A DNA stretch of 64,000 bases, taken from positions 62,001 to 126,000 of the forward strand of contig NW_026856555.1 of NCBI RefSeq assembly GCF_026571515.1, given 5' to 3'. This document shows positions 1 through 64,000 of this stretch, piece by piece. The first letter of the stretch is position 1; each line of letters begins with the position of its first letter. The notes under the pieces are model-generated. The model ran no database searches, had not been told where the DNA came from, and was given only the letters and a program-made list of their open reading frames with translations. This stretch comes from Ruditapes philippinarum (lineage: Eukaryota). Both the position numbers and the translations under genes were made by a program.

Positions 1-253
1 TTTGTTTGTTTGTTTGGGTTTTACGTCACACCGACACAGTATAGGTCATAAAGCGACGTTCCAGCTTTACTGGTGGAGGAAGACCTAAGGTGCCCTTCCG
101 TGCATTATTTTAGACACCTGAGTAGAACCACCGACGTTCCGTAAGCTAGCTGGATAGCTTCCTCACATGAAAGAATTCAAAGTCCATGTCGGGATTTGAA
201 CCCACAGCGGTGAAGGGCAAGTGGTTTGAAACCACTCGGCCATGGACGCCCCC
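1..253 (-). mobile_element. tRNA-derived SINE (family A), near full length
   Basis: The minus strand reads GGGGCGTCCATGGCCGAGTGG (box A), GGGTTCAAATCCC (box B), core GAGGAAGCTATCCAGCTAGCTTACGGAACGTCGGTGGTTCTACTCAGGTG and an (AAAC)n tail. The core recurs at ~2645, ~45180, ~54460 and ~55060. Confidence 0.85.
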
Positions 254-720
254 AACAATTATTTAAAATTGGAGATATGAAAAGTTTGAAAAAATGAATT
301 TGTTCACATGTTAACAATCTAGTTGAGAACGTTTAGTTAGTATGTGGCAAATAAAGTGTCTATATTAAAGGAACCCAGCAGTTTGGCCTGGCTTGAAAGG
401 TCAAGGTCACACATAAAGGTCAAATGTTAAAAGCTCTTCAATTTTTAAAATCCTTTACAATATAATTCGAACAGACTATTCCAAATTCAAATCAGGGAAA
501 ACCTTGATACAAATTCAGTACGTTAAGCGTAAGCAAACAACAGCGGGAAAGAAGTGCTTATAAATCTATGTGACTTGGATGATATTTAGGTCTAAGGTGA
601 GGTAGACGCTAAGAAAATACAATGTTACACAGGTGAAATCGACGATATATTTTAAGATATTTAAATGTATATGGTAAAACCTCAACATTTGTAACAATAG
701 ATTAATTGACATATTTAATT

Positions 721-899
721 TACTGTCCAACTGCTAATTTATCAGCTAGAAAAGATTTTTCATTAGGAGACAATAACGATACAAGATTAGTGCGTCAACT
801 TTCGTAACAATGGATTAAAACTTACTGTCCACCTGCTAATTTTTCAGCTAGAAAAGATTTTTCATTAGGCGAAAATAATGATACACGATTCGTGCGTCA
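721..899. repeat. Tandem duplication, ~102-bp period, 2 copies
   Basis: tactgtcc..ctgctaattt..cagctagaaaagatttt.cattagg...gtgcgtca at 721-797 and 823-899. Confidence 0.85.
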
Positions 900-1505
900 G
901 AGTGATTTTGTACTATGCATGAAATTTATTTGTTGCCCGTTTTAAAGAAATTGGGATTTTCGTTGTTGTTTGCATTGTCCTATTCAACGTTAAACAATGG
1001 TTGTATGACGATGATTTGTATTACATGTATATCCAAGTCTATGGACCTGGCTGATGTCACCTAAATCTTCATACTAATCACCTTCACCTCATCTTTATTT
1101 CATTATGTGACCAAAACAATATTCTTATTTGATAAAGTTTTCAACTTATCTAGATTTTATTTTTTTACGTTATCAATCCCTTTATAAGCGAACGAACAAC
1201 GCAGAAGGAAGTTGTTTTTCTGTTTTTGACATTTCCAACATTTTCAAGAGAGTGTTAATGCTCAAAGAAATGCGAAACATATTTAATCGCTGTATTTTAG
1301 ACAGCAAGAACGCTGCCTGAATATGCAATTGGCAATGGATGTTCATTTTACGTAATGTTTTTCTTTCTTTTTTTCTTTTTTTCGACTAGTACCCTATTGT
1401 TAACATTACTGTCACCTAGAGTCAAGGTCAATGTCACTTTATATTGACTATAGTGTGTTCACGTTTCGACTGTTCGTAACACGAGAATATTGCTAGTCAT
1501 ATAGT

Positions 1506-4172
1506 CACCGTAGGGAACGTGTTACAGTATCGCCTTTTTCGGTTACAGTATAGAATTTTAAAGATGGAGGATTATTTCTTGGGAGGACAGGTAGGTGATT
1601 TTTATTCCGGTCCATACTACAAGTAGTTTAGTTTCTAAAAGATGTTTTGTGCTTTGCTTGTAAGGAACAGAATCCAGTATCTATTCATATACTTCTTCAG
1701 ACTCTGCACCCCAGATTTATCGTTATATTGTCTCATAAATATACAGATTTGACAGTTAGAAAATTTGAATCGAGAGACCAACGCATTTTTCTCCAATTTC
1801 GACATTATTTATGCATGCCTAGAAAAAGTAATTCTGCAAAACGTTAGTCCTTTATGTTAGGAAACGTTTATAAAAGTAAATGACCAGTTGAACCTATTTT
1901 CCTGTTCGTTAAATGCGTTTGAAAAAATAAACAATGTTACAGTATAGAGCGAGGTGATTTGTGCAGGGTTACAGAATAGACCTTGCGATTTTTATCCGAT
2001 TTTGTTACAGTTTATACTCAGATTTCGGTTACAGTTTAGACTTCGATGTTTTCTATTTATACTAGGTAAAATGTTTGAATATTACATAGACTTTTAAATC
2101 TCTGTGCGCTTATTGGCCCGATGGCTATTCGTCCGTCTGTCGTACACATGTATGTTCAATCTCATCCGCTCAGTAACTACTTGACTAAATGTGATGAAAT
2201 TTAAATGAATTTCTACCAATTAGTTGTTCAAATGGTTTCGGTTGCAATCGGGGATACGAAAACCCAAATTATAGATTTTGAAAAAAAGGCAATGTTTAAA
2301 GACCCTTCTCGTCTCGAACCAAAAGCATTCCAATCAAATCATGATCATGGCGTCATTTCGAATGCTTCTTTGTTGAATTTACGATTATTTTGTCATTATT
2401 AAATTAAAAGTCGTTTTTTCTTATTTCAGACATTCTGTATAGCAGTTTTCATGTTTCTGAAAAAGAAAATAATATTGAAAGTTATAGAGTATAAATTAAG
2501 GTCAGACAATTACAATTTCTTCTCTAGTGAGAATGATGGAGGTACATAGAAGTGGCAGAGTCGGGATAAGGCCGTCGACTTCAAAAATTATCTTTCATTT
2601 ACTGCTGTAGTTGAAATCCAATCATGACTTTGGATTTTTTGTATGTGAGGAATCTATCAAGCAAATTTACAGAAGGTCGGTGGTTCTAGTCAGGTGCCCA
2701 CTCGTGTCTGAAATGTTTCACAAAGGGATTCTGGGGTCTTTCTTTACACTAAAGCAGGAATGTTTTCACATGACCTCAGTGTCGTTGAAACTTAAAATCC
2801 AAGAAAGCCAAACGTAACAAACCCTTTTAAATACTTACAAAATACATTATGGTAGATGGAAATTCCAACTTAAAATAAAATTTAAGGTTGAAATATTGCT
2901 CACTTAAATACTTTTTAATCATTTTTAGGGTATTGCCTGCTTGTTAATTGTGTCTTTTGACAGCTTATCTATGGTATGCAGGCTTCATAACCTCCGACCC
3001 CTCTCAAAATTACATTTTATTTAATTTCACTCATTGTATTCTCATTTAGGGCACACGAAATTTTTAACCTGGGTGTAATATGCCGCTTTTCATAGAATGG
3101 CAATAACGTGTCACATAGAAGGTTCTATGATAACCGCCATATGAACACATCCACAGATGTTAAAAAATCTAAAGTGTACCAGTTCATGTTTAATGTGTAT
3201 TTTGCTGAAGCCGGTGCTAGGAGGCGTGGACGGGAGCTTGCAGTTACCACTACCGTCCATGAACAGGTTTAATCAAACTGATCCTGCAACAGTTTCATGT
3301 TTTCCGTGTTGGACTTCTGTTAAGGATTCTTTTTTCTCTATTTTATTACTAATAGGCATTATTAAAATGTGTAATGAAATCAAGCAATAATCTTTCTTCT
3401 CTCAATACAATTCGATAAAAGTTACTGTTGTTGTCGTTAAAACAGTCCTTACTTAGGACATTACTTATTCTGCAAAAAGTCTCAATCTGAAACTTAAAGT
3501 AAGAAAAATAGCAAACTATAACTATTCTGCTGAAGAAAAAAAGTAATACAACTTTTCAAGAATGTATTAAATAGAAAGGTATGAGTTATTTCATAAAAAT
3601 AATGGATGCACTAACTTTGTTTGAAATTTGGCAAGTATCTAAACTGTAACCGAAATCTGGGTATAAACTGTAACAAAATTGTATCAAAGTCGCTAGGTCT
3701 ATGCTGTAACCCTTCAAAATTAACCTCGCTCTATACTGTAACATTGTTTATTTTTTCAAACGCATTTTACCAACAGAAAAATAGGTTCAACTGGTCATTT
3801 ACTTTTATAAACGTTTCTAAACACAAAGGGCTAACGTTTTGTAGAATTACTTTATCTAGGCATGCTTAAATAATGTCGGAATGGGGAAAAAAATGCTTTG
3901 ACCTCTCGATTCAAATTTTAAACCTTCAAATCTGCACATTTATGAGACAATATAGAGATAAATCTGCGGTGCAGGGTCTGAAGAAATATATGACTAGAAA
4001 CCGGATTCTGTTCATTACAAGCAAAGCACAAAAACATCTTTAAGAAACTAAACTACTAGTAGTATGGACCTGAATAAAAATCACCTACATCTCTTCCCAT
4101 AAATAATCCTCCATCTTGAAAATTCTATACTGTAACCGAAAAAAGCGATACTGTAACACGTTCCCTACGGTG
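1506..4172. mobile_element. Non-autonomous cut-and-paste DNA transposon with ~535-bp terminal inverted repeats, CAC...GTG ends and 5-bp TSD ATAGT
   Basis: 1506-2040 is the diverged reverse complement of 3638-4172. Ends are CACCGTAGGGAACGTGTTACAG / CTGTAACACGTTCCCTACGGTG. ATAGT lies at 1501-1505 and 4173-4177. There is no transposase ORF inside. Confidence 0.85.
2540..2823 (+). mobile_element. Diverged SINE family A copy nested inside the TIR element
   Basis: TGTGAGGAATCTATCAAG...AGAAGGTCGGTGGTTCTAGTCAGGTGCCC matches the core of the 1-253 SINE; degenerate tRNA-like head and tail. Confidence 0.7.
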
Positions 4173-4202
4173 ATAGTATATCAACTTATTCAGATAATAT
4201 AA

Positions 4203-4381
4203 AGCATGGATATCCGCGCAGTCTGATCAGGATCCATGCTGTTCGCTTACCAACTCTATTACAAGTAGATAAACTGATGGCGAACAGCATGGATCCTGAT
4301 CAGACTGCGCGGGTGCGCAGGCTGTTCTTGATCCATGCTGATCGCAAACGCATTATGTTGGTTTTGTCATGGCGCGGCTCA
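4203..4381. mobile_element. Palindromic MITE copy 1 (left arm truncated)
   Basis: ATCCGCGCAGTCTGATCAGGATCCATGCTGTTCGCT-spacer-GCGAACAGCATGGATCCTGATCAGACTGCGC...GCGGCTCA; matches the six other copies. Confidence 0.85.
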
Positions 4382-4779
4382 TTATAAGAATAGATATTAC
4401 ACTATAATGGAAACAATACGAGAGCGTCGAGATAGAAGCAATTGGAGAGTGTCGGGAAGAAATAACCGGATGCAAACTTCGAAATTTATGTGTCTGAAAT
4501 ATGACAACTAAATTAGACACATATCTATAATAATTTGTACAGCTTAAAGTGGATATTATTTACCAGAATCATAATGTGAAAACGTAGTGACTAATTTTTC
4601 CTTATGTTCGTGCGTTTAAGTCTAGGATTATACATGTAAACATGAAATTTTTAACACTACAGAAATTACATTGATCCTTAATTGTCATTATATCAGACCT
4701 AATGTATACATGTACATGTATATTGTAACGACCTTTGAAATGAAAAATATAATAACTTATATATGAACAGTGGTGATAC

Positions 4780-4915
4780 ATAATAATAATAATAATGATT
4801 ATGATAATCATAATAATGATATGATAAACATATAAATAAGTAAATGAATAAATATTAATTATGATGATGATGTTGATGCTGTTGTTGTTGTTGTTGTTGA
4901 TGATGATGATGATCT
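4780..4915. repeat. Compound trinucleotide microsatellite (ATA/ATG/GTT)
   Basis: Directly visible runs of taa, atg and gtt repeats. Confidence 0.85.
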
Positions 4916-5149
4916 TATAACATTTTGGCATCTGTTTTACTAGTTTAATTAGCATTATAAAAACAAATTTATATATAATACCGGTATACAAAGTACCCCA
5001 CTCTTCTATCATAAAGTAAATGTTTACGACATTCTATAATTTGAACAAAATTAAATAATTAATTGTATCTTAATCATTAAATCAGCCCTTCATGAATTAT
5101 GAATTCCCTCATTTCATCAAAACATACAACAATACTCAATGTAACAATA

Positions 5150-5460
5150 GGATATACAGAAAAATGGGATGGATATAAAGAAAATAGGATGAATATACAG
5201 AAAAATGGGATGCATATACAGAAAAATTGGATGAATATACAGAAAAATTGGATGATATAAAAAAGTGAAATGGGATGAATATACAGGGGGTGAAATGGGT
5301 TGAATATACAGGGGGTGAAATGGGATGAATATACAGGGGGTGAAATGGAAAGAATATACAGAAAAAGTGGCATAAATATACAGAATGAAATGGGATGAAT
5401 ATACAGGGAGTACAAGGGGATGAATATACAGAAGGAAATTGGATGACTATACAGAAAAGG
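5150..5460. repeat. Minisatellite, ~21-24-bp unit GAATATACAG(A/G)n(TG)AAATGGGAT
   Basis: About 13 degenerate tandem units visible. Confidence 0.9.
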
Positions 5461-6290
5461 ATATAATTATATTTTTAAGAAAAACTGCGATTCCAATTAT
5501 GATAATTCAGAAGTAAGATTTTAAACAGAAATGTTAAATCAATATATGAAATAAAGAATCCGGATGCTAAGAATTGCTAAATCGATTGCTTTATCAGAAA
5601 GACACAAAACTTTGAGATTAAAATTATCCATTTTTTATAATAATATATAATATTTAGTCTTATCGGAACATCTCGGCTACTTATCCGAAGTTTGACGAAA
5701 AAGGCCAAGAAGATGCGATTGTATTTCGTCAAGTCTTGTTTACATTCGCAACCATTCGGCCGTTTCCGTCACATTTCGGTAATGGACTAGGTATAACAAA
5801 TTTAATATTTTATGAATTTAGATATTATTATTTATCGTTCGAATTACAAGTGTTATTCATATTGGATTTTTCCCCAATGACGTGTGTCGCACATTGATAT
5901 TATATTTAATGGAAATATGCTCCAGTCATATAAGTCTCAAAAGAAAGATATCATGTGCACAGTGACATTTTTGATAGAGGATAGGTATCTGTAATTTAAT
6001 AATTGTTCTCATTTGTATGTTTATTTTAACACATGGCGCCATTTATTTTCATTGTTAAATAACCAATACGTATTTCTTTTAAATATCACACAAGCTTAAT
6101 GTAAAATGACTCGCAAAACGTTGATAATGCTGTTTTTCCACGTTTCTGGCTTTATGGCACAATGAAATAGTCAAAGAATTCTAAGATTCTTTATAATTTC
6201 AGAAAAAGTTATATTAACATTTGTCCTAGACATTTTACAAAAATTGCTTCATTCTCCAATACTTGTTTAATATCAAGAGATTATTATTCA

Positions 6291-6424
6291 TTGTTGAGCA
6301 TAATACTGGATTATATTGGACGAGTACACAGCTGTCAAATCTATTTTGGACTAGGAACTAGTCGAAACTGATATAGGTCATCAGATGTGTACGAGTCCAA
6401 TAGAATCAGTATTGTTCTCAACAA
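6291..6424. repeat. ~130-bp imperfect hairpin, probable non-autonomous element module
   Basis: ttgttgag..aatactg..ttggacgagtacaca / tgtgtacgagtccaa..cagtattgttctcaacaa; a related copy lies at 11861-11970. Confidence 0.7.
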
Positions 6425-7340
6425 TGTAGAATTACATCTTTATTTCACACCACCATTTTTTACACATTTACAGAACTTTGTTTCTGCAAGTACACTAAGG
6501 ATTTGCTATGAATTTTTGAACTCTGACAAATGAAAACGAGGCTAAATTGAGTACGATATACATTTGATATTGATATTTTGGACTATCTGAACTGATATTA
6601 TATATACATGTACTCGTATATGCTATCTTTTGATAAAAAAAGAACATCCAGTTTTTAAATACATTCACCCCGTATTTTCCTTCTCTCCATATTTTCCTTA
6701 ACATTCAATATTTTCATGTATTTTGTCTTGTTCAATAAAACAATTTTCTTACAATTTTGGGTAAGATGAAATTTAATTCAACCCTTAAGTTACTACGGAG
6801 CTATTTCATACTGTCAACAATTTCATGAACAAAAGAATGATGATAACATTTTATCGCCTCATCGTTCGTAAAAAACTTCCTCTCTTCTAAATTCGCTGGA
6901 TCATAAATTGAATTAATTCTGTTCTGGCAGCGTTCATTATACGATCATTGTCAGAACATATTATTATAAGATTGATCTTGGAATTTTAATTAAATGTAAA
7001 ACCAATCCTAAATCTATTCATATAGATCATAAACTAAACATGCAATAAAAAAATCTGCAGTAAGGCAAAAAAGTATTTTGATAGTCCTGGTATTCATTAG
7101 CTTCAATATGATATTTTTATTTTTTTATACATGTATTTACTTAAGATGAAATGGGGAAAATGCGGCTATCTCCCGATACTTCACGATCACTCCGTTTAAT
7201 ATTTTACATTTCGCTATTTTTTTTCCGTGGAAAAGTTTGGCTTTTCGCTTGTGTTATCCCGTATTTCAGGTTCCCTATCTTTATTTTCTCCGTAATAAAT
7301 ATATATTGACCGTCCGCTATTTCGTTTGACGTGCTACAAT

Positions 7341-7349
7341 TTATTATTA

Positions 7350-7395
<46 letters not shown>

Positions 7396-7396
7396 G
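7341..7396. repeat. (ATT)n microsatellite
   Basis: Directly visible. Confidence 0.95.
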
Positions 7397-7932
7397 TGCT
7401 GCAATATACTTTAATACACTTGTTACTATATATAGTAACAGAATTGCCTATGATTTCAACTGATTATGAGTGTCACGTGACCTATTATGAGTTTGCGGCC
7501 CGGGGCCGAGAACTAGTTATCAGCCCGCAGAACATGTGCACGTGCACAAACTGAAACAATGACGTCATATTTTACGTCATCAAACAGTTAACTGTGAAAG
7601 TGAAAGTAGGTTGTCAGCACGAATCGCTTTATTTTTATTGTGAGAGCTTAAGCGTATTTAGTACAAACACATATTTGTTACTATTGAAATTTGAAGAAAT
7701 AATACGACAAATTCATTCCGAAAAAAAAATGAAAATAAAACTTGCTTCTAGATTCTACTGCTTTGAACACACAAACAGTAAACATCTCTGTATAGAACAG
7801 TAGAAGAGTACAGTAGACAAGAATTTCAAAAGTAGATCCTATTTGTTGTTGTTGTTTTTTTATTTTTTTTTTATTTTATTTTTCTTTTAAATGCTACTAG
7901 ATCTATTAGATTTACCAAGTGTATTAAAGACA

Positions 7933-8069
7933 TTAATACACGTCAGAGTAGGGCCAGAAGGTGATAATCGGCCCTGAATGAATAATGGCCCTCGGGCTAA
8001 AGCCCTCGGGTCCATTATTCATTTTGCGGGCCGATTATCACCTTCCGGCCCTCTCCTGCCGTGTATTAA
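7933..8069. repeat. ~137-bp near-perfect hairpin, probable end module of a non-autonomous element (element may extend left to ~7410)
   Basis: ttaatacacg..agggcc.gaaggtgataatcggcc..aatgaataatgg-ccctcgggctaaagccctcggg-ccattattcatt..ggccgattatcaccttc.ggccct..cgtgtattaa. Confidence 0.8.
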
Positions 8070-8839
8070 CCTCTTAATCTTTCATTTTCCGCTATTCTAT
8101 TTTACTTCTGTACGTTATTTCTATTTTCCTCTATTCAATTATGGTTGCGTATAATAATATGGCTTCACAACTCGTCATTTTCTGGTACTTTCCAATACAT
8201 TAAATCTTATAATTGAAGTGCCTATCAAAGTTCGCTTATAGGTTATAAAATAAAGGTTCAGATAGACAATAATTATGTTGTTAACAGTCAGCCAGGGCTT
8301 TAATGATTTAATTTAGACTAAATCGTGTCCTCGCAAACTGAAATAGGATCAACTGTTTAACAGATTTAACAGCGTATATTCAATTATGTACAGGAGCCTG
8401 CTAAGTCGAATTCCTGCTAAGTTGAATTCCAGAAAAAATGTTGTTTTTTTTCTAGGAAAGGTTGTAAGTATATTTTAGTATAGTTATTACTTTAACCAAA
8501 GTAATTACATTTGTATTCTGTTAAAAAGGTATATATTTCACGCCTAGATTTTAAGTATGTACGAGAATGTAATTTTGTCATCTGATTATAAAATCGTAGA
8601 ATGCACTTCTAATTTCCACACAACATACATTTACTTCAGATGTATTTAGAATAAATAAAAAATTTATATCGCCCATATTGTCACTGCCTATTGTTTCTGT
8701 GTCTTAAAGTTGAAATGTCGTTTCATGATTGCTTACAGACAGTTGCACACATTAACATGACCTGTCGTCCACGGATTGAATCATTATCCTTAAATAAAAT
8801 CTTTGTCTTGTGTAATGTTACGATGTCACGTTTTGTACA

Positions 8840-10020
8840 TGCAGATTGGAGTAAAGGAGAAAAATGCCATATCTGAAACATAAAGTTTGAACTACAGGAG
8901 AAAAAATGTCATGTTTTAAGCATGAAGATTGTATTGTAGTGAAGGAGAAAAATGTTACAGTTGAATCGTACAAATTGTTCTGAAGCAATAAAAAATGTAA
9001 TATTCTAAAAATGAAAGTGGCACATTTGAAAGACACAAATTGTAGTGAAGGAGAAAACTGGCGCATCTGAAACATGCAGATTATAGTGAAGGTGAAAAAT
9101 GGCGTGTTTGAAACATATAGACTGTAGTGAAGGTGAAAAATGACGCGTTTGAAACATACATATGTAGTGAAGGTGAAAAATGGCGTATTTGAAACATGCA
9201 GATTGTAGTGAAGGTGAAAAATGGCGCGTTTGAAACATACATATGAGCCGTGTCACGACAAAACCAACATAATGGTTTTGCGACCAGCATGGATCCAGAC
9301 CAGCCTGCGCATCCGCGCAGTCTGATCAGGATCCATGCTGTTCGCTTACCAACTCTATTACAAGTAGAGAAACTGATAGCGAACAGCATGGATCCTGATC
9401 AGACTGCGCGGATGCTCAGGCTGGTCTGGGTCCATGCTGGTCGCAAACGCACTATGTTGGTTTTGTCGTGACGCGGCTCAAATGTAGTGAAGGTGAAAAA
9501 TGGCGCGTTTGAAACATATAGAATGTAGTGAAGGTGAAAAATGGCGTGTTTGAAACATAAGACTGTAGTGAAGGTGAAAAATGGCGTGTTTGAAACATAC
9601 AGACTATAGTGAATGTGAAAAATGGCGCGTTTGAAACATGCAGATGTAGTGAAGGTGAAAAAATGGCGTGTTTGAAATATACAGACTTTAGTGAAGGTGA
9701 AAAATGGCGCGTTTGAAACATATAGAACGCAGTGAAAGTGAAAAACGACGTGTTTGAAATATACAGACTTTAGTGAAGGTGAAAAATGGCGTGTTTGAAA
9801 CATACAGACTTTAGTGAAGGTGAAAAATAGCGTGTTTGAAACATGCAGATGTAGTGAAACATAACATGTTACGATTGTAGTGAAGGAGAAAAATGACACA
9901 TCAGAAATTATAGTAATAGTGTAAAATTGCACATCCGAAACATGTTGATTATAGTGAAGGAAAAAATGTAACATTCAAACCATGTAAATGGTAGTGAAAA
10001 AAATGTCCAGTCATTTCAAA
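8840..10020. repeat. ~39-bp minisatellite array (TGTAGTGAAGGTGAAAAATGGCGCGTTTGAAACATACAGAC-like), interrupted by a MITE
   Basis: More than 20 tandem units, homogeneous at 9040-9860 and degenerate at the edges. Confidence 0.95.
9244..9480. mobile_element. Palindromic MITE copy 2 (full length) inserted in the minisatellite
   Basis: TGAGCCG...CGGCTCA ends; ~100-bp inverted arms around a ~32-bp spacer. Confidence 0.9.
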
Positions 10021-10221
10021 CATATTCATTGCAGGAACTGTTACAATAACAGTATTATCACTACATGATTAGTAATTAGCGATACTATCAAAGTAGTAAT
10101 AAAGCCCGCAGTTGGTGCTAATAATACAAAGAAACACCATTACCACTTTTGACATGACGTTTTATTTTGTTGTGGTTACTGTATGAACTATGTGAAAACA
10201 AACAAATGTTTAGTCTATATA

Positions 10222-10458
10222 TGAGCCGCGTCATGACGAAACCAACATAATGGGTTTGCGACCAGCATGGATCCAGACCAGCCTGCGCATCCGCGCAGTC
10301 TGATCAGGATCCATGCTGTTCGCTATCAGTTTCTCTACTTGTTATAGAGTTTGTAAGCGAACAGCATGGATCCTGATCAGACTGCGCGGATGCGCAGGCT
10401 GGTCTGGATCCATGCTGGTCGCAAACCCATTATGTTGATTTTGTCATGTCGCGGCTCA
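10222..10458. mobile_element. Palindromic MITE copy 3 (full length)
   Basis: Same ends and arms; spacer in the opposite orientation to copy 2. Confidence 0.9.
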
Positions 10459-11504
10459 TATGTAATTATTTCTGATGAGTTATACGAAGTTTTCAGTTAT
10501 AAGTCGGACCTGTCGCCAAACGTTTACAGTATTAGCGACGGCGGGGGCGTCTTATCTGTGATACCAGTATAGAGCCCGACCAGCCTGCACATCCATGCAG
10601 TCTGAACAGGTATAAGTTTGATTGCTGCTTGTTTCTAAAACTGAATTTAATTAATTAAACAACTCACTATTTCAAAATTAAAATGAAAAACGTCACAGTG
10701 ATAATTTTTAAGTCTAAGACTTAAATTAGCAAATTATATGTCTAAAGTTTTGCTTTGGGGCTTTGTCTTTTTTTTTAATTGAATATGAGAATATTTCCTT
10801 AAATCTTTATCATATTTTTATATTCATCTAATTCAATATTATTCACTTAATTCATAATATTTTGTCTCCGGATTATTGTCCTTCAGCTTTTATGGTGATG
10901 TAATCTAATAATACATCTTCATAAAGGACGACATGTTATATCCAATTAATCTTGTATTTACAATTAATTCATAATTGAACATTGTCTCACATGAAATAAC
11001 TGAACAATTTGCAAAGATGAAGAATTATTAAAAAGATGATTTTTCAATACTCATGTTTCTTGGTGAGATACCGCATGATTTTTAACATTTTGAATTTATT
11101 TTAATGTTGTTGTTTTTTTTGTTGGTGTTGTTTGTTTGGGTTTTTTGCTGTTGTTTTTTTATTTTTTTTTTTTTTGTTCTTGTTGTTTTCAAGTTATGCT
11201 TCTAAATACATGTTTTTCCCAACTTTATTAATTTCCCTCCAAGCTTTAGAATAGAGTTTATACAGTAAAATATTTCGGAAATAAGCTACTTTCAATGTGA
11301 CTTATCTTTATCATTTCACACCTCGTAAAATTTAACCAATGAATTAGCAGCGTTTAAACCACGTGATTTCCAATACAAATCATCATCGGATTTAATCCTA
11401 TCAATTTATTCCCGTTTTTGTATTCCATAGTTCAAAAAATCAATATCAAATCCATATCATACTCCATTAAGTTTTCCTTTCATTTTCGGAGTCCAAAATA
11501 TATT

Positions 11505-11727
11505 TGAACCGCGTCACGACAAAACCAACAAAATGGGTTTGCGACCAGCATGGATCCAGATCAGCCTGCACATCCGCGCAGTCTGATCAGGATCCATGCT
11601 GTTCGCTATCAGTTTCTCTACTTGTTATAGGGTTTGTTAGCGAACAGCATGGATCCTGATCAGACTGCGCGGATGTGTCAATGCTGGTCACAAACGCATT
11701 ATGTTGGTTTTGTCGTGACGCGGCGCA
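11505..11727. mobile_element. Palindromic MITE copy 4 (small deletion in right arm)
   Basis: Matches the family consensus. Confidence 0.9.
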
Positions 11728-11860
11728 TTTATCAAATGCATACCGCATTCCACCTTGCCTCATATTTCATTTCAGGGTCAAATTTTCATATTAAGTCCTT
11801 ATTGTACTTGAAGTAACAAAGTTCTGTCAAAACAGAATAAAGAGGTCACCATACATTATT

Positions 11861-11970
11861 AAGAACAATACTGGATATATTGGACTCGTACACAGCTTCC
11901 TCTTCTAGCGATTCGTTTAATACAGGTTTGGCAGATGTGTACTTGTCCAGTATAATTCAGTTTTGTACTT
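11861..11970. repeat. Imperfect hairpin related to 6291-6424
   Basis: aagaacaatactgga..tattggactcgtacaca / tgtgtacttgtccagtat..ttcagttttgtactt. Confidence 0.6.
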
Positions 11971-14745
11971 TATGAAGTTTTGAATATTGATTTTTTTGCT
12001 TACAATTTATTACGCTGCTGAATATTACAACTCTACATAGTATCAATAAACGGTATCAGGAGATTGTTTTATAAGGAATGTTGAACAATACAGCGCATGA
12101 TACATGAATTAAATACTTTTCTTCTGTAATTTGGAACTTTAATAAAAATGATTACCCAGCAGTGCATTGCGTAAGTATGTTTAAAAAATTCTCCAAACAC
12201 GTCGAAGATATGGTTACGCCTTTTGTATGAGACATCCTTTATACATAGCCAAAATGTTGAATTAAAGAAATGCAAAGTGAACCATCGTATCCATATTTGA
12301 AATATTTGGATGAAAAAGATGTTCATTCATGTTCACAATTGAACAATTTCAAAAATGCAAAATATGTTTTGTTTCGAAAGATCAACTGCCGATTAAGACT
12401 ATATGTCTTTCATTTCACAAGTCTGGTCGCTATAGACAGGTTTTAACGTAGACTGAAGTCCCAGTATCAAGATCAAAGATTTTAAGATCTTATTGTTTAT
12501 ATAGAACTTACTTAATTGAATACCTTATATCAACATTTTGATGTAAATGTAGATATTTATGAATTAAAATTAAAATTTATGTACTGTAGACTTTAATTTA
12601 AATAAAAATGACACATATGTTTTTGTTGTTGTTGTTTCTTTTTGGATGGACGAAGTTGTTATTTTTCTTTTTCACTGTTCGTTTTTTTCTTCTTCCTCTT
12701 CTTTTTTCTTTTCTTTTTTTTTTTTGAACTTTTTTTTTGCCAATTTGAAAATGAGAAATTTTATTATGACAGATATTGGTAATTTAAAATGACCATTTTT
12801 TGTAGGTTTTAAAGGATTCACATCAGCTTATTAATTATTTATAACGTTTAAAAATCTTGATAAATGACGATCTTTACCATGTTGTTACCTTTCTCCATTT
12901 CATATTCTCCATCAAATGATAGAACTAGAATAAAAGTTTATTAATATTATTTTTTCCATTATTTTTATGGAGAAGAAGAACAACCAAGGAAATCAAAATA
13001 AATGCCTCTTTAAAATAACTATCAAACCGTTTTGAGCTATTGACATTGGGAATGAACTGCAGACGATAAAATTAACTACATGCGTCCTTTGAGTCTTAGA
13101 CCTGAACATACTTCAATACAGTCCAATAAACTTTCGAGTGCAGAACAATGTTAATCAATTAAATCATTTTCTTTATTAGTTTTAATACTCAACAGATGCT
13201 TGTGTCTGCTTTGCATTTATTTGCTTTTTTGTTGTTTTAATGGATTTTTCTAAATCCGGGGCTTTTATACTTTGCAGATGGAAATTTATATGCTATTGAT
13301 AGCTATTTTCTAAGACTGTATGAGATCTGTCTATGACATTAAGGAGAAATTCCGCTTTTAACGAATATACTGAAAAAAAATGAATTCTGGTTGTTATTTT
13401 TCCAAGCGGAAGAGTGGGTGGAAAGGGTATAGAGGTTATCAAAAATATCGGTTATTATTCGTAGTTAGTTGTGACTGTTGTCGTACTGATCCTTCAATTA
13501 GCTGTCACATTAACTCGTGACATTTTTTCAAAACATAATCGATTATTCATGATGAAAACTCATGTTCATACGTCATTAGTGAATATCAGGAGAGAAAATA
13601 GTGCGTCTATTTTTAGACCGGCGAATCAATACGGCAGCCGTAATCAATATCGTGAGTCACTCTCGCTTCAACGATTAAAACAAAACAAGATGACACACTC
13701 TTCAGAGGTCAATATCAATGATTATTGTAAAAGTATCAATACTTTCAGGATGTTAGGTTGGCTTTCACAATGAAATACTCAACTGTAGATAAAATAAAAT
13801 GTGCGTTTGCCATGAATATTTTGTTAAAGCCAGAATAATTTAGTTTATGAGGCAGTATGTAACATCTGGAAAGAATTTAAAGGCGTATAAATGGCTAAAA
13901 CATTCCAAAGGGGCTTTAAAAATGAAAAAATGAATATCGTTTTACAAGAACACGAATAAGTTACACTTTCCTTGATATATATAGTCCGAGAATTCGTCTC
14001 GAGTAAATAAATATTATTCATAAACATACAATCATCGGCATAATAACATTTTTGAGTCGACAGCATACTGACATACTACGACATAAAAGTAGTTCTTTTT
14101 TAAATTCGTAAACATGTTACACCAACTGACAAAGAAACGCGTGCACCTTTGATAACACGTGCACGTGGTAACCCTTCTATTTAAAAAAAACCCCAGCAAA
14201 TTTGAGATTAAAGCACTTGCGGAAATTATTACTTAGAAAAAGATCACTGAGAAGTGGTTGAGGATATAAGCGAAACATTAAGTTACTTATAAAAGGTATT
14301 AACCTCTGAGTGGGTAGATATGTACAGGAAACCGCAGAAACGATTTAGTTTCCCGTAAATAATGTACTTGTGGTTAGGAATATAATCTCTATACTCTGCA
14401 AAAACATTACGCAGCACGACAGAAGTGTGAAGAACGCAGCACGAGCCCGCTATCAATAAGAGTGCACGCAGATATTAAATATTCATAAATCATATGTTTG
14501 AACTTTGAATGATTTACGAGGGTGTAGATAAATGATTCATGTAGGTGATCAATAAGACCACGTGTTTATTTTGTCTAATAATTATTAAATGTAAAATGAC
14601 AAAAACCTATAACCCGTCATCTCATTCAAAGAATTATAAAGTTACAGCCTATATGATGCGTAGGAAGAGGGAAGCGTTAAAAAACGGATCAAATTCTGAG
14701 ATAGTAATGACATAACATTCGCATTACAATACTGACACTACCCAC

Positions 14746-15839
14746 CTGTCAAGAACTAGTTCTTCTAATTGGTTCAGATCACAAGCAATGTATTCCAACG
14801 CAGCGTCCGTTACACGTGGACACCACGAGAGGTCAAGGACACGCAGTTTTCGAAGATTTTCCGCGATAAGTTCAACACCATCGTCGGTAATCTTGCTACA
14901 TCCTGACAAACTTAAAATGGTCAAATTTGGTAATGAATGAACGATATTCACCACGCCATGATTTGTAATTTCCCAACAAGATTGTAAACGCAAAATACAT
15001 AATGTGTAGCTTTGTTTAGCGCTAAAGAACGCTAGAGCTGCATCAGTCACGTGGTAGGCTTGAAGATTAAACTCGTACAATGAGGGTAAAAGCTGGGACA
15101 CGGCGCCGACAGTATCGTCTGCAACATTTATGCAATCACTGACACTCAAAGATACTATTTTTGGATTCAAACATGACCAAAGGCCAGTTTCTGTTAACTC
15201 ATTGCATCCCGAAATTTCCAGACGATAAATTCCAGAAAGCCTTTTAAACAGAACTTCTAACCCTGAATCGGTCACATTTGAACACCTGAGACTTATAGAG
15301 CGAATCTGCTTTTTACAGTTTGAGAAATGGTTTACAAAATCTGCTATATCCTCGTCAGTGGCGCCAAAAAGGCAGACGGCATCAAAACTTCGTTGTTGCA
15401 AGCTTTCATAAAAAGAACGCCGCGTTTCATCTCTTTTACTTAACTCCCTACATGCAATTATAGGAATCACATTTATCCAGAATTTTGGCTGATAAAGAAT
15501 ATTTTTCCATGCTCTACACACTTGAGATAATTTTCCTCTTTCTTCTGCTGAGAAGAACATAAAAAACTTTGACAGAAATCTTTCATCCAGGAATAAATCC
15601 CTCACAGAAGTCGGTTGAGTCCGACCAAACAAACTACGTATTTTCCTAGCGATCAGAGGTTTCGGTGACCGCACCATCCTGCCACCTTGAGCTGACGATA
15701 CCGTGGTCCCGTTTGTCGTCTGTTTACTCACAATTTCTTTTGAAGTTGTCGCCTGAGCTGGCTGTGGTTGTTCTCGATGCAATCTCAATCCACGAATGCC
15801 ATTTGATATTTCCATATAGGCCTTCCTAATGGTCGACAT
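14746..15839 (-). CDS. FBXL16: F-box/LRR-repeat protein 16, first coding exon (364 codons + 2 nt; downstream exons not found in the window)
   Basis: The translation has an F-box-like segment (DERFLSKFFMFFSAEERGKLSQVCRAWKNILYQPKFW). Its LRRs closely match vertebrate FBXL16 as I recall it (SLSVSDCINVADD, LQAYHVTD, SCWEITNHGVVNIVHSLPNL, SLSGCSKITDDGVELIAENLRKLR.LDLSWCPR, LEELVLDR). Similarity stops at a GACAG|GTGGG donor (14746/14745). A candidate upstream acceptor TTTTCCTTACTACAG ends at 16205. Confidence 0.95.
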
Positions 15840-17886
15840 GGTAAATTATCCGATATTTTAATTCCCTTGGCCGATAGAGAACTAATTTAGTAAACAATTA
15901 ACCCCGAGCGGTAACATTGTGTCCGAGAAGGCTTGGGGACAACTCTCGGTAAAATCACATTTTTCTGATACAGCAAGTTCACGTTTACATCACACAAATA
16001 CCCGGATTTTCCAATAACATTTTGTTACATCCACCGTTCACTCATTCATGCATTCGATTGCTTTTAATAACTCAGCATTTTAGCAATATAAACACTGCTG
16101 CTTCAAGAAGACTCGTGTACCAACGAGAAAATATCGATATCCTTCTGTACTATAACCTATCCCTGCCGCTAGAAATTCTGTAAATTAAGGTGAATTTTAT
16201 GTATCTGTAGTAAGGAAAATCCATACTGGAAACATCTCATTCCGATGTTAGCTGTACTCTGGTTTCGTATAAGGCCGCCAAGACCACTAATACTAAATAT
16301 TGAGAAGTCAATCTATCGATGGAAACCACTGGGAAGGTCTTACAGATCTTATTTAATAAGAGGGGTGATAAATCATCATAAAGCTGGCATGTTTTCCATT
16401 CCTGGCGTTCTTCCATAAAAAGAAGACGTCTGCGCGTTCTGGCCAAAAACAAAATATCTGCAAATCAATCCGATATGTTTCCGGTCAATTTACATTAATT
16501 CTCGAAAGCCAAACACATTTTTTATATAAATATTTAATAGTATCATCACCAACAGTCAGACTTAAAATGTCGTCTGCACAGTACTTTCCGAATATTTTTA
16601 TCAATGGGAAATTTTTACAATTGAATATCAAAACCACAAGAATTAAAAAAAAATTATCGCTATCTATCGTATGTTACTGTTATACTTAAAAAATACACAA
16701 CCAGCAAAATTTTACAAGCTTTTTCCTCAACATAATTAACTGAAGTGCACTTTCCACGAATCCGTATACATGTAAAATGTCCGTGTTTAACCTTTCTTAG
16801 AAACAATGACATTAAAGAGAAATATTGACATGCTTTCAAAGTTTCTTAGAGAACATTCAATGTAATTTGGATATTTCAATTGAATTTGTAATAATGTATT
16901 TGACAAGCGGGACCTTTATCTCACAACCGAGACCATGGAGACGTTAGCCATTATTGAGAGTTCCGAAGTTTTGCCTTTCAAAATTGATTTCCAGTAATGG
17001 ACGGAAGATAGCTTACATATAAATCTGTCGGAAATCTTACACTCAATGCGTACTCAATACATGCTGATGAAACTTTTAAGATGAAAACTTTAAAAGAAAC
17101 TCCGGTAGATTGATTAAAACCAGTAAGTATTTAATAGGTTTTTACATGATATGGCGAGATGAAGTGGAGTTTGGGTTTTTTTGTATTTGATTGTGTTTGT
17201 TGTTGTTTGTTTGTTTGCTTTGTTGTTATTGTTCTTCTTTTTTTGTTGTTGTGTCTTGGATTTGTTTTCCTTTAAGTAGCTTGGGGGCGGCAGATTGGCT
17301 GGAGGGGTAAATGTTTTCGTCCCGCGATCCATAGTTTTGATTTAGTATCATTTATGTATACTAGCATTATCTCCCATGTTAAATATTACAGCACGGACCT
17401 AAAGTCGCGTTAAACAACTCTTTTGTTGTTGTTGTTTTTGTTTTTGTTTTTTTTTGTTTTGTTTTTTGTTGTTTTCCTGCTGCTGCTGCTGTAATGTTTT
17501 AATAATATATTCAGTGAAAGTTTTGTAAAAGATCTTTAGCAATATGATAATAAAGCTATGTTTCTTTTGTTTCTTTCATTTACGAACATGTTTTTGCGTT
17601 ACCACAAATCGTTATTTATTATCTTGTTAAAATAACCGGCTGTGCTAGCCGTGTGATTTAGAGAATATCTTGACTATCTCAGCATAAGCTTCAATGCGTA
17701 GCACAAATCCTTTCGTAAGCCGAACTGTCATAACCTAGGAACTACTTTTAGCTTTAATTAATGTCAGATTTAAGAGCTGTATTTATTAAGGCGACCAAAA
17801 CGAATCAATAATTGTGTATGGTTTTACAGGAGCTTGTACTCTCCAAGTTAAAACATTTTACTTAAAACATCCTGTAATTGAACATT

Positions 17887-18123
17887 TGAGCCGCGTCATG
17901 ACAAAACCAACATAGTGGGTTTGCGACCAGCATGGATCCAGACCAGCCTGCGCATCCGCGCAGTCTGATCAGGATCCATGCTGTTCGCTATCAGTTTCTC
18001 TACTTGTAAAAGGGTTTGTAAGCGAACAGCATGGATCCTGATCAGACTGCGCGGATGCGCAGGCTGGTCTGGATCCATGCTGGTCGCAAACCCATTATGT
18101 TGGTTTTGTCGTGACGCGGCTCA
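17887..18123. mobile_element. Palindromic MITE copy 5 (full length), flanked by a ~34-bp direct repeat
   Basis: Family consensus; flanks catttt(t)act.aaaacatcctgtaa.tgaacattt on both sides. Confidence 0.9.
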
Positions 18124-18744
18124 TTTTTACTAAAAACATCCTGTAAATGAACATTTTATTGATTCGATATTTAATTTTCTGCTGAACGCGACATTTTCAC
18201 GCGTCCATAAATTCTTTCTTATCATAGCAAAATTAATGTGAACCAATTTTGTTATTTCCGAAAATATATAGGCATCGTTGAGAAAACACTGAGATTTGCT
18301 GAGAGCTTTTTCTGCCATTAAAAGAACAAGATAAAATAGTGATGTAATTTATCAATACAAATATTGAGTTGTAACAGATAGAAAAAAGTCAGGCCCGCCT
18401 GTTAAAATAAATTCCCTTTTGGCGTTATTTTGTTGTTAGAAATTTCTACTTTTTTCGAATTTTGCGTCATTCCTTTCTTTGGGTTGATTAACGCTTTTGT
18501 GAAAATGCGTTTGTCAGCATGTTCGAGGTTTTAATTGAAACTCGTTAAAGCGTAAAAATCTGCATTTTGAAATAAAAATTATAATAAAAAACGATTTTTT
18601 AAATATTATGCGTGATCAGATTCGACCTTTAAGAAGTATCTTATGGTTTTATTTGTCACGAGTAAAGTACGCACTTAATAGCGTCAGATTTTATATAACA
18701 CTGTGACTTTGAGAAACGAAAAAAGTATGCAGTATCTACTAAAA

Positions 18745-19072
18745 ACACTTCAACTTCATGAATTTCCGATTTCATCTTCGTGAATTCACAATTCTAACTT
18801 AGTAAATTCACTTTTTCAACTTCATAAATTCAGCTTCGTGAATTCACGATTTCAAATTCACAAATTCACGATTTCAATTTCGTTTGACTTCACGGATCCA
18901 CAATTTCAACTTCATGAATTCACAATTTCAACATCAAGTTTAAATCGTGAATTCGCAAAAATGAATTCGTGAAATCGTGAAATCATGAAGTTGAAATGGT
19001 GAATTTGTGAAGTTGAAATCGTAATTTGTGACTTCGCGCGAAGGTAAAATCGGGAATTCATGATGTTGAAAA
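18745..19072. repeat. Fold-back minisatellite: ~21-bp units (TTCACAATTTCAACTTCATGAA) followed by inverted units
   Basis: Forward units 18745-18935; reverse-complement units (gtgaa/catgaagttgaaat) 18945-19072. Confidence 0.75.
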
Positions 19073-20285
19073 GGCACCCGCCGTTTTTTCGTAAGTATTA
19101 TATACGGAAATTCTTATATACGGAAAAAACATCTTTACATGTGTTACATATAATTTTATCGTTTTATATATGTATAATAATGTCTTTTTGGGGGTGGTTT
19201 GAGGTAGGAGGGACTCTATATAATTATATAGTCTAAGATGATACTGAGAACAAAATGGAACAAATACTTAATTTGCGTAGAAACTCTTAGTTAAAAACCC
19301 CTTTTTATAAACAACTTATATATGTTTACATATGGAATGTATTAATATATAAATACCAAGGTAAACATAAGCAAATGACTAGTATATTATCGTTTCTATT
19401 AAATCACTTTATTATCTTCAGTTTCATGGTTTATGTGATAAATGTTGATGTTATATGTTCAAATAACAATATTACGTAAATATTACCACTCTCAGCATAA
19501 CGTTATTCCGTTATGGCCATCGACATTTTCGTATTCCATTGATAAAATCAATAAAATGTACCCGATGGCCCTAACGTGGAACCATACATACTCTTTATAT
19601 TATGTATGTTAATATTCTGGTAAAGGTTAATGATAAAGTCGTTTTTTTTCTCTTTTCAATATCTAGACAGCTGGGGGCATAAAAGACACAGAGTCGTTAC
19701 AAAGTAATTACACAAGAAATAAAACACGGACTACGTATTCTGTCAATGGTAATAATATCTGGAAAAAAATGTTATCATTACTGTCAATTGTGTAGAATAT
19801 CATGGCCACTAGAGACTACGTACATTGTCTGTTAGAGAGTACAATACCCCTCGTCACAAATTTAAAAGTATGCGTAGCAATATTACGAAAGAAAGGTGGC
19901 ATTTTGACTTTCAACTTATTGTCCTTATATGTGATATAAAATATATCGCTATCGAAGTCAAAAGTCTGATAAAGATTTCAGAAAACTTCAGAAATGTATC
20001 TTGTTACACTGCTGAAATCTAAGCAAACTTTTACGAAGAACAAAGTTCAATTATCTTTTATAAAAAGAAATCATCTTTTGGTCCAAATTTACAAATTTAA
20101 ACTGTTGTTGAAAGCGTGTATCCATCATATCATCACACTTATTCATTTCTATTGTCCAAAGCATATTCAGAGATTACAAATAAAATCACTTAGAAATTTC
20201 CAGCATTATTATTAAATTTTATGACCATTCTTTTTTAACAATGATTATGACACAGATATATTTTAAAAAATCTATTTTTGATCAT

Positions 20286-20345
20286 TCACGTACGCTCAAT
20301 GACGTCGGTTCAAATCACGTACGCTCAATGGACGTCGGTTCAAAT
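20286..20345. repeat. Two-copy tandem duplication TCACGTACGCTCAATG(G)ACGTCGGTTCAAA
   Basis: Directly visible. Confidence 0.85.
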
Positions 20346-20831
20346 GACGTCTGTAACGTCGTAGCTTAACGTCGTTACGTTGACAACTACAGTTAGAAGA
20401 TTACACACACCAGACTTATTTTTTTCGGATGACAAGTATTGAAAAGAAATAGTTAAAAGAGAAACAGCAAATTCAACATAAGTTTGACGTTTGCAGTCTT
20501 GTGGCGACCTTGTCCTGTCAGTCGGTGGATTGAGTAACAAAGTTGGGTTGCAGGACGATAGCTCAAGTTTGTATACGTTTCTAATTTAAAATTATCATTA
20601 TGTTAAATCTGATATATAACGAAAATCTATATTATTGTTAGTTTAAACTTATTTTACTTCGTAGAATATATATATAATATAAGTTACAATTTACAATGTA
20701 CACAAAGCATTTAAGTAGATCTATTCTTTAAAAAAAACAGGATTAGAATGAAAGACAAAGTGTCCTATGGAATTCTTCTCCTATATTATCGTTATGATAA
20801 TTATATAATTATAGAATGTAAGTAATATAAA

Positions 20832-21068
20832 TGAGCCGCGTCACGACAAAACCAACATAGTGCGTTTGCGACCAGCATGGATCCAGACCAGCCTGCGCAT
20901 CCGCGCAGTCTGATCAGGATCCATTCTGTTCGCTATCAGTTTCTCTACTTGTAATAGAGTTTGTAAGCGAACAGCATGGATCCTGATCAGACTGCGCGGA
21001 TGCGCAGGCTGGTCTGGATCTATGCTGGTCGCAAACGCACTATGTTGGTTTTGTCGTGACACGGCTCA
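20832..21068. mobile_element. Palindromic MITE copy 6 (full length)
   Basis: Family consensus with both ends intact. Confidence 0.9.
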
Positions 21069-22424
21069 AATCGTGTTTAAGCTTAATTAAGAAACACGCT
21101 CTCAATTTTTAGAATTGTTATCTGTTCCTTTTAAGTCCGCCTTTCAAGTCATTCATTTACCAATTGATGAAAATCGACCGTTGCCAAAACTGGTCTCACA
21201 CACATGATGCCTTGTTCAAGGGCATGTATGTACGCTTTTTTCACCATGTAATATAAATATCATAACAATTTGCATGGTTAAAATCAAATTTTACTATTAG
21301 TTTTTTTGCAGACGACAAATGCCGACGACAAGACGACAAAGGTCGCGCACAGAGACGCTGCACGCTTGTAAGCAGTCAAAAAGTGGTCACATAAAACGGA
21401 AACCGGTATATATAGCAATTACGCGAGAACTGTTTATTTAAAGTGATTTTTTTTCAAATCATCTGCCTATTAGTGTGTACCTTTTTTTCCTTTTGTATGT
21501 TCATAAAAATAAAAATGAACAATTTTCCAACAAATTTTCTTAAAGGCCCATTATGCCAAAGAATAGCTTTTATTTTTGTTACATTTTGCTACTATTATGA
21601 CAAATCATCTCACATTCATCGCTACTTTCTTCAGGTTGCAAGCAACGTTATTAAATTTCATATTTGGCCTTCTTAAAGAAGTTAACATTTATTGGTTGTG
21701 CCATTATATACACTTTCTACCATACCATTCAAAACTTTACTTGCATATTACGAATACATAAGCTCAAAAATTCATGAGATTTTACATTGTTCGGTAATAC
21801 ACTATTTGTCTCCGTTTTGATATTTAAAACCTCCCCTCATTTTCCCCAAAGACATTTATACTATGAATGTCTGCACAAATTGAACATAAAACGTGTTTTC
21901 TACAAGTGAATTATTCTATCAGCTGACATCGTTACCTTGGGAACATGCTGATAAATTTTCATATTTTTTTTTCAACCTCCTCTTATCACAGACGAAGGTT
22001 CACTAATGAACTAGTTATGTTGTTTGTCATTTAGTTCTGTAGAGAGCTTTAAATGGCAAAGATTATGCCATATAACAGTTAACAAGGGACAGTTTTATTA
22101 TATACATATACAAGAAATATTGAGAAATATTCAGGACAGGAAATAAACTGCATATTCTCGTTTTCCGTATTTTCAATGTAAATATATTTTCCACTTCAGT
22201 GAAACACATTTTTTTCTATTTTCACTGGTGTCTAGCTTCATTAAGTCTTTCAAATGGTAAGGTAAAAAAAGTGCAAAAATTACATAATTACATAATAAAA
22301 AACCACTCGATGAAAATAAATTCCATATTTGTAGGGAAAAAAAACAGCTCACTTATTCTCTCTGTATTGGTAGAAATTATTACATTTTAGTGCAGACGAT
22401 AAGCTTAAGAATTTGACTGACAAA

Positions 22425-22624
22425 TGAGCCACGTCATGACAAAACCAACATAATGCATTTGCGACGAACATGGATCCAGACTGATCAGGTTCCATGCTGT
22501 TCGCTATCAGTTTCTCTACTTGTTATAGGGTTTGTAAGCGAACAGCATGGATCCTGATCAGACTGCACGGATGCGCAGACTGGTCTGGATCCGTGCTGGT
22601 CGCAAACACATTACGTTGGTTTTG
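22425..22624. mobile_element. Palindromic MITE copy 7 (deleted left arm, right end cut near the gap)
   Basis: Starts TGAGCCACGTCATGACAAAACC; similarity ends 6 bp before the N run. Confidence 0.85.
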
Positions 22625-22630
22625 AATACA

Positions 22631-22780
22631 NNNNNNNNNNNNNNNNNNNNNNNNNNNNNNNNNNNNNNNNNNNNNNNNNNNNNNNNNNNNNNNNNNNNNN
22701 NNNNNNNNNNNNNNNNNNNNNNNNNNNNNNNNNNNNNNNNNNNNNNNNNNNNNNNNNNNNNNNNNNNNNNNNNNNNNNNN
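22631..22780. other. Assembly gap (150 N)
   Basis: Run of N. Confidence 1.
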
Positions 22781-22815
22781 TGTATAAGACATAAAATGTG
22801 ATTATTTTAAACCAG

Positions 22816-23211
22816 AGTACCAGTAAGTCACGCTCAAGAAGTGGACGTGAATGCCAGAAAGAGGAGTCACAGACAAGGAGTGGGTGCGAATATCACCCAG
22901 CCGAGTCAAGGACTAGGAGTAGGAGAAAGAACCACCAAGCTAAGTCAAGGGCTAGGAGTAGGAGCAAGAACCACCCATTCGAATCACTCTCAAGCAATGG
23001 AATTATATACTTTCCTGCCGAATCGTGCTCAAGGAGTAGGCGTGAACAAGATATGGCGAATTCTCGCACGAACAGTCGGCATGGGAACGGTTCAGATGAG
23101 TCACGCACGAGAAGTGGGTGTAAGTTTCATTCATTAGGAGGAGATGATAATTTCGAAGAAAGAAGATCACTGCGTTCTTCAAATCGCAAGATAAAAGCTG
23201 CACTAGCACAG
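22816..23211 (+). CDS. Probable internal coding exon with ~8 degenerate 13-aa Arg/Ser-rich repeats (ESRTRSGxxxHxx); product unknown
   Basis: Acceptor ttttaaaccag| at 22815 and donor cag|gtaata at 23211/12; 396 nt, phase 0-0, stop-free; 39-bp periodicity; GC/purine content above the flanks. Confidence 0.6.
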
Positions 23212-23574
23212 GTAATATTGAAAGATGTTCACATGTCCGGAAAGCTTGTCTTTAAAAAAAATAATCGTTATTTTTCTTGTTTTTTCCCCTTTATTCATTT
23301 TTTTTTGTTACTACATTCGATTTGATTTTTTCTTTTTAGATTACCTCAGTCATTAACTAGATTTTATCAAAACAATTTCATATTCAATTGAATTAACAAC
23401 AGAATAAGTTTATGCACCTGACATCTAATAGATACTGATATTTTACCCACAGTCTCATTAAAAGTACTTTGATAATTATCTGTATTTTTTTCTGTTTTCG
23501 CACTCTCCCTTTCTCCCAGAAAAGCACCGATCTTCAACTATAATAAATGGGTTGTTATTATTTACCCAAAAACC

Positions 23575-23790
23575 GCTAGAATTCTTAAATGGACTTATAT
23601 AGCTTACATGTTTAACAGACATTTATTAATATTCGGGATATCGAGATGAAAATTTGAAGATAGTCAGCCAACATAATAGAGTCTGCCATGGTCAAACTTC
23701 ACGGATGTGCTGGCTGGTCGACCTCTTTACTAACGGCAAAAGCTAATCACTTTCAGTTTCAGCAAGGTTAAGCTTTATAAAGGTTAAACG
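23575..23790 (+). mobile_element. Degenerate interspersed repeat; inverted partial copy at 40250-40355
   Basis: ttcttaaatggac and gtcagccaaca here have reverse complements gtccatttaagaa and tgttggctgac at 40295-40346; cggatgtgctggctgg resembles the MITE arm core. Confidence 0.55.
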
Positions 23791-23813
23791 GTATATTCGC
23801 ATATATATTCCAG

Positions 23814-23889
23814 GAATTAAAGAAGCGAATTGCTGCCATTCCCATTAAAGACCGGCAAGTGCCCGAGACAGACGATCTGAGATTTCTAG
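23814..23889 (+). CDS. Candidate next exon of the RS-repeat gene (ELKKRIAAIPIKDRQVPETDDLRFL)
   Basis: Acceptor atattccag| at 23813 and donor ctag|gtatgg at 23889/90; continues in frame from 23211 (..KIKAALAQ|ELKKRIAA..). Confidence 0.5.
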
Positions 23890-24184
23890 GTATGGAATTA
23901 AAACTTCGTTTAGCAACCAATTGTGATATAATCAGCGAAATTGGAAGGCGAGGCGGAAAGGTTAACGTTATGACTATATATAGCACACACAGATTTATAC
24001 CTATATGGGAAATAAACAAACAGCAGGAACCGTCATTGCTTTGTGAGGTCAAGGTCAAGGTCAAGCCTAAAAGACTTCGAAATCATTTTTAATAAACTGT
24101 GCTTCTGAATTAATTTGTTGATTTCTTGTTGTTACTCAATAAATGTTATATTTATTCTAAGAGCATTCTCACTGTTTTATTCAA

Positions 24185-24580
24185 TTTTCAGCTCGACTAT
24201 ACGAAGCATTATGGAAAGCTGTCCTAATCTTCGCGTCAACGTCAAGATTTCAAATTATAGTTTTTGTGTAGTAATTATCTTATTTTATTCTATTTTTTAT
24301 TTTTTACTATAACTTTATAATATATTTCTTACCATTACCTACTTCAAACTTCAAATATATGTTCCATATCACACATAGGATATGTGATGAGATTTATAAC
24401 TCTAGCACACATTTTTCAGAACTATCTTTTAATTTTTTGAACTTAGAATTTATGTTAAAAAATGTTATTTCTTACTAAAACTTCTTCATTTCTAAATGTA
24501 TCTACTTCAAACTTCAAATATGTGTTGCTTATTATCACCTACATTATGTGTGACAAGGTTCATAACTCTAGCATGAATAT
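24185..24580 (+). mobile_element. Degenerate non-autonomous element with internal ~160-bp tandem units
   Basis: ctacttcaaacttcaaatat...tatgtg...ataactctagca occurs twice (~24340, ~24502). The start tttcagctcgactat resembles bivalve core-repeat elements as I recall them (unverified). Confidence 0.45.
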
Positions 24581-24855
24581 TTTTTCTAGACTTTAAAACT
24601 ATCTAGACCTATGACAATAGAATAACTTAGAAGGGAGGTAACACAGTAAATCTTAAAAATGTGATACACCGAAGAGTTGCCTACCTTTATAAAGGCTATG
24701 AAACAATGAAAGTTGTTGAGGAGTATAGGATTTCACGTTGTCACTACAAAATAAGATCTACACAAAAGATATGTATCTGCTCTAATGACTTTTTTATCGC
24801 ACCAAAAGTACTGGTATTTAATCAGATCGTTACTGATTGACCTTTAGTCTGTTAG

Positions 24856-24918
24856 ACCACTGTAAAAAAGCAGACCGGAAACAGTCGGAATGCGAGATAT
24901 ACTGTAAATCAATCTTGG
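24856..24918 (+). other. Candidate small exon (third exon of the RS-repeat gene, or non-coding leader exon of coiled-coil gene 1)
   Basis: gttag| acceptor, consensus donor TGG|GTAAGT at 24919; open in phase 1 (DHCKKADRKQSECEIYCKSIL). Confidence 0.35.
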
Positions 24919-25643
24919 GTAAGTTTTATTGTTGTTTTTATTAATATTATTGATTAAGATGAAGTTTAGTAGATAAAGTACGGGTCATGAAGGTATGTTG
25001 TCATAGATATATTGTTAAGTATTATTGTAAGGAGATATTCGTATTTATTTTAATTATTTTTGTATTTTTTTTAAATAATTAATGATAATATCAAGGCGAA
25101 AATTTGGGGATGGGGTGGGCGAGGGGTAAACGTTTTGTTTTGTTAATACACATGTATGATCTGTAACGTCATGTTGCTGGGTGTAAGATGAGGAATCACT
25201 TACTTAGATATCAAATAAATCCCTTTTCATAATATCAACACAATGTATATTTAAAAACTATTTGGAAGGAAAGTTTATTTATTTTGACGTTTTCTTTATA
25301 AGCGTGGGTTGAATAGTATCAGGATAGGTTTGGGCGTTACCTAACGGGTTATTCGCTTTAAATTGTCATGGCAACTTCTGCCAATAAATTACCTGAAATG
25401 TGGTTGGTTGGGACGAATGGTCGTGAACCAAATATTACGGAAAGGCAGTCTCGATCTCAGAAATCTAAGGTCTATAAATTAAACGCTGTCCTATTGACTT
25501 TTTCGCAGAGCATGTAAAGAAAGAAAATAGGATAAAAATTTTAAACGTATTATCTAAAATAGTATAACAATTGATATTTTTGTTGATAGTTATCTATTTT
25601 GTATTTCTTCAGGAATGTAAGGAATATAATAGCAACGACAGAC

Positions 25644-27980
25644 ATGTTTACAATTGTAAATTATCCTCAAGTTCATTATCATCGGAGGGACGCCTCGGAG
25701 CCTCGTCCTGAGATTATCAACCATCGGAATGATCCAGACAGTAAAAGATGGTCCGAGAAGTTGCGGAATGAAGAGACAACTTATAAACATCTGAAACAGC
25801 ACCGCGATGAACTTCTAGAATCAGAGATAAGATATAAAAAGACCATTAAACAATTGGAGAAAGAAAAGGCAGAGCTTATCAAAATTTATGAACCTACATA
25901 TGATGAAAATAAAGTACTGAAAAGTATTATAGAGCACGGACCGGATGCTGTTAAGATGAAAAAGTTACGTAAGGCCAGGAAAGAGTTGGGTGAAGAAGTA
26001 GATACACTAAAAGATGAAAATAAAAGGTTAACAGAGCAAATGCAAGAGCTGATAAAGAAAAATGAACCCATGAGAGATAACTTATTAGAAAAGAATTGGC
26101 ACGATGTCCTTTCCGAAAGTAAGAAAACGAAAGAAAATGAAACTGTAGTCGCACAGGGACCTTTTCCCGCAAAAGATAATGAAAAGGGTAAGAAAGTCCC
26201 GGAAAAGAAAAATATGAAGGAAGACGACGAGTATGATTTACAATTAGATACTGTCGAAAAAGAAATTCAGATATTGTTAAACAATGTGAAATATATAAAG
26301 AAACAGAAAGAAAAACTGGATTATGCTATCTTGATGAGTAAAGGTGCGATCGTCAGAAACTCTGTTCTAGAGAAAGCAATATATGACAAACTAGATGAAG
26401 ATTTAACAAAATTTAAAACCGAATTGGATATTGCGAAAAGTAAACACGATGATATAAAGGAACAAATTGAACAAAAAGAGGAAGATAAGGCCAAACTTAA
26501 AACAGATCCTGTAATTAATTCTGATAATAAAACAGGAAGTGAAAAAACGATGGTTTTAGATCAACCTGAAACGTACACAACAAGAGAAACACAAACGGAA
26601 ACTTTAACTGAACAGAAACCTGTTGAAACAGACCAACATAAAGTAAAGAAAAAGCGAACAATAAAATCAAATTCAAATATTGCTGTACAGACCGATTTCC
26701 CAAACGTTTTAGATTTAAAGAGCATAAACCAAGAAGCTATGAAATATATAGAACAGTATGAAATCAAGAAATCCAAAATACATGAAGCTAAATTTAGTAT
26801 GTCAGAGAAAGTGTCTTCAACTCAAACGCGTAAAAACTATGCAAAGAAATTGGTAGTTAGGCGACAAGAAAGTCCAATGATGGATCGGACGTCAAATGAT
26901 AGTATGAAACAAATAAATAAGGTATTTCTTAATAGAGTAGATCAACCTCGCAAGAAAGTTCAGATGCCAACTAACGCACAGAAGAGAATGGACGAGGCTT
27001 TATATGCGAGGGAAGAAGAGAATGTGGACATAGTCGACAGGTCAGCAAACAAGGAGAAGAAAAGAAGTAAGTCACTTGCTGCAACTGGTGGTGATAGCGC
27101 TAACAGAGTTGTGAAACAAATTAACAGTCAAGGGAAAATCAAAGATAAACAGCAGCTACCGACTAAAGACGTAAGCCATACAGAAGAAACAGTTCCAATG
27201 AAATCAAATCAGAAACTAAGTAAAATGAACAGAAATACGCATGTTGAACATTTGCCTAGACTTAGAAATACAAACATGTCCTATGCACAATCAAATTTTC
27301 AAAAATCCAAGATTGAACCAAAGAGTGTTGATCAGTTGAAGAGGGAACAGGATATCTATGATTATGAAAACATGATTATGAACCCAAAAGCAAATGTTGC
27401 GAATCCAGCAGGAAGACTGCAAAAACCTAAACTCGATCGAAACCGGCTTGGTAATATAAAACAGTCAAGATTTAAATCAAAAAGTAGTTTAGATATCAAT
27501 CAAGCATCGACACATTCTAGAGCATCTGCTAGGAAACATAGGCTACCTGTTACTTTACCACCTATAGATAGGATTTCAATAAGGTCAGGATCTGTAGACT
27601 CGTGGAAAAGCGAAAGCGACTTACCCGTCTTCTCAGAGAGTGAAACTGGTTCAATCAAACCGATAAAAGATTTCAAATTAGTCATCAAAAAGAAGAAGAA
27701 TTTAATGCATTTAAGAGGTGTGCTTGACGGAGAGGTTATTGAGAAACGAGACGAAAGTGCGTATGATGAGGTGCTGCATGATCTGCACAACCAACAAAAG
27801 CAGTCTGCAAGGGATGTTTATCAAGAATTTAATAACACGGTGCATAATTTTCGCGATAAAAAATATAACGCTAATGAGAAGCAAAAACATACGAAGAAAA
27901 GACACGAACCTCCTTCAGATATCATAGAACAGGCACCATTAACATTTATAGAAAGACCATCTTTGGAAAGGGAATTATAG
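25644..27980 (+). CDS. Uncharacterised coiled-coil protein, cluster member CC1 (778 aa)
   Basis: Long ORF; first in-frame ATG lies after acceptor tatttcttcag| (25612); N-terminal ~270 aa align with CC2/CC3; low-complexity tail; AATAAA at 28001. Confidence 0.9.
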   Translation: MFTIVNYPQVHYHRRDASEPRPEIINHRNDPDSKRWSEKLRNEETTYKHLKQHRDELLESEIRYKKTIKQLEKEKAELIKIYEPTYDENKVLKSIIEHGPDAVKMKKLRKARKELGEEVDTLKDENKRLTEQMQELIKKNEPMRDNLLEKNWHDVLSESKKTKENETVVAQGPFPAKDNEKGKKVPEKKNMKEDDEYDLQLDTVEKEIQILLNNVKYIKKQKEKLDYAILMSKGAIVRNSVLEKAIYDKLDEDLTKFKTELDIAKSKHDDIKEQIEQKEEDKAKLKTDPVINSDNKTGSEKTMVLDQPETYTTRETQTETLTEQKPVETDQHKVKKKRTIKSNSNIAVQTDFPNVLDLKSINQEAMKYIEQYEIKKSKIHEAKFSMSEKVSSTQTRKNYAKKLVVRRQESPMMDRTSNDSMKQINKVFLNRVDQPRKKVQMPTNAQKRMDEALYAREEENVDIVDRSANKEKKRSKSLAATGGDSANRVVKQINSQGKIKDKQQLPTKDVSHTEETVPMKSNQKLSKMNRNTHVEHLPRLRNTNMSYAQSNFQKSKIEPKSVDQLKREQDIYDYENMIMNPKANVANPAGRLQKPKLDRNRLGNIKQSRFKSKSSLDINQASTHSRASARKHRLPVTLPPIDRISIRSGSVDSWKSESDLPVFSESETGSIKPIKDFKLVIKKKKNLMHLRGVLDGEVIEKRDESAYDEVLHDLHNQQKQSARDVYQEFNNTVHNFRDKKYNANEKQKHTKKRHEPPSDIIEQAPLTFIERPSLEREL

Positions 27981-28389
27981 TAGAAGTAGAAAAAGACACC
28001 AATAAATTGATAAAACTTTTTTTTTAAGCACCATATAAATCTTGATATTTTATTCAGTAAGTGTGTATGCTACTAATAACACAGCAATTAAAGTGAACGA
28101 ACGCAGTGAAAAAAAAAATATAGTTATAAACTTCCATAACTTCAACACAATGCAAAACAATTCAATGTCATGTAATTTAAAGTGATTTAGTACAAAATAA
28201 TATAATACAATACTTAATATTCAATGTAATACTTGATACTATGTTCTTAAAACTAAATAATCTAGATATTCGTAGACTCACACTATACCAAGGTGTCTTC
28301 ACATATAAATAAAAAGATTCTTTCCCACAAAAGTTTGAGGAGTTCTTCAAAACAAATTTAATTCTATCAAATTGCAAGGTTCGTGGCTT

Positions 28390-28745
28390 TTTTACCAAAA
28401 CATTATTATCATATTTTATCATATATATCATCTGTAATTATGCGCAGTAAAGTTTCGTAATCAAGGCCGATAATATCAGACACTTCCGAAAAGTCAGTCT
28501 TCGGTCGACTTTAAAAGTTCGTTGAATCGACGCCAAAGATGATGTCCTCTTTGTTCTTTCTCGGCCATACCTGTAGTCATCCTCTAGGTCAGTCCTTCCA
28601 TTTATTAGCCTTTTTATGCCATTTAAGTACCAGTGCGCGGCTCATTGAAACATTGCATCTGTTCTTCTTCAACATTTAAAAGTTTCCCTAGGCCTTTGCC
28701 TTAATCCTGAACAAACTGTTTGTCCGCGCGATTTTCAGGTCGTTC
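28390..28745 (-). pseudogene. Decayed mariner-type transposase, N-terminal DNA-binding region
   Basis: Across frameshifts the minus strand reads ENRADKQFVQD*GK / MSRALVLKWHK / R.INGRTDLEDDYRYGR / DRRLTF / EVSDIIGLDYETLLRIITDD. This follows the mariner pattern EQRa.iKF..lGK..SR..VfeWhkRF..GResleDd.RsGRP..DRRlT.reia..gis...Il.edL. Confidence 0.7.
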
Positions 28746-29454
28746 AAGACAATTCATTATGGTTCCATAGACGTTAACAACTGCCTTCTTTAAAATGATG
28801 TTCATTCTGTCAAAGATAACATCAAAATACGTCAAATTCTTACTTGATGTAACGGTGTTTTGAATGAAAATCGAAATGTATAAAGAGGTTATTCTCTGGG
28901 TTTCAATCATTCAGTCAGACGGGACGGTGGCGCGTTACCATGGAATGTAAATACGAATTATGGTTATTTGATAATTCTTTTTGTAGTAATTGTTCCAATA
29001 AACATAGGGAAAAGATAACGGATTGAAACTATGCCAAGAACAAGAAATAATTAAAAATACATGAAAAGTTTACGAATGTAGAGATCAACCCTCGAATACT
29101 TCATACAACTTTATGCAACATCCAATACAATAGATGTCACGTGAATCATTTTTTAGATATTCAGTAAAATCTATGGGGAAAGTGTAAATTTTTCTGACAT
29201 ATATCTGTTATGTAAATATGTATATTAAATAACGTTTAAAACAGTTTATTCTCAACACTATGATATCAATTTTGTTGATTTAAATACATTGTAAAGTTCT
29301 AGAATGATTATTAACGACTTAAAAATGTAACGTGACATTGTCTTTTAAGTTTGTTATTATTCAAATGTATTGTGTATGCATTATGATCAATGCAAAATCA
29401 CATTATGTATGATAACTATAAACAAGTCAAAAATAAAATAATATTCTGTTCTGT

Positions 29455-29720
29455 TCCAATACAATACAATACAATAGAAATCAGTATAAAACAATTCAAT
29501 TTGATAGAAAGGAATACAATGAAATGCAATTTAAAATAATACTAAACATAACGCAACATAATGCAATACCGTATACCTTATCATTCGGTACTACAAAAAA
29601 ATGTAATACATTGTTTTGCAATGGAATGCAATGTAAAAAAATAATGTAAAAGAATACTACTAATGTACAACGCAAAACAATGCAGTATCGTATACCTCAT
29701 ACATTCAATACACTGCTAAA
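29455..29720. repeat. Degenerate (AATAC/AATGC)n pentanucleotide repeat
   Basis: caatacaatacaatacaat core with decayed copies downstream. Confidence 0.65.
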
Positions 29721-30005
29721 TATAGTAAGAGCATTCGACACTAATTATAGACGCTGGATTTTTTTTCGGATGAAAAAAGAAAGAGAGACTTAATGTAAAA
29801 CAAAACTGAAAACACAACACCGTACCACACCACAAAAGTTCAGTATACAACACACATATACGTAACACATGTGTCCACTCCTGTATTAAACAATAGTACG
29901 TTACATAGGCTAGCGAACATTAAACTCATAGCAAAAAAGACTTCTGAAATTTATAATTGATATTTCTACTGTGTAACACGTACAATGCATGTGTATCTCA
30001 TTGCA

Positions 30006-30007
<2 letters not shown>

Positions 30008-30035
<28 letters not shown>
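30008..30035. repeat. (ATTG)n microsatellite
   Basis: Directly visible. Confidence 0.9.
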
Positions 30036-30036
<1 letters not shown>

Positions 30037-31214
30037 ACAAATAAATATAATAAAATGAAACAAATAACACGTTTTCTTTATCTATCTTTTCCTGTTCTTC
30101 TGTCATTGATTGAATTATTACAAGGGAGATCATCAACAGTCGTATGTGCAATCCATTGCACATTTATCTCCCTTTTCCCGATATATTCAAAGCTACAATA
30201 GGATAGCAAATATTAAACTTTTCTTCAATCTTTTATTAGGGGTATTTCTTCCTAATGTATTAAACGGGAATTTTATTATCAATATTATCTTAATTTATTA
30301 TATATATCAGTTATCATTCAACATAAAACATGTCTAGTATAATTAGATATAAAACCCTTGTTATCATTTTATATAAAAATCTTGAACAGGGGTGATGTAG
30401 TTAAGTAGTTTCAAATCCATTTGCTACATTAACTGGTGACATATATAAACCTACATAAAAACAATATATCAAAACTGTTGTTTTCCATTTCGGAATATCT
30501 TTGTTACGTCTTTGTAACTACCCATTACAGAAGACAATGGAATCATGTATGAATATCTATTGGAGAGTATCAAGTTCTGTTACACTTGTGTTAACTGTAA
30601 CAGCATGAAAGCAGATATCGTGTCAATCGAACCATTGAGGCAAATAGTATAATTAGTATGTTAAAACAAATATTCGTTGATTTTAATCGGAAATAAACGC
30701 GAAAAGGTAATCATTATCTTATATGCACATTTTTGTAGTCATGTTTTTATTTTTTATTATGAAATGTTTCTTAAATATAGCATGTTTATAAGCTGACATC
30801 ACTTGTGTTGTATGTTATATGATGACCGACGTTTATTTGAAAACCAAATGAACAAATTCAGATTTGATGTCAAAAATATTCATACTGTTGATACCGTAAA
30901 TGTAAATTGATTTTTTTATGAAAATCTTTCAGAGAAAACTGTTAGTCATCATCCGTTACAGGATTATTTTATAACAAGTTTCTGAATTTTTATTCTGAAG
31001 TGATTACATGTATTTCAGCTCACCTGGTCGTATATACTGCATTATCTTTGAAGAATAAAACAACGCCCTATTTATATTAAATTTAAATGTCAATGGAATA
31101 AAAGAAGTGATCATAGAAAGATTCACTTTGAAGAAACGAAACAGCACGACTTTAAATCTATATAAAGTCAATAATTATTTATATTTTTCAACATTCCAGT
31201 TTAAAGTGTACAAG

Positions 31215-33572
31215 ATGTTCACAGTCGTGCCGAAACCCGAGGCTCCTGATATTGAAGATTACCAGCCTGCTAAAGGGGAACCGGCACCACAAATAATAAA
31301 CCACCGCCAAGAAAATCAAACTCATAAAAAGAAAAAGGCAACATACGAAGATATAAAGGAACAAAGAGATAGTTTACTTGAATCCGAAATGAAGTATATC
31401 AAGAGAATAAAAGAACTTGAAAAAGAGAAAGAAGACCTACTTAAGCTGTACGAACCAACTTACAAAGAAAACAAACAGCTCAAAAGTCATTTGATGCACG
31501 GACCAGAATCACAAAATATAAAAAAGTTAAAACAAGAGAAGAAGAAAATCTTGAGCGAATTAGAAATAGTGAACACAGAAAATGCTGAATTACAAGACAG
31601 AGTAAAGGAACTAGAAAAAATGTTCCTTTCCGAAAAAGATTATTATCGTGAAAAGAAATGGCGGGAAGCAATCGAAAAGGGACGAAAGAGACGCGAAGAA
31701 AAAGATACCTTACTGTCAACACAAGGGCCGTTTGCCTCTTCAAGAAAACCGAATAAGAGAGATTTGAAATCTGTTACTGACGAAGAGTTCGAAAAGCAGG
31801 ATGCTCATGATTTACACATCGACACACTTGAGAAAGAAACACAGATACTTTTGAATAAAATAAGAAGAATGAAGCAAAATAAAGGAAGCATAGATTATGC
31901 TTATTTTATCGGAAAAGGAGCAATTACCAGAAATTCATCAGTAGCTAAGGCCATCAACGAAAAACTAGATAAAGATCTGGAGGAATTCGAAAACCGCCTA
32001 GAAAATTTGAGACAGAAAACTAAACAGCTTAAGGATATTTCTTCAGAGGATTTGGAAGTACCAGTTGAGACAGCACAAATTAAACAAACTGGGAACAAAT
32101 ATTTTCGAACACGACAAACACAAACTAATTTAGTTGATGAACAAATACGAACGAATCCTCCCTCTAACAATAATAATTTAGGTGATAAACAAGGCATATC
32201 AAAGCCGATTGCGGAAACACGAAACATTTCGACAAAGGAGAGCAAGAAAAGACAGTTGATGATTAAAAGAAATACTCCAGATTATGACATAGTTCATGAT
32301 AAATATCATGCATCTGATGATATACGTACATTTACTAGACCTCACGCGAAAGAAGTTACTCATGAATCGTATGAAGATCAAAGTGCAACGAAACAGGGGT
32401 CAAGGAATATAAGACGAACTCCGGATGAAACTGAAGGTTTTGGTTCACCTATTGCGGAACATTGGCGCCATCTAACCATAAAGCTAAATGAAGTGGAAAA
32501 GTTTGGCGGTAAAACACCCTTTGCATACAGAGATAAGACTAAAGGGAGGGCATCTGTTCAGTCAAGTAGTTCAAGAAGACAAGAATCTATGTCTTATGTT
32601 CCGAAAAGAATACCGTCAACTAGACCGAACTCTGAAGAAATCTTGTCTGCCTCAGCAAAGAGTCGCAGAAGTGCAAATTCAGAAATTTCTAAATCTAGTT
32701 CTAGAGATTTATCCCCGCAACTTTCAGCCAATTTAGAATCAATGTCTGACATTGACGAACTAGATTATGAATGTGGTGCTGACGATATGTTGGACACTAA
32801 AAAGGAAATTAATATTGTTGAGTCACTAGAGAAGGCACAAAGAAAAACAACTAATTTGGGCGAAGAAATCCGGTTTATACCAAGGCAACGTAGCTGGGAA
32901 ACGGGGAGAAATGCAAGATGTAATAATGAACAAAATGGAAGATACGCCAACGGTTTTGAACCGATCAGTCGCTATAGGAAAACGAACAAAAAGTCTAATG
33001 ATGCTAAACTTATTGAAGGTGAAACTAAAACCATGATTTCAAATGAAAAAGGTACGTCAGATGATCAAAGTGAGGCAATTAATGAGAGTGGAATAGCAAA
33101 AGATGTAAGGTTTAAGCAGAGGACATATTCTGGTGATAAAATAAAACGAAACACACAGGCGATGCCTTCTGAGCTTAGATTTAAAAATAGAAACACAAGA
33201 GATTCAAAAGTTCCAAGGGCAAAGGGATTGACAGAAGATAATCGAAGACATGCAGGAGAGGCACCGGATGAGGAAATGGTTTCTTCACGAAACATTTCTG
33301 CGTATGACGAAGTGTTAGCCGATGTTTCAAAGCAATACAAAGATCATGAAAGAAGACAAATGTTTCAGTCGAGAGTACAATATAAAAACGAGGATAAAAA
33401 CGATTATGACCGGACGCAACAAACCAGAAATATAAATGATGAACACGGAGTTGATTTGCCTAACTACGGGGTTAAACATGTTGAGAAAACAGTATTTGAA
33501 AAGGGACAAGGAGGCGCGTCTGTAAGCAGTGGAAAATCCCGTGAATACATTTACAATTTAGATCTGTTATGA
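31215..33572 (+). CDS. Uncharacterised coiled-coil protein CC2 (785 aa)
   Basis: ATG 31215 (MFTVVPKP) follows acceptor acattccag| (31199); shares IINHR, RDSLLESE.KY.K.IKELEKEK, HGP, TQGPF, EKETQILLN, IDY...GKG.I.RN and AYDEVL with CC1/CC3; AATAAA at 33585. Confidence 0.9.
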   Translation: MFTVVPKPEAPDIEDYQPAKGEPAPQIINHRQENQTHKKKKATYEDIKEQRDSLLESEMKYIKRIKELEKEKEDLLKLYEPTYKENKQLKSHLMHGPESQNIKKLKQEKKKILSELEIVNTENAELQDRVKELEKMFLSEKDYYREKKWREAIEKGRKRREEKDTLLSTQGPFASSRKPNKRDLKSVTDEEFEKQDAHDLHIDTLEKETQILLNKIRRMKQNKGSIDYAYFIGKGAITRNSSVAKAINEKLDKDLEEFENRLENLRQKTKQLKDISSEDLEVPVETAQIKQTGNKYFRTRQTQTNLVDEQIRTNPPSNNNNLGDKQGISKPIAETRNISTKESKKRQLMIKRNTPDYDIVHDKYHASDDIRTFTRPHAKEVTHESYEDQSATKQGSRNIRRTPDETEGFGSPIAEHWRHLTIKLNEVEKFGGKTPFAYRDKTKGRASVQSSSSRRQESMSYVPKRIPSTRPNSEEILSASAKSRRSANSEISKSSSRDLSPQLSANLESMSDIDELDYECGADDMLDTKKEINIVESLEKAQRKTTNLGEEIRFIPRQRSWETGRNARCNNEQNGRYANGFEPISRYRKTNKKSNDAKLIEGETKTMISNEKGTSDDQSEAINESGIAKDVRFKQRTYSGDKIKRNTQAMPSELRFKNRNTRDSKVPRAKGLTEDNRRHAGEAPDEEMVSSRNISAYDEVLADVSKQYKDHERRQMFQSRVQYKNEDKNDYDRTQQTRNINDEHGVDLPNYGVKHVEKTVFEKGQGGASVSSGKSREYIYNLDLL

Positions 33573-33594
33573 TGACTTCTATTGAATAAAAAAC

Positions 33595-33670
33595 GTGTGA
33601 ATGCGTGCGTGCGTGGGATGATGTGTGTGTGTGTGCGTGCGCGCGGGTGTGCGTGCGTGCGTGTGAGTGT
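33595..33670. repeat. (GT)/(GCGT) microsatellite
   Basis: Directly visible. Confidence 0.9.
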
Positions 33671-35384
33671 TTCAAAATTGTAAATCAATATCAAGAATCA
33701 AACTGGCATACATTTTCCATTTGGTCGAAATCTCAACTATATTTTAAGATTTCTTTTATCAAATTATATATTGTTTCAGCAATTTTTTATATTACAGGGG
33801 AAAAAGAAATAAAATGTAAAAAAAAAATATGTAATCTGTGTATGTTATGTTTTCTTAGATATTTACTCGTTTTGACATGAATTTTAAATTTAAACTTCCA
33901 TTAAATGGTCTTGATTTTCATTTTGTCTGGAATTGGCCGATTCAAGGGATACTATCCTCTAGTCTTCAGAAGATATTTTCACAATTTTAGCATATGAATA
34001 CTCTACGACATGTAAATGTCATCTTTTGGAATGTAATACAACTTTGATATTCGAACAGTTCATTTCAGGTCAAAACTATATTTATAACTTAAAGAAATAT
34101 ACACATATCTGTCATGATTTGTTGATATATTTATTTTAAAAACCAAAAGGCTGAGCAGCCAGTTGGTCAGCGGAATCAACACGCACGCATACAAATTAAC
34201 AAACAAGTTAAAAGGTTTTCCTGTGGGGATAAGTTTAAATGATTTAAAGATATCTGGTGTAAGTGTTTTCTAAAATGTTTGGAAAAAAACACGTTTGTAT
34301 CAAAAATATAGTATCAATAGAAGAAAGTCTTTGGAGTAACCGGTGACTGTCGAAGACCGGAGACCGGAGAGGATCGTTTAGTAGTACACCCCCGTCTTTT
34401 TGAAATTCCTCTTGCTGATACAGACTACAGTTTACATTTAATTCTTTTTTTTTTAATTGGACTTGAATATTCTTTTAGGTAATGATGCTTTATAAATCGC
34501 ACATAACTACGGGCACTTACTATAACGACATGAAAGTATGCATTTTTATGTATCTCCTTGTAGCTACACAAACACTCGCTATGAAATAAGAAATTAAATG
34601 AGCTCTCAGAATATGACATATGTTAAAAGATGCGCTTTGTTGTATTTAAAATTTAACAAAAAGAACTAATTTGCCTGGTAGCGGTAGTCTTGAATTACCA
34701 ATCTCGTTTTAATATAATTAAACAAACAATTTTCTTTTCATTTAAACAATAGCGGTATATCGGATTCCATTCGATCTTCACTTGCGGCATTCTTTTAATA
34801 AAACACAATCATATGGTTGAGTTGTCGCAAAATTTAAATACTCCATTTTAAGATGGGACATTTAAAGAATAACAATAATGACTTAACGCCGGAAAATTTT
34901 TGTTTTGAGAATTGGTAAGACTTTTCAATATTAGTTATATTTTATGCCATAAGACAAAATTTTTCAATCATTTAACAGTAAATACATAAATCATGTCATC
35001 TAACTAAATTACTAACATGCACATGTATTACTGTTTAATGACTTTGGTTAAAGTTCAAAATATTCATGCATCGGACTAATTTATCAGATTTCCCTTATAC
35101 TTAATTTTACTATAGACTAGTAGGGTTTGGGTAATAATTATTTTTGAATAAACATATATATTTATATTCACAATATTGTGAAAAGATTACCGGATAAGTG
35201 GAAAGATTATATTATAGTAGTTACACGAGTAATTAAAAAACGTCTCTATAACAAAACAATAATTACATATGATTGTAAAATCAAAAGTGTGTCACTCACA
35301 TAATATGATTGACGAATATAGTTTTTAAATTATTGTATTTCTAGGTAACTCATCTTCATGTTTACTGAGGTCAATTAAAGAAAC

Positions 35385-37109
35385 ATGTATACGGTGGTAA
35401 ATCGTCCTGAGGTGGAGGAACATGAACGACAACCGGGAGAACCATTACCATTGATAATTGATCATAGGAAGGGAGATAAGTGGAAAAATCGTCACCGAAA
35501 GGAACAACTCCCATACGACACACTGAAAAAACACCGTGATACACTTTTAGAATCAGAAATAAAATACAAGAAGACAATTCGTGAGTTGGAAAAGGAACGG
35601 GATGAACTCGTTGCTACCTACGAGACTGCTTATCAAGAAAACAAACAATTGAAAAGCATTCTTGAACATGGTCCAGATGCAGCGAAGTTAAAGCAGCTAA
35701 ATAAAGATAAAAAAGAGCAAAAAGGTCTGATAGAAAAACTTCAGGAAGAAAACAACGAATTGGGAGAGAGGTTAAAGCGGTTAGAAAAGATTGAAAAACT
35801 AACTGATCCAGGCAATATTATGCTTGAGAGAAATTGGAAGAAAGCGTTGGACAAAGTGAGAAAGATGAGAGAGGAAGAGGAGGCTATTCCAACGCAAGGT
35901 CCATTTGCTGGTGGTAAACTTTTTAAGAAGAAGCGCATTGCAATAGATGATGCCCAGGTAGAACTTGATACCTACGATCTACAATTAGATTCTGTTCAAA
36001 AAGAAACACAAATTCTTTTAAATAAAGTAAAACAACTCAAACGCGAAAAGGAACAAATCGATTATTCGCTGATTATGGGTAAAGGACATGTAGTTAGAAA
36101 TGCTGTTGTTGCAAATGCAATAAGTGAAAAATTAAACAGGGACTTGAATAAATATGCAATACGCCTAGAAAAGCTTAAGCTTAAGCATAAAAGTGCAAAG
36201 ATGTACGTAGAAGATGTGAGAGTTGTCCTTGGACATCCAATCAGAAGGTCATTTGCAAGTCTACCGATAGAGGTCAAATATCTTGAGCCAGTAACGCCGC
36301 TAAAACCCGATTCTGCAAATTTGAACGAAAATGAAAAGAAAGATGATACGCCACCTAAAGAGAAAAAAGTTCCTTGGTCTTTATCTACGAAATTATCGCC
36401 CCCTGAAAACAAAAAGCAGCCTGTACCTGAGAGAGATAACTGGATACCACCAAAGCAGTTTGAAAAACCAGGAACATATACAAAAATCCATCAAAAATCT
36501 GGCCCGCCATTAGATCAAAAAGCTACGCAAAATGTTTCATTGAATTCATCCGATGTCAACGACTCATTAGACAAAGGAGAAACAGTAAACCTTAACTTCC
36601 GAGATGACATGCGAATACAAAAACCAAGGCATAGAATAAAAACTTCAAGCCAAGGAAGTCTCATACGAACAACAAAAGCTCAATCTATGCGTGATTCCTG
36701 GGTCAAAACAAAGGATGCTTCAAACAAAACTGGTGGTCCAAAGACCAACAACAATAATTCAGCTAAGAGAAGAAACAGTTCAAAGACTGTAGATAGTAAT
36801 CTGAGGTTTGATGAGACAAACAACAGAGTTCAGTTGACAGCAAGGACTAATAAAACCTTCCCAAATAACCGACCTGTCTACCGACAACGTAAACCGGAAG
36901 TTAAAGATAATGAGACATACGACGATGTGCTTGAATCGTTAAAAAGTCAGACGTATTCCGTTCGTGAACAAATGGATCAAAATTTTGCATCTCCTGAACC
37001 TATTGACTTTAACGGCGATGGGCGCAATGTGCATCGAGGGGATATGTATACTATGGGGAATACTGGGATAAGAGACAAAAACTTCTTACCGGTGAAATTT
37101 GTTATGTAA
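35385..37109 (+). CDS. Uncharacterised coiled-coil protein CC3 (574 aa)
   Basis: ATG follows acceptor tgtatttctag| (35344); HRDTLLESEIKYKKTIRELEKE, KSILEHGPDA, TQGPF, YDLQLDSVQKETQILLN and TYDDVL align with CC1/CC2. Confidence 0.9.
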   Translation: MYTVVNRPEVEEHERQPGEPLPLIIDHRKGDKWKNRHRKEQLPYDTLKKHRDTLLESEIKYKKTIRELEKERDELVATYETAYQENKQLKSILEHGPDAAKLKQLNKDKKEQKGLIEKLQEENNELGERLKRLEKIEKLTDPGNIMLERNWKKALDKVRKMREEEEAIPTQGPFAGGKLFKKKRIAIDDAQVELDTYDLQLDSVQKETQILLNKVKQLKREKEQIDYSLIMGKGHVVRNAVVANAISEKLNRDLNKYAIRLEKLKLKHKSAKMYVEDVRVVLGHPIRRSFASLPIEVKYLEPVTPLKPDSANLNENEKKDDTPPKEKKVPWSLSTKLSPPENKKQPVPERDNWIPPKQFEKPGTYTKIHQKSGPPLDQKATQNVSLNSSDVNDSLDKGETVNLNFRDDMRIQKPRHRIKTSSQGSLIRTTKAQSMRDSWVKTKDASNKTGGPKTNNNNSAKRRNSSKTVDSNLRFDETNNRVQLTARTNKTFPNNRPVYRQRKPEVKDNETYDDVLESLKSQTYSVREQMDQNFASPEPIDFNGDGRNVHRGDMYTMGNTGIRDKNFLPVKFVM

Positions 37110-39930
37110 AGAAATGAATTTATATTTAATGACAATATGTTACAGTTGTGCGTGATTTTCCACTTAATTAAATATGAATTGTTAGAAATGTTATCAAAGA
37201 GTGTTACATATTCGTATGTGATTTTAAATGTACCAAAATACCGACAGCAGCCAAAAATTCATTTTTATCATCGCTTAAAGGTCTGATTTAATTACTAGTA
37301 CATGTAGTTAAATACACGTCGTTAAGTAACTTTCAGAATTTATTAAAGTTGAAAAGAATATTCGAGAAAGTATCAAGATGTTATAAGTTACTTAACGTTA
37401 GAAGTACAACTTCATCTGTTTACTTTATTTACGTAATATTTATCTCATATATCTTGGTAAGACTTGAGTTGTTTCCCTTCAACTAAGAGACACGTTTTCA
37501 AAATAGATCTAACTGCATGTACATCTTGTATATGGAAGAAGATATATCTATAAGTCATTTTTCAAAGTTCACAGTATTATATTGTAAATATTTTAAAAGG
37601 TACGTACCTTTGCTAATCACCAATTACAACATAAAAAGCTTCAATTTAAAAAATTTAGTTTGACATGAGACGAAGATTTTTGTTTATTCAGAAATATGCA
37701 TTTTTGTATTAATAAAATGCAATGTGACGACAGAATTTTTGGTTGATTGAAAAATCAAGTGTTGTTACAATAATTAAATTCTAGTTTCCTTCGTATATAG
37801 TATTTAATTAAAAGTTAATTAAGCGTATACGATAATCACTGAGTACGTTATTGTCATTTTTGTAATATAGTAAAAATATATAATATGCCATTATTATTAC
37901 TTTAAGTGTAATATCGTATAGGAATTTTAGAGTCGCCATAATAAACTTTTGTACCTTTTACGAAGCAGATACAAGCTTGTCAACCGCTAAATACAAAATA
38001 TATATTGTTGGAAAATAGCATAAGTAAATAAAATATATGAAGTGTTTTTTATACATGAAGCCGTGAAAATGATCAGCTAGCTGTATACTATTGCCAGCAT
38101 AATTGTGCAAGATGACCGGTATGCGACACGAGATATAAGCTTTTTATAATCTCTATTATGATTTTACATGCATAAAAAAATCTTCTCTTTTTCATGCATA
38201 TATAAGAGGTTACTTTCAGTGTGATTGATCATAAAAAAAAAATTCTACGGCCATTCCCACTGTACCTCTCTGCTCTGGCATAAACTTAAGTTATCAGTTC
38301 CTTGCGGAGGTAAAGGCAATTAGTGGACAGTCTGCCCATGAACGATGTGGTGGCTGAAATACTCTCTGGTAAATTCAATGTGGCTTACTGCCGTGACCTG
38401 GAGTGAAAACTACTAACACTTACACCAGACATATACATTGTTATGGTGTGACTTTTTTCTATACAATTGCTTTTTTCATATTTGAAATTGCAATAACAGG
38501 AAATCTACTGTAAGTGTTGATCGATGCCGCATATAATTTATATAAATCGTAAGTAGGTAGGAGGGGGAATTGCCACATTCTTTTGCGTTTGTACTAATGT
38601 TAAATTGGTACAAATTATTTGCACGTTCTGATATGTTCAATACAGCAAGACTAAAATATTATTTATAGAACAAAGTTCTTTATATAAGCACGGTTTAACA
38701 AAGCTATAAAGTGAAAACAAATATTGAAACAAAAATGCGCAATTATTATTACAATAGTTACTTGAATTATGTATCTGAATCTGAAACCATGTAATAAAAT
38801 GTCAGCATTTCATTTGATAAAACCTTCATTTTTTCATATTGTTCTATTTATTTGTTAAACAACATAAACGAATTATTATAGTTAAATACTTCAATGTCGT
38901 TAGAATTAATTCATTACAAATTTTATCTGCACGCCTCTTGAATACCTTGATATTGATGCATTTGTTGTTGTAATTCGTGTAATTCGTATCATTGGAGATA
39001 ATTAAAAAACAGAAAAACTGAAAATTATAGACCAGCTTGAGTGAAAAAAGGTGAAATTTTGAATTTCACGATTAAATAAACAACAACAAATCAATAACAA
39101 CAAAAGTGTTAATCATTTATAGTAAAATTGTTCGTCTGCCAAATTTTCATTTACGTATTAAACAGAATGACCAGAATGTGTATGTTGAAGCGTAGTTTTT
39201 GTATGTTGCTGTTTCATATTAAATATTATTTACATTTTACATGACTGGAAGATATCAATGTTCATTGCAGAGTTGACTTTCTTTTATCTTTAAGAACTAA
39301 ATTTCGATCGATAAACGAAGTGAAAGACGTATGTTATAATAACATATAGGAATGCAGACAGAATGAAAACTGTATTTTACAATTTAATTTAATTCTACTT
39401 GATCTTAATTTCAAAATTCACATTTTTTAACTCTTTTGAAATGTCAAACAAGTGTTTAATAATGTTCAAATAATGAATTAAGTGCATGTTAGATGATTTA
39501 CAACTGAAAAAAGTAGTGCTTAACATGCAGTTATGTGTCGTATTGGTAGCAAAACGTAAATAAAGTGCTAGTATTTTGACTCTCATACAAAATACTATTT
39601 CACTATAATTATTACCAACAGAACTAATAGTACAAAAGATAGTTCATGTATATCGCAAATGAGCATGTTTTTTGAAACTGTAACAAGATACCAAAAATAC
39701 GCTGTTTGTTTTCAAAAATAAAAATGATATCAATTCTGAGTATTTTGAGCGAAAAATGGAGTTCATCGATCACTTTTTCAAGTTATCTCCCATAAACTTG
39801 AATTATCTAGTAAATATTTAAAGACATGTAAATAGTAATACTTAAAATTCTAAGATTATGGTATTTTAAAGAAATAGACATTTTCTTTTATTTTACTGTT
39901 TGTTATGATTAGCATTACAAGAACACAACT

Positions 39931-40147
39931 TTTGTTTGTTTGTTTGTTTGTTTGTTTGTTTGTTTGTTTGATTCATTTTACGCCTTTTCCCAACAGTATT
40001 TCAGTCATATAGGCGGGTATAGTTTCCGGAGAGTAACACCAGTACTAGACTACCTTCCTCCGCGCTAAACTACCAAAGCATCTCCCGGGGATCGAACCCA
40101 CGCAAGAGAGGTAACTGGATTGGAAGTCATCGACTCTAACAACTTTG
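39931..40147 (-). mobile_element. Degenerate tRNA-derived SINE (family B) with (AAAC)n tail
   Basis: The minus strand has GGGTTCGATCCCC (box B) near 40085-40098 and ends in an (AAAC)n tail; the body differs from family A. Confidence 0.6.
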
Positions 40148-41201
40148 TTGCACAATAGTATATAATAACCAGATAAAAAATGTATTTACTTTTATTACAC
40201 AATCAAGGATCTAAAAAGATATAAAAAGATATGAAAGAGATTATTTTATTCCGCCAGATTAGAGTCATGCAGTCTTGCCTGGCTAGAATGTAAACTGTTG
40301 GCTGACCAACTTGATAAAATGGATAATGGACATGTCCATTTAAGAACAGCAAGAGGTGAATTGTTTATCATGTATAAAATAGCTGAGTTGTCGTGCAAAA
40401 TATTGACTCGTTTATAAATTAAATTGATCTTTATTATATACACGAGGACTACTGCAAATGAATGTTGAATTATTACACGCCCACATTCATGCAATTGCCG
40501 TTCCCATTACAAGTGAAATGACTATATTATCATTTGCAATCATATTAAAACATCACGTAATAAAGAGAAACCAAAGATCCTGTATCTTGATGAACTTTGA
40601 TGACAACTTTACTTCAATATCCGTATGGGTCATAATGTATTAGATGACTATCATTATTTTGAATGCAGTGTTTTCTTTGCAAATTTATTAAGAAGGCATT
40701 CTTTTTAATCTTTTAACATTCCAAACACTCTACCTGAATTACACAATATAGCTTCTAGTAATGTTAAAAAAATATATACTTAACCCATTCAAAATAAATT
40801 TTACAGTCTTTAAGACATACTTACTTATTATTGTACGGAGAAAATGTTTCGTTATTATACATTTTGACTAAGTATCCATGACATTTCTACTTTTATGTAA
40901 AATTATACAGTCGGTACACAATTTCTAAGTCTTTTAAAACAAATTTAGATCAACTAGTTTATTCAATTATTTCATTTTTCGCTAATTGAAGTTTTTTCAA
41001 GACAATTAACTGGAATCATAAGGGGATGAAACAGAAGCGTTATAATATTTATTCGTTGAATGGAGTCATGACTAACATCTTAAAATGATACCAATACTAC
41101 ACTTTACTTGAAAAATAATCACATACATAAAAAAATTTATTGCAAACATGTTCGACATTATTCCGGTATGTGCTTGATCTCCGTATATTTATAGTTTTTT
41201 A

Positions 41202-42272
41202 TCAAACTATATATTTTGAAAGACTTTCCAAATGACTGGATGACAGAGATTGCATATCCTTATCTTTTGATTGCTGCCTTTTCAACATACGCTTGTACAA
41301 TTCTCTGTACCCGAGACCGTATCTTAAAAATGGAATCTCTGGCGACTCTTTTGAAAATGATGAAATGAACCCCGAACGCTTTTTCTCTGTCACATGAACA
41401 AAAGAATCACTCTCAATCTTTGGGAGAAAAGTTGGAATACTTTTCTTATTTATCACTATTGTTTCTGTTTTGGACTTTACACAAGTAGATGTTTTAGCTA
41501 TCTCCGGGTCTCTGGCTTGTACTTGTGTTTCTAAAACCTCCAACTTAGAAATAAGCCATTTGTTTTTATTTTTTAATTTATCTAGTAAAGTTTTAAGCCT
41601 TGCATTTTCACTTTCGAGAGTTTTAAGTCTCTCAGAACTGGTTATGACCACCAGCTTGTCTAATGGGTCTTTGTATTTTACTTTATCTGTTTTGACATTT
41701 CGAAAACAATCTACATCTTTTACATAATGTCTTAACATTTTAACTTCATCTTCCAACCTTTTAATCCGATCCTTATACGTCTTTACTTCTTTCTTTATAT
41801 TTCGATTACTTTCTCTATTATTTTCATAAATTCTTAGCTCTTTATTCTCATCTGTTAATTTTCTTATTTTCTCTTTATTCCGAATATCCTCTTCTTTAAG
41901 TCTATTTCTCTCTTTAGAAACTATATCATAAGGTTCGTTATAAATATCAACGTCACTTCCATTTCTTTCGTATTTATCCCGCAACCCTTCTATTTCCGAC
42001 TGTGATTCCTCAAATGTTTTAAGTAAAGAAATAGTACCATTTTCTAACTCCTTAATGCGCTTTCTGTAACCATCCTCCGATATTTCTAGTTCCTCGATCT
42101 TACGTTTGTACTCTTCCTCCAAGTTAAGCATTTCCAAACGTTCCTTGCATATATCCTCATACCACAATATAAATCTTTCTTCCGCTTCTTTGTCAGAGAG
42201 TCCAGTTCTCGTTTCAAGCATATCAAGTTCACGATGAAGATCATCTGTGCTATCATTATAATCCTGTTCCAT
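41202..42272 (-). CDS. Uncharacterised coiled-coil protein CC4 (356 aa)
   Basis: First ATG at 42272 (MEQDY); acceptor gtatttttttaacag| at 42381; has WYEDICKERLEMLNLEEEYKRKIEELE and PYDIVSKERNRL modules; shares S.KEAE.RF.LWYE.I with CC5. Confidence 0.85.
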   Translation of the reverse strand: MEQDYNDSTDDLHRELDMLETRTGLSDKEAEERFILWYEDICKERLEMLNLEEEYKRKIEELEISEDGYRKRIKELENGTISLLKTFEESQSEIEGLRDKYERNGSDVDIYNEPYDIVSKERNRLKEEDIRNKEKIRKLTDENKELRIYENNRESNRNIKKEVKTYKDRIKRLEDEVKMLRHYVKDVDCFRNVKTDKVKYKDPLDKLVVITSSERLKTLESENARLKTLLDKLKNKNKWLISKLEVLETQVQARDPEIAKTSTCVKSKTETIVINKKSIPTFLPKIESDSFVHVTEKKRSGFISSFSKESPEIPFLRYGLGYRELYKRMLKRQQSKDKDMQSLSSSHLESLSKYIV

Positions 42273-42989
42273 TTTCTTCCTTCTAGAATAGGTCTGTCTA
42301 CCCTGTAGTTTCGAACTTATTCGATATTTTAATAAAGCACAAGTTTTAACTCCAATCAATTTCTTCTGTTTGTTATATGCCTGTTAAAAAAATACACGCA
42401 TATTAATACATGTCCCTTGTTGTAAAATGGGTATACCGTTTCTGTTCATCGTTCAACTAAAGACTGTTTTATAATAAGGATTAATGTTTTGCTTTTACAA
42501 ATATTTTGATATAATTTAAAATTTCTCAATTAACTGATAAAATCATTTGATTTTATGAATAAAATGATAACAATTTGAATACACCTTAAACCTTGCAAAA
42601 ACAAAAAATATTTGCATTATATCTATTTATGTAGGAGAATGTTGTATTGATGTAAAATCCGTTAATTTTAACAAAGTGTGCTATTTGCCCTTTAAAGTCG
42701 CTTCCTATCGGTCTATTTACCAATAGCAAAAAAACAATAATTTACGGAAACAGTCTAAAGTCACGGACACTCGATTAACTGGAATCAATAGCGCTATTGT
42801 GATTGTTTAAATTTCAGCATGCTTTCAATTCGTTGACCAATTCATATCAACAACAAGGCTAAACTATGTAGATGACCCAATTTCTTGCGAATATTTTGTC
42901 CTCTTAGCTTGCATGCGTTAATTGTAAAATCTTTTGTTAATACAACAATAACTTTTGTGATAGAAATAATAGAAATTCTGATAAATATA

Positions 42990-43700
42990 TTAGTAACCCT
43001 CCTGTGAGCATATTAACACGCCTGTAAATATGACAATAACACTCCTGTGAATATAACACTACCCCCTGTTGTGAATAAGGGAATACCCAACTGTGAATAT
43101 TAACATTAACATTCCCGAGAACATTTCAATGACATTCCTGTGAATGTGAGAATTTCACATTTGTGAATTTGTCACTACCCCCTTCTATGAATATAATCAT
43201 TGTAAAATTCCTGTAAATGTAATGATAACACTCCTGTGAAGATTATACTACACCCTTCTGTCGAGATAACTAGTATAACACGCCTGTAAATCTAACAACA
43301 ACACTCCCGTGAATACCACACTACCCCCTCCTGTGTATTAAGCAAAAAAACTACTTTGAATATAAGAATAACGTTCTCGTGGACATATCAATAACACTAC
43401 TCTGAATATGACAATCACACTCTTGTGAATATAGCACTAACTCCTCCTGTGAATATAACAATAGCACCGAAGATAATATAACAAAACTTTATGTGAACAT
43501 AGCAATACCTTCTTCTGAATGTAACAATTCCCTCCAGACATGTGAATATAACAATTAACTCCCATGAGTATAACAATAACACTACTGTGAAAAATGCAAT
43601 ATCGTTGCCGTAAAACATAGTAGAACATGATAAAAAAAAGCAGTAAAACATTATGTGAACAAAGCCAAACACTATTTTAATCAAACAATAACATTATTGT
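42990..43700. repeat. Degenerate ~21-23-bp minisatellite (CTCCTGTGAATATAACAATAACA-like)
   Basis: Roughly 30 decayed units with recurring ctgtgaatat. Confidence 0.85.
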
Positions 43701-45176
43701 TATTATCCTTTTGTGAAAATATGAAATCCCGTCTGGAAAAACTTATATATACCTCTAGTGAACATAGTGGGTCAAAATTTGTAAAATAAACAAAACAGTT
43801 TTTGTTCCGCTGTAGCTAACAAAATGTTAACCTACATCATTATGTTAATTTGGGGCCTTGAAAATCTAAGTGGTATATTTTTCAAATATAAGTAACGATT
43901 TAGTGTTGATATAATTTAGTTTAAAGGCCATTGTCAAATAGTTTTGTTTTATTTCGCACGCAATGTTTCCTTTCTCTGAATGAGTCAACTTATATCTTAA
44001 GGACACCATTGACGTAGAATGAATAGAAACCACTTATAGAGGATTTTAGATAGCGAGTGCGGCGTTTTATACATCCATTCCATAATTGTTTTATGTATTT
44101 AACTCATTGTTCAATTTTAATGACCTGTTAATTACGCATGCATCATAAAGCGCTCAGAAAACTTTGATAAAATACATTTATTTTGCGAGAATAAATATGG
44201 AAAAAAACATGTTTATATCTCACATGATAGGCGCAAACAAAGAATCACAACAGAATATATTGCAAATTAGGAAAAAATAGGCCTTTAATTACAAAAGTTG
44301 ATGGTTTTACGTCGTTAGTTCGAGTCTAGTAACAATTGTCACAGTTTAATTTATCTCATTGATCGTTATACATCTATAAAGAAGTTTAAAGTGATTTGAG
44401 AAATAATTTGTTTTAGCAATAATAGCGGTGTAAAACATACAATACCCGGTACAGTGAGGGTCGTCTAACCAATAAATTGATCATATATAAATTATCCAGA
44501 ATCATTTGCTAAACGATATTCTTCGTTATGTACGATAATAAGATCAATAAACACTATGAAAATATAAACATAACTAAATACATGTTAATTGTCCAGACAA
44601 TTGTCACAACGACACCAATCCTAGTGGGACTTTGACATATGCATTGCTTAACCCCTAGTAGGGGATCTGCACTGCAAAGCCAAGCGGAAAGTTAAATCTT
44701 CCCTAAATCAATCCTCATATTCCCGACTATTCCAATGCCAGATACAGAAACAAAACTGTCTCATTGACACGTCATTTCGGGCTTAAGGGATAAAAAAAAA
44801 TTCGGCTTATTTTCCCTACTTCACTTCACTTCCCATTCACTTCCATCGGGTTGGAAACTGGTTTTTTAATTGATTAGCGCATATATTTTAATGGTTTTTA
44901 GCTGACATAATTACATTGTTTATCAATATATTTTTTTTTCTTGGTTCTTCTTCGAGTTTCTTTGTTCTGTTTAATTTGGATTGATTAAACCGGGAAATGA
45001 ATTTATACATAATATCATTGTAATTGATAAATTGTATTTGAATACTCTAATGATAGTTTGCATCTTATTCACTTAATCAAATGTTCATAACTTCTTATAA
45101 AACCAAAGGGGTAAAGTATCAAGTTGTAATTGTCTTTGTCTCCCAAGGATCATTTGTTTGAGTTTATGTTTGGGTG

Positions 45177-45330
45177 TTAGAAGGTCAGTGGTCTACTCAG
45201 GTACATGCTTCTGTCTTAAATAATGGAAGAAAAAGAGGTACATGCGTCTTCTTTTTCCTCTTAAGCTTGAAAGTCGCCATATGACATTGACAGCGTCTGT
45301 ATGATTTAGAACTTAAAGCCAATAAAACAG
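45177..45330 (+). mobile_element. 3' fragment of SINE family A
   Basis: aaggtcagtggtctactcaggt...aaagtcgccatatgac matches the SINE core and tail. Confidence 0.55.
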
Positions 45331-45680
45331 AAAATGTTTGAAGTTACATATAGACCATCCCTTTCTAGAATAACTTATTGTAAACTAGACTCAGTTTCAT
45401 ATCTATAATATGCCTACAATAAAAGTAATGAATAGTTAAATAGTAAAATAACAGTGTTCTATTATTCTATTGTTGAATTTAATAGCCATCACGAGATATA
45501 TGATAGGGAATTTTGCGAGTCTCTTGTTATTGTGTTATTTCGCGCGGATAGATTTACTGAAGATATAAGATACGATATGATAAAACAAGGAGCAATGTAG
45601 ATTGTGTTTGTTTAACCACGTATAAATCCTATAAGATATGTGCAGTTAAAGTTGTTTCTCTAACAGAGATATTGATCAAG

Positions 45681-46604
45681 ATGGACATTGTTTCAAATGT
45701 AAAATCAAAAGAAAACAGTGTAGAAGATAATGAAAATATTGTTCAAAATAATAAGAAAGATAATACAGAAAAATTGAATAAAGATGACAACGAACACAAT
45801 AACGGAACAGATGATAAGATATCGCAGCAAAATATGAAAGTGTTGCATGATTCGGATGTTGAATGTCAATCAAGCGAAGAAGAAAACATTGAAACAATAA
45901 GCGGAAAGGAAGCGGAGACTAGATTTTTGCTTTGGTATGAAGGCATACAACGTAGGGAGGAATGGTACAAAAGACGAATTGAAGAATTGGAAAAACTTGA
46001 GGAAAAATATAAACAAACAATTGCAACTTTAAAAAACAATGATGAAAAATTACAACAGAGATACTCTAAGGCGTTAATTGAAATCAAAGTGCTAAGAAAA
46101 AAGAACATGCTGCCTTCAGATGATAAGGAATTCGTGGAATCTTATATATCCCTGTCTGCTGAAAGAGAAAATTTAATTATATCTTCTCGTGAAAATAGTG
46201 ACACGATCAAAAAGCTTAAAAAGGAAATGCTTACTATGAGAACGAGGTTAAATTCAAATCATGCAAGAAACCCTGCACTTCGAAGCGTTTCAACTCAAAC
46301 AAAAATGGACAAGTTTCCAACACATTACTCACAGAGTGTCAAAACTGAAACTGATGGAAATAACACTCTCCTGAAACATCAAGTTAGTGAAGCGAAACAA
46401 TTTGGAGGAGGACAAATTGTCAGATCTAAAGCAAACTTTACTTATTCAGCCTCGTATTCAAACGAAAAAGTACAGGGAAAAGAAAGAAGGGAGCAGGTTA
46501 TTGAAAATAACGTTAGGAGAAATCGGCAAAGAAACAAAGAAAGTGAACCGATTTATTTTCCAGATATACGACAGAAGCCAGATCACATGATGTGGAGATA
46601 TTAA
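45681..46604 (+). CDS. Uncharacterised coiled-coil protein CC5 (307 aa)
   Basis: ATG 45681 follows acceptor tttctctaacag| (45666); ISGKEAETRFLLWYEGI..YKRRIEELEKLEEKYKQTI aligns with CC4. Confidence 0.85.
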   Translation: MDIVSNVKSKENSVEDNENIVQNNKKDNTEKLNKDDNEHNNGTDDKISQQNMKVLHDSDVECQSSEEENIETISGKEAETRFLLWYEGIQRREEWYKRRIEELEKLEEKYKQTIATLKNNDEKLQQRYSKALIEIKVLRKKNMLPSDDKEFVESYISLSAERENLIISSRENSDTIKKLKKEMLTMRTRLNSNHARNPALRSVSTQTKMDKFPTHYSQSVKTETDGNNTLLKHQVSEAKQFGGGQIVRSKANFTYSASYSNEKVQGKERREQVIENNVRRNRQRNKESEPIYFPDIRQKPDHMMWRY

Positions 46605-47048
46605 AGATATTGACAAAACAAATATGAAAAAAGATTTATGTCCATAAGGGAGATAACAACTGAACCTGACAAAAAAATCAGTGTGATATCAATTTGAAAA
46701 AAAAGTGTTCATGGTTTTGTTGTATATGAACCCATACTAGCCTGGAAATAACTTTTAGATAGACATACATTTAGCAAAAAATCGTCCTACTGGCTAGGGA
46801 TAAGTGATTCTACAATAAAGCATGTATGTCATTCGATTTCTATTCATCTTGATCACATATATACGGCTCCGTATAAAACGGGTTTTAACGACCCTGCATA
46901 TATTTTGATTTGACGTGCAAAAACATAGCGTAAAGACGCGCTAAATGTTAGCGTCATTCTATAATCACATCAATAATAAAGTTATACATTTTCATCATTT
47001 TGGATATGTGATAAACAGAATACTACCGTGTAGCTTCATTACTAAAAT

Positions 47049-47127
47049 TTATTGAACTCGTTGAATTAAAGATTCTTCTGCTCGCCAGGGGCTCGCATGA
47101 TATAATTCTATTGGACTCGTTCAATAA
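47049..47127. repeat. Imperfect hairpin module
   Basis: ttattgaactcg...gctcgccaggggctcgc...ggactcgttcaataa. Confidence 0.55.
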
Positions 47128-50010
47128 CTTCATTATTAATCAATCATTATATCTTTAAGACAAAATAGAATAAACATGCCAATAAAGCTGTTAGCCGATT
47201 ACATGGTAATGTAAAATGAATATTTTTCTGATTACTAGGGAGTGTGGTAAATGTTAGTATTAGACACTATTATTATATCAAACTAGATGATCCTAAGAAT
47301 ATCTTCAATTAGACTTTATGGTTATGGCTTTTGGCCTAGCTTTATACATGTACTGGTTGAAAAAGCTGCTATAGGTTATAAGCTCAACAAACCCTAGAGA
47401 TGCTATTATTTCATACAGATATATTTAATTTTATTTTGTTTTTAAAACTTGTTTTTTTTTTATTTGACACGAATGATAAAAGAATAAAAAGCTGAACAAA
47501 AAGGTTTTGTTTAAAAAATAATCGAAACACTTCTCCCAGTATGATATCAGATACATAAATCTGTTTCCCATTGTATATGTAAATGGTTTATAGCACATTG
47601 TTCAAATAATGTTAAAAAGTATTAATAATTCAGACGAGTCTATGAAAACAACCGATTACATGCCTGACAATAAATGTTAAAACCGCTGGTGGCAGGAGCC
47701 TGTAGAGCTATTTTATCTAAATCAATGGAGCCAATAAAAAATATTGAATAGAGCACTGATATAGACGTACAATGATTTTTAAATGAGGGATTGACGTGGT
47801 GATTAGGAGCTCTGTTACAGATAAATTGACTATAAATATTTGAGAATACGCCTTTGGTAGTTTTAAAAAGAGAGGATTTTGTAAAATTGATTCATAATTA
47901 ATTCATTTGTCGCTTGAAATTCAAAGCAACTTTTGATTGTTTGAGTTGTTTGCAATAATTTTCTGTGAATTAAAATCTTTATATCAGTGATTTCGTTAAA
48001 TTTCAATGTTAAATATTTTCAGACATTAACGTAAATGTAATAAAAACGTTTTACGTACGCTGCATATTTGTTCATCAATGCAATGTTGAATAAAGTTTAT
48101 AAAACATTTAAAAAATGCAAAACGTGCATAAAACGTCGAATGCCACTACAGCCCACAATCTATTGGTAAGGTAAAACTCCATTTTGATACTAGGGATAGT
48201 GGTTTCGAGCCCTACTCGGAACAGTTCAGAAACAAGTATAAATTAATTTAGGATGCTTACTGATTTATATCAAATACTTTGTAAAATATACATAAATCCG
48301 GTTAATACCGGCAAGTACATACTATCTCCCATGCATAGATATTATCTTTTCTTCGACCTCATGTCATTCTTTGATATAAAAATTAAAGATGATTAGAAAA
48401 ATCATTTTCTTGAATAAATAAATATCTTAGAAATAAGCTCTATAACATGACTGTTGTGTGGCCTTAACTAAATTATATATCTGAAGTACTTAAAAAAGCA
48501 ATTTTGAAATCTGAGTTGGAGTCATCAGTGGGTCACAATAATATTTCTTATTTGAAACCAGTGCTGGTATGACAGAAGCTGATTCAAAAGTTATTTGAAC
48601 AAAATACAACATTCCTTTCAGAGCTAAATATGATGAAAGAAAAAACATAAGTCTTCCATCACGTCAGTTTGCGATTATATGCCTAGTATGTGTGTTATTT
48701 GTATTTGCTTTGTACTGCTTTGCTTTACAGTTTTACTTATTATGTTACCTTGAATAAATATAGAAATAACTGCTTCAATAATTTGTTTGCAAAGCATGAT
48801 ACGCTCTTGATGAAAATAAATGGTAATTTCGATTCCTCGGGAAAAAATCAAGTTATTTCCCTTTGAACATTTTAATGTATTCAATGTTTACTATTAATCA
48901 GTTTTCACCACTTTTTATTTCACTTATTTACAAACATGATCGGTATATTGTTTTAAAGAGTAGCACTATAAACTTGAATAAATAAATATAATACACTCAA
49001 CAGATACGTTTCAAAATTGAACAGAAAAAAATACAATGCAATCAAAGATCGAAAGAGTGATTCCATTCAAATTGTTTGCTGACATTTTGTCTAAATGAAA
49101 GGAGTCATGTTTCAATTTTTTAAACAAAATGGCGTCATGCACTTGATTTTAATTTTGCTTCATGAAGTTTTCCTTTTATTTATATTTTAAAATTTTACAA
49201 GGATTCTTAATTCAAGGTTTGTCGACAATATACTTAATTATCAATTAGAATGATTACCTCATAATGAACTTGTTCATCAAAAGCCGAAACATTAGGGAAT
49301 TATTCAAGCCACGGATACTGCCACAATGTTACAGTAGTCGCTGACCATAAAGGATCGCTAAATATCGTAAGTGAAAACACTTAGTAAATAACAAATTGAA
49401 TTATTCAATTTGATAAAATAAATTTATGATATTTTACTTTTTTAAAATGATGCTATGATACACAAAAAGCAAAAAAAATCAGTAAGTTAAATGGAAAGAA
49501 ATGAATACGCGCATATGATATTAATTCGTATAAATTTTCGCTAAAAGTTTTATAATGCATTATTGCATTCCTTGCTAATTAGTAGTTTAGTTTAAACATC
49601 GTTTATTTCAAACAAGTATACACATTCACAGAACCGTTAGGTGGTACTTACATAGATCTTATCCTAATATTAATTTGCTAAATAATGGCAGTGTGTAAAT
49701 GTATGTACATGTACTTGAATATGTTAAAAATTACGGTGAGTTAATTTTTAATTAGAAGAATTTTTATGTTGTATACAAAACATATGAATATACATTTGGT
49801 TGGCAGAACTTGTTAATACTTAGTAACGACTTACATATAAAAGTCGCTTTCAAAACGGTATTATATTCCTGTGATATAAAGTGGTGAATGTCAGCGTAAT
49901 TTTGGCATTATCTGAACTAAATGAAAAATGTGTTTTATAGAACTTTATGCATGTATTGTATCTCGTGTTTTTTCTTGTTATATTTCAGGATTGTTAACAG
50001 AGATTAAAGT

Positions 50011-51513
50011 ATGACTACCTCATACAGCCATTATCCACCCCCAATTAAAAAATTCGGAGATGGCAGTACATTTGATAAGGCTGCCTATGCTGCTTATGAA
50101 GCCGTTAAATCCGAAAGAGATGCTCTAAAGGAGATTGAAAAAACCTCTAAACGTAGAATAGAAGCTCTTGAAAAAGAGACTGCGGACTTGCTATCCTCCT
50201 ACCAAGGAATATATGATGAAAACAGAGTACTGCGTAGTAAAGTTGAGCATGGTCCAAATGCACAGAAAATTCGCAATTTCCGAAATGAAATTAAACGATT
50301 AGAGGAAAAGGTTTCAGCACAAAGAACTGAAAATAATATGTTAAGTGAAGAAATTGCATCGTTGCAAAAACAATTTAATATCATATCTGAGGAAAAGAAA
50401 AGAATTGATGATGCCTTTAAGATGGAAAGATCGTTGCATATTGAGAAAACGACTAACGCTGAGGAAGAAAATAAAGATTTATACGCAAAGATAGAGAGAT
50501 TAGAAAGACAACAAGAAGAATATGAAAGAAGAGTAAAGAACTATGACGAGGAATCTGAAGGGCTACTTAGTAGATACAAAGAACTTAAACGAGACAATCT
50601 TAAGATGGAGACGAAATTCAAGAAACAAAAGGATATGGCAGAAGAAGAAATTCGTGAAACGAAAGAGTTAAACAAAGAAATGGCTAAAGAAATAATTGTG
50701 CTTAAAACAAGACAAGCTAAACTGCAGGCAGAATTTAATTCAGTAAAGTTGGATTACCAGGCGGCCGAGAAACAAATAGATTATCAAAATAAAGAATTAG
50801 ATGTTTTTAGAACCCAATCTCAACTTTTGCATAGGAACGTGAAAATATCTGAACGTGAATACAACTCAATGAAAGAAGAGCTACAATCAGTTGAAGAAAT
50901 GCTTGTTGACGCAAGGAATTTCGGCTTTGAATCTGTCATTGACGAAAGAAGAAACCTGAAAAAGAAAGAAAGAAAGCAATTTAAACGTATCGATGATTTA
51001 GAATTGCAAGTAGAAGAATTAACTAGGGAAAATAATGACTTAGAAAAAGAAGCAAACGAATACAGGCGTAAAATGGAAGCAGCAATCATTGAAAGGGAAA
51101 ATCTCCTTTTTGCAGAGACAACTTTAAAACGAAGAATAGAAGTATTAGAAAATGCAAATATTGATCTGGACAGGCGAACAAAGTTTATGTCTAGCAAAAG
51201 CAAAACGGGACTGGTTGTTAAAATGCCAGACGAGAATATCAAGAACTTGGAGAAAGAAAAGGCTTCTCTATTTGCAAAATGTCGATACCTCGAGACACAG
51301 AATAGGCGTTATGCAAGGCGTATCAAAGAACTAGAAAATGGAATGGAAATTGATGACTTTGATAATGAAAATGCATCTCGTCTTTTCAAATCGAGAGTAA
51401 CATCGGACCACGTGCTTCATGCCGATATGCCAACTTTGTCCAATAGAGATCCAAAATCATCATATCGACGAAAAGCCAAACTCCCTAGATCACTTCCAGC
51501 TCCTTCTGTTTGA
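50011..51513 (+). CDS. Uncharacterised coiled-coil protein CC6 (500 aa)
   Basis: ATG follows acceptor ttatatttcag| (49988); AYEAVKSERDALKEIEKTSKRRIEALEKE..YQGIYDENRVLRSKVEHGP aligns with the CC1-3 core; two more module copies near the C-terminus. Confidence 0.9.
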   Translation: MTTSYSHYPPPIKKFGDGSTFDKAAYAAYEAVKSERDALKEIEKTSKRRIEALEKETADLLSSYQGIYDENRVLRSKVEHGPNAQKIRNFRNEIKRLEEKVSAQRTENNMLSEEIASLQKQFNIISEEKKRIDDAFKMERSLHIEKTTNAEEENKDLYAKIERLERQQEEYERRVKNYDEESEGLLSRYKELKRDNLKMETKFKKQKDMAEEEIRETKELNKEMAKEIIVLKTRQAKLQAEFNSVKLDYQAAEKQIDYQNKELDVFRTQSQLLHRNVKISEREYNSMKEELQSVEEMLVDARNFGFESVIDERRNLKKKERKQFKRIDDLELQVEELTRENNDLEKEANEYRRKMEAAIIERENLLFAETTLKRRIEVLENANIDLDRRTKFMSSKSKTGLVVKMPDENIKNLEKEKASLFAKCRYLETQNRRYARRIKELENGMEIDDFDNENASRLFKSRVTSDHVLHADMPTLSNRDPKSSYRRKAKLPRSLPAPSV

Positions 51514-53328
51514 ACATATATTATCGTTCATTGTTATTACACTTGTAATGATATCATTATGTTTTATATTTTGGCGTCACGTTGCTCTGACCCGAATCTA
51601 CAAACAATGTTTTTTGTAGTTTTTAAGCTTTTGAATCATCCGGAATGCAATATTCAACAAAAGTGAATTGAAGAGATTGCATTAGCCAAACTGTCGAATA
51701 AATTAAAATATATCAATTTGTTTATCTATTTATGCATAATTCATATATTTTATCACGCAATGTCTGGCGAATTCTTCGTTTATAATTATCTTTAACTGAT
51801 ATTGCAAAATTTGACATATGATTTGAAAATAAAAGTATATTTTTTGTTACCAAAAAGAGCATGAAAAAGTACTCGAACGGGCGTTAACCTGACATTTTCT
51901 TCACAATATAAAACAATACGAAAGTTAGATTGCCATCCAATGAATTAAAGACACCGAAATGCCTTGGTGTTTGGGATTTACGCTTTATTAGTCGCCGGTA
52001 GAAACCGGCGAATATATTTGTAGCAGTTTAATATTATACCTATGGTAGGAGAAGCCCTTAAAATCTGAAAACAACAGCATATCAATCATTGAACAATTAA
52101 AGACAAAAATTATTTTTCAGTAATCTCACAAATTCAAAAATATGGTAACTTTGCTCAGTGAAATGAAATATGTACATATTAACATCTTAAAAAGCAACAT
52201 TACAATTTTCATAAAATGAATCAATAACGTATCCCCAAGGATCAGTCATTGAATATTAGGGTTACTTTTACTTTTTTCTATGTGTCAAGCATTGCTACTT
52301 TATAATATATAAATCATGAACGATATTTGAAATGACACTTTAAAATTATTTGGTTGTTTATATTTTATGAGACCTATTATATTACATTATTTTATCTAAT
52401 TGTAAACAAATTCTATTACATAAGTAATTTTTCATTAATCAGTTTCATACTTTATATCATTAGAAAAACCTGTTTACTCATAATTTACACATTAAAAATA
52501 AATTTTCAAAACCTTTTCCTTTCTTCTTGGTAAAGGGTTAAACTTGGCCCTTTCTGTCAAACTTTCGACAAGAAAGTTCAAAAGTTTAGTTAAGGTTGAT
52601 CATCCCAAAACAATTTTATGCCTAAGAGGCACATTATTGAAATAGTTGATTTCGGTATATTCCGTCGGTTTACGTCACGCAGGTTTGACGTTGGGGGTCC
52701 GAATCGTATTAGATACATATAAAGAAAATAATAAACTATCTTTGTGTTGATAGTTTATAGCACTGAAAGGCAATTGATATATCGTATGTAACAATGGAAA
52801 TACATGTATTGATTTCAACTAAATTATATATTTTTCTATAGCTTATAATAATGATGTGCAACACTTTTACAGTAAAATTGTATTGTTTCATGAAATAATT
52901 AAACATATAGATCTATATTTTCATAGTCACTTTGCAAATATTCGATGATCGGTAATTATTTGTCGGTAATTATCTGAATCAGAACTAGTAACCTATACAG
53001 ATTTCAATGTATGGTACAAAAGTATATGTATAAAGTACAATTTCAAGAAGAATTACAAGCATAGCGCTTGCCTTACAAGCCTCCTCAACTCGTTGTTCAT
53101 CTTATTTTTATACTTGAACAATTAAACTTATATTTTCTTATATTTATGATAATAGATCTACAATCATTTTTCTATCCGGCGACTTGATGTTATAAAGCAT
53201 CAAATTCTCTACTTGTTGATATTTGATTTAACAAACGATAATACTACAATCATGATGGCATTATCAATTCAAGTCAGAAGAGCATGTTAATAAATATGTA
53301 GCCTCCTACACAAACGAAGTAAATAAAT

Positions 53329-54151
53329 AGAGGATTTTTGTTTGTTTTGCATGTAAGATTGAAATATAATTTCACTGAGTGAACACCAGATGCAATATTT
53401 TCACGAGTGACGTAGCCACGAGTGAAAATATAATAGCTTGTGTTCACGAATGAAATATATTTCAATCTTATATGTAAAACAAATAAATTTTTCTTTTCAT
53501 TTCATGCTTTTTAAGTGATTTTTTTACTGATTTCGCCGCGTAACGTCGCGCATTCTCCTTTGTGACGTCATCACATCATGTCGTCACATCATCAATTTTG
53601 AAATGGCTGTGACTAAAAAAAGGATTGGAGTACCACACTAAATACCGTATTCCGGTATTTACCGGACAAGGCGCTTGAGTGATAAAATGCTTAAATCTTG
53701 TCTTTTTACCCAACGGAATGAACTTTAACAGGTCTAATTCATCTTTTCACATCGAATCAAGTACGATAATCAAGGAAAAATGTAAAATTCGGCAAAAAAA
53801 CAATATTTGTCTATTTTGTGATCATGATTTCTGCAAGCGTCTACAGGTACTGCTCAAATCCTGTATTGAGCTAAATCCTTTTGAAATATAGTTGTGTTAA
53901 ATTTCTCTAATTTTGTTACATTTTTAACATGATGTATGATGACATCGACTTACTTTTGCTAAAGAAGCAAAATTTACGCATGACAGCATTTATCTTTGCC
54001 TGTTATTCCAATTAGTTATGATTTTCTTTTCATCCGCATTCAGATATAGTCCGGCTACAGTGAAAATTATATTTTATAAATTTCACTAGTGGTTTATCAG
54101 AATATAATCACCTGATATATTACAATAAAACACTGGAAAGCATGAAATAAA
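53329..54151 (+). mobile_element. Non-autonomous interspersed element with a ~140-bp terminal hairpin (copy 1)
   Basis: Hairpin 53341-53483 centred on cacgagtgacgtagccacgagtg; an inverted homologous copy lies at 57643-58169. Confidence 0.8.
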
Positions 54152-54369
54152 TTTTGTATAATCTAAATGTTTTTCATTCTCTTTAAAGTATCGCAAAACA
54201 TCTTCTTACACACACGCGCGCGCGTTGTTGATTTTTGCTTTTTTCAAAAGATATCAAAATAGATCAGAGGAAACATCTGTATTTCAAAGATGAATATCAC
54301 TTATATACCCAGGTATATCCTTTATTTAAACAAAATATGATGAAACACGTACAGTATATACATTGTTGG

Positions 54370-54545
54370 GCATCCGAGTGGTTAAGGTCGTTGAATTCAA
54401 ACCATTTGCCCGTCACTGATGTGGGTTCAAATCCCGACAGGGACTTTGGATTCTTTCGTGTTAGTAAGCTTTCCAGAAAGCTTACGAAACGTTGACTATA
54501 TGATCTTTACTCCTTTGGTGCGACGTAAAATCCAACCCGAAAACA
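54370..54545 (+). mobile_element. SINE family A copy with internal deletion
   Basis: CCGAGTGGTTAAGG (box A), GGGTTCAAATCCC (box B), tail GCGACGTAAAATCCAA. Confidence 0.75.
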
Positions 54546-55020
54546 CGTGTGGGGGAGGGCATGGAGTTTGGTTGTTAAAATTTTGCTCTACAAAGGTAAA
54601 TGTTTTAGGCATTGCCAATTTCGTGAGAAAACACACTGTTGTTGTAAAGAGGTAGTTGCTCTATAGAAGGTATTTCATCAAAGGTTATACTGTACATCCT
54701 TCAACGCTGGAAAAGAATCACGGGCTTTACATTCCACGGAATTCCGCAATACGTTCCTTTCTAACGTCACGTGAAACGAGTGAAGATAATTTGTTGAATG
54801 TCCAATTTGTAGATAGATTTAATGTGAGATCAAAGTTTGCGACGGTTTGTCACGACAGTGGTATAAAAGTGCTAAAACTTAATAATCTAACTTTCTAAAA
54901 ACAAAAACATATTTGTAATGTATTATATGTGTTTCTAAACTTGTGGTCAAAAGAAAGCTCACAAAAGTAATATTTATACTTATAGGTTATCAATTCTAAT
55001 GCCTTTTTAAATATATTTAC

Positions 55021-55213
55021 TACGTTCAAATCTCAAAGGGGCTTTTGATTCTTTCATGAGAGGAAGCTATCCAGCTAGCCTAAGTAACTTCGGTGGTTCT
55101 ACTCAGGTGCCCGTTCGTGCCTGAAATAATGCACTGGTTCCTCAACCAGTTAAGCTGGAAAATAGCTTTATTGCCTATACTGTGTTAGTGCGACGTAAAA
55201 CCCAACCAAAAAC
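55021..55213 (+). mobile_element. SINE family A copy (5' truncated)
   Basis: GAGGAAGCTATCCAGCTAGCC..CGGTGGTTCTACTCAGGTGCCCG..GCGACGTAAAACCCAACCAAAA. Confidence 0.8.
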
Positions 55214-56477
55214 ATTGGGGGGGGGGGGGTAGATATTTGGGTTGTTACTGAAAGTTTTGCTTTACAGCGGTAAAATGTATTGTGAATTGTTATTTAAGGA
55301 TGAAAATATACTTCATATCCCAAAAGTGATATTGATCTAAAGGCTGCAATTTGAATGATTTCGCCGTTTTCCGCATAAAGCAAAAGATATACCGAAATGA
55401 CAATTTTTTATACTGCAATCGTTCTGATGAACGCCAACGCCTGTGCTTTAATTAAGTTCAGGGTCTAACTTTGATTTTTCGAAAATAAAACTACAAAATT
55501 AACATATTATACTTCTTTGTTTTAAAAATGCTGCGCTCAAATTAAGTGTCTAATAATTAAGTGTCTGATTACATACAATTTTTTTACTTACATCAATTTT
55601 ACGAAACGACATGTTTTGCTTATTACTTTGCATATTTTCTTTTATATCTACCTATGTGTTGTCTCCCTTGCACTAAAAAATAATACAACCAAATCAACAT
55701 TATTTTTATACTTTATATTGATATAGCTTCTTTCCTATTCTCTCTTCTTAGAAGTGTCATTTTGGCTACTTATAAAACGGGATAACTCGGATACAAGGGT
55801 GGGTCCAGCGTCGCCTTGATTGGCGAGAGAGGTGTAAAATTTCATTTAATTTAAAAAGTTATGTTATTGTAAACTTTCTCAGGTCACCAGACACCATTCG
55901 TATCCGTTCCGTGTTAACTGATTTCGGTATGACATTTCAAATTCAAATTTGTATTGAATTCAATTATCTTACATCGGTTGTATAGACATTGTCTACGATC
56001 TTTTGTATGACCTCTCGTTCATTATATATCAGTTGCGCTATCAATGAAAGAAAAAGAATTGACAACACACCTTCATCTAAATATAGAAGATTGATAAGAT
56101 TAGATACAATAAAACTGCACGTTTGTAACGCCGATTTTTATTGGACAATCGAAACGTTTAAGAAATCATGAATTTATTTCTTATGTAATGAAATATTATT
56201 ACGAAACTGTAAACAAGTGTGCAGTATATAAATCGTAGCAGCACGGGTCATATATGTTTTGTCATAACAGTTTATACTTGGTCATATCACATGAAAATGA
56301 TTGAACTATATAATATTAAAACATTTAAATATACATGTGCGTATATTTAATCAATTTTGTCGGCGTATAGATGGTATCGCATTCTACTGAAAGACTTCTG
56401 TATGTAGTAAAATCAAGGATCAACGTACGTATCTGGTTGGTCGCAATTCCGTTAGATAAAGACCTAAAGTTTTGCCC

Positions 56478-57536
56478 TTAGTCATAGACTTGTGAATCAG
56501 GAAGCAAATATTCATAGTCAAATTTAACAGGCCTCTCTTCAAAATTTACATGTTGTTGTTTATTTCCCTTTGGAATACTTTTAAAATCCTTTGTGAGTCC
56601 CATACTTTTGACATTTTTACGTGCAATTTGATGTTCTAATTTCTTGATTACTTTCTTCAATGTATCATTTTCAGCTTGAACTTTTTTCACCGCTTCTCTT
56701 TCATTCGAATTTTCAAATTCTCGAAGAGTGTGTTTCAGAGATTCATTTTCTGTCCTAAGTTTCTTTAATTCTGCTTTAGACCTCTTTTCTTTTGTAATTC
56801 TATCTTTTTCTTCAGCTTGACTTGTAGGTTTAAATTTTTCTTGAAGAGCTTTAAGTTTGTCTTGAAACTTATCACTTTCATTTTGCTTTTCAATTATTTC
56901 TTTTTCCAGCCTTATAATTCTTTTCTTATAACCGCCTTCTGCCTCCCTTAGTATCCTTCGATCTTCGAAAACTCTACTGTATGGTTCAAGAAGCGGGTCA
57001 TTACCTGTATCCATTTTCCGTCTTAATCTTTCATTATCCTCGTACAACTTTGTAAACTCTCCAAGTACTCGTTCAACTTCTTGTTCCAGCTCTGCTATAC
57101 GTTTCTCGTATTTTTCATTTAGTTCTAGAAGATGCGCCCTCTCATCCATAAACCCTTCATATTGCTGCACGTTCATGATCTTGATTGTTGGTTTATTTGA
57201 CTCAGCCCCGTTCTCTAAAGTTTGTTTTTTCACATTCTTCTGCCTCAGATTACTTAAAGCTATTTGGTTCTTTTTAACTTTCCCTGATTCGAGATCTTTT
57301 GATTTTTCCATCCAAGTCTTTTCGTCTTCAAAATTGTTTGACTCATGTTTATCGTGTGAAGTATTGTTTTCCTCGTGTTTATGCTTAATCACTAAAACAT
57401 CTACATCTTTTGGTATCGGTTTTCTTTTAGACTTCGGTTGTGTTTTTAATTTGTTGTCTTCTAAAGAGGGTATTTTATTAAACTTTGCCCGAAATACTTT
57501 GCTCTTTGCAGGTATGGTGCTTGCAGCATTGCTCAT
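56478..57536 (-). CDS. Uncharacterised coiled-coil protein CC7 (352 aa)
   Basis: First ATG 57536 (MSNAAS) follows acceptor tttttgaatttcag| (57546); two modules, YEGFMDERAHLLELNEKYEKRIAELEQE..LYEDNERLR and PYSRVFEDRRILREAEGGYKKRIIRLEKE. Confidence 0.85.
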   Translation of the reverse strand: MSNAASTIPAKSKVFRAKFNKIPSLEDNKLKTQPKSKRKPIPKDVDVLVIKHKHEENNTSHDKHESNNFEDEKTWMEKSKDLESGKVKKNQIALSNLRQKNVKKQTLENGAESNKPTIKIMNVQQYEGFMDERAHLLELNEKYEKRIAELEQEVERVLGEFTKLYEDNERLRRKMDTGNDPLLEPYSRVFEDRRILREAEGGYKKRIIRLEKEIIEKQNESDKFQDKLKALQEKFKPTSQAEEKDRITKEKRSKAELKKLRTENESLKHTLREFENSNEREAVKKVQAENDTLKKVIKKLEHQIARKNVKSMGLTKDFKSIPKGNKQQHVNFEERPVKFDYEYLLPDSQVYD

Positions 57537-57642
57537 TTTTACGATCTGAAATTCAAAAAGTGACGACAATTTGAAAAGGCAATATGAGTTTAAGAATGCT
57601 AACAATTCTTCGACAGTATCAAAGCGAAATCACAGATAATAG

Positions 57643-58169
57643 TTTATTTTATTCTTTCCAGTGTTTTACTGTAATATATCAGATGATTATATTCTGACAT
57701 ACCATTTGTGAATTTTATAAAATATAATTTTCACTGTAGCCGGACGAATGCGGATGAAAAGAATATCATAACTAATTGGAATAACAGGCTAAAGTAAATG
57801 CAGTCATACGTAAATTTTGCTTCTTTAGGAAAAGAAAGTCGATGTCATTAGATCTATATATCATGTTATAAATGTAACAAAATTAGAGAGAATTAACAGA
57901 ACTGATGATGTGACGTCATAAAGTGATGACGACATAAAGGAGAATGCGCGACGTTACGCGTCAAAATCAGTAAAAAAATACTTAAAAACACTAAAAAGGG
58001 TGAAATAGACGCAACAATTTATTTTACATATAAGGTTGAAATATATTTCATTCGTGAACACCAGCTATTCTATTTTCACTCGTGACTACGCACTCGTGAA
58101 AATATTGCATCTGGTGTTCACTCAGTTAAATATATTCAATCTTACCTGCAAAGCAAACAAACATCCTCC
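57643..58169 (-). mobile_element. Inverted second copy of the 53329-54151 element (lacks ~300 bp of the interior)
   Basis: Reverse complement of 53329-~53595 joined to ~53890-54151. Confidence 0.8.
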
Positions 58170-58319
58170 AAATATTCAAGTGTAAAGACAAAAGCTTTTT
58201 CTGTATTATATGAATGAGTATACAATATCGGTGTATCTTAATTGGTTATTTTATTACAAAGTTATGAAAAATTAATTGAAACATAAAGATTTCTACAAGG
58301 TGTATACTTTATAAAGAGC

Positions 58320-58623
58320 TGTCACAGGGTGAGAAAAATGGGCAGCCAGACCGGGACTCAAACTAGGACCCATTGAACCGTGACACACTCCCCTGCTATA
58401 TCGAAATTCGTCCTCATTTTTTTACGGCTACATAGCAATGAGAATTAAACTCCGAGCTATAGTCAGTCACGGTCGAATGTTGGGCGCCAAATGTAAATGT
58501 GATGCGTGACCTCGACTCGAACCCCGGCACCCCCAAGACACCGTTCCGCGGCTCTACAGACTGATCTATCCGGCGGCTTACATATATTCTTCCCTATAAA
58601 GTGAACAGTTCTGAACCGTGACA
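58320..58623 (-). mobile_element. Miniature non-autonomous LTR retroelement (TRIM) with tRNA-like LTRs
   Basis: Minus strand: TGTCACGGTTCA...ACA (58623-58492), TT, PBS TGGCGCCCAAC (58489-58479), short interior, PPT-like AGCAGGGGAGTG, second TGTCACGGTTCA...GACA (58385-58320). The 5' LTR contains GCCGGATAGATCAGTCTGTAGAGC and GGGTTCGAGTC. Confidence 0.7.
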
Positions 58624-59579
58624 AGCGCTTGACAAAAAGATTTGATGATAAAATGACTTCGTGTATCTAAAGGCGGTTTTAAATATACTGCTATTGAAGT
58701 AGTTCATACATCTCGTTTTCTATCTTACGTTTAGTAATTTGGTGTTTTCTTTTGAATTTCGTAAGGTTTGATCAACTAGAATCGACCTAATTACAGAACA
58801 AAATGACTTTAATAAAGATATGTATATTGTTATTTTTTTTACCAAATGTAAGGCTACATATGAAAATCTTACTTGATATTCACATCCAAGCTCAACAATG
58901 GCAGCCCGTTTAACTTTCTCGCGGAATAATGTAAAAATGAAACATTGAGTTATTTTTAAACTATCGACTGATATATGAAATCGTTATACTTCTCCTTTTA
59001 AATTTGAAATTTGATATCATACTTTTAATTGAACGCTACTGATTCGTTAAACTTTCTTTGTAATAAACCGATCTTAAAAAAAAGAAAAACCTTAAGACAA
59101 AACAACTTAAGAAATAAAAATACCTGAATGATCGTTAAAGAATGAGATATGTTTGACAAATATTTTTTAAGTTTAAAGTTTAAATCTTAAGATATAAAAC
59201 CTCATAAGTTGTTATCTTATTACTAATGGAAATTTGGGTAAGTTTACTTTGATATATATGTAAAGCAATTTTATAATATATATCGTATTTTTAACATGAT
59301 TTTGTATAACTATTAAGATATAACAGCTAATATATAATTGTGGATTTATCATATGCATTTTTTTCTTGTTTTCTTCTAACTTTTTAGGTATTTACATTTA
59401 ACGTTTTTATATATAAGTATCTTGTAAAAAATACAGGTGGAACTCGTAAAGGATGTCATACGAAAAGAAATTTTGTGATTGTCAACCATCGTCTAAAGTA
59501 TAAAAAAAAATCATGCATTATTATTGTTTTTCACTAAATGGAAAATTCATTTTCTGTTTTATTTTATTTGCATTTTCAG

Positions 59580-61635
59580 GGTTTCTTCGAAAATAAAAAA
59601 TTAAGAAAAAAGGTTTTTTGGGAAGGAAAGAAAGCCCCAAAATCGAAGCCCAAAATTGAGATTTTTTAAAACAAGAAAAAGAAAAAATTTTTAAACAAAA
59701 GTATGCCCGAAAAAAGGGGGAAAAAACAGGGAAAATTTGAGCATAATTTTAATTTTATTTAAAAAAAATCTGTTTTCCCAAACTTACTTTAAAAAAAATC
59801 AAGCTTTTTTAAAAATCAACTTGATACAGAAGAACCATATGAGAAAATTTACAATGAAAGAAAACAAGCTTATGTCAGGAAAACGCGGAAAAACACTTTA
59901 AAAAAATTAAACACCTTGAAAACGAACTATTGAGAAGAGAAAAGAGGGAAAAAAATGATCAGAAATGCTTGAAGCGAAAAAGTAGAGACAGAAGGAAGGA
60001 GAAGACCTTCTTAAAGACATAGAAAACACAAAAAAGATAAAATTAAAAAAACTTGAAACTGACAAGAGAGAAAAGCAAGAAGAAAAAATAAAGGAACTTG
60101 AAACTGAGAGAGAAGAACTCGAAACTCAGAAAGACGAGCTACAAAAGAAAAATGACGAATTTGAAGATGAATTTATCAAAATGAGAGAAGATTTTGCCAA
60201 AATAAAGGCTGAGAAGGAAGATGTTTTAGTAAACATTAAAAAGAAGAGAAAATAATGACCAAATTGAAACGGAAACAGGGCAATAACATTGAAGGATCTT
60301 TAAGGGCATCGAAAAAAAACGAAAATCGAAACCAAACTCCGATTGGAATGCTTATTAGAAAGTGAAGCATTGAAGTCTGAAAATGAGTCTTTATTCCGCG
60401 CTAACGAAGCAAAGAAAGACGAGATAAATGAAATTCAAAAAGAAGTTGCCAGTATAAAAAAAGAGTTGCAACTAGAACAACTCAGATATCATAAAATAAA
60501 GCAAGAATGGGATGAGGAAAAGAGTAGGACAGAATTTGTACTAGTTAGCAAATCTGCTAAAAAGAGGCACCAAAGGGGTTTAGAATCATCTTTAAAGGAG
60601 GAAAACGACTCGGAGGATGAACATGTTGTCGGAGTTTTAGAAGCTGCTAAACTGGAAAAAGAATCTATGATTGCAAAGGAGAATGAGCTTAAGAAACGCG
60701 TGAAGCAACTCCAAATTGACAAGGATGAACTTTTCAGGTCTGGAACAACTTTGTTCGCTGAAAATAAAACTTTGAAATCAAAGTATGACCAAATTATAGG
60801 AGAAAGATCGATGCTCCTTCAGGTGGAAGCAGCTCTAAAACGGAAAGTGAAAGAACAGGAGGATGAAATGAAAGACTTAAAAAAGACTATCGATGATTTA
60901 TATTATCAGAACATGGCGATCAGAACAAATGAAGAAAACGAAAATAAAAAAAGTTCATATGTAGTTCTTATGGGTAATGAGATGATTAAAAAGCTTGAAC
61001 GCGAGAAAAGCGCATTACATAGACGAGTAAAGTTTTTGGAGAAAGAAAATAATGAAATTGAAACAAGAGTTGTAGAATTGGAAAGACAGTCAGCAGATCT
61101 TGTCAACTATTCAAAAAAGTATGACAAATATTCCACATTTCCAGAATCTAATAGAAGTAGAGACAGCAGTTACATAGAGAAACCGTGGTCCCGGGGTCGA
61201 GATAATAGAGATACCGTAAGGTCACATGATCGTGAAAATAGAGACACAGCAAGGGGACAATATCATCATAACAAAGAAACTCCACGTTCCCGGGAAAGGG
61301 TAAACGATAGGACAAGAGAGCCTCCTAGCGATAGAAACCCGCATCGTTTATCTGGTCGTGATCAAGGAGGAAGAAGACACCTTGACCAGCGCCCACCATC
61401 TGAAAAAATGATGTCGTTTCACGAATACAGAGAAAAATCAAAATACGGAACAGGTGTTCCAACAAAAAGCCCCGATTACTACAAAAATAACATGCCACCG
61501 TTCGCTAACGCTCCTTCAAGACAGCCAAGTATGATGGCACCTCCAAGCATACATTCCGGGCAAGGTCATGACTCGAGGTTTTCATTTCCTCCACTAGGAT
61601 CTCGGACTGCCCGCTCCCCGAGACATGGACATTAA
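59580..61635 (+). CDS. Uncharacterised coiled-coil protein CC8; 3' ~430 codons intact, 5' ~760 bp disrupted (assembly error or pseudogenisation)
   Basis: Acceptor tttatttgcattttcag| at 59579. Remnants EPYEKIYNERKQ (~59832) and KIKELETEREELETQKDELQKK (~60085) lie upstream of the intact ORF, which carries YDQIIGERSMLLQVEAALKRKVKE and MIKKLEREKSAL (cf. CC6). Confidence 0.7.
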
Positions 61636-62487
61636 GAGTTCTGCTAAACAACATCGAAGAATGTATTAACTTTTAAGCAAAACAAAATTGATTATAAATG
61701 TCGTATTGAACATTCATAACATGGAATGTTTTTAGTTTAATTTTAGAACTTACTTATTAGTTAAACAACACATCCTTCAAAAGTTATCAAATTTATATAG
61801 TCGTTATAGTGAAAGATACTCACTCCACTCTTAACAAGTTATACTCGTACATAAGACATGTAAATTGTTTTGTTATCTTCATTCTGTTACAACATTCCAT
61901 GTTAAATACAGTCATATTTGTTATTTTTGTTAGATACAAATTCGTCTCATGTGTTGATATTATATTAGTGGATCTATTTGTTTTATATGTATAGTCAAAA
62001 TCTACATAAAATTAAAACATGCTTATATTTGAACTACCCTGTCTTTTTTGTATATCAAGAATTAGTGTCAAAATGTTGTATATCGCAAAAATTATTTGCA
62101 TATGTGTGTTAGTAATTAAAAAGGTACATGCAGTTTGATAACAGTAACTCAAGAGTATGGATAAATAAGATATTTTAAAAGAACCGTTATAGACATGTAA
62201 AAGATCAAAAACTTCTTTGACTGCTTTCAAAGTTGTGAACTCTTCTTAATCTTACAACGAAAAAGATCATCGGTGTAAGATGTTTGACATATCAATGTGT
62301 ATTTGCATCATAACTTTAAGAAAAATAAAACACACATAAAATAAATAGTCAAAATTCCTTTTCTTCATTTGTAAATTATAAACTACAAATTCTATGCATA
62401 ACAACGATAACCCTTAACCTGATTAAGTCAAAAATGCAACCAGTGAAGGTAAATCTATGAAAAATGTTCAGCAGTAGGTTAAGTAAT

Positions 62488-62582
62488 AGAAAGAGCATCG
62501 AAACACAAGGCTATCTGATTTGTACTAGGGGGCATAGCCCCCGAGTATCATTCAGATTGCCGAGTGTTTTGATGTTCTTTCT
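62488..62582. repeat. ~95-bp imperfect hairpin module
   Basis: agaaagagcatcgaaacac..atctga..gtact.gggggcatagccccc.gagta..tcagat..gtgttttgatgttctttct. Confidence 0.7.
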
Positions 62583-63687
62583 CTTTTGTATCATAGTCAA
62601 ACATAAAAACACGTTCCCCGTTGTCACAATACTAAACCCCAGAAAAAAGTAACCAATGAACGAGCATCTGAATATGATATTTCTATCGCTTTCCCTTGCT
62701 CTGCCGTCAAAATAAGTAAACCCCAGCAAAAAAGAGCCAAACCATGGGCATACTCTGGAGTGCGGGTAATTAAAACCTGCACTCCAGTTAACGCACTGTG
62801 CATGTATATGCATACGATTTAATCCTGACTCATTTTCAACAGAAAGTAACCAAACTATGATACAAATGATATGAAGAGTGACAAAACCACAAGTAGGTGT
62901 TTGCAGTATTTATAACTTTATATGACTGCGTTTTTGGGGTTTAAACTGCCATTATGCTCGTGAAACTGTAAATTACTGTGCCTGTGTCCATCACAACAAT
63001 ACATAACACGGACTGCAATTATTCTATAAATATACACTTCGATCTATTGGGAAATTATTTTATATGAAAAAAATAAGATGAATGTTGTATAAATGTTATA
63101 TGAATGTAATGTTACATTACAAAAAGTGAAACAACTTATAACTTCATCGAATTCTCGCGGATAACTCGGTTATCCGAAACACTGCTAATTTGCATTCGCA
63201 GCGCAAACCTACAAATATTACAGATTTACTTACATGTTGCAAAAATAAATCATTGTCTAAAAGTTTTTACTGTTTCTACGGTTTATTTGCTATTTATTTT
63301 GTTTAGCAGTGTCAATACAATTAAACTACATATGTATAAACATAAACACCTTCCTTTATTTTTTCATAAACGTTTACTTATATAGATCTGTAGAACCTTT
63401 TATAACTATAATTTTATTAGGTACAGCTTTTTAGCTGCGAAAGGAAAAGCAATGAAAATGTCCGAATAATCAAGTAGGTTGATATACGTATCAACGAGAT
63501 AGCTCTAATAACCCTTCACAATTTACTTTATTAAAACAAAAAAAAAGTATCACACAATTATAAAGGAGTAACTTTAAATTACAATGTACAATTTTAATAT
63601 CAGTGAATCGGACGTTTGGGTTTGTGCAGCTAAGCTCAGATCAGATACATGTATAAACTACAGATTATCAATCGTGCACTGTAACAC

Positions 63688-63839
63688 CGCACTTTGGGGT
63701 CAAACGCACTTTGGGGTCCGACCCCAAAGTGCGTCAAACTTCGCACCGCACTTTGGGGTCAAACGCACTTTGGGATCAAAATCGAGAAATTGACCCCAAA
63801 GTGCGTTAATATGCTACATATCAACGCACTTTGGGTTCA
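63688..63839. repeat. Cluster of 14-bp CGCACTTTGGGGTC motifs in direct and inverted orientation; probable transposon end or MITE
   Basis: Five forward and two reverse (GACCCCAAAGTGCG) copies in ~150 bp. Confidence 0.75.
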
Positions 63840-64000
63840 GAGGTGTCATCTGAGTTCTGCTTAAATACTGAGTACTGACTTATTTTCTATCTGCGACATT
63901 GGAATATTTGAATTGGAGTCCAAGATGGCGGTCAATACTTTATGATGCTTAAGTGATAAAAGTTTCATTAATGTTACCACTTGTAATATCTAAAAATTGT

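What the first reader, a model, noticed from the sequence alone, without database searches (positions are those of the whole stretch)
25770..60870. A shared ~28-residue (four-heptad) module present in 1-3+ copies per protein
Seen: CC1 YKHLKQHRDELLESEIRYKKTIKQLEKE; CC2 YEDIKEQRDSLLESEMKYIKRIKELEKE; CC3 YDTLKKHRDTLLESEIKYKKTIRELEKE; CC4 YEDICKERLEMLNLEEEYKRKIEELEIS; CC6 YEAVKSERDALKEIEKTSKRRIEALEKE, FESVIDERRNLKKKERKQFKRIDDLELQ and MEAAIIERENLLFAETTLKRRIEVLENA; CC7 YEGFMDERAHLLELNEKYEKRIAELEQE and YSRVFEDRRILREAEGGYKKRIIRLEKE; CC8 YDQIIGERSMLLQVEAALKRKVKEQEDE; CC5 has a shortened copy. Y1, R8, L11, E15, I22 and L25 keep their register. In CC1-3 and CC6 the module continues to Y.EN..L.S...HGP. 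Inference: a discrete, possibly undescribed domain or assembly-trigger unit amplified both within and between genes.
Basis: seen in the sequence. Interest (0 to 1): 0.7.

Follow-up and report, generated by a model that had tools for sequence, protein, structure and literature searches.

The report
Fifty-residue module marks mollusc coiled-coil family
Eight neighbouring clam genes share a real helical module of about 50 residues (longer than first reported) that marks an uncharacterised family of rod-shaped proteins in bivalves and snails; the module likely starts and aligns the pairing of these rods, which may serve as scaffolds in ciliated surface cells.

Summary
The module is real, but the unit is 50 residues (seven heptads) plus a short hinge, not 28. 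All ten quoted 28-mers are in the window. A profile built only from other species' homologues scores CC1-3, CC6a, CC7a/b at 27-73 bits, against at most 10 bits for clam myosin-rod exons and 21 for any PDB chain. CC4 and CC8 copies score 16-26. CC5, CC6b and CC6c fall in the null range; only pairwise paralogy supports them. The cluster continues past the window (CC9, CC10), and an eleventh paralogue lies on another contig. Of 106 hits among 1.84 billion proteins, 93 carry the module; named carriers are bivalves and gastropods. No Pfam family passes its cut-off. An A-hinge-B pair, mostly 60 residues apart, probably predates the gene duplications (weak tree support). The core has conserved polar residues and an R-h-x-x-h-E motif. 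It likely starts and registers a parallel coiled coil; dimer versus trimer is untested. CC3 and CC6 are spliced. The oyster orthologue of the off-cluster paralogue rises with tektin and FoxJ1 in pallial cells and is not male-biased. Verdict: an undescribed lineage-specific coiled-coil family, role inferred.

The parts
25644..27980 (+). CC1, one coding exon, 778 aa; module A at 25782-25931 followed by HGP
   Evidence: 64 bits
31215..33572 (+). CC2, one coding exon, 785 aa; module A at 31344-31493 followed by HGP
   Evidence: 60 bits; a 2344-base contig covers 31356-33693 in run X1
34805..35344 (+). CC3 untranslated first exon (from about 34805 to 34914) and GT-AG intron 34915-35344
   Evidence: one contig of run X6 joins 34916 to 35351 with 4 other letters between; splice ends read from the sequence
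35385..37109 (+). CC3, 574 aa; module A at 35514-35663 followed by HGP; helical to about residue 281, then low confidence
   Evidence: (73 bits)
41202..42272 (-). CC4, 356 aa; module A with a 14-residue internal duplication (41970-42161), eroded module B (41781-41930), C-terminal LPxI...GYxxLY motif
   Evidence: (26, 16, 11 bits)
45681..46604 (+). CC5, 307 aa, paralogue of CC4; shortened module A (about 45936-46103) and eroded module B (46143-46292)
   Evidence: profile scores within null; pairwise 44.7 bits against shuffle maximum 30.4
49146..49988 (+). CC6 untranslated first exon (from about 49146 to 49366) and GT-AG intron 49367-49988
   Evidence: spliced contigs in runs X1 and X6, two studies
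50011..51513 (+). CC6, 500 aa; module A at 50095-50244 with HGP; two eroded copies 49 residues apart at 50926-51075 and 51073-51222
   Evidence: 54, 8.0, 11.4 bits; colinear with CC8 and its orthologue P0084
56478..57536 (-). CC7, 352 aa; module A at 57012-57161, hinge, module B at 56832-56981 (60 residues apart)
   Evidence: (38, 27 bits); contigs cover most of it in X1 and X6
59600..60303 (+). Frame-broken 5' part of CC8 (approximate left end), with one more module copy starting near 59838; breaks lie in A-runs, likely assembly errors
   Evidence: (intact 626-aa orthologue P0093, 82% identical over the open part); cause not proven
60304..61635 (+). CC8 open frame, 443 aa; two module copies 49 residues apart at 60637-60786 and 60784-60933
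   Evidence: (18, 24 bits)
14724..15845 (-). F-box/LRR gene exon flanking the cluster (not a member; likeness to FBXL16 is recalled)
   Evidence: Pfam F-box and LRR_6 over cut-off

Best explanation
The repeat is a homologous 50-residue, seven-heptad helical module that marks a family of at least 11 paralogous coiled-coil proteins in this clam, with relatives in bivalves and gastropods; it likely acts as the segment that starts and sets the register of a parallel coiled coil, and the proteins likely serve as cytoplasmic scaffolds in ciliated surface epithelia. Shown: the unit and its borders, its specificity against generic coils, the cluster of ten genes plus one elsewhere, the conserved core (a: Y1 R8 E15 I22 x29 Y/F36 N43 L50; d: V4 L11 Y18 L25 L32 L39 L46), and splicing of CC3 and CC6. 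Predicted: one long helix per module, with a non-helical hinge between A and B. Inferred: (i) chains pair in parallel through the module, where polar a-residues (R8, E15, N43) and the R21-E26 g-e pair would fix register and partner choice; I put a dimer at about 0.6 and a trimer at about 0.25; (ii) paralogues that share the module could form mixed rods; (iii) disordered ends, basic in most members, and the LPxI...GYxxIH tail of CC4, 9, 10 and 11 would dock the rods on a cytoskeletal partner; (iv) an ancestral A-hinge-B gene was duplicated in tandem and copies were then eroded or lost; (v) the working place is ciliated epithelium, about 0.4. The module itself I put at 0.95; the number below is for the whole account.
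For: Independent profile: 27-80 bits for the nine strong copies, shuffle maxima 4.8-20. Background: best 9.7 bits over 46 segments (7,061 aa) from 12 myosin-tail loci and one unrelated long coil of this genome; best 10.2 over 13 remaining rods and tails (11,325 aa) of family members; best 21 among 177,635 PDB sequences. Genome search with the CC10 pair: 11 of 12 matches are family copies, 10 of them in this cluster. 93 of 106 hits among 1.84 billion representatives carry a module of 20 bits or more. Register and conservation over 121 dereplicated copies. R-h-x-x-h-E at 21-26 in 85 of 121 copies, against 6 in about 1,334 heptads of the remaining rods of 12 members. Spacing of 60 in 34 of 47 pairs. 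Model: helices 2-52 and 61-109, mean pLDDT 89.9, pTM 0.40. A second shared motif at the C-terminus of CC4, CC9, CC10 and CC11. N-termini are hydrophilic, with no signal-peptide-like stretch by eye. Oyster CC11 orthologue LOC111117697: log2 fold change +2.67 and +5.23 in pallial-mucus against circulating cells; tektin-3 is +2.80/+3.99, FoxJ1 +3.1 to +4.7, paramyosin -2.79/-3.95 (PMC13070813 supplement rows). It is not sex-biased in gonad, where testis kinases and protamine-like genes are +5.7 to +7.7 (PMC12040131 supplement rows).
Against: The expression evidence concerns one gene, CC11's orthologue in an oyster, not the window's genes; 3,139 genes rise in the same contrast, secretory and shell genes among them, so it does not single out cilia. 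No X-box-like site lies at the two mapped 5' ends (motif recalled). Raw RNA runs X23 and X24 (4-5% read) show only background depth over CC1-4. Oligomer signals conflict: the R-h-x-x-h-E motif favours trimers though it occurs in some dimers (PMC3653964 passages), while long polar core residues fit dimers better (PMC13580157 abstract). One apparently non-molluscan protein, P0113, scores 40.5 bits, a streptococcal M-protein stretch fits the first 40 positions at 20 bits, and 13 of 106 library hits are unrelated repeats, two of them at E below 1e-10. The A/B split has only 75/90 support; the AU test rejects within-gene duplication for CC10 (p 0.029) but not for CC9 (0.064) or CC7 (0.256). In CC9 orthologues the module (0.77-0.84 column identity) is no better conserved than a later rod segment (0.83-0.86). 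In the CC3 model the helix runs on through HGP. The motif count is partly circular, since copies were chosen by a profile that holds the motif.
Confidence: 0.45

Rival explanations
1. The module is a docking surface: a preformed coiled coil whose conserved outer residues (E13, K19, K20, R21, E28, E42, R47) bind a common partner such as a motor, a small GTPase or a microtubule-associated protein, so the family would be adaptors or tethers.
For: Several non-core positions are well conserved (K19 67%, E42 79%, E28 64%). Tandem copies keep a fixed spacing. The module was kept while rods and tails diverged.
Against: The strongest conservation is at a, d, e and g positions, as expected for chain pairing; b, c and f positions vary most. 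No Pfam adaptor family passes its cut-off. This reading and the best explanation can both hold.
Confidence: 0.25
2. The window's genes are male germ-line structural proteins (sperm tail, centriole or acrosome), as single-exon, fast-evolving coiled-coil genes often are (general knowledge).
For: Single coding exons and divergent tails. Runs differ: X22 holds next to none of CC3's words while X11 of the same study holds 0.64 (tissues not given). A clam study reports that over 70% of hub genes in a fast-evolving male-gonad module are unannotated (PMC9803972 passages); I did not link these genes to that module.
Against: The one member with data is not male-biased and is listed in gill; it rises in pallial cell samples whose lists hold no testis-specific kinase.
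Confidence: 0.2
3. The module has no special job: it is the ancestral start of the rod, and it is shared only because the genes are paralogues.
For: In CC9 it is conserved like other rod segments. Several copies are eroded to the null range.
Against: It is the one rod segment recognisable across all subfamilies, in bivalves and gastropods, and keeps polar core residues that a drifting coil would be expected to lose.
Confidence: 0.08
4. The pattern is generic heptad convergence, not homology.
For: P0113 at 40.5 bits, M protein and leucine zippers at 15-21 bits; the 28-mer alone is weak.
Against: Genomic clustering of the best matches, fixed spacing, a second shared motif and pairwise paralogy above shuffles.
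Confidence: 0.02

Closest known systems
Coiled coils with the Arg-h-x-x-h-Glu trimerization motif and trigger sequences (coronin-1, engineered cortexillin-1, GCN4 variants; PMC3653964, passages read)
   Same: R(g)-I(a)-x-x-L(d)-E(e) in the defined register is the best conserved part of the module; the module sits at the start of the rod in most members.
   Different: It lies in rods up to about 1,200 residues with Arg, Glu and Asn at a positions; oligomer state and trigger activity are unmeasured.
bZIP leucine zippers (HY5, GCN4, Jun)
   Same: Positions 17-50 match zippers weakly (15-21 bits), with an E-N pair at g-a.
   Different: No basic DNA-binding region; bZIP_1 scores of 10-17 bits against a cut-off of 27.6.
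Long cytoskeletal coiled-coil scaffolds (rootletin, CENP-E, girdin, myosin rods, trichohyalin), after which databases name the members
   Same: Long rods with disordered ends; the oyster member moves with a rootletin-like gene in one contrast (+1.69).
   Different: The names differ from orthologue to orthologue, as automatic labels do; no motor, globular or Pfam-defined domain passes.
Centrosomin motif 1 (Cnn_1N, PF07989)
   Same: One scallop member has a sub-threshold match (25.7 against 28.5 bits).
   Different: The match is at residues 101-161, outside the module (15-64), and is absent from the other 11 proteins scanned.

Membership tests
Generic coiled coil (myosin, paramyosin, tropomyosin rods) | Profile scores generic rods as high as the copies | tested here: not met
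   9.7 bits at best for this genome's myosin-tail loci, 21 for any PDB chain, against 27-80 for strong copies; tropomyosin and paramyosin were not scored as separate sets; exception P0113 at 40.5
Coiled coil (fold) | Continuous heptad pattern and helical prediction | tested here: met
   d positions 69-98% hydrophobic; helices 2-52 and 61-109
R-h-x-x-h-E trimeric coiled coils | Motif in g-a-x-x-d-e register | tested here: met
   85 of 121 copies; definition from PMC3653964
R-h-x-x-h-E trimeric coiled coils | Parallel three-stranded state | not testable with these tools
   needs light scattering, ultracentrifugation or a structure
Coiled-coil trigger sequence | Indispensable for folding; forms a helix alone | not testable with these tools
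   defined by experiment
bZIP | Basic region ahead of the zipper; Pfam bZIP_1 over 27.6 bits | tested here: not met
   positions 1-16 are mixed acidic and aromatic
Centrosomin CM1 / Spc110 | Cnn_1N over cut-off, on the conserved segment | tested here: not met
   1 of 12 proteins, 25.7 below 28.5, outside the module
MYPT1-type PRKG1-interacting zipper (lead recalled) | PF15898 match | tested here: not met
   3 of 15 rows, best E 0.11
Motile-cilium structural proteins | Co-expression with the FoxJ1/tektin programme | tested here: inconclusive
   same direction and size for one off-cluster orthologue, in a contrast with 3,139 raised genes
Motile-cilium structural proteins | RFX X-box at the promoter (consensus recalled) | tested here: not met
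   none at the mapped 5' ends of CC3 and CC6; 5' ends of the others unknown
Motile-cilium structural proteins | Sequence match to chains of solved axonemes | tested here: inconclusive
   none among the 60 of 68 rows shown or the 14 rows
Motile-cilium structural proteins | Location in cilium, basal body or rootlet | not testable with these tools
   needs staining or proteomics

The most novel reading that the evidence does not exclude
The eleven paralogues are subunits of one mollusc-specific filament system: a shared pairing module with a polar code lets them assemble in defined mixed coiled coils, hinged at fixed spacing, that build a ciliary rootlet-like or apical scaffold of gill and mantle cells, much as keratin or septin paralogues build theirs.
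Probability: 0.12. Interest if true: 0.75.

Novelty: new member of a known kind. Interest (0 to 1): 0.4.

Why it matters
It turns a set of genes labelled at random as myosin-like, rootletin-like, CENP-E-like or uncharacterised into one family with a usable profile and two shared motifs. Orthologues of most cluster genes are kept across heterodont bivalves and one member reaches snails, so the family is old and maintained. If it scaffolds ciliated cells it would bear on gill pumping and feeding in bivalves. The 50-residue module, with conflicting dimer and trimer signals, is also a cheap natural test of coiled-coil rules.

Tried and rejected
Complex prediction of two copies of the CC9 A-B pair gave no verdict (0.22, mark 0.32); three copies were not tried. 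Foldseek on PDB: no match. VIA-align: best Z 6.6, long helices only, uninformative. ESM Atlas with a CC9 orthologue: nearest clusters were unnamed or generic coils with 93-138 shared features. Sequencing runs: no RNA holder listed on record; CC4 and most of CC5 are without contig cover in the runs laid, which proves nothing. Promoter scan: no X-box at the two known 5' ends. Literature: six member ids gave 0 papers; 'pole body component 110' with scallop 0; general searches listed no description of the family, judged from listings; LPxI searches gave only unrelated papers. Supplements without hits: PMC11978232 (12 of 17 files searched, two more too large), PMC11556341, PMC9210306; files not seen may hold tissue data. 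Earlier findings: four look-ups, nothing on this family. Recalled leads dropped: TANK/NAP1, MYPT1, CM1 and ELLEn-module likeness; none passed a Pfam or PDB test. Oyster genes numbered near the F-box gene were not used, as I had no sequences for them.
Full report
Setting. The window is G000:C5042:62001-126000 of a 1.41-Gb genome. The nearest named homologue of CC3 is from Mercenaria mercenaria (75% over residues 1-300), so the animal is a venerid-like clam. Eight long single-exon frames, CC1-CC8, follow an F-box/LRR gene. None of the eight has a Pfam match over cut-off.

Check of the observation. The ten quoted 28-mers are present and align without gaps. A seed profile from CC3 homologues showed that the likeness runs on to about position 50. 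I then built a profile from 48 copies in 32 proteins of other assemblies (16 CC3-like, 16 CC9-like with two copies each; P0014 and P0020 left out) and scored this genome's proteins: CC1 64, CC2 60, CC3 73, CC6a 54, CC7a 38, CC7b 27, CC9 80, CC10 65 and 39, CC8 24 and 18, CC4 26, 16 and 11, CC6c 11, CC5 9.5 or less, CC6b 8. Shuffles that keep heptad phase reached 4.8-20. CC1-3 and CC9 had close orthologues in the training set, so their scores are favoured; CC4-8 and CC10 did not. The weak copies rest on paralogy: CC5 aligns with CC4 over both modules (38% over 118 columns), and CC6 aligns with CC8 and its orthologue so that CC6b and CC6c face the two CC8 copies, both pairs 49 residues apart.

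The 50-residue profile gives at most 9.7 bits on 46 segments from 12 myosin-tail loci and one unrelated coil of this genome, and 10.2 on the remaining rods of 13 members. A profile of 15 own-genome copies gives at most 21 bits in the PDB. In the genome, 11 of 12 matches to the CC10 pair are family copies; the twelfth (E 0.36) is a generic coil. Among 1.84 billion representatives, 106 pass E 0.001; 93 hold a module of 20 bits or more and 13 do not. One of the 93, P0113, comes from short metagenome contigs, has no species name and is probably convergent. The 28-mer alone is much weaker.

Extent of the family. The cluster continues beyond the window with CC9 (about 1,540 aa if its two exons join, as orthologue lengths suggest) and CC10 (807 aa), then a GPCR-like gene. 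CC11 lies alone on contig C5185. Best-match orthologues exist for CC1-4 and CC6-11; none ranked CC5 first. Of 30 proteins looked up, 11 clusters carried a species name: Crassostrea, Ylistrum, Mercenaria, Mya, Dreissena, Haliotis, Biomphalaria; add Mactra, Mizuhopecten and Mytilus. All named carriers are molluscs, but most hits are unnamed, so the range is a lower bound. The named oyster, mussel, scallop and snail members are all of the CC11 type. Neighbourhood is partly kept: CC1 and CC3 have near-adjacent accessions in Mercenaria, CC9 and CC10 adjacent ones in Dreissena, and one Mya model fuses CC9 with CC10. CC3 and CC9 are about 1,100-2,000 locus numbers apart on one chromosome in Mactra and Mya, which suggests a split cluster there (inference from numbering).

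Anatomy. Over 121 copies dereplicated at 80% from 170 ungapped ones, d positions are hydrophobic (V4, L11, Y18, L25, L32, L39, L46) while a positions mix hydrophobic and polar residues (Y1, R8 76%, E15 72%, I22 86%, Y/F36, N43 69%). The module is often preceded by E-[S/P/T] and followed by HGP or a D/G-rich hinge. Neighbouring copies are 60 residues apart in 34 of 47 pairs and 60-66 in 43. AlphaFold2 gives two long helices with a loop between and low pTM, so no fixed hairpin is predicted. For CC3 it gives helices to about residue 281 and a low-confidence tail, without a break at HGP. R21-I22-x-x-L25-E26 fits the published trimerization motif in register (PMC3653964, passages), in 85 of 121 copies against 6 in about 1,334 other heptads. 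The same paper says the motif also occurs in dimers and acts only inside a trigger sequence. Long polar core residues are easier to place in dimers (PMC13580157, abstract only), and Asn at a favours parallel dimers (general knowledge). I therefore favour a dimer. A second motif, LPxI followed 10-40 residues later by GYxx[IL][HY] and basic residues, ends CC11, CC10, the one-exon form of CC9 and CC4 (scores outside the CC11 class are low, 5-17 bits, and CC9 itself is seen by pattern only).

History. In a tree of 34 copies from the CC7, CC9 and CC10 classes, first and second copies fall on two sides of one branch (75/90). Holding both copies of a gene together is rejected for CC10 only. With the shared spacing this favours one old A-B duplication, then gene duplication and erosion; it is not proven.

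Expression. Contigs of runs guessed to be RNA cover CC1 (in part), CC2, CC3, CC6, CC7 and CC8, and show a GT-AG intron in the 5' leader of CC6 (two studies) and of CC3 (one contig). Two raw RNA runs show background only over CC1-4. Tissues are not given. The only labelled data are for the oyster orthologue of CC11: listed in gill and gonad without sex bias (PMC12040131; one section, passages and supplement rows), and raised in pallial-mucus cells together with tektin and FoxJ1 and opposite to paramyosin (PMC13070813; passages and supplement rows). That points away from sperm and muscle and towards pallial, probably ciliated, cells, for that one gene.

Assembly. The 5' parts of CC8 and CC9 are frame-broken in G000, while a 100%-identical protein (P0020, over the searched part) and an 82% orthologue (P0093) are intact. 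Assembly error is likely; decay is not excluded for CC8.

Verdict. A real family-defining module, longer than reported, in an apparently undescribed molluscan coiled-coil family (searches: and those under Tried and rejected; Pfam). Lineage-specific coiled-coil families are a known kind of thing, and the function is inferred, so interest is moderate.

Noticed in passing
L006:6455-L007:2388 and L007:5252-7675 (contig C5042, about 131,455-141,675): CC9 and CC10, two more family genes just beyond the window; CC9 has a likely intron near L007:1419-1727, and read-through of the first exon ends shortly after the LPxI motif, so two C-termini are possible.
   Followed up: partly
L037:6556-9999 (-), contig C5185: CC11, a lone paralogue of about 1,190 aa and the member with the widest named range.
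   Followed up: yes
L042:7566-9998 and L037:925-3456: Two tandem single-exon genes of 810-844 aa with many hydrophobic segments beside CC11; family not determined.
   Followed up: no
G000 contigs C10287, C322, C15662 (L046, L048, L050-L056): Several tandem genes with myosin-tail matches in large exons, at least three sets on each of two contigs; may be an expanded rod-protein family.
   Followed up: no
window 22795-23325, and 21931: An Arg/Ser-rich repetitive frame right after the N stretch, and a palindromic X-box-like site at 21931.
   Followed up: no
window 24.3-24.6, 38.3-40.2, 46.9-47.1, 52-55, 57.8-58.6 and 62-63 kb: Short elements with very deep read cover, evidently high-copy repeats, between the cluster genes.
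   Followed up: no
window 9014-9858 and 43014-43591: Tandem arrays of 41-bp and 23-bp units.
   Followed up: no
L009:1649-2659, L012:7504-8877, L013:1646-3571, L014-L016: A GPCR-like gene, two genes that look like coiled-coil plus NHL-propeller proteins, and exons of a PDZ/phosphatase gene downstream of the cluster (by eye).
   Followed up: no
P0037: An unnamed 350-aa member with three module copies, and P0152, a Mya gene model that fuses CC9 and CC10.
   Followed up: no

What the first reader, a model, noticed from the sequence alone, without database searches (positions are those of the whole stretch)
25644..61635. Tandem cluster of eight paralogous single-coding-exon coiled-coil genes of no recognisable family
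Seen: eight long ORFs in 36 kb, spaced ~2-5 kb apart, with no other intact gene between them (orientation + + + - + + - +). They look unrelated at first, but all carry versions of one module and have the same gene layout. Subgroups are CC1-3, CC4/5 and CC6/8, with CC7 intermediate. Long frames have stayed open despite heavy divergence. Inference: an old, selected, lineage-restricted gene family expanded in place, possibly encoding co-assembling structural or cytoskeletal proteins (sperm/cilia is a hypothesis only). Automated pipelines tend to give such proteins generic 'myosin/SMC-like' labels, which would hide the family.
Basis: partly seen in the sequence, partly recalled or inferred. Interest (0 to 1): 0.85.

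Follow-up and report, generated by a model that had tools for sequence, protein, structure and literature searches.

The report
Mollusc-only coiled-coil gene family, tandem cluster
A clam chromosome carries a tandem array of at least ten expressed, selectively maintained genes for rod-shaped (coiled-coil) proteins that share one signature module, belong to no described protein family, are so far seen only in molluscs, and have no known function.

Summary
All eight ORFs are at the stated coordinates and strands. No other ORF of 90 aa or more lies between them, apart from antisense shadows of the eight themselves and one 91-aa ORF with no Pfam match.

All eight carry one 55-96-residue module: sY..v..ER..Ll.aE..YKkRI..LEkE...l...Y.ENK.Lr.K, followed by EHGPDA in CC1-3 and CC6. 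Profile tests against heptad-preserving shuffles support homology for each of them. CC5 joins only through CC4.

Corrections to the finding:
- The array runs past the window, with two more genes (CC9, CC10).
- One unlinked 1191-aa gene (CX) is the only other copy in the 1.4-Gb genome.
- CC8 is not a clean single exon. It has an upstream exon, and its 5' third is garbled in the reference.

A search of 1.84 billion proteins gave only 255 hits. All named strong hits are molluscs, and the gastropod and oyster/scallop hits are all CX-type. Orthologues of CC3, CC6 and CC10 occur in Mercenaria, Mactra, Dreissena or Mya, so the array predates the Venerida-Myida split.

CC7 is transcribed and spliced. 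CC8 variants give pN/pS of about 0.1. No Pfam, PDB or fold match passes threshold.

Function is inferred only: intracellular dimeric rods whose module sets pairing.

The parts
25644..27980 (+). CC1 coding exon (778 aa). The module is at 25776-26057. A helical head of about 290 aa is followed by a disordered basic tail and a C-terminal AYDEVL motif.
   Evidence: orthologues P0051 and P0047
31215..33572 (+). CC2 coding exon (785 aa). The module is at 31335-31622.
   Evidence: identical to P0019; orthologues P0057 and P0055
35385..37109 (+). CC3 coding exon (574 aa). The module is at 35511-35789. The AF2 model has helices 44-95, 97-140, 142-165, 196-231 and 233-281, and the tail is disordered.
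   Evidence: 77% identity to Mercenaria LOC123562562
41202..42272 (-). CC4 coding exon (356 aa). It has the RFILWYE head motif and module copies at 42084-42161, 41961-42080 and 41664-41939. The family's conserved C-terminus is SKY[IM][IVL].
   Evidence: orthologue P0085 at 63%
45681..46604 (+). CC5 coding exon (307 aa). It is a fast-diverging CC4-type paralogue with a weak module at 46137-46331. The conserved CC4 C-terminal motifs are lost.
   Evidence: only one relative (94% identity) among 5.8e9 proteins
50011..51513 (+). CC6 coding exon (500 aa), an all-rod protein. The EHGP-type module is at 50089-50373, with degenerate copies at 50926-51078 and 51088-51339. The AF2 model has helices 22-80, 84-302, 308-392 and 407-442.
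   Evidence: 80% identity to Mercenaria LOC123562561
56478..57536 (-). CC7 coding exon (352 aa) with two module copies, at 56997-57167 and 56709-56987.
   Evidence: orthologue P0036 at 69%
57546..58872 (-). CC7 5'-UTR intron of 1327 nt. It is GT..AG on the minus strand, and its acceptor lies 9 nt before the ATG. The 5'-UTR exon starts at 58873.
   Evidence: joint 57545->58873 with ends CT..AC, seen in contigs of two runs from two studies (table 5)
60343..61635 (+). CC8, the intact 3' part of its coding sequence (430 codons). Module copies are at 60661-60786 and 60775-61089, followed by a Pro/Arg/Ser-rich tail.
   Evidence: 19 synonymous against 8 non-synonymous variants
59580..60342 (+). CC8, the 5' third of its coding sequence. 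It is colinear with the 626-aa orthologue P0041, but the reference interrupts it with at least 4 in-frame stops and at least 1 frameshift inside A-rich homopolymer runs.
   Evidence: RNA contigs of two studies lack single bases at 60026, 60030, 60062 and 60066 and replace 59867-59996 and 60226-60352 with shorter stretches
59136..59579 (+). CC8 upstream exon (59136-59237, ending ...ATGGAAATTTGG) and its intron (59238-59579, GTAAGT...CAG).
   Evidence: the contig piece ends exactly at 59237 (table 8); sequence read

Best explanation
What is shown. This is a tandem array of paralogous genes. Eight lie in the window and at least ten on the contig. They encode intracellular alpha-helical coiled-coil proteins of an undescribed family so far seen only in molluscs.
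- The family is defined by one module of about 55 residues. Its invariant residues (Y4, R11, L14, I25, L28, with Y21 nearly so) fall on a 3-4-3-4 spacing, that is, on the a/d core positions of a heptad repeat.
- CC1-3 and CC6 follow the module with a helix break, EHGPDA.
- A long (about 1200 aa), unlinked, intronless member, CX, is the form shared with gastropods, oysters and scallops.
- The array members have separate orthologues in Venerida and Myida, so most duplications predate that split.
- The genes are transcribed, have a 5'-UTR intron just before the ATG, are under purifying selection, and lack signal peptides and membrane segments.

What is inferred. CX looks like the ancestral form, and the array most likely arose from it (or a common ancestor) by tandem duplication. 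Copies then changed by internal module duplication or loss and by gaining different tails.

The proteins most likely form parallel dimeric rods. A conserved core that contains a buried Arg and two Tyr would set register and partner choice. This would allow homo- and hetero-pairing among paralogues, much as keratin or other filament and scaffold paralogue sets pair. The divergent tails would attach the rods to other structures.

A centrosome or cilium-type cytoskeletal role is the leading guess, but only a guess.
For: Homology of all eight genes.

Family extent in this genome. The module occurs only in the C5042 array and at C5185:287556-291128.

Specificity and taxon range: there are 255 hits at E<=1e-3 among 1.84e9 proteins. 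Every hit with a best domain of 40 bits or more falls in a CC or CX orthogroup, and about half match a strict form of the signature pattern. All named ones are molluscs.

Age of the duplications: orthogroups are supported at 95-100% SH-aLRT, with Dreissena, Mya, Mactra and Mercenaria inside them.

Linkage in other species: CC3 and CC6 orthologues are adjacent or near-adjacent gene models in Mercenaria (LOC123562562 and LOC123562561) and Mactra (ACF0H5_000332 and 000334). Orthologues lie on one chromosome in Dreissena and Mya.

Transcription and splicing.

Selection: (CC8 pN/pS about 0.105).

Helical rods and heptad periodicity: (z 2.3-15).

Intracellular and host-like: no signal peptide or membrane segment, and host-like GC3.

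Core placement of the invariant residues: read directly from alignments A3.

Centrosome or cilium lead: language-model look-alikes of CX are CCDC158, CEP128, CEP135, CEP89, ODF2 and rootletin.
Against: - No experiment or structure bears on pairing, and only monomer models were possible.
- The tissue and cell type of expression are unknown. One raw RNA run shows depth 1-4 and another shows none.
- The Atlas look-alikes share only 129-152 of 256 features, below the level typical of true family members, and only 3 of the 10 best share a family.
- CC5 has lost most conserved features and has only one close relative, so it may be decaying.
- CC8 and CC9 carry frame disruptions in this assembly, which could be real.
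Confidence: 0.6

Rival explanations
1. The family is a fast-evolving mollusc branch of a known metazoan centrosomal or ciliary coiled-coil family, such as CEP89, CCDC158, CEP128 or ODF2. It would then not be a new family, and its function could be inherited from that family.
For: The language-model neighbours of CX are almost all centrosome or cilium coiled-coil proteins, with scores of 0.92-0.94. One CC6 orthologue (P0023) carries a precomputed PF28159 (CEP89) hit.
Against: The three CC6 orthologues with a precomputed Pfam hit each have a different family (GAS, CEP89, CCDC39), which is typical of generic coiled-coil noise. No Pfam model in the local library passes its cut-off; this library includes CCDC158, CortBP2, Rootletin and HMMR. 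The genome's true CCDC39 and GAS8 genes lie elsewhere and are multi-exon, and those models do not hit the array. The deep HMMER search returned no signature-bearing non-mollusc. The Atlas feature overlap is low.
Confidence: 0.2
2. The module is a docking site for one common partner, such as a motor, a kinase or a microtubule-associated factor. It would not be a pairing-specificity element, and the paralogues would be alternative adaptors that do not co-assemble.
For: The module is conserved far better than the flanking rod in every paralogue. Tails and module copy number differ widely, as they do in adaptor families.
Against: The invariant residues sit on the a/d heptad positions, the buried interface, and not on the exposed b, c and f positions. 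This is read from A3 and the signature list. No partner is known.
Confidence: 0.15
3. The resemblance of CC4, CC5, CC7 and CC8 to CC1-3 is only the generic similarity of unrelated coiled coils, so the locus is a chance neighbourhood of several families.
For: Pairwise BLAST scores for several pairs (for example CC1-CC4, CC5-CC8 and CC7-CC8) are no better than shuffles.
Against: Profile scores are 37-68 bits, against at most 20 bits in 500 heptad-preserving shuffles and no hit on reversed sequences. Non-heptad signature residues are shared in register. In the 1.4-Gb genome the profile hits only this array and CX, although the genome encodes many coiled coils. Only 255 of 1.84e9 proteins reach E<=1e-3.
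Confidence: 0.03
4. Some members (CC5, CC8, CC9) are pseudogenes or decaying copies, not functional genes.
For: CC8 has at least 4 stops and a frameshift in its 5' third. CC9 changes frame between C5042:131688 and 131889. CC5 has lost the CC4 C-terminal motifs and has no orthologue beyond one 94% relative.
Against: RNA contigs from two independent studies cover the CC8 region and lack the extra homopolymer bases of the reference. This points to local assembly error. The intact part of CC8 shows pN/pS of about 0.1. CC5 keeps a 307-codon open frame in AT-rich DNA.
Confidence: 0.15

Closest known systems
Long centrosome, centriole-appendage and cilium coiled-coil proteins (CEP89, CEP128, CEP135, CCDC158, ODF2, rootletin)
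   Same: They are intracellular, heptad-rich rods of 500-1400 aa with disordered tails. They are also the nearest language-model neighbours of CX.
   Different: No significant sequence or profile match was found. They are not known to contain the Y..ER..L..E..YKKRI..LE signature. Those genes are single-copy and multi-exon; these form a tandem array with intronless coding sequence.
GAS8/DRC4 (Pfam PF13851) and CCDC39 (PF24161), axonemal coiled-coil proteins
   Same: Sub-threshold profile similarity covers the module region in 9 of 15 CC6 orthologues, with best E of 1.9e-5. One orthologue has a precomputed CCDC39 hit.
   Different: Scores stay below the curated cut-offs. The true GAS8 (contig C13047) and CCDC39 (contig C10710) genes of this genome are elsewhere and multi-exon, and genome scans with these models do not hit the array.
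Keratin type I and type II gene clusters (my own knowledge)
   Same: They are tandem arrays of paralogous coiled-coil genes whose products pair with each other through conserved helix-boundary motifs. This is the functional analogy proposed here.
   Different: There is no sequence relation: the Filament model matches only at sub-threshold level in 5 of 15 orthologues. The IF consensus motifs were not looked for specifically. Keratin genes have several coding exons, and co-assembly is untested here.
Dreissenid byssal thread protein family tpf1 (PMC10691215)
   Same: It is a cluster of large intronless coiled-coil genes in an imparidentian bivalve, with no recognisable domains. Its loci also show assembly errors that interrupt single exons.
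   Different: tpf1 proteins are 354-467 kDa, 19-20% Asn, restricted to Dreissenids, found in the byssus gland and fibres, and proposed to be horizontally acquired. The proteins here are 35-140 kDa and 5-9% Asn, lack signal peptides, have host-like GC3, and occur in both bivalves and gastropods.

Membership tests
Unnamed mollusc 'YKKRI-module' coiled-coil family (defined here) | A module matching the family profile, with the core signature Y-x6-[ED]R-x2-L-x3-E-x2-[YF][KR][KR][KR][IV]-x2-LE | tested here: met
   CC1-3 and CC6 score 99-104 bits against the A3 profile, though they are among the rows it was built from. Independent HMM: CC7 scores 46, CC4 40 and CC8 37 bits, with 0 of 500 shuffles reaching these. 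CC5 scores only 15.7 bits directly but 68 bits against the CC4-family HMM.
Unnamed mollusc 'YKKRI-module' coiled-coil family (defined here) | Alpha-helical heptad rod and an intracellular location (no signal peptide or membrane segment) | tested here: met
   AF2 models of CC3 and CC6. Power at a 3.5-residue period has z 2.3-15. Maximum N-terminal hydropathy is 0.37 or less, against 2.57 for the neighbouring GPCR.
GAS8/DRC4 (PF13851) | Score at or above the curated cut-off of 32.3 bits | tested here: not met
   CC6 scores 12.6 bits. The best orthologue has E of 1.9e-5, below the cut-off. The genome scan finds GAS8 on C13047 and nothing in the array.
CCDC39 (PF24161) | Score at or above the curated cut-off of 27 bits | tested here: not met
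   The own-genome scan hits only a multi-exon gene on C10710. No window protein hits the model.
CEP89 (PF28159) | A match to the CEP89 profile | not testable with these tools
   The model is absent from the local Pfam library. The only evidence is one precomputed hit on orthologue P0023 and an Atlas neighbour.
Myosin tail, SMC and intermediate filament families (the labels that pipelines give) | A match to Myosin_tail_1, SMC_N or Filament at the gathering score | tested here: not met
   None is listed for any window protein at E<=0.1. Filament appears only at sub-threshold level in 5 of 15 CC6 orthologues.
Dreissenid tpf1 byssal coiled coils | Size above 350 kDa, Asn 19-20%, Dreissenid-only, secreted fibre precursor | tested here: not met
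   Sizes here are 307-1202 aa and Asn is 4.8-9.4%, with no signal peptide. The family is present in gastropods and pteriomorph bivalves. The tpf1 features come from PMC10691215.

The most novel reading that the evidence does not exclude
The array encodes a mollusc-specific, co-assembling filament or scaffold system. It would be a set of paralogous rods that pair through a conserved core module containing a buried Arg and Tyr. It has been kept as a tandem cluster since before the Venerida-Myida split (several hundred million years, by my own knowledge of bivalve phylogeny). It would build a lineage-specific cytoskeletal structure, for example in ciliated or germ cells, that has no counterpart in model organisms.
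Probability: 0.2. Interest if true: 0.7.

Novelty: new member of a known kind. Interest (0 to 1): 0.45.

Why it matters
Molluscs have many unannotated, taxon-restricted genes, and pipelines hide this family under misleading names (myosin-8, trichohyalin, CENP-E-like, girdin-like, myb-like).

Defining the module gives a clean handle (an HMM) to annotate about a dozen genes per heterodont genome and one gene in gastropods and oysters.

The family is also a tractable case of an ancient gene spawning a long-lived tandem array with domain shuffling. If the paralogues co-assemble, this would be a new cytoskeletal system specific to a major animal phylum.

There is a practical point too. The CC8 and CC9 frame breaks mark local homopolymer errors in this assembly.

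Tried and rejected
- Pfam on all window proteins, 15 CC6 orthologues, CX, CC9, CC10 and long gastropod and oyster relatives gave only sub-threshold generic coiled-coil hits.
- PDB sequence searches with the CC6-family and module profiles returned GCN4, tropomyosin, designed coils and BICDR1 at E of 5e-6 or weaker. All of these are generic.
- A Foldseek search of the CC3 model against PDB found no match at E<=10.
- ESM Atlas on the CC3 head returned bacterial and unnamed clusters and was uninformative. On CX it gave centrosomal look-alikes, which are a lead only.
Direct synteny and orthologue DNA, and therefore dN/dS, could not be obtained.
- Literature searches for 12 orthologue identifiers returned 0 papers.
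- Earlier findings of this scan held nothing relevant.
- Rfam found no RNA family in the window.
- Horizontal transfer, by analogy with tpf1, was considered and rejected. GC3 is host-like, 5'-UTR introns are present, and no signature-bearing bacterial hit was seen among the top matches.
- A transposable-element or viral origin was rejected. The orthologues are conserved and linked, the genes are under purifying selection, and no TE domains were found.
- I did not build or search a joined or repaired CC8 or CC9 protein. The pieces were compared only by laying the natural orthologues P0041 and P0039 on the DNA.

Full report
**Source.** The window is contig C5042:62001-126000 of a 1.4-Gb assembly with 15,874 contigs. 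GC content is about 30-36%. The best orthologues point to a venerid-like heterodont bivalve: CC3 is 77% and CC6 80% identical to Mercenaria mercenaria proteins.

**1. Observation**

Seven have a plausible ATG, at 25644, 31215, 35385, 42272, 45681, 50011 and 57536. In CC1-3 this ATG opens a conserved M[FY]T[IV]V start. CC8 has no ATG before codon 109.

With stop codons at about 7.5% of random codons at this composition, open frames of 300-800 codons cannot be chance. Between the genes there is no other ORF of 90 aa or more, apart from antisense shadows and one 91-aa ORF with no Pfam hit.

**2. One family?**

Pairwise BLAST against heptad-preserving shuffles and reversed sequences:

| Pair | Bits |
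|---|---|
| CC1-3 among themselves | 186-229 |
| CC6 to CC1-3 | 61-70 |
| CC6 to CC8 | 55 |
| CC4 to CC5 | 53 |
| CC6 to CC7 | 39 |
| Shuffle maximum | about 33 |

These links are solid. The other pairs are at noise level, so profiles were needed.

- Thirty-four CC1-3 and CC6 orthologues align without gaps over about 96 residues.
- An HMM built from them alone scores CC7 at 46, CC4 at 40 and CC8 at 37 bits. None of 500 shuffles reaches these scores, and reversed sequences give no hit. CC5 fails this test at 1.2 bits.
- A CC4-family HMM scores CC5 at 68 bits, against a shuffle maximum of 4.7. It also hits CC10 (49), CC8 (32), CC7 (31) and CX (22).
- Laid on the model, all copies show sY..v..ER..Ll.aE..YKkRI..LEkE...l...lY.ENK.Lr.K. 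CC1-3 and CC6 follow this with EHGPDA.
- Several proteins hold two or three copies.

By module, CC6 is sister to CC1-3. By overall architecture it matches CC8: the CC8 orthologue P0041 aligns with CC6 over about 460 aa.

**3. Extent**

Searching the whole genome with the module finds two more genes just beyond the window's end:
- CC9, at C5042:131880-135485, an ORF of 1202 aa.
- CC10, at C5042:139252-141672, 807 aa.

It also finds one unlinked 1191-aa gene, CX, at C5185:287556-291128, and nothing else.

The array is bounded by an F-box/LRR gene (window 14724-15839) and a rhodopsin-type GPCR (C5042:153649-154659).

**4. Range and age**

A full HMMER scan of 1.84e9 representative proteins gave only 255 hits at E<=1e-3, so the profile is specific. 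Every hit whose best domain scores 40 bits or more falls into a CC or CX orthogroup, and about half of them match a strict form of the signature pattern. Lower hits are long proteins with many weak stretches and no signature; one example is an amphipod protein of 3829 aa.

Named members are all molluscs:
- Bivalves: Mercenaria, Mactra, Dreissena, Mya, Crassostrea, Ylistrum, Argopecten.
- Gastropods: Biomphalaria, Bulinus, Elysia, Patella, Lottia, Haliotis, Babylonia.

All gastropod and pteriomorph hits are of the long CX type. A module tree gives supported orthogroups: CC6 98, CC1-3 95, CC8 100 and CC10 100 (SH-aLRT). Dreissena, Mya, Mactra and Mercenaria fall inside the CC3 and CC6 clades. 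The duplications therefore predate the Venerida-Myida split.

Linkage in other species could only be inferred:
- Gene identifiers are adjacent or near-adjacent in Mercenaria and Mactra.
- The contig is the same for the Dreissena orthologues and for the Mya orthologues.
- A CC6-like and a CC9-like protein come from contigs of identical length (157,599 bp) in an unnamed species, so probably from the same contig.

**5. Expression and gene structure**

Fourteen probable RNA runs from seven studies hold about a third of the 6-kb stretch, which is roughly its exonic share.

CC7. Contigs of two runs from two studies cover CC7 and jump from 57545 to 58873. The ends are CT..AC on the plus strand, which is GT..AG on the gene's strand. 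This is a 1327-nt 5'-UTR intron whose acceptor lies 9 nt before the ATG, exactly where the sequence predicted it. Similar AG acceptors lie 9-40 nt before the ATG of CC1-6 and CC10. These are predictions only.

CC8 differs.
- A 2468-nt contig starts in an exon at 59136-59237. That exon ends ATGGAAATTTGG and is followed by GTAAGT. The contig resumes after the CAG at 59579.
- From 59580 to 60342 the reference is colinear with the 626-aa orthologue P0041 but has at least four in-frame stops and a frameshift within A-rich runs.
- RNA contigs from two studies lack single bases at the same four positions and replace two stretches with shorter ones.
- I read this as local assembly error (about 70%), not pseudogenisation.
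- CC9 has a similar frame change near its 5' end.
- I did not build or search a joined or mended CC8 or CC9 model.

Raw RNA reads give depth 1-4 in one run and none in another. Tissues are not known.

**6. Selection**

Variants listed between the reference and the RNA data are 19 synonymous against 8 non-synonymous in CC8 (pN/pS about 0.105). In CC7 they are 3 against 4. CC6 orthologues are conserved from end to end, at 59% mean column identity. In CC1-3 only the head of about 290 aa and a short C-terminal [ST]AYD[ED]VL helix are conserved.

**7. Structure and properties**

- The AF2 model of CC3 has helices 44-95, 97-140 and 142-165, a loop carrying TQGPF, then helices 196-231 and 233-281, and a disordered basic Ser/Asn-rich tail.
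- CC6 is a four-segment rod that breaks exactly at the GP of EHGPNA.
- Heptad periodicity is significant in all eleven proteins.
- None has a signal peptide or membrane segment, and GC3 is host-like.
- The invariant module residues (Y4, R11, L14, I25, L28, with Y21 nearly so) fall on a 3-4-3-4 spacing, the a/d core. This includes a buried Arg and aromatic residues (read directly).
- Core conservation argues for selection on the helix-helix interface. This is why I favour a pairing or register-setting role over a surface docking role.

**8. Comparison with known families**

- No Pfam model reaches its cut-off.
- PDB sequence and fold searches give only generic coiled coils, or nothing.
- GAS8 and CCDC39, which appear as weak hits in orthologues, have their true multi-exon genes elsewhere in this genome and do not hit the array.
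- CEP89 could not be tested because the model is absent.
- Language-model neighbours of CX are centrosome and cilium coiled-coil proteins with low feature overlap. This is a lead, not evidence.
- The only literature hit for intronless clustered coiled-coil genes in bivalves is the Dreissenid byssal tpf1 family. It differs in size, composition, secretion and range.

**9. Verdict**

The observation and most of the interpretation stand. This is a real, expressed, selected family seen only in molluscs so far, and it expanded in place. The finding needs three corrections:
- The array holds at least ten genes, plus one unlinked ancestral-type member (CX).
- CC8 has two exons and is broken in the reference.
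- CC5 is a young, degenerate CC4 copy.

Function remains inferred. The finding is a sound new family of a familiar kind and is of moderate interest.

Noticed in passing
window 57640-58180 (inside the CC7 5'-UTR intron): A dispersed repeat of about 535 bp with an internal inverted repeat (query positions 379-522). The first look found more than 2,000 candidate copies in the genome, at about 86% identity. RNA reads and contigs pile up on it (depth 3,000-5,000 in contigs), and most run on into unrelated flanks. It looks like a MITE- or SINE-type non-autonomous element.
   Followed up: partly
window 14724-15839 (-): A single-ORF gene of 371 aa with F-box and leucine-rich-repeat domains (F-box E 1e-5, LRR_6 E 1e-12). 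It is the upstream neighbour of the array.
   Followed up: partly
L010:7649-8659 (+) = C5042:153649-154659: A single-ORF rhodopsin-family GPCR (7tm_1, E 8e-40), about 12 kb downstream of CC10. It bounds the array.
   Followed up: partly
L014, just upstream of the CX start codon (C5185, about 291126-291160, minus strand): CACGTGACGTCA lies about 30 nt before the ATG of CX. It reads as an E-box overlapping a CRE-like TGACGTCA. No splice acceptor is nearby, unlike the array genes. This suggests that the CX start codon sits in its first exon, next to the promoter.
   Followed up: no
C5042:135687-136388 (+) (L009 and L012): A 234-aa open frame with coiled-coil-like sequence lies about 200 nt after the CC9 stop, in another frame. 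It could be a further small gene or a CC9 extension. The CC9 orthologue P0039 did not align there.
   Followed up: no
C5042:146329-146424 (+) (L010): Residues 742-773 of the Mya CC10 orthologue P0037 (970 aa) match here at 84%, about 4.7 kb downstream of the CC10 stop. This is either a further exon or gene, or a fused gene model in Mya.
   Followed up: no
window 43014-43591: A degenerate 23-bp tandem repeat of about 25 copies (59% matches) between CC4 and CC5.
   Followed up: no
window 22631-22780: A run of 150 N (an assembly gap or masked stretch) about 2.8 kb upstream of CC1.
   Followed up: no
CC4-family alignment; window 41202-41216 for CC4: CC4 orthologues end in a conserved S-K-Y-[IM]-[IVL] C-terminus and share the motifs LVVITS.ER and FGLGY..IY. 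The hydrophobic C-terminal tripeptide resembles a PDZ-type tail ligand. CC5 has lost all of these.
   Followed up: no
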